Assembly (NCBI GenBank): GCA_002633005.1
Contig: NMRA01000123.1
Coordinates: forward strand, 646,656-710,655
From: Phoronis australis
Lineage: Eukaryota > Animalia > Phoronida
DNA: 64,000 nt
Direction of reading: 5' to 3'
In this document: piece by piece, positions 1 to 64,000 of the stretch
Layout of the letters: every line of letters starts with the position of its first letter
How positions within the stretch are numbered: the first letter of the stretch is position 1
The notes under the pieces: model-generated
Databases searched by the model: none
Told to the model about the DNA's origin: nothing
What the model saw: the letters and a program-made list of their open reading frames with translations, nothing else
Made by a program: the position numbers and the translations under genes

Positions 1-664
1 TTTCAAAGGGGAAGTTTCAGTATAAAAATCCGTCCAAGAGTGTTTTGTTCTCAATTGAAAGTTTTTATAGCTCCTGTAAACAAGCCACCAATATGCATTA
101 TAACAAGCGTTATTTTGTGTGATACTGGCTGGTCATTGACCATAGGACCAAGACTAAATCTTGCGTAAGTGACACCTTTCAACTAAGAATTTGGACGACA
201 TTAGAAAATTCTATCTTAAAACCTCTGCACCAACCAAGAGTCCTATCCCTTAGGTGTCCGTAGTTGGTGACACTCCCGTTTCATAGGTGGTTTTGCTTGG
301 TCTGGCGTGATCTTGGTTTTCGGTTCCCAGGTGTATCAAGTCTACGAAACTCACAGCAGAGAAGGCAACGACGAATTTGATAAGTTTATGTTTTCACAAA
401 GAAGTATACGACACTTGCCCATTCTTTCACAAAATTGACCACCTCTGGACACCGTTACATGTTCATGGCATGCACTTTCTTTGTTTGGGCTTTGGTATTA
501 TAACTGTGTTCTTATCGATGAATGTACGATGTCCGTCACTTTTTTCGACAAACTAATACTAATGCCACGTCACAGGGTGGCAGCTTTAGTAATAGCCATA
601 GACCTTCGAAAATATGCTTGACGTTGTTAGTAATACATTAGCGTGAGAGACATTTGATAATTAG

Positions 665-2259
665 GGTGTGCGGCTTAGGCAACATCATATCCGGATTTCT
701 CGGTGGTGAAGGTGGAACTATTACTTACAGCGCAAATATTGGCGCCATTTCTGTAACTCGTGTAGCCAGACGCCGAGTTATACTAAGTGCGGCCTTTATG
801 TGTATTGTGCTAGCTTGTATTGGTAAAAGTGGAGCCCTGTTTGTGGTAATACCAGTTCCTGTGATCGGTGGACTATTGTTTTTCTTGTGTGGTAAGGTTT
901 TATGCGACATACACACATGAAGTTATATTCTGGTAGGATAATTGGTCCAGGGTGCCTCTGCACGTTGTGTTACAAAAGCAAAAATCATTTGCTTACATTG
1001 TCAAAACACTTTGAGACTCCCTTAAAGGCGTTGTCAGTCTCGCTGAAATTTCCGATATTACGCACAGTTTACTGAGTGAACAGAGTGCAAAGGCAATCAT
1101 CGCATTATTTGTTACATCTGCATTTTATAATCAACTGGAATAATCTACATTGTTCTAAAACAAAACTAATCAATGATTATAGAAGACATCTAAATAAAAA
1201 TTATTTTGCTTGACTATTCTCACGCCATTGGCCCCCGCATGAAGAAGTATTGTCAAGGTACTGAAACTTAGGATTTAGGATATGTGTAGATCTATGAGCA
1301 TAGCTGTAAAAGATGTGTGCTTTTTACAAGAATAGGAACTGAATCTTAGCTGCTTGCAAGAATGCTTTCCATATCAAAAATGTAGCCGAAAAAAAGCTGA
1401 AAATTAGGATTTACTGTCTTTTATAGGTTTAGTTGTGGCGTTTGGTCTTTCAAACTTACAATAAGCGAATTTGAATTCTCCCCGACATCTGATTATAGTT
1501 GGATGTTCGTTTTTCTTCGCCCTCAGTCTTCCACACTGGATAATGAAAAATGGAGACCAACTTAAAACAGGTACGTATCTCTAAGGGCCTATCATCCACA
1601 ATTAAATAAAGCTTTTCATAAATTACTCTTGGGAGCAAGACTTTCGGCCATGGTTTCAACCTTGGGCTGCGTCCTGTAGATCCAAGACACTGTTCATGTA
1701 GTTGCGGCGAGAAAATCCCTTATGGACCGGAAACAGTGAATTCTATCCATAATTTAAAATTTCTGTCCGATAATCCAACACTTCAACCTGACCGACCGAG
1801 CACATCAATGGCCGCCATTTTGAAGTGTTACGCGAGTCAAGTCCAAGCATACTCGCTGTACATATACCTCTCACTCGCGTGAGTTCTCGAAGTCTTGCAT
1901 GAATTTTGTGCGAGGTTCTCGGGTCTACGGAACGCTGCTCTGGCTCTGTAGTGGTCAGGTGACCGGGAAATCTCGAATCTACCGAGACAATGTTACTCTA
2001 ATTAATACCCTTTTTTAATTCATTGAAATTTTGAATTAGAGTACATCCCATGGCAAACCAGGTGATATACAATATCCCAATACAATCCGTTTGTGATATA
2101 CAATATCCCAATACAATCCATTTGATGCACCATCAAGAACTTTGTCATTGTAACTCATTCCAGGCGTAGAAGTTGTCGACAGCTTGTTCCGTGTACTTCT
2201 CGGAAGTCACGTGTTTGTGGGCGGACTTGTGGCGTGTATTTTAGACAACACGGTATCCG
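665..2259 (+). pseudogene. SLC23A: SLC23 / nucleobase-ascorbate transporter family gene, 3' exons (665-891, 1427-1570, 2164-2259), probably disabled
   Basis: Spliced translation GTITYSANIGAISVTRV...IPVPVIGG / GLVVAFGLSNLQ*ANLNSPRHLIIVGCSFFFALSLPHW / VDSLFRVLLGSHVFVGGLVACILDNTVSG matches the NAT signature and C-terminal helices of SLC23. GT-AG boundaries; in-frame TAA at 1462-1464; no final exon found. Confidence 0.85.
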
Positions 2260-2733
2260 GTGAGTTGTATCATAATTCCAATAATTCCGTTTAAGATTGA
2301 GTTGTAGAAAATCCAACGACCCAAACGTGTTTTTTTTTTTATTTCTTATTGGTTTTAAAGTGCCTTGGCGCTTTTAACAGTGTTTATTCAACAACACTTA
2401 CCTGCGTATGATCCAAAACTCTTTGAGTTTTTTGAAAATAGGTCCCAGTGGAGTGTCAGGGGTCGTCGAAAGCAAAAACCAAGCCAAATCAAAAAACGAG
2501 GAAATGTGACTCTATAGGAATGAAGGCGTTGTTGCAACTTAGGTGCGGAGCTAACTGTTTTGAGAAAAAAAAACTTTATTTTGTTTGTTGAAACATCGCC
2601 GTGTGAGGACGTTTTGCTTTTCTATTTTACGTTTTTAACGGCCAGTAAAGCCGGTGCTGATTTGTTGCCGAGCACGCACTGCGCTCACACGTCCGGGTAG
2701 TTACACGGCAATATGCTCACTCCAGGTTGGCGN

Positions 2734-3717
2734 TATCCATAATTTAAAATTTCTGTCCGATAATCCAACACTTCAACCTGACCGACCGAGCACATCAATG
2801 GCCGCCATTTTGAAGTGTTACGCCAGTAAAGTCCAAGCATACTCGCTGTACATATACCTCTTACTCGCGTGAGTTCTCGAAGTCTTGCATGAACTTTTTC
2901 GCGAGGTTCTCGGGTCTACGGAACGCTGCTCTGGCTCTGTAGTGGTCAGATGACCGGGAAATCACGAATCTACCGAGACAATGTTACTCTAATTAATACC
3001 CTTTTTAATTCATTGAAATTTTGAATTAGAGTACATCCCATGGCAAACCAGGTGATTTACAATATCCCAATACAATCCATTTGTGATTTACAATATCCTA
3101 ATACAATCCATTTGATGCACCATCAAGAACTTTGTCATTGTAACTCATTCCAGGCGTAGAAGTTGTGGACAGGTTGTTCCGTGTACTTCTCGGAAGTCAC
3201 GTGTTTGTGGGCGGATTTGTGGCGTGTATTTAAGACAACACGGTATCCGGTGAGTTGTATCAAAATTCCAATAATTCCGTTTAAGATTGAGTTGTAGAAA
3301 ATCCAACGACCCAAACGTGTTTTTTTATTTCTTAATGGTTTTAAAGTGCCTTGGCGCTTTTAACAGTGTTTATTCAACAACACTTACCTGCGTATGATCC
3401 AAAACTCTTTGAGTTTTTTTAAAATAGGTCCCAGTGGAGTGTCGGGGGTCGTCGAAAGCAAAAACCAAGCCAAATCAAAAACGAGGAAATGTGACTCTAT
3501 AGGAATGAAGGCGTTGTTGCAGCTTAGGTGCGGAGCTAACTGTTTTGAGAAAAAAAAACTTTATTTTGTTTGTTGAAACATCGCCGTGTGAGGACGTTTT
3601 GCTTTTCTATTTTACGTTTTTAACGGCCAGTAAAGCCGGTGCTGATTTGTTGCCGAGCACGCACTGCGCTCACACGTCCGGGTAGTTACACGGCAATATG
3701 CTCACTCCAGGTTGGCG
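2734..3717 (+). repeat. Near-identical second copy of 1744-2732 including an SLC23 exon copy (3154-3249); likely allelic/assembly duplication
   Basis: Both copies begin tatccataatttaaaatttctg and end ccaggttggcg, joined by a single N at 2733; scattered SNPs and indels; TTA>TAA stop at 3231-3233 in this exon copy. Confidence 0.85.
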
Positions 3718-3866
3718 TGCGTTCAGTAGACGCTAGGACCTACGCTATTACCTAGCTAAAACGTAGTCAAAGTCACGTGTTCTCATTTAAAATGCACGGC
3801 AATATCTCACGTAATCTCGCGAAGTCTTGCTTTTTAGCCAGGTCCTAGCGTTACTGAACGGGAGGC
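3714..3866. mobile_element. ~155 bp MITE-like repeat, copy 1 of 3
   Basis: Subterminal inverted repeats gttcagta(g)acgctaggacct / aggtcctagcgttactgaac; close copies at 32212-32367 and 52428-52582. Confidence 0.75.
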
Positions 3867-4294
3867 TGCTCTTATATATGTATTACAATGGTTAATATTA
3901 AAAAGCTTTTTCAGCTATGAATGCGAAGATTCAGACTTACCAGCCAGTTGGATCATTCATAGAGGCGGCTTAATGTAAACAGTTGAACAATGACAGGTCA
4001 GGTTAAAACTCCTTCCCGTTGTGAGGACTAGTCGGTTCGTAGATCAAAAGATATGGGAGTTGCAAAATGAGGAAGTGAAAAGCGTTGGAAAGCCAGGAAA
4101 CATTTTCGACAAACCACTTGGCCTTCCCTAGTGGTAAGGGACGAAATTTTGCAACGCCATTAACTTCCTGGTACTCGTCTTACAAGCTACACTATCGGAT
4201 GTAGGAAATTGACTCTAGTAAACTGGTGCTTACAAGCAAAACGCAGACCATGCTCTTCATATACTGCTCATGGATATCACTGCAAGGTTTACAA

Positions 4295-4361
4295 ATGAAT
4301 TGTAGAATTTTCGTGACGGTTCATTTTCTAATACTGTTGTCGATAGGCGCTTCAGTTGGAG
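4295..4361 (+). CDS. Gene 1 exon 1, signal peptide
   Basis: MNCRIFVTVHFLILLSIGASVG then G|gtaagt donor, phase 1. Confidence 0.75.
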
Positions 4362-7316
4362 GTAAGTTCAGTTCTTGGGTAGGACGGTTTTCATGACTGC
4401 CAGCCCAATTGCGGCTACGAAGTAACATTGGGTAGTAGCGGTAATAGTGGCCATCCCCACGGGCAATCGTGACATGACAAAAGTCCTTTCGATTTAATGT
4501 CTGTATGGTGTTTTTTTTTTCGGTTTAACCTCCAGGTATCTTTAGGGTCGTCATGTGAGAAAGGCCGGTACGCGAAACGTGCTCGCGCCTTGTGGACATT
4601 ACATCTATACAGTCTCGATGGGATTAAAAACCAAAGAATTCTGATAACCGAGAGGTGGTTTGTGGCAGCATACAGTAGGCCTAAGTTAATCATAACACTC
4701 GACTCATAATGTGGCATCTCAGTTTGACAGCACCACGATCATATCATTTGTCCGGAATATGGAATTTTAAACGAGCACTAGGGTGTAAGTAAATAGGCCG
4801 TTACTATGGTAATGCGGTTTCAAGTTTTGGTTAACAGATCTTTGGAGTTGTAATTGCTTAACTGAGATTTAAGCTCGGTCTCTCTCATTTCGCAAGCCTT
4901 GGCTTTACCACTGCGCCAAGCGCACTTCACCGAACACAAAAGCTTTACAACGATGAGCGTGTTGACACGCAGTTTGTGATCGCTTTGGGACAAACCAAGT
5001 GACGTTTGTACATTGTTTTTCATTGAAAAGTATTGTTTTACGACTCAGTAGTTCCTTTGTTTACTGCAAGTATCTCCTAATAATCTTTCCACAGCGTTTT
5101 GGGTTAAATTGGTACCTGACTGATCGAACGTAAGTGATCGGCATACCGATTGAAACCGCTTAGCCTCTTGGCTGCTTCCATGAATTAGCTGATTTAAATA
5201 TAATGTAAATGGCAGTAATGGCATCGACTCCCTTGTTATTCGATACATGTTTACAGACTGAAAATCAACATATTGACTTCGGTGAAAGTCAATAATTGTA
5301 TTGAAACTTATTGTTGCCTCCCCCACGTTATATTCCGTGAACTCCAACAGACATTGCCGCCGGGCGACAATGTGCTGATATTAGTTTGGCACTTGGTATC
5401 GTTGTCGCACAGACGACAATTTGTGGGGCATGCGACAATATTTTTCACAATAGAGTTGCCGCCGATAACTGACTTTAATGTTTTAAAACATTCTCGTGTG
5501 CAAACTTTAGTAATAGTTTTGTCGCAAGTAACTTTCATTTCATTTTGATATCCGTGACCACTTAACATTAGGACTACCTGACATATTCAAGTCAGAACGA
5601 CTACCTTTATGCGACTCCAAGTTAATCGCTTTGTATTGTTGGAGGATTGTTTTTATTGATAGCACTCAAATCGCGAACACGGTAAAAGTGATCTTAATTT
5701 GAGAGGAAGTTTTACAACATCATTATATAAGCACCAAGCAGTTACTCAAGTATAGGAACAATTCAATTATGGGAGTAGCACCAACAAAATATATTTCCAA
5801 AGGTAAATTCAGTATAACAATGAATTGCAAACTTCTCGTAGAAATAGAATGCTTGCCACTTTTGTATTTCTTCCCAGAGACTACGTCCGTAGCCAGCCAT
5901 TACAACGGGTAGATGCTAAATTTTGATTAGCCGATCTTAAACTTTTCTCTCTCCACCCCTAGGGGAGTTGCTGGCTTAGTAACAAAATTGTTCCGGCTGT
6001 CCTTGGTGGCTCCTTGAACGGATTTCGGATACCGCTGGGCCTGCCTTTGCGCTGGTCGCTTACCTTTCAAGCAAAACTATATAAAACATGTTCCTCAAGA
6101 CCTTTATTTATGCCTAGACCTGTTTTAAACTATGGTGCAACAAGGACTTCACCTTATACAAAAAGTAAAACCTGATTTTTTTATTTCATCCTACTGGAAA
6201 ACCTTAAATTACCTAAATTACTTTAATTGGTTTAATTAATGTCACAATCAAGTTCAAACTAAAAAATAAACACATCAATTAACAAAGTTACTTTTAGCTG
6301 TGATCAAACTAAAAATGATGATAAAAGTTTCAGCAATTGTTCTTTGAAAATTTCGTAAGATGTCCAACTTCCTATAATTACGGAGACGATTTGTTACATA
6401 TGTAACCATAAATAGTTTAACAAAGAATTTAAAAATGAATTTCTGTAAAACATTCTAGAGTTGACTTAATGCATATTCATACTAGTTTGACAGTTTTTCT
6501 CAGCCAGAGAAAACAAATAGACTTATTTTTCATTGAAAATGTAATACTATATGCTCTATTTATTATAATAATTACCATCTTAAGTGTCAGTAAAATCAAT
6601 TTTTTACTTTTAACGTGTTTGTACAAGTTATCAATAATAATTGTAAATCAAAATAAAGCCTCCTGGTTATCACCTGAAACAGTAATTAAGCAGATATTGC
6701 GTGTCAAGCAATTTCAAAAAAATTACCCACATGAACTTTGACCTTGATTTGACCTTGATCTTGGTCTCAAATTTCCGGCAACCGACGCCCCTGAGATTCA
6801 GCGTGTCCCGCAGTATCTGTGTACCAACTTTGGTGCTTTAATCCGGGGTGTAAATGTTTTGGGGCTTTGGCTGCTAAGGAACTGGACTGAGTTGAATAAG
6901 GACGGGCATGGTTTTGCTAACTAGAAGGTTGCATATACATGTATACATTGTCATTTCAAATCAACAAGATGGGTTTCCAAACGAGGCAGTGGAACTATTC
7001 AACTGCCAACACGTTACAACATAAAATTGTTATCCTTGTTCTAAAAATGCCAAGAATTTCAAAAAATAAGCATTCTCATTGTGTCTTTAGAGCCATAGAC
7101 TAGTACATGAACTGCGGTTTGTTCTCAAAGCACAAATTATGTCATTTAACTTCAATTCAAATTCTAATGCAGCAACCTTAATTTTTCACTCAAACGACAC
7201 GTGGTGTTCAGACTTGAATTTCAAGGTAAGAAAGTATGAATTTGGGAATGCAACCATAGAAATTGGGATGTAATCCTTGTTTCTAGACACTTGACAAAAG
7301 TTTTAAAGGGATGTAT

Positions 7317-7364
<48 letters not shown>

Positions 7365-7458
7365 NNNNNNNNNNNNNNNNNNNNNNNNNNNNNNNNNNNN
7401 NNNNNNNNNNNNNNNNNNNNNNNNNNNNNNNNNNNNNNNNNNNNNNNNNNNNNNNNNN

Positions 7459-7519
<61 letters not shown>

Positions 7520-10500
7520 CTTTAAGTTGTGATCGCTTGGTTTCTACTTCGACTAAAGAGAGGGGTGGAATGCCGGGTTGTGAGGGAAGAAAGTACGGAG
7601 GGTGGAGGGTTGACACTAATTTTTAGCCCGTCAGAGGATAGAGAGAGGTAGAGAGATGTTGGGAGGGAACTGGAAGCAAGGAGGGAGGCACGGTGAGAGG
7701 GAATAATGGGGGAGAGATGGTCATCAGGTCAACATCACCTCATGGCGGAAATTGCGGTATAACTTTTAGTCAATCAGAGGACAGAAATACCAGTGATTGT
7801 GTAATAATTCATAGTTCGCAATGACGTATCCGTTGCCGGAAATTTCCTTGGACCGTGCGAGAAATTACATTGATTGTTACAACGATAGCCTACACTGGCT
7901 GCTAACAGTTGCTATATGTTTTTATCTTTAGATGGAAACATGAAATTAACTAATACGAAACTGTGTCTATTCTTCTATGCATTTAAGGCATTAACTACGA
8001 TTGCAATATCTGCTGTACCTTGCTGAGACGTCAAACAAACATCATGTCCATTTTCCACTGCACTCTTGTTAATTCGATAGTTCCAAGTTTGCTAGATGCA
8101 TGTCGTTGTCAAACCGATATGTAAGTTGTGGTATGGCACGTTGTCAGTATCTAAGTCACTTACTTTAAAGACCGTAGGTGAAATTTGAAGATCTCACCTG
8201 TTGTTCTATGTATTAAGTTGCAGACAGAGGGATATACGAGATGTGTAAACACACTGACACAGTCACGACGCCGGAGGGATACATAGTGAGTGAAAATTAT
8301 CCTTCATGGTGCGAAACATTCAAAGACTGCTACATGAATGTTGTTGCTCAAAAGAATGAGTTTCTGGAACTAAATATTGAAGAAGTTGACACCTGGAGAA
8401 CACTTATATTCTGCCATGACTGGATTTCAATACACGACATCGGACTTGCCTCGCCTCTGTTGCATAAAACTTGCGAACTGACCACAGACGGCGGCATGGC
8501 ATTAAAGTCTTCGTCTAACGCTGTGAGTGTTGCATTTCACAGCACCGTCTGGGGGCGATCTCCGTTGTGGGCCCGATATCGTTTCAGGATCCATTATAAA
8601 GGTTGGTATCCATACCATTATTCATCTTCTGATACATTAATCCGTTTTGACAGCAACAGTTTGCATTGTTGTAACTCTGCTGTCGTATTCTCGCTTTATG
8701 CTGTCTTTTTCAAAGTAAGAAATTTCTGGTTGTGCACATCTCAACTCACTAGCGAGAATAAAGACCAGGGCCCGGGGTTTAATCTTTGGGGTCGACATCG
8801 AACTTGAAATTGTTTTTGACGTTTTCCTTTCTTCTATTGTCGGTGTGAACTCAAAATATGTGCCTGCTGTTCTGTGCTCGAGTAAACTAAGACTTACACA
8901 GATTAGTTGATAATTGCCCCCATTCGCACTTACTGAGCCCTAGATTCGAGCTGAAAATTCGAGCAAAAGCTCGATATTTCGAGTACAATCTCTAAATTTC
9001 AAGTTAAAGTGTGAACTAGGATTAGCGAGTTGCCTACGTAAAATAGTGTACTTGAGTACTGGGGCTCGTTCCAACAAAACTGGTTTAGCTCAGACAAATT
9101 CTAATTTTTTGTAAATTTTAAGATAAAACTTAAATTTGTTCCAAGACCGTTTCAAGAAAGAGATATTGTGTTTGACTGTTGATTTGATTTACATTTTGTC
9201 TTAATTTTATCTATCTTACCGGATGTGGAAGTTTCAAAGTTTGGACATTAATACATATCTTAGACTTAAAAGTCAAAAATTATCTTAAAAGAGAAAGCAA
9301 CCTTTTTCATGTCATTTTTAGTAAAAAATACGGTTCGTTGTTTTTCAGTTAATAACGTCTTCCCGTAATTTCATTAATTAGTCGTGCCTTACTCTGGAAA
9401 TGACGTTTAGGGAGTTAAGAATTTCCCGCCATTTTGTTTTTTATATACTATGACTGTGTGAGCTGTCGAGTCAGTCATTATTTTACGTCGTTTGTGATAA
9501 GTTGTTCTTTGCGTTTGTTTTATAAGTCACTCAACATGCTGCAAGGGTGCTGCGTATTGGGTGTACTCATTGTCGTCTCACGCGCATTTTGGGAATGCCA
9601 TTAAATTGCTTTCCGAAAGATGACTCACTTCGCCGTACTTGGCTCGTTCGTGTGAAGAATTCAGCGTTACCTGTCCACGTAACAAAGTAGTTAAGAATTA
9701 CCGAGATTGTGCATTTTTGAAGCGAGAAGCCTCGCGAGCTGTGGTCTCAACTACTGTCACCCGCGCCTGCGAACGTACCCCCAAAGCATGCAATTCCGGG
9801 AAGTAGCAGTGGTTCGCCCTGTGCTGGTGTTGTCTTCAGCGCAGAGCCTGTAAGCAGCTCTGCAACGATGTTGAGTAGTGGGAGTGAGCACATGCCCAGC
9901 TCGACACCCGATGAGGATGATAGTTTGTCGTCCAGTGAACAGGCCGGTGAGCCAAACTTTGATAAGTTTATTGTGGACTAAACTAAAGTATTGGAGATAG
10001 TTAGATGGTGCCAGATTTGTGGCGAGGGAGTCACGCGGCGGGATGCAAGCCGTTTCGGTTCTCAGGCCACCAACAGCATAGGCATTCCATTGAGGTCGGC
10101 ATAACAGTGCACACCGTGCACTTGCAGCAGGAGGTCCCACCACGTTTGTCCTCAGTTTCTGCCTCATCTCTCTAAACAGCTGTCTCTGCTTATTCTGCCT
10201 CGGGTTCAAACTTTAACCACCCACCGACTTTTTGTGAAAAAATTCTCTCGTCACCACTCATATGAACAATGTCTCCGCCACTCACGTCACTGTGTATGTG
10301 ACATGGGTCGCCAATTCCAGCCATTTTCAGGCTACTACAAACTAAAAGATCCCTAAATCCAACGTAATTGAGTTCTCTTACTACCTAGCTTGTCGTAGAA
10401 TACTTGTCAATGGCAAGTGGTGACGACAATTTTAGAAAACCAGCACGAAAATAACAGTGGAAACAGATCCTCACAGTAAACTGGAACGCAGAAACAAAAT

Positions 10501-13500
10501 GGCGGGAAATTCTAATCCCCATAAACGTCAATTCCGGAGTAGGGCATCACTAATAAATAAAATTACGGGAAGCCGTAATATACTGATACATGTGTCTGGG
10601 ATAATCAACAGTAAAAATACTTGAAAAAGGTATCCTTCTCCTTTAAGTCAGATTCTTGGAAAGGGCCCCAGAGTAATAGACATTAACCTTGAACTCGCAC
10701 AGCAGTAGAACGGAAAATACCAAAATAATTTCTATTTCGAATAAAAAGAATAGATCGTGTCTTGGTGTCTTTTTCATGAAAGCGGCAAAAAAATTGTCTT
10801 GAGACGAGAAGACAGAACTTAGGTGTTACGCTCACACTTCACAGTTGCACAAAAGTGTTTAACCAAGTAATTATGAGCGTTCCACTAAACTTCAGAAATG
10901 TTTTGCAGGAATTATCTCAGAAATTAGCACTTATAAACGTATTGTATGCATTATTTCCAGAGATTACACTTTCGCTCAAGTAAAATTTCTCAACTTATTC
11001 GTGATACAGACATCTTGGTCTGGAATTTTACTATTGAACGAGAGCAAGAAAAATGCCTGTTATTCTGTGCATGAGAACAACATGTATTACTTGGATGAGT
11101 TTCTAATTCTGACATGCACTTGATGACCGGATTAGAGAAAACTAGACTCGTGTATTGAGTTTGCCCACTAGTAGAACGAAAAGGGTAAAAATAATTTCAA
11201 GAACAAACAATGGACCCCGTACGCGTTGATTAAGTAAAATTACGCGTAGATTAAACAAAAGTGCACGTTGATCAAGAGCAGAACGGCGATGGCTTAAGAA
11301 CTAAACGTACGCGTAGATTAAGCACATTTCTACGCGCAGAAAGATTCTCGTTTAAGAAGCTTGTGACGCTTCATAGTATGTCGTTGCGCTTGAAATTCAG
11401 TTGTAGATGCACACATCAACGCATGGTCTCGGTCGTTATGTTGCTTTCTTAAAGATCCCTTGGGAAATTTGGACGAATTTTCACCCTCAAGTTTGGCGCA
11501 CCTGAGGCGACAAATTTTCCAAATCCCAACTGGGGTCTAGATATGGGAAATTTGAAGTCTCGTCATGTAATAATGTATATGTCTAATTAACTTTGTCAGT
11601 GGAATCTCGCCTAAATATACTTTATTCAGCGATACCCAAGAAAGACCTCACCTCAACTTCAAGGAAACCATTTCCACAAACGATGGTATCTCCAAAGATG
11701 ACTACCACCTATAGCACAATAGCACACACCTCCGAGAAGTCAACCGAGATGCAAACGACAATTCAAACAGCTATCAACATCGATGATTCTGGACTTAATA
11801 CCTCAGAAAATCACGTGGAAGAAGGTTCGCAAATTTTCAGATTGATCTCAAAAAATTAGCTATCCGTTGTTACCAACGTCAAAAGCACTCTCTACTAAAC
11901 TTCCTTAAGGTGTGTAGCATTAACTTGTGTCTCATTTTTGTGCGCCCACATATTTATATGTGGACGCATTATGCCGTCATCTCCGTCCGTCCGTCCGGCG
12001 TCCGTCCGTCCGGCGTCCGGCGTCCGCTGCTCTATCTCCAAACGCCTTAACGTATGTTCATGAAATTTTGCACATGTGTTCCTTTTGTGGATGGGACGGC
12101 ATGAGCGAACTTTCGGACGGATCCGACTACCGGTGTCCCCCCTAGTGGCAATTTTAGTTTTTTACGTTTACCTCTTATCTTCAAAAGTCCTGAGCGGATT
12201 TTCATAAAATTTGGTATACAGGCACCTATTGGGGAGATGACGCTATCCTCCCGTTTTCGGGTGGATTTGACGTAGTTTGCGCCACCTAGTGGCCATTTTT
12301 ACTGTATTCGGTTCTGTTTCTTTGCGTCCACCCCTCTACCAACCAAACCGCTCAAAGGATTGGCATGTATGTTCTTACTATAAAGTGGACGGCTGACGAT
12401 GAATTTTCAACAAGCATTGGTGTATTAATTGTTAAATACGGCTATCCTTTGAGTGCCTCGAGTAGTGTGAGTTTCTCTGGTCTTACAATGTTTCCCCCCT
12501 CATGGTCACAGTTCAATTCCTCTCACCGGCATCGAATGAGATATCACGCTATGCGGGTTCAGCTTACTGATGTGTCTTACTATTGTTTATATAACACCTC
12601 TATGGATTACGGAATCGTCATTGGCATGTGCCTCCTTTTAGCTGGCGATGTTGAAGAAAATCCTGGGCCTGAAGACAATACTACCTTTAAAATCTTATTT
12701 TCAAATATGAACAGTATTAAATCCAACAATTTCTCCAGATTCCAACTTCTAAAAAACTTTGTTCTGTCTTACGATTATACGATTGTCGCTCTTTGTGAAA
12801 CTTGTAATATTACCAAAGACGACCTTGATAATGAACTAATCATTCCTGATTACAGTGTAGCGTATCACTGTAACAGTGGCCGTGGTATCATCTTATTCAC
12901 TAAAAACACACTCTCATTTGAATTATGTCCTAGCTTAACTTGTCCTCAGTTATGCAACTGCTGGATCGAAATTTATTTCGATCACAGAAAAATTTACTAT
13001 GGGTTGTTTTATCGCTCACCTTCTCAATCTCCAACTGAAAGAAAACTCTACTTCAAAGCCCTAGCCGATCAGTTAGCGGAACTTAACCGCAATAGCGTTA
13101 GTATAATCATAAATGGTGATTTCAATGCCCGAAACTCTACATGGTACAATGATGATCATGATAATACGGCCGGACTACAATTGTTTGATATTTTATTGTC
13201 TAATGACTGCATACAACTAATTAATGAGCCAACTCGTATCACCGACGTTTCTCATTCATGTATTGACCTCTGTATAACAAACAATTTGAGAATCATTGAC
13301 TCATGTTCTGTACTGCCTCCTGTTGGCAATTCTGATCACCACACTATCGAAACCACTCTTACACTTAAAAAACCGATTAATGAACAACACACCACTCGAA
13401 CCAACTGGAAATATGATCAGGTCGACACCGATAAACTGCGCCAGGATATCACCAACACTGACTGGGATTCCATATTGAACACTGGCGACATTGATGACAC

Positions 13501-16500
13501 TGTTTCACTCTTCACTAGTACTCTCTATGAAATCTTAAAGAACAACATCCCATCAACTGAAAAGATAATTAAACACAACAGCCAACCGTGGTTCAACAGT
13601 AATGTTAAACGGGCAATCCGCACAAGAAGCAGACTTTACAGCTCTTTCAGAAGATCTAACAACACTATAATCTACAACAGATACAAGGAGCAGTCACGTC
13701 TGGTTGAAACTTAAGTAAATCAAGCCAAAGCTGATCACCGACACAGGCTTTTTCAACAAATTAACAGCGCAAGCAAGAATTCCAAAGAATACTGGAACAT
13801 CACCAATAAAATACGCGGCAGTCAACAGCAATCCTCCTATCCTGTCATCAACTATAATGGTAACCTTGCCTCACGTAGTAGTGACAAGTGTGATTTGTTT
13901 CTCAAATTTTTCTCGAACAAAAGCCACATTACACCAACTAAGTAAGTAACTTTCCCTTTCTTCGTGAACGTTGTCTCAATCAAATGTCTGACATCCCGGC
14001 TAATCAAACTGATGTCCGGAAGTATCTCAATGAAATTGACCCCAATAAGAATGATGGCACAGCTTTAATAACCAGCAAGATGATCAAAATGATTGCCAAC
14101 GAAATTACCATGCGCCTGACCAATCTGTTTAACAAACTTCTTCAGCTAGGCATTTATCCGTCTTCTTGGAAACATGGAATTATGGTCCCTTTACACAAAA
14201 AGGCTCCAAAACTGAAATTTCAAATTATCGCCCAATAACATTACTTAACACCCTGTCCAAAATCTTTGAGAAGATCATTGCTCAAAGTATTCTTACATTC
14301 CTCAAACAAAACAACTTGATCTATCATCGTCAATTTGGTTTTTTGCGTGGGAACAGCACCGTGGCACAACTTGTTGAAATAGTACATGAGATTCATTTAC
14401 ATTTTGAGAAGGGCGAGAGTGTCAGGTCCATTTTTCTAGATATAGCTTCTGNNNNNNNNNNNNNNNNNNNNNNNNNNNNNNNNNNNNNNNNNNNNNNNNN
14501 NNNNNNNNNNNNNNNNNNNNNNNNNNNNNNNNNNNNNNNNNNNNNNNNNNNNNNNNNNNNNNNNNNNNNNNNNNNNNNNNNNNNNNNNNNNNNNNNNNNN
14601 NNNNNNNNNNNNNNNNNNNNNNNNNNNNNNNNNNNNNNNNNNNNNNNNNNNNNNNNNNNNNNNNNNNNNNNNNNNNNNNNNNNNNNNNNNNNNNNNNNNN
14701 NNNNNNNNNNNNNNNNNNNNNNNNNNNNNNNNNNNNNNNNNNNNNNNNNNNNNNNNNNNNNNNNNNNNNNNNNNNNNNNNNNNNNNNNNNNNNNNNNNNN
14801 NNNNNNNNNNNNNNNNNNNNNNNNNNNNNNNNNNNNNNNNNNNNNNNNNNNNNNNNNNNNNNNNNNNNNNNNNNNNNNNNNNNNNNNNNNNNNNNNNNNN
14901 NNNNNNNNNNNNNNNNNNNNNNNNNNNNNNNNNNNNNNNNNNNNNNNNNNNNNNNNNNNNNNNNNNNNNNNNNNNNNNNNNNNNNNNNNNNNNNNNNNNN
15001 NCTCAACTCTGACAAGTTCAGGCACAACTTTAGTAATGTCTCTCCAAACTGTAAATGTGGTGACCATCAATCTTATCCTCATATTTTCTTCAAATGTCCC
15101 CTCATCGAATCCCTGAGAGACTCACTCTTTCGTGCACTCAATGATAACCAATCAATTGTTAACGCTCTCAATTCTTGTAATAATATCCCTACTAGAGTTA
15201 CATTATTACTGAATGGTAGTCCTAACCTTGACTTTGTTCTCAACGAATTCCTCCTAAGCAACGTTAGCAAATTTTTATGTACCGTTTATCAATATTGTTG
15301 CATCTGATTTCCCTACATGAATCTGTACATATTTTTGTTTTTATATATCTGTAATAGCATGTCTAAGTATTAGAATACTTATGTTAGATACTACTTAATT
15401 GTATATACCTCTATGTATATATATAAGTTTCATTTATGAATTGTTTACAACCCAGATATAATGCTTCGCGGTTTCTGGATTTGTTATTATTTCTTTGTAT
15501 GTTCTGTGTATCCTTCAATAAATATATATCACAGTAAAAAAACGATGATTTTCTGACGACTTCGACTACTGTGGCGCCTCCTAGTGGCAGTTTTGTTTTT
15601 TTTTTGCGCCTACGACTGTATCCTCTAAACCATTCATAGGATCTTTACTGAATTTAGTCAGTGTATTGATATGATGTTAACAACGGAGGACGACGACTTT
15701 AAGACGGATCTGACTACTGATGTGCAACCTAGTGGCAATTTTATTTTTCATAAAATTTGGCATACAGACATCTGTTAATGAAGTGAAGCTATCTCTTCGT
15801 TTTCAGATGGATTCTACCTAGTTTGCGCCACCTAGTGGCCATTTTTACTGATTTCGAGTCTGTTTTTGGCGTCCATTCGTCTATCAACCAAACGGCTTTC
15901 AAGATAATTGTGGAAATTTGCATGTATGTGTTTACTATGAAGTGGACGGCTGACGACCATTTTCAGACGAGTTAAACTACTGTGGCGCCTCCTAGCGGCA
16001 GTTTTGTTTTTGCACTCATGGCTGTATCTATTAAACCGTTTGCAGGATCTTTACTTAATTTAGCAAGTGTTTTATATAATGTTGACAATGGACGACGACG
16101 ACTTTCGGACGGATCTGACATCTGGTGTCCCCCCTAGTGGCAATTTTAGTTTTTATGTTTACCAGTCTATATCTTCAAAGGTCCTCAACAGATTTTCATA
16201 AAATTTTGATCATAGGTATCTATTGGTGAGATGACACTATCTTCCTGTTTTTGGATGGAATCGAGGTATTTTGCGCCACCTGGTGGCCATTTTTGCTGTT
16301 TTCAAATCTTGTTTTTGACGTCCACCCCTCGCTCAACCAAATCATTCTAGGGATGGTTTTGAAAATTGGCGTACATGTTTTCAGTGTGAAGAGGACGTTT
16401 GATGATGATGATGACTGACTACTGTGGCGCCTCCTAGTGGTAGTTTTGTTTTGTTTTGCGCCCACAGCTGTATCTTCAAAACCCACTACAGGATCTTTAT

Positions 16501-19500
16501 TAAATTTAGTAAGTGAATTTATATGAAGATAACAGACGACAACTCAGGCGGATGGAACGGACGCTGTGCCCACAAGTGGCACTTTCATTTTGTTCTGTTT
16601 TCCTTTGTTTCTTTGAAGTTCCTCGGCAGATTTTTATGAAATATGACATGTTTCCGTTTTTGGATGGATTGTACGTTTTTGCGCCATCTAGTGGCCATTA
16701 ATATGATATAAATAACCCTAAAAGCACACAATTTGCGATACATTCGTGGTATTTCAACGCTCCGCGTTGCTTTTGTAAATAAAGTGTTTCTCACTCTCTC
16801 ATTTTAAAATTTGTGTCTTAACATTTCTGTTTTTAGCTAGAGTCAAGTGAAGATGAAGGAACACTTATTTTACTGCTATCAGTGAGTTTTTATCCACTTT
16901 TTCAGGAAATGGTTCCATAAGTTATTTGGTTGGTGGCATTGTCGGTGGTGTTGTCCTTCTCTGCGCCGTCATTGTTACTACTGTTATACTGAAAAGGTAC
17001 AAATTACATATTCGTTATTTATGAAAAGGGAATTACATAATACTAGAAAATAACAGTCCTAAAATCTTATGTCGATTTTATAAAATACAACATTAATAGA
17101 TAGTTGTCTCCACGCGACATCACTATTTACTAGCGGCGCCTAGTGTGATGGCTCATTTTACTTTCGGCAAGTACGTCGTTTGCTCACTAACCAGAAGATT
17201 TCATGGCATTGAACAGATAGGCTGCAGCCGCGGTCAATGTACACACTGCCGAAAATTAAATTCTACGGGTAAACCAGGTTTTGGGGAAAGTTTTTAGATA
17301 GACGTTGCGTGTCGGTTCAGTGAATTTTGTTTATTGTTATTTGTGAGCATGAAGGGAATGAGCAAAAATCACTTGTTCGGCTGTAAATCCACTTTTCTTC
17401 AAGATGGCGGCCCTCTATTTCATTTATGCGTTGTTGAGGAGAACTGAAGGATCGACTGCTTTTCAATCCAAAATGGCAAAAGTTAAAATGGTTCACAGCA
17501 CTTTTGAACCACATTTGCTTTCAGAATCAAATGTTGGCTTAGGTTGCGCATGGGTAAGGAAGTGATTTGCATGTAAAAATTTTAATTCTATTTTGCACTT
17601 GATGACCCACCATTAAAGCCGTAAGTTTGAGTTTGAACTCTGATCTTCGATTTTTTACTCGAAATTTTGAGTTTTTACTCAAGATTGTAGCTCGAATCTA
17701 GGGAAAATCAAGAGCGAATCTGGACTACACATTGGTTTATATGTACGTAATCCATAATATATTCAACCTCGGAATAATAGATAACTATCTGGAGTTCGTA
17801 CAAAAGAAAACAGTCACTGCCACAAAACGTACCGAGAGTGGCGTAGATGAAGTAATATCCCTCGAGACATTATTCCGTGTATCTATCGAGACCGAAGGTC
17901 GAGACCATAGACATCATAACACAATGATGTCTATGGTTTAACAGTTAACAATTTAATATAATACTATAAAATTCAGCCCGGAAACTGCAGTTAACATTTA
18001 GTCATTTCCATTGGTTGAAATCTGGGAAAAAACCCTTTCAGTTTTCTGTTACTTAGTATGCCGACCACCTTTGACTTGAGTAGTTGTAATTTATCAAAAC
18101 GGGTAGTGATTGCAGTAAAAAATTAAGGCAATGGCGGATCTAGGCTGTCATAAGGGAGCCCAACATTTCGTCTTGGGCAATGGCGCAAAATATGGTTGCA
18201 AGCGTGCTCCTAGCTTAACGTTTAGGGGTGCCCGAATTGCTTGGCGGACTAAAAAAACGAAAACGTTTGCACCGGTGGTCTCGATCGGACGCTTGTGATT
18301 GTGTCTGAGCCTTCCTCGAACACACCCACAAACACAAACTAAATCTGCACACATTGTTAAATCTTGATTTAACCCATGGTTAATTACCTGGATTAATTAC
18401 TAAACTCAATATTTCCACATGTACTTGCTATTGCTTTTTGCGGAAGCCAAGGAGGCGTGGACCCTCCCTAAATGCGCCTGTGCAAGGAACTCCGATCCAT
18501 TAGCTTAAGCCCAAACAAGTTCAGTTCATAGAAGGCGTGTGCAAGTGCTGGCGATGTGATCGGTAAACTTCCGACCAAGCATGCGTATTGATGCCCACAA
18601 ACGGAGTTCCGTGTGTCGTTCAGTATAGGTGGCGCTGTGTCAGAGGGTATCGAAAACCGAGACAGAAGTGTCATATAATTAGTAATTTTGTTCCAGATAT
18701 TACGTTTGGGAGCTGACTGTATGTTGAGTGTTATTTATACGGTTGCAATTTTAATACTTTAAACTATTTTGGGAAAGTTTGATCATTGAACTGGCTGACG
18801 ACGTCGAGTCGACATTGACCTACCTTGTGAACTTTCCGTGTCAGAGGGCACTGTTGAAGTAGTGCGGGAGGTGAATACGGAAAACAATATCTCATGGCAG
18901 TCGACTGGTTCAACGGGTATGAGATAAAATTTAGAGTTCGATTTCGAGTAAAAAGATTAGATTCCGAGCCCGGGGAAGTTTGTCCCGATGTTGTCTTTCA
19001 GAAAGTGACGACAGTAGCTTTATTGAATTTCATGGAGGGCAGGACTTGTAATTTATTTTTCAATTTCCAGGAAAAGAAATGAAGAGATTTCGGAAACGCA
19101 AACGCAGCAGTTTTCAAACGGAACTTACAGGCATGAGAGCCACTTGGATGATGAGAACGAACACAGCACTTTGTCTCAGACACCGAGTACTCCGAAAGGC
19201 AAGTCCATTGGTCAAGACGGTGTCTATGATTACGCCTGTACACCATTTCAAAGAAGTCAGCAAAAGAAAACACCGGAGCAAGGCGATGACGTGCAATGGA
19301 CAGGAAATGATGGTTATCATATGGAAGACGGATCCGCCGAGAATGACTCCCAGACAGATTGGGTGGATAACGATATTTACACTTCTGAACAATCAAATCA
19401 GTTAAAATTTGACGACATTCCGCAAACAAAATCACACGAGCAAGGCAGTGACGTTGATTCAACAGAGAACGACACTTCTAGTGTGGTGATTGCAGAGAGC

Positions 19501-19572
19501 GTGTCCGTTGAGGGCGTCCCTCAGACGGAATGGACGGAAAACGACATATACACCTCGGAAGAATCTAATTGA
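4295..19572 (+). CDS. Receptor gene 1: signal peptide-CUB(A)-mucin-like stalk-TM-Tyr-rich tail, ~410 aa
   Basis: Exons 4295-4361, 8224-8601, 11630-11824, 16906-16996, 19071-19572; all GT-AG, intron phases 1,1,1,2; total 1233 nt = 411 codons with no internal stop. Confidence 0.85.
7319..7520. repeat. (CA)n microsatellite spanning an N gap
   Basis: CA repeats on both sides of the N run. Confidence 0.95.
8224..8601 (+). CDS. Gene 1 exon 2, CUB domain (class A)
   Basis: YEMC...EGYIVSENYPS...DC...CHDWISIHD...KTC...SSSNAVSVAFHS...RFRIHYK: CUB pattern; ttgcag acceptor, gttggt donor. Confidence 0.9.
9289..10642. mobile_element. Non-autonomous Kolobok-like DNA transposon with THAP and KolX remnants
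   Basis: TTAA at both ends (9285-88, 10643-46); ~150 bp imperfect terminal inverted repeats; + strand decayed THAP (CCV.G...FPKDDSLRRTWLVRV, ~9536-9720); - strand KFEP...CCKCTVCTVMPTSMECLCC and RAAYR (~10215-9760), KolX/P2X7-tail-like. Confidence 0.75.
11630..11824 (+). CDS. Gene 1 exon 3, Ser/Thr-rich stalk
   Basis: AIPKKDLTSTSRKPFPQTMVSPKMTTTYST...DDSGLNTSENHVEE; tttattcag acceptor, phase 1-1. Confidence 0.8.
12409..15541 (+). mobile_element. Non-LTR retrotransposon (CR1/L2 group), ORF2 with 2A-APE-RT-Cys/His domain, disrupted
   Basis: APE motifs (NMNSI, ALCET, FYRSP, INGDFNA, PTR, CIDL, SDH); RT motifs (NYRPITLL, QFGF, FLDI); C-terminal CKCG..HIFFKCP; stop at 13712-14, frameshifts near 13940 and 14200; gap 14452-15001; AATAAA plus A-rich end; flanking acgatga(a)ttttc duplication (12396-12408 / 15542-15553). 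Confidence 0.92.
12626..12670 (+). other. 2A-like ribosomal skipping peptide
   Basis: MCLLLAGDVEENPGP matches D-[VI]-E-x-N-P-G-P exactly, just upstream of the APE domain. Confidence 0.9.
16906..16996 (+). CDS. Gene 1 exon 4, transmembrane helix
   Basis: GNGSISYLVGGIVGGVVLLCAVIVTTVILKR; ttttcag acceptor, phase 2 donor. Confidence 0.88.
18129..18482. mobile_element. MITE of the CAGTGGCGGATCTAG / CATAGGCGGATTTAG terminus family
   Basis: Ends caatggcggatctagg ... cctaaatgcgcctgtg; the same termini occur at 20011-20804, 21752-24061, 53046-53327 and 34229. Confidence 0.6.
18700..18930 (+). repeat. Interspersed repeat, copy 1 of 3
   Basis: Core ctttaaactattttgggaaagtttgat...gacgtcgagtcgacattg...gtcagagggcac shared with 34530-34960 (+) and 48765-49175 (-). 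Confidence 0.8.
19071..19572 (+). CDS. Gene 1 exon 5, acidic cytoplasmic tail
   Basis: RKRNEE...GVYDYACTP...QWTGNDGY...TDWVDNDIYTSEQSN...TEWTENDIYTSEESN*; tttccag acceptor. Confidence 0.88.
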
Positions 19573-19933
19573 CATTTGCTGATCATCATGGCTGGGCAAA
19601 TGAAACCAAATGGTTCTAGTTCAGTCTAAGTAATAATGTCCTACATTTTTGCTTTCTGACCAAGAAAATGTTGATGATGGAGTGGAATGATGATCACGTT
19701 GCACGTGACGCTGTCGCCTTACTTTTTAAATATACTTTTTTATCCAAAACAGTCAGGCTTCAAGTTTTGAACACCTCAAAATGGTAAGCGTTTCCTGACA
19801 AATTTTAGTTGTTTTGTTTTCGTTTCATGCAAGTTATAACCATATGTAAGTCTTGTTTTTACATACCCTCATGCGATGAGGCATCTTAAAAACAATAATT
19901 TCTACCAGCGCGATGAAGAAAAATGCCGAAATT

Positions 19934-21049
19934 TGTAGGCTACGTTACGTTTAACTACCTAAAATCCGTAACAATAAAATAACACGTTTGTTTAATAACT
20001 CGATGTATTTCATAGGCGGATTTAGGGGGGGCTTAGGGGGCCCGCCCCCCCCCCCCCCNAGGCAACCGGCAGTGGCGCTGCGCACTACGACTCCGTTTTC
20101 GTCGTCTGCTCCACTGTGCAATGAGGAAAATTTACTTCATTATTTAAAGAAAATGGAACCTGAGTGACGATGAAAAAACAGAAGCTGCTGGTAAGATGTG
20201 AATTTTAATCGAAGCCTTAGTGAATCACTCAGAAACTCGCAATACTTTCTTTGTCAAGACGATTTCCAAAGCAATCCCGTCATTATTGCCAACACGAAAA
20301 ACGGATTTGGTCTTTTGAGCATTTGAAGACTATTTTAAATACGACAAATTTGTTAAGAATTGATGGCACAAAAAATAAAACGTGTAATAAGCATTACAAA
20401 AAGAAGTAGGTTTCGTGCGCAAACGCTGTGGACCATAAATAAGTAGGTCTCTTGGAAAGAGATCAGTAGTTAAGTTGTGGTGGTGTAGTGGTAACGCACG
20501 CGCGCTCTATCCGCCAGGTCGTGAGTACGAGTGTTAGGTTTTTGCAGTTTTTTTTTCTGTTCGACACGTTCTCCGTATTTTTTTTTCTTTTTTGCCTCTT
20601 TTGTCTTCAGGAATCAAGGAAAATGCTTGATTTTTAGAGGTAAAAACAGAAAAATTTCTTGGTACTTGCAGTTTTTCCCCCCTACCGACCTCCCCCCCAC
20701 TTCGGTGCTATGCGCATCTACAATCGTGGTTCAGTTTGCGCAAACGCTTACAGCCGGACAAAAAGTTTGCCCCCCCCCCTTGTCATATCCTAGATCCGCC
20801 ACTGTATTTGTAAGGTTTTATATCGAATTTTGATGATTCTTTGGCGTTAAGCGATGAATTCAAGCAATAAGCTGATACCAGTAAGCGTGTTGTGAACTGC
20901 TGAACAGACTGCATTCGAACCTCTGACGTCATTGGTTAAGTTCAACACCTCCGTCTGCCGTCAAGTAAACGAACTATACTTAATGTTATCGAGTGGAACT
21001 ACTCGATCTAAATTGATACGAAATAGGTTGTTTTGGGAGGCATTCTCCT
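19934..21049 (+). mobile_element. Terminal fragment of the Kolobok-like family at 57044-58668, interrupted by a MITE
   Basis: Aligns by eye with 58352-58668; ends attctcct|TTAA. Confidence 0.75.
20011..20804. mobile_element. MITE with 5-bp flanking duplication
   Basis: cataggcggatttagg ... cctagatccgccactg flanked by tattt on both sides; ~580 bp core recurs inverted at 33385-33972. Confidence 0.75.
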
Positions 21050-21751
21050 TTAAGTAGCCATTTACGCTAAGCTTGTGAATGTCAATTTTGCCAACGGTGC
21101 CAAATACTGTCTTTTGATGCTTGATAAGTCATGTATGTTTGTATACTTTTTGTACATAGCCATTCTTCCTCTTTTTTACATATTAATTTATCTTTTTATA
21201 TCGGTCACTAGCACTTGTGTAACTGTTTTCCTGTTAACCTGTTCCATACCGATGTAAAATAAACATTTTACCTACTTTACTTGCTTGTTTTATTCAGAAG
21301 AGTTATCTGACGCTGAGGCGCTTGCGGACGGCAGATTGTTTTACCCGCAAAGTTTGCACGGATTCCTCGATACCCGTTGCTTGAGACTCACTGACCTCCA
21401 AAGCACTCGCCATGCACAGCTTTCAAAGTCAGGTCAGGAGTTTTCAAAGCCTTGCGCCGAAGTTCATGCGAGGCACATCACTCTGTATTAATTGTCACTT
21501 AATCTCGTGATCCGCGTGCACGAATTCACAGTTGGCAGACAACTGCCTTTAGTCGCCTGTGAAATTCGTCCATTGACTTATATTGGGGTTTTGTTTGGCC
21601 AGTCGAAACAGATATATTTCAAATTCAACGTTACGCTTAGGATCAAGGTAGTCTTCCAGTCACATCTTGGCACCATCGAAATCATGCCCAGTGTCAGAAA
21701 GGGTTTCAAAAATATCATACAGCGCCGAACCCCCATAATGACGAGCCCTGG

Positions 21752-24061
21752 CAGTGGCGGATCTACGTTTTCAGTAAGGGGGGGTTTAGGATTCCCGCAA
21801 AGGTCGAATCCGAGGCGCGTGGCGCCGACCGGGGGGGGCGAAGGTCGGGAGGGGTACACCCCCTTCCCGTGTAAGACAACTTTTTTGTTTTTGTAGTCAA
21901 ATAGTGAAATTTCCATACATCCTGGTACATTTCTGACACTTAACATGTCCCTGGAGTTTTTCTTAACATAATTAAAAACCCTTCTCGATTTCGTCACATG
22001 AACTTGGCCCATAAGTTTCGTGAAACCATATTTGTGCACATCTGGGTATGAGTCACACCACCAGCAAAAATTTTTGTTGGAACATCTGCTTACACACACC
22101 TTTTAGCGGCATACGAAAAAGTGTGGTGTGTATACAGGGGTTTAGATCACTACCAAATATTCAAGAGCATAAGGAGCACCGACGGGGCGTAAAAACTTGA
22201 ATATCAGATGATCGCAACAGCCTCGAGCTGTTTAAGAACGAAGACTTGTACTGTTAGTCCGGAAATAAACATGTCTTCTGTCTCGTTACGAGAAAAACTG
22301 GCGAACGGTGGTGCTCTCAGCACATAGTCTATTATTAAAAGCGACAATAAACAATTAAGTATCACTTTATTAAGCTGAATCATGTTGACAACAATTGAAA
22401 AACGTCAAATGTATCAGGAAACAAGTCATCTGAAAACAGTTTCACGAAACCAAAGCACTCTGTAGGCCTACACCGTGGTGAAAAGATATACAGGAGCAGT
22501 TCGCAGAGGGACCAGATGTACACTGAGAGTACACAAAAACTCTGGCCTGGTCCGTCACGAGACCAAAAGTACACCTGTGCTTATTATCCCTATAAAAGTA
22601 GTCGATCTGTCGCGGGACCTAACAGTACTGGCAGAGATAAATAGATTTACAAAGCACACTTTGTTAAAAAAACATCACAAGACTAGTTCGCCGAGGGACC
22701 AGAAGTACACTGAAACTCGATATCTACACAAATCAAGCTGGCCTTGTCCGTCGCGAGACCTAAAGCGTACTTCGCAAAAAACTTTGAATTGAAAACTTCT
22801 CTCTAGACTCCTTTTAATCCCCAGTGGTTGCTCATACGTGTAGTTTACTTATCTGGTGGTCAACTGCTGCGAGAGGTTGTCTAGGAAGGGTTTTTGTACC
22901 GTTCTGTAGTATTAACTGGAAGAAACAAGTATTGAGAACAGATTTAACTACGCACTACGTGAAATAAGATTTTAGATATGAAGCAGNNNNNNNNNNNNNN
23001 NNNNNNNNNNNNNNNNNNNNNNNNNNNNNNNNNNNNNNNNNNNNNNNNNNNNNNNNNNNNNNNNNNNNNNNNNNNNNNNNNNNNNNNNNNNNNNNNNNNN
23101 NNNNNNNNNNNNNNNNNNNNNNNNNNNNNNNNNNNNNNNNNNNNNNNNNNNNNNNNNNNNNNNNNNNNNNNNNNNNNNNNNNNNNNNNNNNNNNNNNNNN
23201 NNNNNNNNNNNNNNNNNNNNNNNNNNNNNNNNNNNNNNNNNNNNNNNNNNNNNNNNNNNNNNNNNNNNNNNNNNNNNNNNNNNNNNNNNNNNNNNNNNNN
23301 NNNNNNNNNNNNNNNNNNNNNNNNNNNNNNNNNNNNNNNNNNNNNNNNNNNNNNNNNNNNNNNNNNNNNNNNNNNNNNNNNNNNNNNNNNNNNNNNNNNN
23401 NNNNNNNNNNNNNNNNNNNNNNNNNNNNNNNNNNNNNNNNNNNNNNNNNNNNNNNNNNNNNNNNNNNNNNNNNNNNNNNNNNNNNNNNNNNNNNNNNNNN
23501 NNNNNNNNNNNNNNNNNNNNNNNNNNNNNNNNNNNNNNNNNNNNNNNNNNNNNNNNNNNNNNNNNNNNNNNNNNNNNNNNNNNNNNNNNNNNNNNNNNNN
23601 NNNNNNNNNNNNNNNNNNNNNNNNNNNNNNNNNNNNNNNNNNNNNNNNNNNNNNNNNNNNNNNNNNNNNNNNNNNNNNNNNNNNNNNNNNNNNNNNNNNN
23701 NNNNNNNNNNNNNNNNNNNNNNNNNNNNNNNNNNNNNNNNNNNNNNNNNNNNNNNNNNNNNNNNNNNNNNNNNNNNNNNNNNNNNNNNNNNNNNNNNNNN
23801 NNNNNNNNNNNNNNNNNNNNNNNNNNNNNNNNNNNNNNNNNNNNNNNNNNNNNNNNNNNNNNNNNNNNNNNNNNNNNNNNNNNNNNNNNNNNNNCCCCCC
23901 CCCCTCATTTTTCCTGAAGTTTGTTTACTTGGGGTTTACACACGTTGTCGGTGTCGTTTTTGTTTTGCTGGAGACGTTTTTTTGTTTTTTTAATTTTTGG
24001 GTCCTCGCCCGAGGGGGGTGTTTAAACCCCCTGAACCCTCCCCCCCGTAGATCCGCCACTG
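21752..24061. mobile_element. TIR element of the same terminus family, spanning an N gap
   Basis: cagtggcggatctacg ... cgtagatccgccactg; degenerate internal repeats at 22500-22775. The two ends may belong to separate copies because of the gap. Confidence 0.5.
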
Positions 24062-24122
24062 GCCCTCTGTCGCTTGGAATCGGAAATGCCTGAAGCAACA
24101 AAAAGATTCTCTAATCTTTTAA

Positions 24123-26494
24123 AGGAGAATGATACCCAAAAAACAACCTATTTTGTATCAATTTAGATCGAATAAATCTACTCGATAACGGAACGTTCGG
24201 TTGCGTTAGCTGACACCTGACGGCAGACGGAGGTGTTGACAATATCACACGCAGTCTGTTCAGCAGTTCACAACACGAGTTACTGGTGTCAGGTTATCGC
24301 TTGAATTCATCGTTTAACACCAATAAATCATCAAACTCCGATGTAAAACCCTTAAAGTGTACGCAACATGACTCTAGTACCTCAAAATAAATTTTATTAT
24401 TATGTCTTACTTGATTTCAGTTTCTTTAGTTCACAGCTCATAAAGAAACACGTAAAAATTGAAAAAAAAATTATAATTGTGTACAGCGTCATGGGTTGAA
24501 CCCAAGTCCTTCGGCGCACTGTTCGGATCAGCAACTAAGTGTATAAAGTGAAGTGAAAGTAAAATATATTTAGCGTCGAGAAGGTTCGTAGCGGGATGAA
24601 AAGATGTGTTTGCGGAGGCTGCAGCAACAGCAGTCAGACGGAGAACGTCTCGGTGTTCCGAAGGACGCCAAAGTTGCGCAGTAGTGGCATCGCTTCGTGC
24701 GCCGAATGAGAGTGTGGGACCTCAGCGTGGACCAAGCGACTATGTCCGGGGCCACTTTGTGTTCTGCCCACTTTGAGGAGTCGTGTTTCGACTCCAACCA
24801 GAGGAGATGTTACTATGAAGGCCTGGTTCAATAAAGGACAATATTTACTATTCAGAAACATCGGCTCTTTATTCAGGATCGTCTGTCGGATGACTGGGTT
24901 GACTGGCCGAGCCCGAGGCCGCTTCTCTTGCGGGAGGATCCAGTTCGTAAGGCCTCAAAGAAGAAAAGTACGCAGCTGAAAACATATCAAACTCGTTCTC
25001 GCTTTCGTGCAACCCCATTTCGTCATCCTGGCCACCATTCTCGTACGTTTCTTCATAGTATTTGTTCATTTCTTGCACATAATCGTTGTCGCTTTCAAAT
25101 TCCCTACTTACCGCCGTTGTTCAATTTGAATGCTAGTCGCTGATCTCATGTGTTCAACCAATGACGTCACATGGCGGGAAATGTGAAAATAAGCAAAATT
25201 GAAAGAGAAATCAAAATTTCGAGTTAATGACACAAAATAATCATGGATTTGGCTAAATTTTACGTCATACATTTAGTCTGTGGCCACCGGTAATTCGAAA
25301 TGTGCAAAAATCCATGGTGTATACTGTTTAAAAATACACCGAGTTCTTATAAAAACGTGTTGTTTTATTTCGTTGTAACGGATCTATTGGTATTTGGACA
25401 CACCGTAGCCTACAAAGTTCGACAGGCCAATTTACCAAGGTCCGTAGCAGGAGTTTGGGGTCTGTTCGATGATAAATTTGAAGTATTCTTCCGTGAAATA
25501 CAGACAGGAGAAACTTGAGCTGTGTTGTTTGGACTTGTGATTTTTTGTGTTCTAAACACACAGAACCCTTGTTACCCGATCAGGCCCCTCGCGGCCGCCG
25601 GGACTGGCACGAACATAAACCAGCTTGAGTTGGAAAGATTCCCTTAACATATGACCATAGCTTATAAAATCGAGTAATTGTTTCACAACAGCTGTCTGTC
25701 AGCAAACACTGAATTAACATGCGCTCACACGGCCTCGGTACTCGGTTAAGTACCTTTATTGTCGGCATCAAAAGTCGGTAACGCAATGGTTTATTCATTG
25801 CTGGATTCTCAATATTTGCAAAGGCATTACAAATTGTATCTAATGAGACAGACTCTGTTTCAGTTTTATATGGGCATTGGTTAGGATAAGAATAATTTAT
25901 TTTGAAACAGAACGCAGAATAATAAACGTCTACATGGAAACTCGCCCGGCGCCAACCCCGACTTAGTCAAGAGCTCACCGCCTGACAAAAACTTCACGGG
26001 TCGGATCGTTAGGTTTCACAGGCTATCAATTCGAACCGGATTAAGAAATACTAGAGAGGCGCCGTGAACATGCACAGGCAACGGAACGATTGTTCTTTGG
26101 TAAGCTGGAATTCGTCCTAGAAATCACTGTCGACGAAATGCCAGCGACAAACACGGATCGTTTCACGGCCTCGTACTTGCTAGTAAAAGCGTACCTTTCA
26201 TTCTTCACTACCGCGAACCACTTCCTAAGCATTTCGGGCTCTCGAAGAAGTCGAAAAAACGATGTGCCCGCTTTCTTTGCAGCTTCATAGTTCGGACAAG
26301 CGGAAACGATGCACAGCAATATAGCGGCATTCACTCTGCAGATGAACCACTGGCGTCGCTGCGTCGTTTCTCACCTTCTTCACAGGTTAACGCGACACCT
26401 GTTGGCACCGTGATGTCAACCGTATAAGAGGCGATGTGAATTTAGACCGATTAAGACGGTAAAAAAGACTAATTAAATCGGGTGGTATTCTTCT
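24123..26494 (-). mobile_element. Non-autonomous Kolobok-like transposon (outer element)
   Basis: TTAA|aggagaat ... attcttct|TTAA; - strand THAP remnant CIVSACPN...SFF...KWFAVV (26334-26150); + strand GYQFEP KolX-like head (~26020); reverse-complement copy of 57044-58668. Confidence 0.8.
24356..25327 (+). mobile_element. Second Kolobok-like element nested in the first
   Basis: TTAA duplication at 24352-55 and 25328-31; imperfect TIRs; + strand THAP CVCGGCSN...FPKDAKV..WHRFV...LCSAHFEESCF (~24600-24790); convergent acidic RPYELDP ORF on - strand (25078-24869). Confidence 0.78.
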
Positions 26495-26611
26495 TTAATC
26501 CGTTTTGTCCATCGTTGGGCAACGTTGCCATCCGAAGACACGTCAAACGACTCCTTCTGGGGAAGCCCTGTGTCATATTTTAGTCAAACCTCCAACCGCT
26601 TAGGTGGTACT

Positions 26612-27202
26612 CTCGCTGATTCCGTGGGTGCCGAGTCAGCACGCAGGTATCACGCAGTACCACGCGCTTTATCATTGGTTGATGTAACCTCGACAGTCAT
26701 TGGTTAGTGTTACAACAAAGTGAGGAAATGGCGGACTACAAACGATTGTTATCCATTTCAAGTGTCGCAGCAACAACTATTTCGTTTCTGCAGTAAGTTT
26801 AATAGCCGCGTTCTTGAAGCACACACGTACAAGTACAATAAACACGCCGTCATCTGGCCGGTTTAACTACCAATGACGGTGTGTTATTCCTACTGTATGA
26901 ATACAGGACAGCAACGTAAATAAAAATCAGCGACAGTAGAAAGATGCACTCCGAAAAGGCGCAACCACAATTTTCTGGGAATCGCATTTCTTGAACATGT
27001 ATTTTAAGCACCGATTTGTCTGTACAACAGACCACACTTACACTTCCTCCTTCAGTCATGTCATTTTGTTTGCGTAAAGCGCTGCTTGTTGAGAATTCGA
27101 CCAGGCCAATCAGAAACGCCGGAGTAAAAAAAAATTTCCCAAGGAAAATTAAGTGGTAACTGCGTGCTGGCTACCACCTAGCGGCACCCAGGGAACCAGC
27201 GA
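26612..27202. mobile_element. ~590 bp TIR element, copy 1
   Basis: TIRs tcgctgattccgtgggtgccg / cggcacccagggaaccagcga; second copy at 47279-47853. Confidence 0.8.
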
Positions 27203-28274
27203 GAGGTGGCACTGAACAGTTAGGCTGTAGCCATAGGGCATTTTCTAGTCCCCTAGAATTTAAATACAGGACATGCGTCAATTTTGGCGGGAGGTTTGAG
27301 GAATTTGTTGGAAAAAATGCCAAGGAAGTGATTTACTTGTGTTTTTGAATGAGAAAAGCCACGTTTTTTAGCCGTGGCCCACTTTCCCTGCAAAATAGTG
27401 ACTGTCGCTTGTTTAGTTCAACCCGCCTGTAGCCCGCTGACTGAGAAAACGGGTGCGATTTCAGGTGGCTGTCAGACAGATCCAAATTGCGAAAAAAGTA
27501 GCTGGTAAGGGAGGTACTATGACCACATATCTAGAACCTAGAGAGAACGTTGTTAGATTTGTCTAGTACTTGCAGGGAAGTAGTCAAGTTTTGGGGAGAA
27601 AACTGTCAAATTTGGTGTTTTTGGTCCTATTTTTGTGTGCCGGTATTTTTTCCGGTCTGAATTAGCCGATTAAAAATCCGTAGCAGAATTAAGTTTCAGT
27701 TATCATGAGTAGTGCATTTGAGTTCGGAACGCCAAAAAAATCTTTTGTTTCCATAAGACTCTCGATAAGGACGTGAGATAAGGACTTGTGGCTCCACTTG
27801 GGTGTGTTTTGGCAGCCAAAACCCTGTTGTAACTGTAGTGTGCCCCTTAGGTCCTGGAACTCAGCCTCGTCGCCAATGTAGTGTATGGTAAAACAAACAC
27901 GGAATAATAAACTAGAATGACTTGAGGTGAATACAACACGAGGGTTAACCGGAACGCTGCTAGTTCTATCTATAGCTGAAACTAAAACTAGTTAGTATAC
28001 AGTCTTTACTCATATATGACCCAGTTTTCAACAGTGACAACAAGGACGCGACCATTCAACTAAAAGTAAACGTGACTGAAGCACAATACAGTTGAACAGG
28101 AGCTCGTTGTCTGGACAATAAAATCCATGAACCGCGAACTATTTCCTCAAAACAAGGTGCAAGCATTATGAGTTCATCAGTTAATTTCTAATCGCCGAAG
28201 GCATATATCTGTGCTCAATGCTGAGTAGGCCTGGACAGTTTTCATTTGCAGACTAATTAAAGGGTCGTTTTGGC

Positions 28275-28341
28275 ATGGCTAGTTGGTTGAAATCAAACCG
28301 TTTCATGGTTATGCTTTTGGCCACCACAATTCGAATTACCG
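28275..28341 (+). CDS. Gene 2 exon 1, putative signal peptide
   Basis: MASWLKSNRFMVMLLATTIRIT then G|gtaagt; same coding length (67 nt) and phase as gene 1 exon 1. Confidence 0.68.
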
Positions 28342-31300
28342 GTAAGTTGGTACAGTGTACATACAATGATGTCGGTTTATCGCGTTTTTCTAACCATTGA
28401 ATGCTGTAAATCTCCATTTTATTTATAAATTAACTGATGCCTTCTATCAAAAATAACTACTGATTTATGCACCTTACGTCGAAGTGAAATTATTCTTTAC
28501 TATGATTAAACTGGTTTCTGGAATAATTGACAGTACATGTTAGTGAAGCTCAGTATAAGTTAGCTCGACTCCGACCGTGGCGTATCAATTTGATCGAACA
28601 TGGCCATCTGAATTACTATCGTTTGTCAGCACGTTTTGCAACTAGTGCTTGCATCAGGTTGACATGCGATGAAGGGGTGACCTTTTCAAGATCAATTTCC
28701 CTACAAAGGGTTGCCTTTCCCTACCATCCCGACAGAGGTGTTCACGTTGGGAGTTCGAAGTTACACAAAAACTTCCATGTTCCAATTGCACACATTTGGA
28801 GATAGATTTTCGATATTGTCTATTTTTGATTGTTTTCAAACCTGCACTGTATTGGGCCTTCTGGGTTAAAAGTTCTGCTGTCCCAGAGTTTCTACAAAAG
28901 GTTTCTGGAACCTGAAACGTAACGACTTTTTCATAAAATTTCTGAAAATAGGCCCATCTGAAAGTGCGCTTATGGACGTATTTTTTAGAAATTCACCGTG
29001 GAATTAGACCACTTCATTTCCTGCCCTATGCTCTAAATGGGTAGGCATCATAACTTTCCACCTGAAATCGCCACCCGGCAAAATGTAGTCGAGTGCCCCC
29101 GGATGTACCGTTGACGTATCTTAACGGACCGTGTCCAGGTCAATAGTTGTAGAAGAGATATTTAGGTTCATACATGCCTTAAATGTAGGCTCCTAACTCT
29201 ACTATAAGTCAGTGAAATGCCTGACTTCCATGGCTTGCGGATCAACTAAGCGTGTGTTTAGATGTAAAACAGTTGTTTTCTTTAGTATTGTTTACACCAG
29301 CCGAGTCGTTGGTATACGAGATGTGCAGTGACATAGCTACAATCAGGACCGCGGAAGGGTACATAGTGAATGAAAACTATCCCTTGAGTTACACCAGCAA
29401 CAGGCATTGCACCGTAAATGTTGTCGCACAAAGGAATAAACTATTGCTGCTGACTATCTTGAAGTTGGATTTAGCCAGAGATAGACAGAACTGTACTGAC
29501 TGGATTTCTATAAAAGACGTCGAGTTTTCGCCTCCCCTAGTTCTTTTGGATATGGTTTGCACCATGAACTACTTTCCAGTGAAAGTATCTTCTTCGTCCA
29601 ACAAGCTGGAAATAAGTTTCTACAGCAGTCACGTTGGATTTGGATTCCAAATACAGTACAAAGGTTCGTATCAATCCGGACTTGCTTGTAATCTGATGAC
29701 CAAAGTCATTGAATTGCAATTGCCTAATGTACATGCAGTAGTCGTTCAAATCAATTTGAGCTTTATTTGTTTATTAGAGCAGAAGCTGGGGTATTATCAT
29801 AAAAAATATCAACTTCGGAACATGGTTGGTTCCCACTGCTAGATTATGAGTTGGTCTCGCGGGTGAACATCTTTAAAGCAACCAATCACAAGTCAAACTC
29901 ATGCAGGTTTCAATCTGCTTTCTTCTCTAACGCGTATCCCCAGGTGGCGACTCCAGCCCTTAAGTGGTATTTTTATTTCTTTTGCAATAACTGCTTGAAA
30001 CGGTTGTTGGTTAAGAAATTTCGTCTTACCTTAGGCATGTTTCACCCACTGTCCAATCAGAAAGCAATTTGGACGTCTAATATCGAAAATGGACGCTTTT
30101 CAAACGTCTGACAGCTGCCTTCTTGTCGTCTGCTCCCAAATCAGCCGACAGATCTGATGAGAATTCTACTGACTAAGGACTTTTTTGTTAGGCTATCTTC
30201 GCCTATACTGATCGCAAGTCATTGGCCGTAAGCATTTTGCACAGTAATGTTCTGCTAATTGCTAAATTGATTATCGCCCTACCCAGTAGATCACACGGCG
30301 CAGCCTTAGACAAAGACAATAGCCGAAAAGAATTGAGTGTGTCTAAGTAAAATGCCAGGCGATTTTGGATAGTTTTGCTCTTTGAGTCGTTATTGCGAAT
30401 TCCAGGAGGACGACTGGCCACCGAATCTTAATTCAACTCTGTTAAACTTTCATATTTGCGTTACATTTTTTAGTAAAGATGTGGTGTTTAGGATCCAGAG
30501 AGTGCAGGGACTTTCTTCAATTACAAAACCAAGGCGGGGGACAGGTATTCAGATTTCTTTGAAAAACTTCACCACGCCCATTTAAATAGTAATTTTTAAT
30601 GAAAAGTGCTTATTGTAATAACGTCTTTAATGATTGTTTTAAAATCGAGGAATTTTTTACGGGTTGGTTCTGGCTCTGACATTTTTATGACCAGAAGATT
30701 CAGGCAAGCAGTTGGCGAAAATTGGGCCTTCTAACTCGGAATGAACTCCTTGCAGTAGGTCACAAGCGGATTTTATAAGAAGGAAGTGGGTCAAACTTGA
30801 TCTTCTGGATTATTGGAATCCCCATTCAAGGAATGGAACGTCGCTAGCGTGTTCACCGGCAAGGAAGTAATCTTGGGGAGCATTGCCAATATTCCAACAC
30901 TACTCGACGCACAGCTTGGACAGATCTGAATTTTAATGCAAATTTACAAACAACGCAAATCATATCTTTTGTGAAAAAAATCTGCTTAATGCTGTCAACA
31001 AGCATCTGGTACTTTCCAGCGGAAAAGTTCATGTTCACCACTGGTGGTGTGATCCCAGACTCCGGCGTTCTGAAATCCACCGGAAGCATCCCCCCCCCCC
31101 TATTTTTATTGTTTTTTCCCTGTTGGGAAAACGGAATAAACTCTTCTCCGGCCTAGCGACGATGATATGGCTTTGATAAGCTGAGCCATACATCCTATAT
31201 TGAAAATGTGTGGCTATGGATTTTTAAATCAACATGAGTTAAGTTGCTATCTCGTGCCGTTGGTTCGTGAAACTTACAATTAAGAGATAAGAAATGAATG

Positions 31301-34300
31301 ACACTCCATACGTATATCCATTTGCCTTGTTGATTTCCTTTTGCGAACTATAATTTTCCAAGTCATTAACATATCATCATCTCTATGCCTCTCGACTACC
31401 GGGACCAATTTCTGTTTCCCCCTATCCTCATAGACTTGCGCATTACTGTGAGTCGTATTATTTCGTCAACTTCATCATACAGTAGTCAGATTTTCCGTAC
31501 TATGTGTTTCAATCTACTCGTTTGTAAAAACCTTACGCCGGATGACAAATTTCTCATAAATACAAGTTTTGCGCAAACGATTTTAATTCTGGTCAGCACG
31601 CCACCTGTGACCACATCAGAAGATACATAAGTCTCGTGATGTGGCCATAGGTGGCGTGCTGGCCAGACTTTGAAATGTTTGCGATATACATTTCCAAGGC
31701 GGTTGAAGATTTTTATATTTACATAAAAACCAGATTTGTGACTATTTGGAATAAGCAAAACCACGTACTAGGCATGACCAATACAAACTCGCGCATTGCA
31801 AAACGCGGGGGCTGTTCGAAGAAACTGACTTAAGTTCGTGTTTTACTTAAAGTTTAACATTTGTCTTAGCTAAGTCAGTCACCGGGCCTCATCAGAGGAC
31901 CCAGAGAGAACAAATTTGTCAGGTTATCTACATGTATCTCTATTTGCTGCTTGTTCGATGTAGACGTTTTCATCACCTTAGGGCGAGCGCAAATATCCGA
32001 ACGAAAAGTGTGGGCATATTTATGCGTCTACTCCGACTCGGTCAAAAATCAGGCTGTCGGACTTGCACAATACACATTAACACCTGTCCAACGTTTTGCA
32101 TCCCAACGACACTCGCATTGCAGTGTACATAAAAATGTATAAAGACGTTTGCTACGTCACGCGACTGTACTACCTATTCCAGTTGGTCTATGACACTACT
32201 TCAATTGACATCAGGCGTGCCTTCAGTAGACGCTGGGACCTACGCTAGGACCTAGCTAAAACCTAGTCAAAGTCACGTGTTCTCCTTTAAAATACACGGC
32301 AATATCTCACGTAATCTCGTGAAGTCTTGCTTTTTAGCGAGGTCCTAGCGTTTAATGAACGGGAGGCAGGAAACATGTCAAAATACAGGTAGGACACCTT
32401 TGTGAACATTTCTTTAAAGCTGTTGATGAATCCGATGTCCTAATTTTTTTGTTTTATTTTTAAACCTGCATACCGACAAGTGTTCAGCAATAAAATAACA
32501 ATAGTGTAACAACGTAAAAGATGACTCTTTGATTACATTTCAGCATTAACACCAGTGATGCCCACTTTCGAAATCTGTGGAAGTTCCGAAGTACAGTGTC
32601 CAGGAGGATATGTTGTATCACCTAGATTTCCAAATGATTATCCGAATAACTTGAAGTGCATTATGGTCCTGAAAGCCAGTAAGAGTCATCATCAGTTCAA
32701 GCTGTCTTTCAATACTCTTTACTTAGAAAGTAATAAGTACTGTAGTTTGGACAGTTTGGGTATTATTTATGGTACGCAAGAAAGTCCGAACAAAAGAAAA
32801 TACTGCGGTAAGCCTGGGGAAGACACCACTGACGTCATCACGAATTCCAGTCGAGTCGAGATAGTTTTCCTCACAGACCACAGTGCTCAAAAGAAAGGGT
32901 TCAATGTGACATTTGAAGGTATGTTGCATTGTTAGAAACGAGTTTTTGCGTGAATTATAGCATGCTCACATACAGATGAACGTGAGTCTAAAGCCAGACA
33001 TTCAGAAAGTCCAGACTGTGTGACTTAGATCTTCATTTTCCAGCCAATACTACGTTGTTAAAGACAAGTGTTTTAGACTGAACCATCTAGTCAACATATG
33101 TACACTCTCCCAATCTGTTGCCAATTTCGGAACATTTTCCTTCGAGACCGTGTTCAAATTCACGAAGTCTTCGAACTTTATCAGCCTTGTATGCAGGGCA
33201 CATAGACTTCCCTCCTAGCGCGCAGCCCACTTTTGGTGTCTCGCAGATATTGTTCTGTGCTCGCACAAGGACCAACCCTGCTCCCGGCACACCTTCCGGC
33301 TATGCGACCTACCAGCTCGCAAGCAAACTAGTCGATCCACCTGATGGACTATTTTCGTATTTACCCCTCTCGGTTGATTATTAATCAAGCGTTTTCCTTG
33401 ATTCCTGAAGTATTATCCAAGAAAAAAAGGAAAAAGAAAACAAAACACGGAGAACGTGTCAAACAGGAAAAACTGAACGTACCAAAGACTCGAACTCACG
33501 ACCTGGCGGATAGAGAGCGCGTGCGTTACCACTACACCACCACGATTAACTACAAATCTCTTACTAAAAGACCTACTTGTTTATGGTCCACAGCGTTTGC
33601 GCGCGAAACCTACTTCTTTTCGCAATGCTTATTACACTTTTTATATTTTGTGCCATCAATTGTTAACAAATTTGTCGTATTTAAAATAGTCTTCAAATGC
33701 CCAAAAGACCAAATCCGTTTTTCGTGTTGGCAATAATGACGGGATTGCTTTGGAAATCGTCTTAAGATAAGGTTTGACAAAGAGAGTATTGCGAGTTTCT
33801 GAGTGATTCACTAAGGCTTCGATTAAAATTCACATCTTACCAGCAGCTTCTGTTTTTTCATCGTCACTCAGGTTCCATTCTCTTTAAAAAATGAAGTAAA
33901 TTTTCTTCATTGCACAGTGGAGCAGACGACGAAAACGGAGTCGTAGTGCGCAGCGCATCTGCCGGTCGCCTGGGATATCGCGGGAGAGCCTATACTTAGC
34001 CGTAGCTCCGTTACGAATGCGCCGTTTTCCGAATTTGACAGACACTTGAAATTAGGTTTGAGCCCCCTCCCCCCCCAAACACTAAAACTGCACACATTTA
34101 AATCTTCTTTTCATCCGTATAATTTTAATTACCGGGGTTTATTAATATACTCACCATTTCCCTACGCTCTTACTGTTTTTTTGCGGCAGCCAAGGGGGGG
34201 GGCCTGGGCCCCCCCTAAATCCGCCTATGATATATACAAAGCATTCCGATAGTGGCGTAGGTGAAATAGTGTATATGTCTCAATAAATCATATTAATAAT

Positions 34301-37108
34301 GTCTCACTCGCCCTTATTCCGCTTATCGACCTCGACCTTCGATCTCAGTCAGTACGTGGTATCTACTTCACTCAAGGTAGTTTTGTATTTATCCCATATG
34401 CTTCGAACTCTTGGTTTCATTATTGTTCGGTAGATTTTAAAAATACTTCACTCGCACCGTTCACGTGGCAGGCGTTATTTTACAAATTTACTCAAGTTAA
34501 AGAAAAAGTATCAAATTAAACGATTTATTACTTGAGAAAAGACAACGAAGATGAAAACAGCGGTAACTCTGCATTGTAACATTTTCTGAAAATAATTAAG
34601 TAACAACTATATTTAGCATTGTAGTTACGAGGAATCGGTGCCTGAGTCATGTCAGTTGCAGACGATATGATATTTCGCAAGTAAAACCGAGACAGGAGTC
34701 TTATATGATTAAAAGTTTTGTTCCAGGTGTTATGTTTGTGACCTGATTGCATGTTGAGTGTTATTTATACAGCTTCAACTTTATTACTTTAAACTATTTT
34801 GGGAAAGTTTGATGATCGAGCCGGCTGGCGACGTCGAGTCGACATTGCCCTTTTAAACCTTCCATGTCAGAGGGCACAGTTAAAGTAGTCCTGAGGATGC
34901 AATACGAAAAACAATACCACATAACGGTATTGCACTCGACTTATTCAACACGTATGGGATAAAGTCTTTCTCTCACTACATACTATGAATATTATTCAAT
35001 TCACGTATTTTATTGAAAAAAATATCGACACTTTTATTTAGTCGTGTTGAGCGCAGTGATTTAGCATGGTCTTTACATTGACCTTGGGTTATGTAGGACC
35101 TTATCAACAAGTCTGCGTAATTAGTCAAATATCTACAAAAGTGCATATTTTCTTCCAGTAACTAGGCCACGGGACCATAACTTCTCTTAGTAAAATATAA
35201 AAATATAGTAAAAAGTACACTTATAGCAAAGCAACACTATCAATAACGTGACCAAATATTTTAGTATAAAGTTTCAGTATGAAATCTCATCTCTCCCGTT
35301 TTCGTTCAATGCAACGTTTTGGAGCTTTGGTGAAAATCATATAAGTTTTGTATCTTGATAGAATTCCCTACAAAAAAGAAGGATTTAAACACAATTCCTA
35401 ATAGTGTTTTGGATAGTAGTCCATAGTCATATGTGTCAATTATAAAGATGGCGGACGGAATACTCCTATTTTTAATAGATATGACGTATTCTGCATCAAC
35501 TAGTGGACGTTCTTACTGTTTTGAAATCTGCTTGTAGTTCCACCTCGCAATCCGCAGCGAAACCAATCAAAGCATCGATCACTTTCGGACGGGACCGACT
35601 ACTGCTGATACCTCGATGACAATTCCATTTCTTACATTGACGGCTTTTGGGACAAATCTGAAAACTATTGAGTCCCGTAGTGGCACATTTGTACGCTTGC
35701 CTTAATATCTACCAAGTTCACTGAAGAATATTCGATACATTTGACAAATAAATTGCAACCACACAGAAGACAGTAGCTGTCCCATTTTAGAAGGAACAGA
35801 TTTACATTGAGCCCCTAGTGGTCTTTTGTTATTTTTTCTGTACTTTGTTTGTCCGCCTCCGTTTCCTCCATACTGCTTGAAGACTCATACATGGCGTCAC
35901 ATATCAACAGTCCGCTCTGTTTAAAACCAATAACCGAAAATATTCGAGACTTCGTTTACAATTAGTTATTTTTCACCATTGATTTTTGCGTAGAGATTTT
36001 ATGCAGGGGAAAATGCAGATACGGCAGAATCAAAGGAATTTTATGCATTCTACAATTCCCAAGTTTTCATTATTATATTTCCCAGCAAGAACTCTTAAAA
36101 ATTGTATGCGAGGTGAAATCTTTCCCGATGTTTTTTATAGAAATACCGCTCGAGGACTTAACAACACCAATACCTTTGCTGGAAACGACAGCCCGGGCAG
36201 ACACAGAAACAGCATCTAAGATTGTCGTAATGAAAAACGAAAGCTCTACCAAACTTACGAAGAATGTACATCTGACGAATCAGATGACGTCATCTAGCTT
36301 TACTAGTCAGCATCCGGGCATCATACTTTCTACAGCAACAATGCCATCGAAGGCTACATCTGTGGCAAGTAACAGTCAAGCAACTACCTACAACTTCCTC
36401 TGGCAGTCTTCTCCAAAAACCCATGCAGAACAAGGTACTTATTTTCTCGTGTTTTTTCTTCATAAAATATCAAAAACGATGTGATGGGTGGTGTTGAGTT
36501 CTAAGCAGTGGCGTTCCGACGGGGTAGGAGGGCAGTAAAAAAGAGTGGAACCAGCAGATCCACAAAGATTTTAAAAAGTGGACATATGAAGGTTTTCTTT
36601 AGTGGAGGCGGAAATTTTTATCACACCTCTTTGATACTTTCCCCTGCCTCCTTCCGTCGCCATGACCTGCATAATTTTCCCGGGAAGCTCTGCTCTCTTC
36701 GCGCAACTTCATGAGTGGAGGTACTCACTCTGTCACTAACTTTCTCTGGTTGCGGTAAACGTCTCATTACAATCCAGTCCTGTCGAGTGCCTGAGTATTT
36801 TGGAAACCTAGCACTCTAAGAGAGTGTCAATGGGGACTCCTTTGGAAAGTCTGCATATAAAAAACGTTTCTTTCTTATATTAGACTCTAAAAAATTTGTC
36901 ATCTGTTCTTAACGAGGGCCCAGGAGTACCACAATTTAATTGAGATTGTTTAACGCGTGTAAGTCTGTAGATTTATCCTTGCAATTGTTACTGTTCAACG
37001 CGTTTTACTTTTATGTTTTTGAAAATATAACACGGTGTGTCTTGCCGAAGGTAAATGGAGTAAATTTGCAGCATCGAAACATTTGTGTAATAATTATCGC
37101 AATGACAT

Positions 37109-37155
<47 letters not shown>

Positions 37156-40100
37156 ACACACAAACAAGCACACTGGCGCGCACACATGCACACTCATATA
37201 GTGTAGGGGTGAATGCGTCCTTAGTTTACTGACAAGTTCAATTTGATACAATGTTGTCATACCTTGCTACTTTATTCTACAAGAGCAGAACGTAAAACAA
37301 CATTTCGCCCTGTTATTCTGGGTAAAAACAGAAAACTGTCTTCGGCGGTTTACTTCCGTAAAACCGAGTTTCCTCACCGTGATAGGATTCCATTTTTGTT
37401 TCCAAATCAAGTAACAAGCAATGCACTCGTGCGGCACTTTTGAAATCGCAATTTTACGCTTGGCCAACCCCCAAGATCCCAAGAATTTTCTCAAGTCGTT
37501 GAATATACGTTTAATATAGACGTCCTGTTTGGTAACTGGAATGAAATGCTATCAAGATACCGTGTATTACGATACCGAATTTATAAGAGTAAAAGGCCCA
37601 ATTCGATTTTCATTTATAGCCAGCTGAACAGGGCGTCATGCAGATTTGAGTCTTGTCTCCGGAAATTAAAAATTCACTACACTCTAGGCATCAAAATATT
37701 AAAAACAAGTTTCTGTCATAGAAGACATACCAAGAGACGCATTTTGGTATTGACACCCCCTAGTGCCATAAAACCTCGTTCCAGCACTGGTTTTAAGTCT
37801 ACTACTAAACTGGTTGCAATTTTTTCAGATGATGGAATTCTTTATTACTTGATAGGCGGCGTTATCGGCGGTATTGTCATTCTGGCCACTGTAATAGCCG
37901 TTGTCGTTCTTTTGTGTAGAAGGTAAGGTGATTCTTCACATTCACGTTTTATAATCAATCAGGAAGTAAAATTACTTTAGTTATGCATAAAGCGATATAG
38001 TGAAGAAATATAGTTGGTGTCATCCAATTTCATCCCTGCACCACTCATGTTGCCACCTTGGTCACCGCACGTTCAAGCTCCTCAACTCTCTCTCTCTCTT
38101 TTCTCACCACCTTCAAATTTGACAACGCTCCCTACCCTGATCGTCTTCTAAACGCCTCCTCGTTTGAAATGTTCCAGTTGATGACATATTCAAATTCCAT
38201 CGTCTGCTTCAAATTTTTGAGGGGTCAGGATTGGATTCCGACTGTTTTACGACAATCACGCAAGGGAAAATGGTGTGACAAATGTCAGTCGCACTCCTGG
38301 TCGTACCCTGTCACAGATTTCCTGTTAGTTTTAATTTTATGGGCACTAATCTTGATTGCGCAAGTGAGACCATTGAGTTGTGACCAGCCTTGTCATATTT
38401 GATTGTGGGTTCAACAGAGCGGGCGACTTCTCGTAAGGCACTCTTCAAGTAAGACTGATTTCAGAAACAGACTGGAGTTCTGGATCAGGACTATTGGAAG
38501 TAGCACGTATTAACGGAGATTGTGCACAGACGTACACTGAAAAATCTAAAAACTCAGTTATTCAAATGGGCTATGCACTGATAAGAGGTCCTCCTACAAA
38601 ATTGCCGTCGGTGTTCTACAAAATCTTTTGGACAGTCACGTCAGTCTGTTTACAGTCTGACAATCGTATCTAAAATCGTGCTTTCGCGGTAATGTCAATA
38701 AATGTAACACGTCACAGGGCCGTTGGAATCGGGGGGCCGGAGGGTCACAGACCCCCCAAAATTTTTCAGGCGTGAGGGTTAAACTGTGGCAACCGACATA
38801 GGCATGGGGCCGAGAACAATAGAGAAAAGAAAGACTGCGAAACAAAGATAATAGAGAAAATTCGAAGAGAACATTTAACAACAGTGCATGGTTTACCTTT
38901 TGAGGACCCTGCTCAGGACATTGTTAGAGTTTCCGCTTTTGCAGCACAGGTCGTCTAAACGCACTTGAAAATGTGCACGTGATCATTCATACTCGTACGT
39001 GTATTTCGAAACATTGAGAAAATTTGTAAAGCGAAACTTTTGCGGAGCGTACTAATTTATTGGATTTTCAAATTCAATAAGTTAGTTTTGCCAATGCAAA
39101 AATCTATTTTTCAAGAGGCCCATCTCTGGTAAGGGATAACGGAACCAATATTCGCTTATTTTTTGTCGAAACTGATTTATTTGTTCACTTGATTTCCGTG
39201 CACACACATTAAAAATGAAATATAACTATGCAGTAGGTCGGCGCAGAATCTCAGGGATCCACGGGAACTGAACTTTAGACGTTGAAGTGTGCACATTTTG
39301 GGAAACACTCTGTATCATTTTCCCAACCACCAGAAACTGAACTGCGGTCGTGTTTCAACGATAGATTTTAAAACAATCCCAAAGGCACTATACCAGGGAC
39401 CTCGGTACCCCACCTTGTCAAAAACGCTCCTTTAAAGAATGACCATAATACAATAAAGTTTTCCCGATACTGGATCACAATAAAACGAATCATGACCGTA
39501 GGGCCAGTGCAGACAGCCGGCACGAGCTGCCTGTCTCAAGTGAATCATAGCTAAGCTGACCAGCAACTCAGTATTTTTAGTTCATCGGGAATTTCTTTTT
39601 TCACACTGTTAGATTTCAGTTATAGCTCCTAGAGGCAGCTCTTCGCTACCGGTCAGTTTAATGGTCCTAGGCCTATTCTTACTCTCCATGTTGGTTCACG
39701 GTTACTCAACTCTTGATGGCTGCATCCCCGGGATTGTCCCCCACCTAGGGCGGACCTGGGAGATTCGGTACAACTATGATGGCATCGAGAGCACGCTGGG
39801 GCGGGGGTTGGTGGCGGAGTTGGTGGCGATGGGAGGGGGGGCAGTTGGCTTCGCTTTTCGGTCCTGGGGATACAGTGCACTGAACAGGTAGAATGCTGTC
39901 ACAGATGAAATAAACCCACATTCCAAAGTTTTTATTTGGACCATTTACCGCTATGAAGTTGGTCTCCACGTATTCCTTACGGAGATTAAAAGTGATTTCT
40001 GGGTTTGTTAGGAACTGACATTTCGTTATTCGGTGAAACCATGTTCGGTGCATAAAAAGAGCCGCCGCAGCCATCTTGTACAATATAGCAACGAGTTGTT

Positions 40101-40783
40101 CGCTCTGAAGTCACCATCAGTTTGACTGAGGGACAAATTGAGACCAGTTTTATTGTGGCAAGTGTTCTAAATTAAAAGTTGTTTTTGCGATGCAAGGCGT
40201 TTTACAACCGTTTCAAATTATGATTATAGCAGACCTGTACTTTGACAGATTTGTTTTCAGGCATACTGGTAAACATTCCCTGAAAACTGAACAGGAAGTG
40301 CAGTACAAGAATGCAGCTTTCGAAGATGACGAAAACATATACCAGGAAGTGAAGGACTGCGCATGTGACGATGGTTATGAATACTGTACACCCGAAGCTC
40401 CTTCATCGGATAACACTGTAGTGCAGGAGCCAGAGAAATATTATACTGCCCAGGCTGAAAATGACTACGACTACGTACGTGTGCAGTTTGAAAATCATAA
40501 TAAGCAGACGACATATCACGAGCAAGAAAGCGTTGATTGGTATGAAAATGGTCTTTATATTCTAGAAGATGTGACCGATGAAGAAATGAAAAGGACTAGC
40601 ACTACTTCTTTATCGCAGGCGGGACTACCAAGCGATGAAACTAACGATTCTGTCCATCTAAACATAGCTTCATTCCCACAAGCAGATCACGAACGAAACT
40701 TCGGCGCAGTTTCCTGCAGACCTCAATTAGAAACAGAATGGACTGATAATAGCATTTACGACTCTAGTGACCCTAATAGCTAA
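28275..40783 (+). CDS. Receptor gene 2: signal peptide-CUB(A)-CUB(B)-stalk-TM-Tyr-rich tail, ~571 aa
   Basis: Exons 28275-28341, 29301-29663, 32544-32918, 36141-36434, 37829-37922, 40261-40783; GT-AG, phases 1,1,1,1,2; total 1716 nt = 572 codons, open. Confidence 0.85.
29301..29663 (+). CDS. Gene 2 exon 2, CUB domain (class A)
   Basis: YEMC...TAEGYIVNENYPLSY...HC.VNVVAQ...NCTDWISIKD...SSSSNKLEISFYS...GFQIQYK; closely resembles the gene 1 CUB. Confidence 0.9.
32212..32367. mobile_element. ~155 bp MITE-like repeat, copy 2
   Basis: Matches 3714-3866. Confidence 0.75.
32544..32918 (+). CDS. Gene 2 exon 3, CUB domain (class B)
   Basis: FEICG...GGYVVSPRFPNDYPNNLKC...LSFNTLYLES...CSLDSL...KYCG...VFLTDHS...GFNVTF: canonical CUB. 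Confidence 0.93.
33385..34229 (-). mobile_element. Inverted relative of the 20011-20804 MITE
   Basis: 33385-33972 is the reverse complement of ~20060-20635; ends cctaaatccgcctatg. Confidence 0.75.
34530..34960 (+). repeat. Interspersed repeat, copy 2 of 3
   Basis: Shares core with 18700-18930 and longer similarity with 48765-49175 (-). Confidence 0.78.
36141..36434 (+). CDS. Gene 2 exon 4, Ser/Thr-rich stalk
   Basis: EIPLEDLTTPIPLLETTARADTETAS...SSPKTHAEQ; ttttttatag acceptor, phase 1-1. Confidence 0.82.
37111..37160. repeat. (CA)n microsatellite
   Basis: Direct observation. Confidence 0.95.
37829..37922 (+). CDS. Gene 2 exon 5, transmembrane helix
   Basis: DDGILYYLIGGVIGGIVILATVIAVVVLLCRR; AG|gtaagg donor. 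Confidence 0.9.
38767..39160 (+). repeat. Direct repeat, copy 1 (copy 2 at 40922-41320)
   Basis: Shared gagaaaagaaagactgc..., gtctaaacg.acttgaaaa, ggatttt.aaattcaataag. Confidence 0.78.
40261..40783 (+). CDS. Gene 2 exon 6, acidic cytoplasmic tail
   Basis: RHTGK...EDDENIYQEV...DDGYEYCTP...ENDYDYV...VDWYENGLY...TEWTDNSIYDSSDPNS*. Confidence 0.88.
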
Positions 40784-40921
40784 GTACCATCAGTTTCGAC
40801 CACTCTGGTCGTGTCTAAACTATTAGCTGAAGCAACACATAAGATAATTCCCATTTGAACAGTTATACGGCAGCGCCGTAGGAGGCGGGCACATGCTCTC
40901 CCCATCCCACCCCCAAAGCTG

Positions 40922-41320
40922 CAGGCGTCAGGGTGCCTTGACAACCAACATTGGCGTGGGGCTTAGGAACTGTCGAGAAAAGAAAGACTGCAAAACACAG
41001 AGATGACAAAATAATCAAGAGAACATTTGACAGCTCAGACGTGTCAGTGCATAGTTTATCCTTTGAAGGCCATGGACATGACATTGCTCTTAGGGTCTCC
41101 GTTTTTGCAGCATCAAAGGTTGTCTAAACGAACTTGAAAACGTGCACTTAATCATTCATACATGGATTTCGAAAAACTCAGTAAATCTGTAAAGCGAAGA
41201 TTTTGCGGCGTGTATTCACTGGATTTTTAAATTCAATAAGACAGTTTTGCTGCAAAACTATATTTTTACAGAGACCCCTTTCTGGCAAGGGCTTATGGAG
41301 ATAACTACCGCTCTATTTTT
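40922..41320 (+). repeat. Direct repeat, copy 2
   Basis: Similar to 38767-39160. Confidence 0.78.
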
Positions 41321-44300
41321 CGGGGGTTTTCTCGCAAAAGTGCAGAATATCACTTGAGAACAATGATGACTTGACAGATACCAACAGTTGGTGAGCATTT
41401 CCTGATATTTGAAAATATAGATCCTTTCATAATTAGGGGCCCAGCTTTTGAAGGGGACGATTTATGACATTCAAGTGGCCAACTTTTTCGTGTTTTTATT
41501 GACCAATTCATAACGATTGTCCCTTTGTCCCTCTATAATGCAAGTCTGACACTGCCAAGTATTCACGAGGGGAAGCCGCAGAGGTTCATAATTCATAAAA
41601 AATTACATTAGTGTATAGCACAGCAATATCAAAACGATTGAAACAACCAAAAGTATGAAAATACCAATAGCCATCGAAAAGGTGGAATTTAGAAGAACGT
41701 GAAGACCACTATTTGTGAATTACACAAAAGGACTATTTCCGATGGTTAATTATAAAATAATGTTACTTTTCCTATATTATCACAAAGATATTATTTCTTT
41801 TGAAGATCGTCACTAGGAGTTGTTTGTAAGGAATTCGTACGTGTCGAAAAGACTGTTGAGGCTACGATTTGTGATCGGACAGGAGTAATCAAAGTACTCA
41901 AACCATGAACAAAGATTTGTGTGTGATACTTTTTCTTTTTTAGAGTTCAATTTTAACTCTTGAACCGTTATAGGTACATCTGAAATGAACAAAAATACGC
42001 CTTATAAAAATGCCTCATATCCCATGCTCCCCCGGTTATCCGTCAAAAATCTGCGAGCATGCCTGCGGCAATTGTCCATTGTGATAAACAAGTTCTTTGG
42101 TTTCTAATTTACATATCTACGAAAATCGTGGGATCATACATGTAGATGATTATTTGACTATTAGAATTTAGTCTTATGAAAATTGATGATTTTTCAGTGA
42201 GTTTAGCTTCAGCCTGAAGTTGGAAAAACTCTAATAATCCAATGCCCAACTTCAATTACAGTACAATGTAGCCGATTTTTGCCTCTCTAAAATAGTTCTC
42301 AAAGACATTGATGAAATTCTGACAGTCCCCAAAATCTACTCACAATTCAGATGACAATGAATGCATTGCTTTTTGGCTTAGGCACAAATTTGTTGTTTCA
42401 ACTCACAAACAGGAGTTAAATTCCTTTTTGATCTTCTGTCATCAAATCAACGTAAGCGCATTGCTCAAGGAATCTTTTGTTGGTTTTTGGTTTAAATGTT
42501 TATGTTTTTGCGAAAATCGACTGATTGATAAATGATTTTGACAATTGGAAGCTAATCTTGTAAGAATTGACGATGCTTCATTGAACTTGGTTGCAGGCTG
42601 ACATTTGGAAAATTTGATCGATCATCAGATCTCCAAATAGCAAAGTACACTAAACGATTTTTGTCTAATTGAAATCAGTCTCAAGGATACTGATGAATGA
42701 CAGCCGTTGCACAAATGGAATGCTCGCAGGAAATTGACTTTGACCAGGCTCAAAGCCAGGTAATAATTTTAAAAGTGCTTAGTAATTTACAGTGCTACGT
42801 TAATCTGGCTTAATAATTTGATTGGGTCCAAAACGTTAAAATGACGTCATGTTAAACATTCGAATTCCCGCAATAGCGGGATTTCAAGAGGCGCAAAGTT
42901 CACAGTTCATGCATTGTTAATTTGATGACCTCCTCCAATACTCATAAGAAGAAAGCTTTTCGTCCTTGAGAATGCTAAATGAAAAATATATATTGGACTG
43001 TTATTGTTTATGAACAACAAAATAGTCGTCATTTGGAATCATTGTTGATGTCGGATCTCATGTATCTTACTTGAAAGTAGGGTTTTAATCTGGTGCATAG
43101 ATTACATTGTGAGCATGATTTTATCAGTCAAAGTTAAGCTGTGTCAAATATGGAATCCTGTTGCCGTTGTTGATCACAGATTTGCTTTGTTTTACACCAG
43201 GCGGTAGATTGTCTGTTATCAAAGCGTTTATTTGTCATGAACGGAAATGCGAACGATTTTGTCTGTCACTGGTTCCAAATTGAACTTGCCAGTCGGGATT
43301 TGCAGGATGTAATGAAAAGGGCATCACACGCTCGTGTATTGTCTTTTGGAACTTTGAAGATAAGCACTGTTTTTATAATGCACTTAGTTGCTTTTGATAT
43401 ACCGAGGGAGCAAACGTTATCAATGCACATGTAGATAATGTGAATTAACGTTCTTTTGTGCATTTATAGAATGAACTCGGATGTGTGCTTTGCCATGCAA
43501 TGTAGTCGTGAATGGTTTGAACTTGTTGAAACTAATAAACTAAGTCAGTCGTATTGTGATGATGGAAATACGCATTACCTCTGTCAGAATTCAGTTGAGA
43601 TACCAAAGTACAGAATAGTTTATTTTAAGACACAGTGAAAATCTGAGCAATGAGAGCACCTCCAAACGAAGGGTTGTTCAGTCGAGACTATTAGAAAGAA
43701 CAATTTAGTTTTTGCTGTAATAAATGGTTACATTTAGCATCCTCTGGTTGAGCTTGAAAATTAGTCAAACATCAAACACAAGGCTTTGTAAAGCTAGCAT
43801 ATGTGGGGGGTACAGTGTATTCAACTTCCTCGAAATTGCTCAATGTGTGATAATACGAAATCCACAACATGTGCGAACATCTCTACGTTGCTTCGTTGCA
43901 AATTATTGGGCAACACGTGCCTCACTTCGTTGTCTCCCTCTGCTTCCTATAAACCTAAAAGCATGGGGAATCAGGACTACAAAGACCTAAGACACTAATG
44001 AGAGAAGCTAACTTGATCACGTGCCTCAGTTGTAATGCGTATGGATATCCCGCGAAGTCTTTCGCATGCATGGTAGTCAAGAGTTGAACTCAACATACTT
44101 GTATTCTCTCTTAATCGATATAACTTCCCTGACTAGCCAAAGAGTGAAAACAATTAACCTTTATTTCGTCTTACGGTCTCTTTTTCATCCCTGGAAACGG
44201 ATCTTGCGACGCAAGTATCATTTTCGGGATATATGTCGAACATATATGAATATTACATGACTGTGCCACTGAAGTCCAGTTCCTGACTAGCAGACATCAA

Positions 44301-44780
44301 ACTCGACGTACAAATCCTCAAACCATGCTCTTGTATTATCTACAATGCATTGTGACTAAAACTCCAGTCCTGGAGACCAAAGTCCTCGCCCGGTCTCGTC
44401 CCTGGAACTGGAATACAGTCCCAGGTAGCCTGTGGACTTTTAGTCACAGGGTATGGAGCATTTTCGGGTCTCGTATTTTGTACCATGTGTTTGATGCTTG
44501 CTGGTTCTTGACTGGGGATTAGATTTTGCTGTTCTAATTAAGAGAGGCGATAACAGAATCGTTTCCACCTCCTGATAGTACAACACACGTTGCATGCACG
44601 ATCATTTAAGTCGTATCAGTTTCTTCACGACTCGACAAAGGTCTTAGGGTCGCCATTTCTTCCTGATGCCTGAACTTGCACTACTAACTGTGACAAAATC
44701 ATTTACTTATTAGGCCTGATCGCAGTGCCTCACGTGGCACATTAGTTTCGGATTCGTACGACGCAAGAATGGTTACCAAC

Positions 44781-44841
44781 ATGAAGTTTTGGTTCTCAGC
44801 AAAGCATTTGATAGCGCTGGTGACCACGTTTTCATTTGGAG
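44781..44841 (+). CDS. Gene 3 exon 1, signal peptide
   Basis: MKFWFSAKHLIALVTTFSFG then G|gtaaga. Confidence 0.72.
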
Positions 44842-47800
44842 GTAAGAACTATAGACGATGTGTTCGAAGGAGAGCTTAGTTTGGAAAAATCTACTACTAA
44901 TTTGTTTTTAAGAAATAACGATTTTGTGCTATGCATTGAGAGTTTTTGCAAGCGAATTTAAGGAAGCGGTCACGACAAAGAAGAAAAACGCGATTATGCC
45001 GTTTTAGGGCGAGTTGCAAGAATGTTTTTGAAACAGGCTTTCCGGCTTTTTGCGTGCGACATCTGAACTCCGTTAGTGTATGAAGTATTTTTGTTTGCGT
45101 TATGTGCGCTGAAACACGGGGCTGCGTTCCTGGATTTAGTTTAGAGCAAAGAATTTAGAGGATGGGATATAAATTCATATATTATAACAATGGACAGGGG
45201 TTTGTAGACACGAAATACTAACATGCAACAAAATATTTATTTCGAACATCTGTAACAATAATCCATCATAACTATTAACATATATCATAGAGATAGAATT
45301 ATAGTTTCAAGTAAATGTCATGTTCTTGCGCTATTTCGCTATCCAAACATTCAAAAATGCTTGATCGTGTTGTTTTAGTTTCTGCCCGCAACAACAAGTA
45401 TGATTGTGTGACTGACGCCTAACATTGTTTTATGCACACATGCATCCGCGTCGTCTCCTTCAATTAGAAACTTACGTCATCCGTGGCAAAAAATAGCCAT
45501 TTCTGCATTACGTATAGCATATATACATATGCAAATACATATAGAATATCACCATGGAAAAGCAAAAAAAAACATTTTGGCATGTGTGGCAACTTGTAAA
45601 ACAGTGTCTAGTCGCAACGTAGTCACAACTATCATTGGTTTATGGAAGATGCCATTTGCAGACTACAACTTATGTACATATTTAGTGCACTCTTATTTAC
45701 ACACATAAACTATGTTGTTCCGGAATCTTAAGCCAAGCCATGATTCATTCCAACATTTGTTCAAGGACAAATTTATCAATCCTCTGATATGACACTATAC
45801 CAGTACCTTCACCGATGTGACCCTGAAGTTTATTGAAAACTAGCTTCAACACAAATGAATGAAATCCAGGTGGTTTATCATCGCGATTTTATATTTACAA
45901 ATAGTGTAGAGCGTCAGAGGAGCTTCAATAACTAAGACACTTGTGCACTGTAAATATGGCACACCTGACACTAAAGATCATAAGATCATATACAAGTTTG
46001 AATTGTGCTACGACAATACATCCACAGACGATCACATTCTCTCCAGCAATAAACACTTTGAAAAGTGAGTTACTAATAGTACTTGGGGCCCTCTGTCTAC
46101 TTCACCTGTTGCAAGAGGGCACCCAATTTCTCATGCAGTCTTTGTATAACTTCAATAGCGCCACGGTCAAGAGCATGTCCAGATTATCCATTTCGACCAC
46201 AGCATCCAGAAGTGTCTAAAATGGAAACAACGTCAATGGAACACACAAATGTTACATAATCACACCAATGTAAGACATAATATTACATAATCATATCATT
46301 GGAACACACAAATGTTATATAATCACACCAATGAAACACACAAATAGTACATAACCAAACCGAAGGAACACACAAATGTTACATTATCACACCAATGAAA
46401 CACACAAATATTACACAATCACACCAATGGAACACACAAACGTTACATAATCACACCACTGGAACACACAAACGTTTCACCCTTGATAAATCAGTCTCAA
46501 GACCAGGGGAGGATCCAAGATTTTGAGTTAGGGGGACCAGGGCAGAGCATTACGCATCNCCCCCCCCCCCCGCCTTAAATTTACCACTGGAGACTACATT
46601 CAACCTATAACGAACTGTTACTTCTTTCCAAGCCAAGATATGACATCTAATTGGTATAAGGCACAAATTTAGATCCAGTTCATAACTGTACGTCATCCAA
46701 AGGAAAGTTGGTTAGGCCTATATGTTAAATTTAGACATAAACTGGGTTGAAACACAATGGCTAAGAGAAGAAAGATTATGTCAGATTTATGATACTGGCG
46801 AAGGTGAAACAGAGTTTCACTTTCTTGTTGCATTTGTATTGTTTTGTATTGCATTGTGAAGCTCATTCAAGCGCAGCTAATTTGACAACGTTATTCACAA
46901 ACCTTTGTTTTTTTACATAAAAAGGGACTATTGTTGCGTTACGTATTGTTAGTAGTGTAACCTACTGAAAGTAGTACAAGTGTAGGCTATGTCTATTGCA
47001 TTGGTACTTTCCAGCGTACCTGAAACTATTGTTTTCTAAAAATGAACTATGGATCATTGACCTTATGTTCAGTAAAGTTTACTATACTTCACGTTTAATT
47101 AAATACACTTCGACGTCACTCGATTTGCATCAAGTCAAGCTTCGCTCACATGCTAGCATGGAATTTTGCTTCGGGGTGTTCGGCGCCTAGTTACGGGTCG
47201 GGGCTCAGTTTCACATGCAGGACCATTTGCCAAAATACGTGAATATTTTTGTATATGTTTATGTAACAGTATGTATATTCGCTGGTATCACGCAGTGCCA
47301 CGCGCATTAGCATTGGTTGATGTAACCTCAGCAGTTATTGGTTAGCTTTACAACACCGTGAAAAAATGGAGGAGTTTGAACGATTTTTAGCCTTGTCGGC
47401 ATGCAAGTGGCGTCGCAGCTACTATTTCGTTTCTTAGTGCAGTTATGTTTAATAGCCGTGTGCTTGAAGTACATACATGTACAATAAACACGTATCTGGC
47501 CGATTTAACGGTGTGTTATTCATATTGTATGAATCTAGGAACCAGTATGAATACAGGACAGTTTCGTAAACAGAAGTCATCGACAGTAGAAAGATGTACT
47601 CGGAAAAGGTGCAACCACAATTTCTAGGATTCACATTTCCTGAACATAAATTTTAAGCACCGAGTTGTCTGCCCAACAGACCACATTTACACTTCAATAC
47701 ATCAGTCATGCCAGTTTGTTTGCGTAAAGCGCTGCCTGATGAGAATTCGACTAGCCAATCAGAAACGCCGGTGTAAAACAAAATTCCAGAGGAAAATTAA

Positions 47801-50800
47801 GTGATACCTGCGTGCTGGCTACCGACCACCTAGCGGCACGCAGGGAACCAGCGAATATGTATAAATTGCACTATCATTGTTCTACAAGACAGATTGACAG
47901 ATTTGTCATTGAAGAGGATACGTGCATACGTTACTTATAGATAACTCAATCTGTGTTTTTCAGAAACAACAATGCTCACGTTTGAAATATGCAACTCTAC
48001 TACATTGGACTTGCAAGATTATCCAATAGGATATGTAATAAGCCCCAATTTCCCGAACAACTATCCGAACGAGAAACGTTGCTCACTACTTCTGGAAAAC
48101 GAGAAATCTCAGAGAATCAAAATTTCGTTTGAAACATTTTTATTGGAACAAGACACTACCGACCCGTGTGGGCGAGACTGGATTCAGTGGTCTGTGCCTT
48201 CTGCTCTTGGTTCGTGGGAGTCTTCGAGATATTGTGGCAATAACACACCATTGAACACGACATTGCCTTATAACACGCATAAAATAACATTCGTGTCTGA
48301 CAAGTCTATCACTGCACCAGGTTTTAAACTGAGGTTTGACGGTAAGGACCTTTAAAAATCTAGAACTGCATGACTGAGTGGCTTAATCTTTTTTCTTTTT
48401 ATTGTGCTATTATTTCGATTATTGTTGTTATCATTATTAATGGTGTTGCTGTTGTTGTTGTTGTTGTTGCTTCTGTTACCATTGTTGTTTTAAAGTTATC
48501 TTTTGATGATGTTGATGCCATGACGCTAAAACGGCTTAACTTGCTTTGATACACAATAAAATGTAACAGGTTTGCAAAATGTGACAAATGTTTCGTTTTA
48601 TGTCATTGTTACATTTTACAATGCTAGGCCTCTCCTAAAATGTAACAAATTGTTACATTTTATGTAATTGTTACAATTTAGATGGAATGCACATACCAGA
48701 AATGTACACTGTTACATTTTATCCCATAAGCGTTGAATCTATCGAGGGAAATACGGCCATTCAATAGTTTTCCTTATTCACCTCCTGCACTACTTCAACA
48801 GCGACCTCTGACATGGAAAGTTCAAAAGGTACGGTCAATGTCGACTCGACGTCTTCAGCCGGTTCGATCATCAAACTTTCCGAATAAAGTTTAAAGTAAT
48901 ACAGTTGCAACAGTGTAACTAACACTCGACATGCAACCAGGCCCTAAATGTAAAATCTGGAACAAAAGTGTTAATTATAAGACACTTATGTCTCAGTTTT
49001 CAGTAGCTGAATAGGGCCTACTATATCGTCTGCAACTCAGGCACCGATTCCTAGGAAACTAAAATATCAAATATTGTTGTTTTTTTAACTATTTCCAGGA
49101 GATGTTACAAGTTCACTGCACAGCTGCCGTTGTTTTCATCTTTGCTACCTTTTTTCAAGAAATAAATAGTTACTTTTAAAACTGTTTATTTTACAAGAGA
49201 AAACTTGCAACCTAAAGCGCAAGTATAAGGATATAGGATGTGATCCGCCATGTGAACAGTCTGGGTGAAGTATTTGAAACGTCTGCCGAAAAATGTAAAG
49301 TACTTAGGGATTCGAAGCACGGGATAAATACAAAACGTGCCACTTTCGGTACGTTTTGTGTATTTACGAAAGCTACGTCATATTTCATGAGTTTGCATGG
49401 TATTTGTCACACGAAGGAAACGGTTCATACACTTAACGACTTCTTTCTCGGATTGTTTGAATGAAATTCTATCAAATGTGCCAGCTCGAATTTATAGGTG
49501 TGCTTTCCATTGCCTTTTTAACATAAGTCGAGCTTCTTTGTATAGTCAAAATATGTACCCTGTACAGTTTCAACAGAACAGTTTCCAGGATCAGGTAACA
49601 CGTTTTTATTGTTAGTGTTCTTGCAATCTTTTGTTGGCGCTCATGGGTCACACCTAATTGTGTGTCCGGCATTAGAGTAAACACACTTTCCTTGGTACCC
49701 TGTAAGCATAAAAGAAACAATAATTTCGTATTTAGGCTAATACTTATCGCATTTCTTCGAGAAAAAACGTCAATAACATTTTTATCATTGAGAATTCAAT
49801 TTGGGAAGCCAAATTGGTAGAAAAACACCCATTTTACTTTACGATAGTTTGATTTATTTCAGCCAGTGTTTCATTGCCTTGACGTCACGACAAATGCTCC
49901 ACACAACATAGACTACATGTAGATAAAAGTTTCTGATGCCGACGGGTTCTGTTTAACACCTTAGTTACGAACGATAATTTCTTAGTAACATTGTCAGTGG
50001 TGGAAGGAAATAAAAGCACGCATTTATTTGCGAGCAGGTTGACAGATTTTGCCAGTGCAACAACAAAAAATCGCTTTTATAAACGTGGCGGCATAGTAAT
50101 GTGTTTTAAACAGCTAAAAGCTGAAAGAAATATCATTGCTCGTATAGTGTCAAACCTGTTTGAAATAGTACTGGTAACAACTGATCAAGCTGTGACGTGT
50201 ATATGTAAAAATGGGAGGCCCAGATAGGAAAATAGAAATTTTTTTCTTGGACTTTTCGTATCTCAGAGGCGGACCTTTTTGCCCACTTCGCTGAATAGGG
50301 GGGTTCGAACGAGCCCCCTAAGACCCCCCTGGGTGCGCTCATGAGTTTTTGGGACTAGTATTACGGAAAACTGTATTTCTGTGATGTTACTCCCGTAATA
50401 ACGCTTATGTTTATGCGTATATCCGAACTCAACCTGGCTACAGTATAAACTCATGGATTTTATTTTAGAAAGTTTAGCAGATCTAGAGACACGTTTTGAA
50501 TAATTCACATGTGAAAAGGATTTCAGGCTTTCGGATACCTGAATTGGATCGGACGCGCGCAGACTACAAAGATAGGGCCCATTGCGCAAAATAGCGGATT
50601 TGGAACTCATGAGAATAAATAGTCATAAGACTCTTCCTGATAAAATTTGCAGAAGTCGGTAGCCATGTAGGTATCATGCATCTGTTTCCGCTTGTCCGGT
50701 CATTTCACTTCTACTCTGCCTTTAAAATTATATTTTTAGCTACAGATCATGCTACAAAGATTGACGACTTTGGGAAGACTGACATCAAGAATAGAACGGC

Positions 50801-53800
50801 AACGGAGAAATTTCGCAAACAACTTGTAGGATCGGGTATCTTGACAACAACTTTGAAAAGCAGCAACTTTCCAACACGGTTTGAAGACTCGGGTATCGTG
50901 ACGAAAACTTTAAGGAGGGGGGACTTTTTAACAGAGCCGCAAGAATCAGGTATCAAGAAGACAACTTTGGGAATGGGAGAGTCTTCAAGGCAAACTACAC
51001 CTCATAAAATGGGAAAGCAGATAGCGAAAGGTAAAGGACTCACCACCGTGGCATTGATACTCAGTAGCAGAGCGTGGTATGTGTAGGCATATCTGTTATT
51101 TCTCGACTAAATGCGCATAGGAATGGAAAAAATCCCCAACAAATCCGACAACTAAATACAGAACGCATATGATGCTACAAATATTCAGGAAGTAAATCAT
51201 TTTTACGCTTCAAATATGTTGCTGAAAATGGGGAAAAGTCTACCGCAATGCAAAGTTTTGACAACTACGAAGTGACATCCTGACGTACTGTATTTCGTGA
51301 GTTTTCAGCCATCTCGTTTTGAGCGAAATGGCGACATCTGTTTGTGCAGTGGCGTGACTACATGTCCCTCTTCCAAAGAAGACTAGTGGAAACTCTTGTA
51401 ACTAGAAGTGTGTTGTTACAAAAAGGCTACAGTAATAAAAATATTTTTTTCAGTCAATTGTTACGAGGAGAGCAAGCTGTCAAAAGAGACAAATGACAGG
51501 TGTGCCTCTGTAACAACGGACAACCTTATGAGTTGCTGAACGAGTTTCTTCATGTCAGTAATGTTGACATAGCATTATGATAAACTTGAACACGAAAAAG
51601 ACAACGACACTGACAACTTAACGATGAGTCGACAATGACACTGACATTCAGACAATGAATGATTGACACTATGGTATTGAAACTGAAATTGGCCGTTGCA
51701 ATGAAAACTATATTGGCAATGGGAGTGAAATGGCATAAACGACATTGACAAAGGCTATGACAATGTTGATGACGTTAAAAAACCATACTGCATCAATAGC
51801 ATCCTCTGACACAGCGCCACCTATACTGCAATTAGCACTGTGATAGAGTGTACATCAATAGCTGCTAATGAGAAAGTGTGAGTACAAATGTATTTACATG
51901 TACTGGCTACATAGGTTTTTAACGCTATTCTGACTTCTGTAGTAATTTGTTTATCTTTTAGAGGATGCTGCTGGTCGGAAGTACGGGGTTTATATTGGCA
52001 TAAGTGTAGCAGCTCTTACACTGGGCGCCATTGTTGTTGTCGGTGCTATAACAGTGAAAAGGAGGTGAGCATGTTTGTTTTCAGAAAGCGTTATTCCGCG
52101 TAATGGTGAAGTCTGTACAAAAATAGACCGACCTAGGAACCAGTCCCTAGGTGCGACTGATCTAGGGTTGTAAAGGGCACTAGTCTCGAAACGTACTAAA
52201 AAATAAGAAAATGGTATTTTTACAAGATTTTTTAAAAGTCTAACCGGTGGAATCAAGTCTAACGGGTGGAATAAAGTCCAACCGGTGGAATAAAGACTAA
52301 CCGGTGGAGTATGTGACGGAATGTTGTAGCCCAGGGATTCCTACGCCATGGTCCGCCACTTAGACCATCTACTGGGCGTCTTTAGCTGGAGCCTTAGTTC
52401 CAACTATGGTGAACGCTCCTAGTCAGCCAGGCGTGCGTTCAGTAGACGCTAGGACCTACGCTAGGACCTACCTAAAATCTAGTCAAAGTCACGTGTTCTC
52501 ATTTGAAATACGCGGCAATATCTCACGTAATCTCGTGAAGTTTTGCTTTTTAGCGAGGTACCAGCCTTACTGAACGGGAGGCAGTTTGGTCGCATAATTG
52601 ACCTTTGAACATAACTATGGTCTGCCCTGTAGCAGGCTCGTATAGTCACTAGATGGCGACCTCCGAGTAGTTCCAGGTAAACTGAAAGATTTCTTTGGTA
52701 AATAGGTGTTATTCACAATAAGTTGTTGCTAAATATTCAAAGTGTGTGTTTAGTAAAATACTAATAAGTGTAAAAATGTTCCACTTTTGCATGAGGGGCT
52801 ATCAAAATTAGGTTGAAACGAAAACGAAATGGTTATTTACAACAATGTTATAGCGTATTTAAGATTTCATCATGAACATTTATTTCTGATCAGTAAAATT
52901 TGATCATGTTGTTGATCGCGTTGTTCAGGTATAAAGCTAATTTTCCATTTTGCTAAATTTTAGTAAGAAGACATAGTCACGTGTCCCAGTTAATGGCAGA
53001 TTAGTGTAAAATCAAAAATCAAATTTTAAATATGTGGTACTTTTACATAGGCGAATTTAGGGGGGGGGCAGAGGGCCCGCCCCCACCCCCGCTCCTTGGC
53101 TGCCGCAAGAAAAATGAAAAAGCAACTGCGTGAAGCGTGAGGAAATATTGAGTACAGGACCCGAGATGGCGGCGGAATCGTGTTCCCTTTTTTTTCTTTT
53201 CCCACACCCACCCGACCCCCGCAACTTTCGGGCGCCTGTGCACATACACTTGCGCTTTTTCCAAATGCCCCGAGGTAACCTGTTGAGCCCTCCCCTCCCT
53301 CCTTATGGTATCCTAGATCCGCCACTGCTTTCCTGAGATAAATAATTGTATAGTTATGTAGATAGTTACAGTAGCTGAATGTACAGATTCGCCGATAATG
53401 CCTCACGTAAAGTTGCCCAATGTCTGGCTGTGTGAGTATACATTTAGGTTACTGCACGACATGAAACCGAAATTAAGAGTAGACAAGCCTTTTTTGTTTT
53501 CCTTTTTAAGAGAAGAAGCGTAAAGCCCCGTCTGTGCTCTGTAAACTGCTCTATACGATTATAATCGGAGTGTGCAGACATGCAAGTGTTCCGATTTGTG
53601 GTTGGAGACGGAGTACTTCCAACTTTGTAGTATATCTGAACTTAAAATGGCGTGCGACACAGTGGAACATGAACTTTCATGAGACAAAATTCATTATGTT
53701 AACTTCGATTCTCATGCGATTCACTGGTTCAGGGAACAGAGCAGTGATGTTTCTTCCAACCCACGTCCAGTTAACACCGGGAACCCTTTCATTTTTATCG

Positions 53801-55996
53801 TCTTAAATGATCCTCCCCAGTTATTTACACAGAGATGTGTAGAGTGTACCTGACAGAGATGTGCAGAGTGTAACTGGCAGAGATGTGTGGAGTGTAACTG
53901 ACAGAGATGTGTAGAGTGCAACTGACAGCGATGTGTAGAGTGTAACTGACACAGATGTGTAGAGTGCAACTGACACAGATGTGTAGAGTACATGTACAAC
54001 TGGCAGAGATGTGTAGAGTGTACCTGACAGAGATGTGTAGAGTGTAACTGACAGAGATGTGTAAAGTGTAACTGACAGATATGTGTAGAGTGTAACTGAC
54101 AGAGATGTGTAGAGTGTACCTGGCAGAGATGTGTAGAGTGTACCTGGCAGAGATGTGTAGAGTGTAACTGTCAGAGATGTGTAAAGTGTACCTGACAGAG
54201 ATGTGTAGAGTGTACCTGACAGAGATGTGTAGAGTGTACCTGACAAAGATGTGTAGAGTGCAACTGACAGAGATGAGAGTGTAACTGACAGAGATGTGTA
54301 GAGTGTAACTGGCAGAGATGTGTAGAGTGTAACTGGCAGAGATGTGTAGAGTGTACCTGACAGGGATGTGTAGAGTGTAACTGGCAGAGATGTATAGACT
54401 GTAGCTGTCAAAGTTCTATTGAGTGTAGCTGTCAAAAATGTGTCAAGTGTAGCGGTCAAAGATGTGTTGAGTATGGCTGTCAAAGTCGTTGAGTGTAGCT
54501 GTCAAACATGTGTCGAATTTTACAATCAAAGGTTTGTAGAGTGTAACTGACAAAGATTTGTCGAGTGTACCTGACAAAGATGTGTTGAGTGTAACTGTCA
54601 AAGATGTGTTGACTATAGCTGTCAAAGTCGTTGAGTGTAGCTGTCAAACATGTGTCGAGTTTAACTGTCAAAGATGTGTAGAGTGTAGCTGACAAAGATT
54701 TGTCGAGTGTAGCTGACAAAGATGTGTCGTATGTACCTTGCAAATATTTGTAGCTTGAAAAGATGTATCGAGTGCTCAGCATTGCTAATAGAACGAATAT
54801 TTCAACGGTCAACTCACGTCAAAGTTCTAAAACAAAAGTTCAGATAATTGACTCTGCAAACAAGTTAGTCAACAGTAGCAGTAGTAATGAAATGGTAAGT
54901 TTTATACCGTCTGGTATCGGACTAAATTCATAGTTTATGACTTTATTACTCTTTGATCTGTAAATTGCAAGTGATTACCATGTGTAATTATATCAACACC
55001 TGTGTTTTCTATGTTAATCTTATAAAGTTTCATATATTGCCTACTGATTTTGTCCCTCAGTTCACTGAATATTACAAGCTATTATCACCAATACTGCACA
55101 TAATTTAATCATTAATTTATTTGTATATAATGCTGCTCTTGTGCTCGTGATGCCTGTGCAGTATTTATGTGTCCGTATGCTTGCGTGCGCGTGCGTGTGA
55201 AGTGCGGGTGCGTCGGGTACTGTAAAGAAACTGGGGTATTTGTTAAAAAGCTTGTATTACTAATTAGTTCCCTGAAAAGACAACTAAAAATTGTTCATAT
55301 TCGAAGTCCTATAGAGATATTGAGGTGTGTGGACAGCGTTTAAGGGGCCACTTCACGTGTGGGAGTGGAGAGGTAGTTTTAAGGTGAAAGCCACTTAAGG
55401 GAAGACATTAGACATTTGAACACTTTAAAACGGCAGGGAATCTATTGAGATTTTTGCATTGGGTTTGATATAGAGTCTATTTAACAACGACTGCAACGAT
55501 ACTTCTTCCCTTACCTTGCCGCAAACAAAACTGAATAATACAGTCTCAGGAGTAAATAATGCGTTTTCTTTGGATGCTGCTTCTAAAGGCTGTGGAAGTT
55601 TCATTGTCCTTATCAAAAAATGTCTGATTCTTTACATTAAAGATAATCCATTTCAGAAAATGGAATAAAAATCTTGAAGCCAAGGAAGACAAACTGGTTG
55701 AGCGGGAAGACAGTACTTCCCTGAAAGAACTTGAAGGGAACTCTGAGGAAGGCGGATTTTACCACGACCTAGAAAGTCTAGACGGGCAATCTGTACCTGA
55801 TGATCAAGATAATCATTACGAATGCACTTCATTAAGTTACGAACAAACAGAATTCTGTGCTGCTTCTTCGCCTTTCAAAAAAGACATGGAAAAGGTCAAG
55901 GCCATTAAAAGTGAAGGAGATATCAACCTCGAAGCCGAGGCTGAACAGATAGAATGGACAGAGAACAGTTTTTATGACTCATTCAAACAGGTTTAA
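44781..55996 (+). CDS. Receptor gene 3: signal peptide-CUB(B)-stalk-TM-Tyr-rich tail, ~390 aa
   Basis: Exons 44781-44841 (alternative in-frame ATG at 44769), 47964-48341, 50740-51030 (alternative acceptor 50746), 51962-52064, 55657-55996; phases 1,1,1,2; total 1173 nt = 391 codons, open. Confidence 0.85.
46235..46475. repeat. ~32 bp minisatellite, about 7 units
   Basis: Unit aatggaacacacaaatgttacataatcacacc. Confidence 0.88.
47279..47853. mobile_element. ~590 bp TIR element, copy 2 (left TIR internally deleted)
   Basis: Co-linear with 26612-27202. Confidence 0.8.
47964..48341 (+). CDS. Gene 3 exon 2, CUB domain (class B)
   Basis: FEIC...GYVISPNFPNNYPNEKRC...ISFETFLLE...CGRDW...RYCG...ITFVSDKS...GFKLRF. 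Confidence 0.93.
48765..49175 (-). repeat. Interspersed repeat, copy 3 of 3 (inverted)
   Basis: Reverse complement of 34530-34960. Confidence 0.78.
50740..51030 (+). CDS. Gene 3 exon 3, stalk with three 19-aa repeats
   Basis: GSGILTTTL.. / DSGIVTKTL.. / ESGIKKTTL.. at 57-nt spacing; phase 1-1. Confidence 0.78.
51962..52064 (+). CDS. Gene 3 exon 4, transmembrane helix
   Basis: EDAAGRKYGVYIGISVAALTLGAIVVVGAITVKRR; AG|gtgagc donor. Confidence 0.85.
52236..52310. repeat. 19 bp tandem repeat, 4 units
   Basis: Unit aagtctaaccggtggaat(c/a). Confidence 0.85.
52428..52582. mobile_element. ~155 bp MITE-like repeat, copy 3
   Basis: Matches 3714-3866. Confidence 0.75.
53046..53327. mobile_element. 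MITE of the CATAGGCG / CCGCCACTG terminus family
   Basis: cataggcgaatttaggggg ... cctagatccgccactg. Confidence 0.7.
53826..54770. repeat. 24 bp minisatellite, ~39 units
   Basis: Unit acagagatgtgtagagtgtaactg; homogeneous to ~54390, more diverged afterwards. Confidence 0.93.
55657..55996 (+). CDS. Gene 3 exon 5, acidic cytoplasmic tail
   Basis: Manual translation (absent from ORF track): RKWNKNLE...EEGGFYHDL...DNHYECTSLSYEQ...EQIEWTENSFYDSFKQV*; tttcag acceptor, phase 2. Confidence 0.85.
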
Positions 55997-57043
55997 CTTG
56001 TCGACTCTGACTAACTGCTCATTTCTATCAGAAGTTTCGGTAATTATTTCTTGTGGCGCGTTTTTCAATATATTTTCCATATTAAACGGACTGAATAGCT
56101 GAAAATTTTAATTATAATTAGTTAAATTAAGATTTGTGTAAGACGTTGAGGATACGTCTGTGCATTCAGTCCATTATCTACAAAAATATAAAAAAATTCA
56201 AATAGAGAAATGGATATTTTTTCTGAAAACAGAAAGCCTGTAGAATTTGATTTTACACCAAATCTACCATCGATGGGGTCGTGTGATCAAGTATTTTAAC
56301 TTAAATGCCACAAAAGGGACAGGTGCACTCAATTTCCGAGATTTGATGTTCCGAAATTAGCCAAATTTTGACATTTTCATGGGTCTTACATTATCTTATT
56401 ATCAAGACACACAAATTTCACCCTAAGTACATGTATTAGAATTTCTTATTTTTTGCTATGAAATATTTACAATTGCAGGAGCGTTTTCATGTTAACCATG
56501 CTAAATTTACTTGTAATATGGCACCTTCGACAATTCGATCTCAGTCTTATTAAAAAGAGCAAACATGCCTTTGACACTTCAAATCATCGCTCGTGTGGAA
56601 GACAACGTTGTGTAATCATGTATGCTCACCAGTCGCCACTTCGGTTTTCTTGAGTCCTTGATGACACTGCGTAATCAGCTGAAACGTAGCAATCCTTGTT
56701 TCTGTAAAATATTTGTGTAATTTACTTAGAAACTGTCGGACAAGCTGCACCATTTCTATTCTCAAGCCATCGGTTCAAAATAGAGATGAGTATCTCCTTG
56801 GCATACCAAGTTGTAGGGCTTCTCCCCGATGCTGCGACCTGGTGGTCCTTGTGACGTCACTGGCGATGCCAAACTAATTTTCAGTCTTGCGTTATTCTCC
56901 AGCATTTATTTTGTCTGTATGTACCTGGCTTTCAACAAAACGTTCATGTTTTTAATAAGAAGCTTATAAATAATCAAAAGGCATTGCGAAATATTGAGCA
57001 GCTTCTTAATGTTGAACAAGATGAAGGCCATTGTTTAGTTTGA

Positions 57044-58668
57044 AGGAGAATGCCACCTGATTTAATTAGTAAATTTTACAGTCTTAATCGGTCTATATCC
57101 ACATCGACTCTTATACGGTCGACCTCACCTTTCTGAGAGGTGTCGCGTTAACCTGTGAGGAAGGTGAGAAACGACGCAGCGACGTCAGTGGTTCATCTGC
57201 AGAGTGAATGCCGCTATATTGCGTGCATCGTTCCCGTTTGTCCGAACAATGAAGCTGCGAAGAAAGCTTATATATCGTTTTTCGACTTCCTCGAGAGCTC
57301 GAAATGCTTAGGAATTAAGTGGCTCGCGGTAGTGCAGAATGTTAATAGCAAGTATGAGGTCGACATCTCCATGTCTGTGGCCGGCATTTCGTCGCCCGGC
57401 CAGTCATTTCTATGACGAATTCCGGCTTACCAAAGAACTGTCCAAACGTTCTGTTGCCTGTGCATGTTCACTGCGCCTCTTTAGTATTTCTTGATCAGTG
57501 TATTCTGGTTCGAACTGATAGCCTGTGAAACCAAACGATCCGACCCGTGAAGTCTTCGTCGGATGAGCTCTCGACTGAGTTGTGATTGGCGCCGGGTGGG
57601 TTGCCATGTACACGTTTATTATTCTGCGTTCTGTTTCAAAATGAATTATTCTCGCCCTAACCAATGCTTATATAAAACTGAAACAAAGTCTGTCTCATTA
57701 GATACAATTTGTAATGTGTTTGGAGAATTCGAGAGTGTAAATGTTTTGAGAAGCCTGAATAAACCAATGTGTCACCCGGCCGGCTTTAGATGCAATAATG
57801 GTAACTGACTGGGCACCAAGGCCGTGTGAGCGCATGCTGCTCATTCAGTGTTTGCTGACAGAAAGCTGTTGTGAAACAATAACTCGATTTTATATGCCAT
57901 GTCACATGTTAAGGGAATCTTTATTTAGATATACAAATACATTATCGGCCAAATCATTCAGTGTTACTGTACAACCTTTGCCCTGAAGGTTCTGTGGAAC
58001 GGGGGAACCTGACTTCGCAACCCCCGACAAGTAAGTAGATTTTTTGTTTCGTGGCTAATTCACCTAAATAATTACGTGCACATTATTTCTTTGGCTCACT
58101 ATTATAGTCTTTTCGTGACTGGAGGTTTAGTGATGTCCAGTCCCGGCGGCCGGTACTCATAAGGGCTGATCTGGTTCCGAGCCACTTCGGGAGTAACAAG
58201 CCTTTTGACAAAATCGCAAGTCTAAAAGTACAACACACAGCTATGTTCCCCGTCTGTATTTCACGGAAGAATGATTCGAATATCACCAAACAGATCCAAA
58301 TTCCTACGATCGACCACTGCAAATTCAGTACCTCGGTACTCACCTGAACTCTGTAGGCTACGGTACGTTCAAATACCTATAAATCCGTAACAGTGAAATA
58401 AAACAATACGTTTGTTCAAGAACTCGATGTATTTGTAAGGGGTTTACATCGAATTTTGATGATTTATAGGTATAAAACGATGAATTCAGGCGATAAGTTG
58501 ACACCAGTAAGCGTACGTGTTCGGTGAACGGCTAAACAGACTACGTTAATTTCAACGCCTCTGTCTGCCGTTAGGTATCACATAAAACAACTGAACTTGG
58601 TGTTATCGAGTGGAACTACTCCATCTTAATTGATAAGAAATAGTTTGTTATTTGGCTGGCGTTCTCCT
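57044..58668 (+). mobile_element. Non-autonomous Kolobok-like transposon
   Basis: ttga|aggagaatgccacc ... gttctcct|TTAA; + strand THAP remnant CIVPVCPNN...SFF; - strand KolX-like GYQFEPEYTDQEI. Confidence 0.8.
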
Positions 58669-59239
58669 TTAAGGTTGAGATGCTTGTTATGATTTGTATG
58701 TCGTCTTATGGATATTCATAATGTACTGATTAGGATGACGCGCACATTTAGCACATTACTGTTTAAATGGCATATTATTTTCATTGTTATTGTTTAAACG
58801 ATATTTTGTTAGTTTTGGTCCAGTCAGGACTCAAATAAACGTTCTATTGTCCATCTACTGCTTAGTTTCGTAAACACGGGCGGCGCACCATAGGGGGCTG
58901 GGGGGGCTATAGCCCCATTTTTTCAGTTCTACGCCGCACATGGTCTATCAACCTATGAGACATTGAGCATTCAACATGTTTCTGCGAGTCTCATCTTCCC
59001 TCCTGACAACACTAATTGAATAAAATGAGCCAATTGTATTCTTCTTCCTGCGTCACTGTTAAAATTGCCAAGAATATAAATGAAGTTTTTTACGGATTTT
59101 ATTTTATTTTACCTTAAAAGAGGAACAAATCATTGGGGCGAACAAATCTGATATCAACTCAAGTACCTTTTATGGACGAAAAACAATGCATGTATTACAC
59201 AATTATTTTACACAAGAAAACGAGTAAACACGAAAAACT

Positions 59240-60830
59240 ACATATGTCTCACAATCCAATATGTTAAAGATACGAATCATTTTCTTAATAAAAATATCAG
59301 TGATTTACCTAAAAATGCCCTTCTAGTAACTCTTGATGTTAAAAGCTTATACACTAATATTCCTCAACATGAAGGCATAGAAGCCTATGCCAAGTTTCTT
59401 AGTCAATGTAATAATCCTAATGTACCTACATCCTTTATTAGCTCTCTTCTTGAACATGTACATGTACTTACCATGAATCATTTTACCTTTAATCACTATT
59501 TCCAAATATTAGGCACAGCTATGGGCACTAGAGTTGCTTGTACTTTTGCCAACCTTTTTATGGGAAATCTTGAAAACAACTTTATCAAATCCTACTCTGA
59601 AAAACCTCTTCTCTGGCTAAGGTACATTGATGACATTTTTATGATCTGGACCCATGGCCCACAAAAATTAGATTTATTCTTAGAAAATATTAACAAATTT
59701 CACCCTAGTATAAAGTTCACTCATTTCTCAAAATAAAGTCTCATTTTTAGATGTAACTGTCATCCTTAGTAATGATAAACTAGAAACTGACTTATTCTGT
59801 AAAGAAACTGACAAACACCAATATCTGTCATATCATTCGTGTCATCCCTTTCATTGCAAGAAAAGCCTTCCATATGGCCTTGCCCTAAGAATTCGACGCA
59901 TTTGTTCAGAAGAAACTTCCTTTAATAACCGTTTAAAAGACCCCAAGTACTATCTAGTTCAACGTCATTTCCCCTTATATCTTATACACAAACAGTTTGA
60001 CAATGTCCGCTCAATCACAAGAAACGAATCTTTAAGAACTAAAACAAAAGGCAATACTACAAATAGCATTCTTAACTATGTTCAATCCATGTTTAAACGG
60101 AATTAGCCACGTCTTCAGAAAACATCTTTCCACGCTGCCTATTTTCCCTCAAATGAAAAACCTATTTCCTAATCCACCTATAATTTCTTGGAGAAAATGT
60201 AAAAATCTAAAAAATTATTAAGTTAAAGCTAATATCGACAATACATACCAAACTGACAAACATATTGGCAACACACAATGTAACAAAACTAGATGTAAAA
60301 TGTGTAACTTTATCAACGATAGTACTTTCTTCCAGTCTTCCCAAACAATGAAAACTTTGAAATAAAACATTATTCTGATTGCACCACTAACAATATTATT
60401 TACCTTATAACATGTAAAAAATATTCTATCCAATACGTAGGACAAACTCAACATAATCTACAAACTCGGTTTCGTAATCATAGATTTATCATAATACAGA
60501 AAAACATTTCTGACACAATAGGTAATCATTTCAATTCCAAAAACCATAATCTTCAAGATCTTTTTGTACAAATAATAGAAAAACTCCAATACCCCAGTAC
60601 CCTTTACAGACTCAAAAGAGAACAATTTTGGATAGACAAGCTCAAAACACTAGAACCCCATGGATTAAACACAAAAACTTCTTAAATTATATCACTGAAT
60701 TTTTTCCACAACAATGTATCATATTCATTACGCCACATCTTAAATGTCAATTGTCATTTAGTGTTTGATTTTACTTTATTTCTGTTTCTGTTGACGAAGG
60801 ATGTCATTATATCCAAAAATTTCAGTTGAT
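59240..60830 (+). mobile_element. Penelope-like retroelement (RT + GIY-YIG), 5' truncated and decayed
   Basis: YVKDTNHFL, LVTLDVKSLYTNIP, GTAMG, WLRYIDDIF, FLDV, YHSCHP, IIYLITCK..IQYVGQT, REQFWIDKLKTLEPHGLN then stop at 60683-85; several frameshifts and stops. Confidence 0.93.
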
Positions 60831-63199
60831 CCATTTTTGTTGTTTTATTTACATATATATTCTGCATTTCGTGAAACAATAGTATCCTTGAGAGGATCTG
60901 AATCGCCTTATTTAGTTTCAGATTTATTTTCTACGTAAGCGTATTATTCAAGGTATGATCAATAAGCGCGGTAGTTTATCTTCAATCGTGCCCAATGGTA
61001 GCCAGCCAGCTCGCTGTATAAAGACTGTCGTCAAAATACAGCTAGGTCCCACTGCGTGTATTTCTTTCGTAGACAGCGAAATTCCACACAGCAAAGGTAG
61101 TTCTGCTCGTCACCGCGCCATGAAACTTGTATCAACATGTAAAGGCTAAAGACCGGACGGTGTGCATGGAAAATCTGGGAGTCAACCGGCACTCACCTTG
61201 CCCGTTACAGCCGTTTAAGTGAAAAACAATGCAATAAACTTCATTTTCTTGTGTGACTCTCTGCCTTTTCTAACAATGAAAGGTATTTCGTCGTTTTGAA
61301 AACAGTACGCTCGTGTCACGCGCACGCTCCATTTCCTAAATTTTTGCGACATCTCTCAGGAGACAATGATAGCTTGGAAGCAACAAAATTTCTTCTGAAA
61401 TTCGATTTTTCGGTACCAAAATTCTAAAAACTTTTAATGAGGTGAAACCAGTTCTGATAATTTGTTGTGACGTGTACGCAACCTCGTGAAAGAACAACAG
61501 TTGATTGAAGAATCGGCGAAAAAAAAAACTGGCCAATAGGTGACGCAAAATTTCATGGCGCCGAAAGCGGTCGCTAAAGATCGCTCCACAACTTTAACAG
61601 CAGAATAACGGTAGAACGCCATTTTTGCCAACACCGTTAAATAATTTAAATTACTCAAGGAAGACTGTAGTTTTTAATGGCGCTAATTTTGTATCAGATT
61701 TTATCTTACCACTTTTTTACCCGCATCGGTGCAACTGAAAGATGTATATTTATATACAGCTTTGTACCAAGGCTAGCCCAATGGTTGTAGTTTTTTGATT
61801 ATTAGTTCATCGATTTTTAAAAATCGAAAACAGTACTTGATTGCCTTTTTTCCAGCTGAATACCGCCGTGGTGTTCGTTTATAACGAAAATAAGTGGTTA
61901 ATGCATTTTGAAAATTCGCCATTATGTACAGTCAGAGGTGCTTAATTAATACAGTTATGAATTACATTTAATTGGGTCTTGCTCGCATCGGGCAATGTAC
62001 AGTGATTCCGGCGCTGCACTGTCTTTGATCCTGGTACAAGCCGCTCAGAGAGACGAGCGGTGAAAATTCCCGCATATCTTTAGAAATGCGTATTATTTAC
62101 GGTATGGCCGCGGCGCTGGCTGTGGAAAACCTATTCGCTGGTTCTTTCTCAGTAATTATAATGCGCCGATTTAAAAACAAATCAAAGGCGGTTATTATTT
62201 ACCCTTCAATTTTTGGCACAACAGTAATGTTGGTCGCTTGTTTTACTTACAGGTCGAATTGTTTTGACTTTCGTGACACTGACTAGAGGCGTCAACTGTT
62301 ACAGCAGAAAGGCTATCTTATCCTGGGATCGGTCCTAGATATTATCATATGCACATTAGGCCAAGCACATCGAACAGCTACTAGCTCACTTAATTTGTGA
62401 TGGTGCCACAGGCCAAGCCTGGATCTTCGTCGGAGACTGTGAGGTGAAATTTACACTCAGCATTCTCTTACACCTTAGGCGTACATTAATTGCCCAAGGC
62501 ATTTTCGCCTCGTGCTCGAATTATGTCGCAAAATTATTCAAATGTATTTACAAGGTGCCCCAAAATGTACTTAGAGTTCCATGGCTCTTTGAATAATTTT
62601 TTACGGTACCTCGATGTATTTGAGCCCGAGCCTACAAGCACTGAGGGGTGTGAATTCGACTGTGGCTCGAAAAAAATATTGAGTGCCACCAGAGACAGTA
62701 GCCTTTGGTGCTGCCACCCACGAAGTGCAGTTTTTCAATCAACCACTAGTTCCTTTGCCAGTGCTCATTTTCGTTACACCACAAATGTCTGCCTCCTGTC
62801 AGCTCCACTTCCGAGTTGGCGAAGGTTGTATTTGCTAAAATAGGTTATGCTTTGCTAGTTTATTGAAGGAGATCAACCGGAATTTTTACCAAAAGGTACG
62901 TTTTTGTGATATAATCTTTATTTTGGTTCTTTGATTTTGTAATTATTTCCATTTGCACGGTTGGTGCAGACGTAACAACAGAAACTGAGAAATTACCCTA
63001 GCCTGCCCGAGGCTATGGCTGTGACAAGTTCAAAATTGCACCTACCGCACTCTGCAGTGCCGGTATATTCAACGACTTCTTTGTAAATGCAACCAGTGAT
63101 TTAGGAAACAAAAGCCCCTTGCATGATTTTGACATTCGTACTGAGTTCCTAGAAAACTACTGATAACAGTTACGTGCATTACTAGGGCTCACCATGCAC

Positions 63200-63910
63200 A
63201 GGTATCTTTAGACAATGACCACCGTCCTACTGGCTACTGATCATCAATTCACTATATATTAATTATGTATTATAGTGTATTGGGGAGGACCAAAAGCTGA
63301 GGACACCTGTGCGTAGGATGGTGGAGCTCCTATAGGTGCTTCATACGCCAGAAGCTTTTCGGCGAATTATGCCTTGCACTGACTAAAACATCAAAGTCAC
63401 ATTATTATAAATACCCTTTGCTCACAAAGAGAAACCTTAGGAGGCCGTTCATGTATGTAACTCCTTCCAACTTGAACAAATACTCCTGTTATCAAATTTT
63501 TTCTTCGAGCAGTCCCTCATTTAGTTCCCAAAACTGATAACTCATCATTTTTAACACTGCGCTCGCCAGGTGGCATGACGTCATATCCCCTGGTGCGCAC
63601 AGCGTTAAAAATGGTGAATTGCCGATTTTGGGAACTGAACGAGGGACTGCTCGAATAAAAAGTTTGAGTATTTGTTCAAGTTGGAAGGAATTAAATACAT
63701 TGACGGCCTCCTAAGTCCTAACCTGTCCCTCTATGCGCAAAAGGTATTCATAACAACGTAGCATGAATGTTTTAGTCTGTGCGAGGCATAATTCGCCGAA
63801 AATCTTCCGGCATATGAAGCGCCTATAGGAGCTTCACTGTGGAGCTAGTAGAGACTGTGGTCACTGTCTAAGGCGTCCTCAGCTTCTGATCGTCTCTGAT
63901 ACACTACATA
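63200..63910. mobile_element. Nested foldback: palindromic MITE (63436-63715) centred in an older inverted-repeat element
   Basis: Arms cttaggaggccgt / acggcctcctaag, ccttccaacttgaacaaatactc / gagtatttgttcaagttggaagg, ctcctataggtgcttcata / tatgaagcgcctataggag; centre atgacgtcat at 63575-84. Confidence 0.8.
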
Positions 63911-64000
63911 TATACTACAAGGTATGACACAGGGACTAGGAGTTCCACAGGTGCTTCACTTCAACCATCCATGTCAAACATTAAACTCAATAAATTTACA

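What the first reader, a model, noticed from the sequence alone, without database searches (positions are those of the whole stretch)
4295..55996. Tandem cluster of three diverged CUB-stalk-TM-phosphotyrosine receptors
Seen: three co-oriented, open genes with the same exon logic (signal exon, one exon per CUB, stalk exon, TM exon, tail exon; phases 1...1,2), very diverged in sequence yet all intact. Known: CUB membrane proteins such as CDCP1, DCBLD1/2, NETO and neuropilin carry more or different domains, and the layout of recognition domain + mucin stalk + Tyr tail is used by TIM proteins with an IgV domain. I do not recognise a named family with this CUB version. Inference: a lineage-specific, diversifying receptor family (immune, allorecognition or adhesion) that signals through tyrosine-kinase adaptors.
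Basis: partly seen in the sequence, partly recalled or inferred. Interest (0 to 1): 0.85.

Follow-up and report, generated by a model that had tools for sequence, protein, structure and literature searches.

The report
Orphan CUB receptors with RET-like motif
Three neighbouring animal genes are predicted to encode small cell-surface proteins with one or two CUB outer domains; their inner tails share a repeated tyrosine motif resembling the adaptor-docking site of the RET receptor, so they likely signal through PTB-type adaptor proteins, though binding is untested.

Summary
Observation confirmed. Three + strand gene models (410, 571 and 390 aa) are open, with 13 of 13 introns GT..AG and phases 1..1,2. 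All four CUB exons pass Pfam's cut-off. RNA reads show one junction exactly (gene 1, CUB to stalk, 7 reads); that is 1 of the 10 predicted junctions laid. Two additions. (1) The CUBs are of two types: A (gene 1; gene 2 first) lacks the calcium-binding signature, B (gene 2 second; gene 3) keeps it, so gene 2 carries one of each. (2) The tails hold W-x-x-N-x-x-Y six times (0.02 expected after shuffling), matching RET's PTB-docking site; no ITIM, ITAM or ITSM. No close relative was found. The copies are old, with dN below dS; nothing supports rapid diversification or an immune role. Best reading: kinase-less receptors that likely dock PTB adaptors. This scan has reported similar orphan CUB or NxxY-tail receptor clusters on other DNA (e1-7857203, e1-9258336, e1-8576851). 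A new variant of a known design, of moderate interest.

The parts
4295..4361 (+). Gene 1 exon 1, predicted signal peptide (phase 1)
   Evidence: ATG, hydrophobic core, GAG|GTAAGT donor
8224..8601 (+). Gene 1 exon 2, type-A CUB domain (lacks the calcium signature; five cysteines)
   Evidence: Pfam CUB 35 bits; model pLDDT 88.4 with CUB structures as Foldseek hits; donor seen in RNA
11630..11824 (+). Gene 1 exon 3, Ser/Thr-rich stalk
   Evidence: 32% S+T; acceptor seen in RNA
16906..16996 (+). Gene 1 exon 4, predicted transmembrane helix (phase 2)
   Evidence: hydropathy 2.7, G-G-x-x-G-G, basic residues after
19071..19572 (+). Gene 1 exon 5, acidic tail with three W-x-x-N-x-x-Y motifs (starting 19297, 19360, 19531)
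28275..28341 (+). Gene 2 exon 1, predicted signal peptide
   Evidence: only strict candidate between gene 1 and CUB-a; run X3 has reads in this bin
29301..29663 (+). Gene 2 exon 2, type-A CUB (42% identical to gene 1 CUB; lacks the calcium signature)
   Evidence: Pfam 47 bits
32544..32918 (+). Gene 2 exon 3, type-B CUB (41% identical to gene 3 CUB; keeps Tyr-Glu-Asp-Asp)
   Evidence: Pfam 72 bits
36141..36434 (+). Gene 2 exon 4, Ser/Thr-rich stalk
   Evidence: 32% S+T
37829..37922 (+). Gene 2 exon 5, predicted transmembrane helix (45% identical to gene 1's)
   Evidence: hydropathy 3.1
40261..40783 (+). Gene 2 exon 6, acidic tail with 12 tyrosines and two W-x-x-N-x-x-Y motifs (starting 40538, 40739)
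44781..44841 (+). Gene 3 exon 1, predicted signal peptide (a second in-frame ATG at 44769)
47964..48341 (+). Gene 3 exon 2, type-B CUB (keeps Tyr-Glu-Asp-Asp)
   Evidence: Pfam 65 bits
50740..51030 (+). Gene 3 exon 3, stalk with three 19-residue internal repeats
   Evidence: 24% S+T; repeats
51962..52064 (+). Gene 3 exon 4, predicted transmembrane helix
   Evidence: hydropathy 2.5, basic residues after
55657..55996 (+). Gene 3 exon 5, acidic tail with one C-terminal W-x-x-N-x-x-Y motif (starting 55955)

Best explanation
The window holds three old tandem gene copies predicted to encode kinase-less, single-pass surface receptors whose CUB domains likely bind outside partners and whose shared W-x-x-N-x-x-Y tail motif likely docks PTB-domain adaptors (Dok, FRS2 or Shc type) once a separate tyrosine kinase has phosphorylated it. 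Shown: the exon anatomy, the CUB identity, one spliced junction, the two CUB types and the repeated motif. Inferred: the stalk holds the CUB away from the membrane; type-B CUBs would bind calcium and basic protein ligands as cubilin-type CUBs do, type-A CUBs would bind without calcium; ligand binding or clustering would let a Src-family or receptor kinase phosphorylate the tail; one to three motifs per tail would set how many adaptors load. Whether the output activates (Shc/FRS2) or dampens (Dok1/2-RasGAP) cannot be told.
For: Motif six times in three tails against 0.02 in shuffles, 0 of 20000 reaching it (pattern chosen after seeing the data). It is the only invariant block of otherwise 24-33% identical tails and always includes a copy 5-8 residues from the C-terminus. 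RET's Y1062 lies in W-I-E-N-K-L-Y (PMC13096542, passage) and is a consensus PTB site bound by Dok1-5 (PMC2150770, start of abstract, passages); gene 2's inner motif matches it at 5 of 7 positions. In CD200R the N and Y of NxxY are conserved and the P is not, and Y297 recruits Dok2 (PMC8007030, abstract and passages). No kinase or other Pfam domain above cut-off in the tails. No further ectodomain exon among 182 intronic reading frames scanned. Calcium signature columns kept in type B, lost in type A (signature from PMC10850435, passages). Gene 1 is spliced as predicted at one junction.
Against: No binding, phosphorylation or ligand data. PMC8007030's abstract says NPxY motifs mostly mediate trafficking rather than signalling. 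I found no paper giving a role to the tryptophan at -6; that it matters for Dok/FRS2 binding is recalled only. Only 1 of 10 junctions laid was listed; expression in these samples is low, gene 3's first-exon bin has almost no reads, and one contig of run X4 reads through gene 2's CUB-b acceptor unspliced. The organism's PTB adaptors could not be examined (no genome).
Confidence: 0.55

Rival explanations
1. They are uptake or sorting receptors: the CUB captures cargo (calcium-dependent in type B, as in cubilin) and the N-x-x-Y motif is a phosphorylation-independent internalisation signal for endocytic PTB adaptors.
For: NPxY motifs mostly serve trafficking (PMC8007030). Cubilin is the best solved-structure sequence match of both CUBs searched (it has several CUBs, which adds to its score). 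SEZ6L hits combine CUB domains with a tail NPxY.
Against: None of the six motifs has the proline of NPxY; the tails are long, acidic and carry further tyrosines (Y-[DE]-Y three times, 31 of 20000 shuffles), which looks more like a signalling scaffold.
Confidence: 0.2
2. They are a fast-diversifying immune or allorecognition receptor family, with polymorphic CUB domains reading self or foreign surfaces.
For: Tandem cluster, recognition domain on a stalk, tyrosine tail; CD200R shows that an immune receptor can signal by NxxY without an ITIM. No conserved orthologue found.
Against: Only three copies in the window; divergence is old with dN below dS; no decayed extra copy in the window (tblastn); no ITIM/ITAM/ITSM; no allele or tissue data.
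Confidence: 0.12
3. They are accessory subunits or co-receptors that bind another membrane protein through the CUB domain, as NETO1 does for glutamate receptors, with the tail linking to scaffolds.
For: CUB single-pass proteins do this (PMC2652390, title and start of abstract in the listing); G-G-x-x-G-G in the transmembrane segments of genes 1 and 2 could pack against another helix (inference).
Against: No LDLa or other NETO-type domain; identity to NETO2 CUBs no better than to other CUBs.
Confidence: 0.07
4. The models are partly wrong or one gene is silent: exons could be joined otherwise (for example gene 2 skipping one CUB), or gene 3 is an intact-looking but unexpressed copy.
For: 9 of 10 junctions laid were not listed and three of gene 3's were never laid; three donors are weak (GTTGGT, GTTCGC, GTTCGT); phase-1/phase-1 CUB exons can be skipped in frame.
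Against: The weak GTTGGT donor is the one seen in RNA; all frames are open despite near-saturated synonymous divergence; joint tables were truncated and need 3 reads.
Confidence: 0.06

Closest known systems
CDCP1 (CUB domain-containing protein 1)
   Same: Kinase-less single-pass CUB protein whose tail tyrosines are phosphorylated by Src-family kinases and dock signalling proteins (PMC4395315, passages).
   Different: CDCP1 docks through Y734/Y743 in an ITAM-like YxxI/L pair, absent here; no CDCP1-type Pfam model hit these exons; CDCP1 has a larger multi-CUB ectodomain (recalled).
CD200R1
   Same: Small ectodomain, one TM, acidic tail signalling through an NxxY motif and the PTB adaptor Dok2, without ITIM (PMC8007030).
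   Different: CD200R has Ig domains (recalled), one NxxY and the mammalian motif EEDExxPYxxYxxKxNxxY; here CUB domains, a stalk, and one to three W-x-x-N-x-x-Y copies.
RET receptor tyrosine kinase, Y1062 docking site
   Same: W at -6, acidic at -4, N at -3, hydrophobic at -1 around a tyrosine near the C-terminus; a PTB site.
   Different: RET has its own kinase and cadherin-like ectodomain (start of abstract, PMC7619074); these proteins have neither. The likeness is a seven-residue motif, not homology.
SEZ6/SEZ6L, NETO, neuropilin, DCBLD (CUB single-pass proteins)
   Same: CUB ectodomain, one TM; SEZ6L hits carry a tail NPxY.
   Different: These have extra domains (sushi in the SEZ6L hits; LDLa, FA58C, LCCL, MAM in the others, recalled), not found here; CUB identity of the SEZ6L hits is 27-30%; 0 of 32 hits carry W-x-x-N-x-x-Y.
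TIM family (HAVCR1/2)
   Same: Recognition domain, mucin stalk, TM, tyrosine tail layout (recalled).
   Different: IgV there, CUB here; no Ig hit in any exon.
Calcium-binding CUB (cbCUB) domains of cubilin, MASP, C1r/s, PCPE
   Same: Type-B CUBs keep the Tyr-Glu-Asp-Asp signature.
   Different: Type-A CUBs have lost the Glu and the last Asp; cbCUB binding usually needs several CUBs for avidity, and these proteins have at most one type-B CUB.

Membership tests
CUB domain (PF00431) | Profile score above the curated cut-off; beta-sandwich fold | tested here: met
   4 of 4 exons above 21.4 bits; gene 1 CUB model pLDDT 88.4, listed Foldseek hits are CUB-bearing structures
Calcium-binding CUB (cbCUB) | Tyr-Glu-Asp-Asp signature, type-B domains (gene 2 CUB-b, gene 3) | tested here: met
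   All four residues align with cubilin/neuropilin columns; which columns form the signature is assigned from the alignment and from recall, the paper passage gives only the four residues
Calcium-binding CUB (cbCUB) | Tyr-Glu-Asp-Asp signature, type-A domains (gene 1, gene 2 CUB-a) | tested here: not met
   Glu and last Asp absent in both, Tyr replaced by Cys in gene 1
CDCP1 | ITAM-like YxxI/L pair (Y734/Y743) in the tail | tested here: not met
   0 of 3 tails match an ITAM pattern
CDCP1 | CDCP1-type CUB profiles | tested here: not met
   No CDCP1 Pfam model among hits at E up to 0.1
NETO / neuropilin / DCBLD / SEZ6 / LRP12-type CUB proteins | Additional LDLa, FA58C, LCCL, MAM or sushi domains | tested here: not met
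   None in the stalk exons or in 182 of 182 open frames of 36 aa or more in the ectodomain-side introns; N runs in gene 1's introns 1 and 3 unreadable
TIM family | N-terminal IgV domain | tested here: not met
   CUB, not Ig
TIM family | O-glycosylated mucin stalk | tested here: inconclusive
   S+T 32%, 32%, 24%, few prolines; glycosylation not testable
ITIM/ITAM/ITSM immunoreceptors | Canonical immunoreceptor tyrosine motif | tested here: not met
   0 matches in 3 tails
PTB-docking (NxxY) receptors such as CD200R and RET | N-x-x-Y motif in the cytoplasmic tail | tested here: met
   7 N-x-x-Y, 6 with W at -6
PTB-docking (NxxY) receptors such as CD200R and RET | Phosphorylation of that tyrosine and binding of a PTB adaptor | not testable with these tools
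   Needs biochemistry; no PTB protein of this organism was available
Allorecognition receptors | Extreme allelic polymorphism in the ectodomain | tested here: inconclusive
   Read depth over exons too low; listed variants fall mostly in repeats

The most novel reading that the evidence does not exclude
An undescribed invertebrate receptor family that couples minimal CUB ectodomains, built by mixing a calcium-binding and a calcium-free CUB module, to a RET-Y1062-like PTB docking motif whose copy number (one, two, three) tunes signalling: a kinase-less, non-Ig counterpart of CD200R, possibly acting in self-recognition, and one case of a widespread invertebrate route of receptor signalling through NxxY rather than ITIM/ITAM.
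Probability: 0.25. Interest if true: 0.65.

Novelty: new variant of a known kind. Interest (0 to 1): 0.4.

Why it matters
Invertebrate surface receptors are usually mined for ITIM and ITAM motifs. These genes have neither, yet keep one short tyrosine motif across old paralogs whose tails are otherwise barely alignable, and the motif mirrors a well-studied vertebrate PTB docking site. That gives a direct test (peptide pull-down with Dok, FRS2, Shc, Dab PTB domains) of how orphan invertebrate receptors signal. The A/B CUB mosaic is a small natural example of swapping ligand-binding chemistry on a fixed signalling tail. The parts are all known and the ligand and tissue are not, so the interest is moderate.

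Tried and rejected
No whole genome is held, so family size and orthologues could not be examined. No RNA holder was listed by the index; three raw-read RNA runs and one contig run came by species label. The lay over 28250-48249 at 90% likeness was swamped by repeats and listed none of its 6 predicted junctions, 16 joints not shown; the lay over 4100-19900 listed 1 of 4, 8 joints not shown; gene 3's last three junctions were never laid. Gene 2 tail search: 0 hits among 361 candidates. CUB profile search: 32 hits, at most 36% identity, none with this layout. Tail profile against 1.84 billion representatives: 1 hit, a bacterial repeat-bearing metalloprotease by Pfam, rejected as chance. ESM Atlas on gene 2's tail: best score 0.84, lead only; the Atlas gave no answer for CUB-a. 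Metagenome scan: 38 pattern matches, none confirmed. A search with the neighbouring permease exon, meant to place the animal group, found nothing; the group stays undetermined. Tree of 57 CUBs: A pair and B pair each group, the backbone is unresolved, and one clade for all four is neither found nor rejected (p-AU 0.31); 53 of 147 database CUB stretches were used (three near-duplicate Ciona isoforms and 11 SEZ6L-type proteins dropped, at most 4 per protein). Paper searches for a description of this family listed 4 and 2 papers, none about it by title or abstract start; none was read. Searches for the Dok/FRS2 consensus gave 0, 1 (an SH2 review, not read) and 0 papers. A possible small exon near 5878 was dropped because it would not keep the frame (sequence read directly). 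No complex prediction was run. No supplements were read.
Full report
What was checked. The window is animal-like DNA (about 40% GC; CpG observed/expected 0.92; introns; retrotransposons). No genome is held and the animal group was not determined. I read the sequence, listed open frames and fixed exon borders by script.

Gene 1: 4295-4361, 8224-8601, 11630-11824, 16906-16996, 19071-19572 (410 aa). Gene 2: 28275-28341, 29301-29663, 32544-32918, 36141-36434, 37829-37922, 40261-40783 (571 aa). Gene 3: 44781-44841, 47964-48341, 50740-51030, 51962-52064, 55657-55996 (390 aa). None has an internal stop. All 13 introns are GT..AG with pyrimidine-rich acceptors, and phases run 1,1,(1),1,2. The four CUB exons pass Pfam's cut-off. 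The most divergent one, gene 1's, folds at pLDDT 88.4 from an 11-row alignment and matches solved CUB domains. Each gene has a hydrophobic N-terminus, a transmembrane peak followed by basic residues, and an acidic tail, the anatomy of a type I membrane protein (inference). To look for missed outer domains I scanned all 182 open frames of 36 aa or more in the ectodomain-side introns (of 232 intronic frames; the 50 in the last introns were not scanned): two hits belong to a LINE and one is a below-cut-off match in an intron that RNA shows is spliced out. A tblastn of the 16 exon parts against the window found no fourth or decayed copy.

RNA. The index listed no RNA holder; four runs came by species label. 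In the lay over gene 1, reads join 8601 to 11630, exactly the predicted CUB-to-stalk intron, in 2, 1 and 4 reads of three runs, all with the first mate on the minus strand, which fits a + strand RNA in the usual stranded library. That is 1 of 4 junctions in that lay. The lay over gene 2 and the start of gene 3 listed 0 of 6. Both joint tables were truncated and need three reads, and exon depth is about 1x, so the blanks say little. Bins holding gene 2's exons 1, 2, 4 and 6 show thin, one-strand depth, but intron and intergenic bins have depth too, so I give this little weight. Against the models: gene 3's first-exon bin has almost no reads, and one contig of run X4 (which may be DNA) crosses gene 2's CUB-b acceptor unspliced. 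Allelic variation in exons could not be measured.

Two kinds of CUB. Gene 1's CUB and gene 2's first CUB are 42% identical (type A); gene 2's second and gene 3's are 41% identical (type B); across types 22-27%. Both pairs group in a tree of 57 CUBs (A 100/99; B 98/79 as drawn). One clade for all four is neither found nor rejected (p-AU 0.31). All four share an N-terminal [FY]-E-[IM]-C lead-in; a slightly wider pattern matched in 3 of 147 database CUB stretches, all in one protein and apparently in the domain before the CUB, which hints at a common origin. Calcium-binding CUBs carry a Tyr-Glu-Asp-Asp signature (PMC10850435, passages; PMC10214685, passages). Aligned to cubilin and neuropilin, type B keeps all four residues and type A lacks the Glu and the last Asp (column assignment partly recalled). 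Gene 2 resembles gene 1 in CUB-A and transmembrane exon (45%) and in having an inner as well as a terminal tail motif, but carries a gene-3-like CUB-B. Either an A+B ancestor lost one CUB in each flanking gene, or a phase-1 CUB-B exon entered a gene-1-like copy; the data do not decide.

Age and selection. For the closest pairs, crude counts give dN 0.54 / dS 1.54 (type A), 0.75 / 1.73 (type B) and 0.52 / 1.17 (TM of genes 1 and 2). Synonymous sites are near saturation and the alignments were made on protein likeness, so the ratios are rough. They fit old duplicates under constraint and give no sign of a recent or positively selected expansion.

The tails. The tails are 24-33% identical, and the only invariant block is E-W-T-x-N-x-x-Y-x-S close to the C-terminus. 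The looser form W-x-x-N-x-x-Y occurs three times in gene 1, twice in gene 2 and once in gene 3; shuffled tails give 0.02 on average and 0 of 20000 reach six (the pattern was chosen after seeing the data, and paralogy accounts for part of the sharing). In six-frame translation of the window the strict form occurs five times, all in these tails. There is no ITIM, ITAM or ITSM. RET's Y1062 sits in W-I-E-N-K-L-Y (PMC13096542, passage) and is a consensus PTB site that binds Dok proteins (PMC2150770, start of abstract and passages). CD200R signals through an NxxY whose proline is not conserved, recruiting Dok2 and RasGAP, without an ITIM; the same paper notes that NPxY motifs mostly serve trafficking (PMC8007030, abstract and passages). 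I found no paper on the role of the tryptophan; that it matters is recalled.

Relatives. None close. The gene 2 tail found nothing; a tail profile against 1.84 billion representatives found one chance bacterial hit; the CUB profile found 32 proteins of at most 36% identity (cubilin-, CDCP2-, SEZ6L-, BMP1-like and unnamed), of which 0 of 32 carry the tail motif; the metagenome scan confirmed nothing; the Atlas gave only weak leads. The window's own proteins did not appear either, so this lineage seems poorly covered and the blanks do not prove that the family is narrow. Two paper searches for such a family listed nothing about it by title or abstract start; the library lacks most subscription journals.

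How it likely works. Best reading (0.55): kinase-less receptors; the CUB binds an outside partner, calcium-dependently in type B; a separate kinase phosphorylates the tail; PTB adaptors dock on the W-x-x-N-x-x-Y sites. Shown are the anatomy, one splice, the CUB types and the motif; every binding and phosphorylation step is inferred. Rivals: uptake receptor with phosphorylation-independent PTB adaptors (0.2), fast-diversifying immune or allorecognition family (0.12), accessory subunit of another membrane protein (0.07), partly wrong models or a silent gene (0.06).

Comparison and novelty. It works most like CDCP1 outside (PMC4395315, passages) and CD200R or RET Y1062 inside, and fails the membership tests for CDCP1, NETO/neuropilin/DCBLD/SEZ6, TIM and ITIM/ITAM receptors. 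Earlier reports of this scan on other genomes describe three orphan CUB receptors with a different tail motif (e1-7857203), an abalone lectin-CUB receptor with (E/D)NDxY motifs (e1-9258336) and sea-squirt receptors with repeated NxxY (e1-8576851); these are unchecked notes and are not counted as support. The last one gave me the CD200R comparison, which I then read up; the RET/PTB reading predates it. Verdict: real genes, a new variant of a known design, interest 0.4.

Noticed in passing
window:666-890 and 1429-1569 (+): Exons of an SLC23 / xanthine-uracil permease gene (Pfam PF00860) just upstream of gene 1; the second has an in-frame stop at 1462-1464, so it is likely a pseudogene or an assembly error.
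   Followed up: partly
window:12290-15307 (+), in gene 1 intron 3: A LINE-type retrotransposon (endonuclease and reverse transcriptase by Pfam), broken by a stop, frameshifts and an N gap. Its frame carries D-V-E-E-N-P-G-P at 12647-12670 ahead of the endonuclease, which resembles a 2A ribosome-skipping peptide (motif recalled). Related copies are present in the RNA runs.
   Followed up: partly
window:59152-60685 (+): Reverse transcriptase plus GIY-YIG pieces, the layout of a Penelope-like element (name recalled), split over several frames.
   Followed up: partly
window:1744-3717: A tandem duplication of about 990 bases, 96-98% identical, just upstream of gene 1; a recent duplication or an assembly artefact.
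   Followed up: no
window:26041-26370 (-), with an inverted copy near 57040-57900: THAP-domain fragment in a repeat present twice in opposite orientation.
   Followed up: no
window:3714-3866, 32214-32366, 52430-52582: A 150-base interspersed repeat, three copies here, very abundant in the RNA runs.
   Followed up: no
window:53721-54760 and 46233-46502: Minisatellites of 24 and 32 bases in gene 3's introns 4 and 1.
   Followed up: no
window:50740-51030 (+): Gene 3's stalk holds three 19-residue repeats centred on S-G-I.
   Followed up: partly
window:8224-8601 and 32544-32918 (+): Gene 1's CUB and gene 2's CUB-b each have a fifth cysteine that could form an interchain bond; untested.
   Followed up: no
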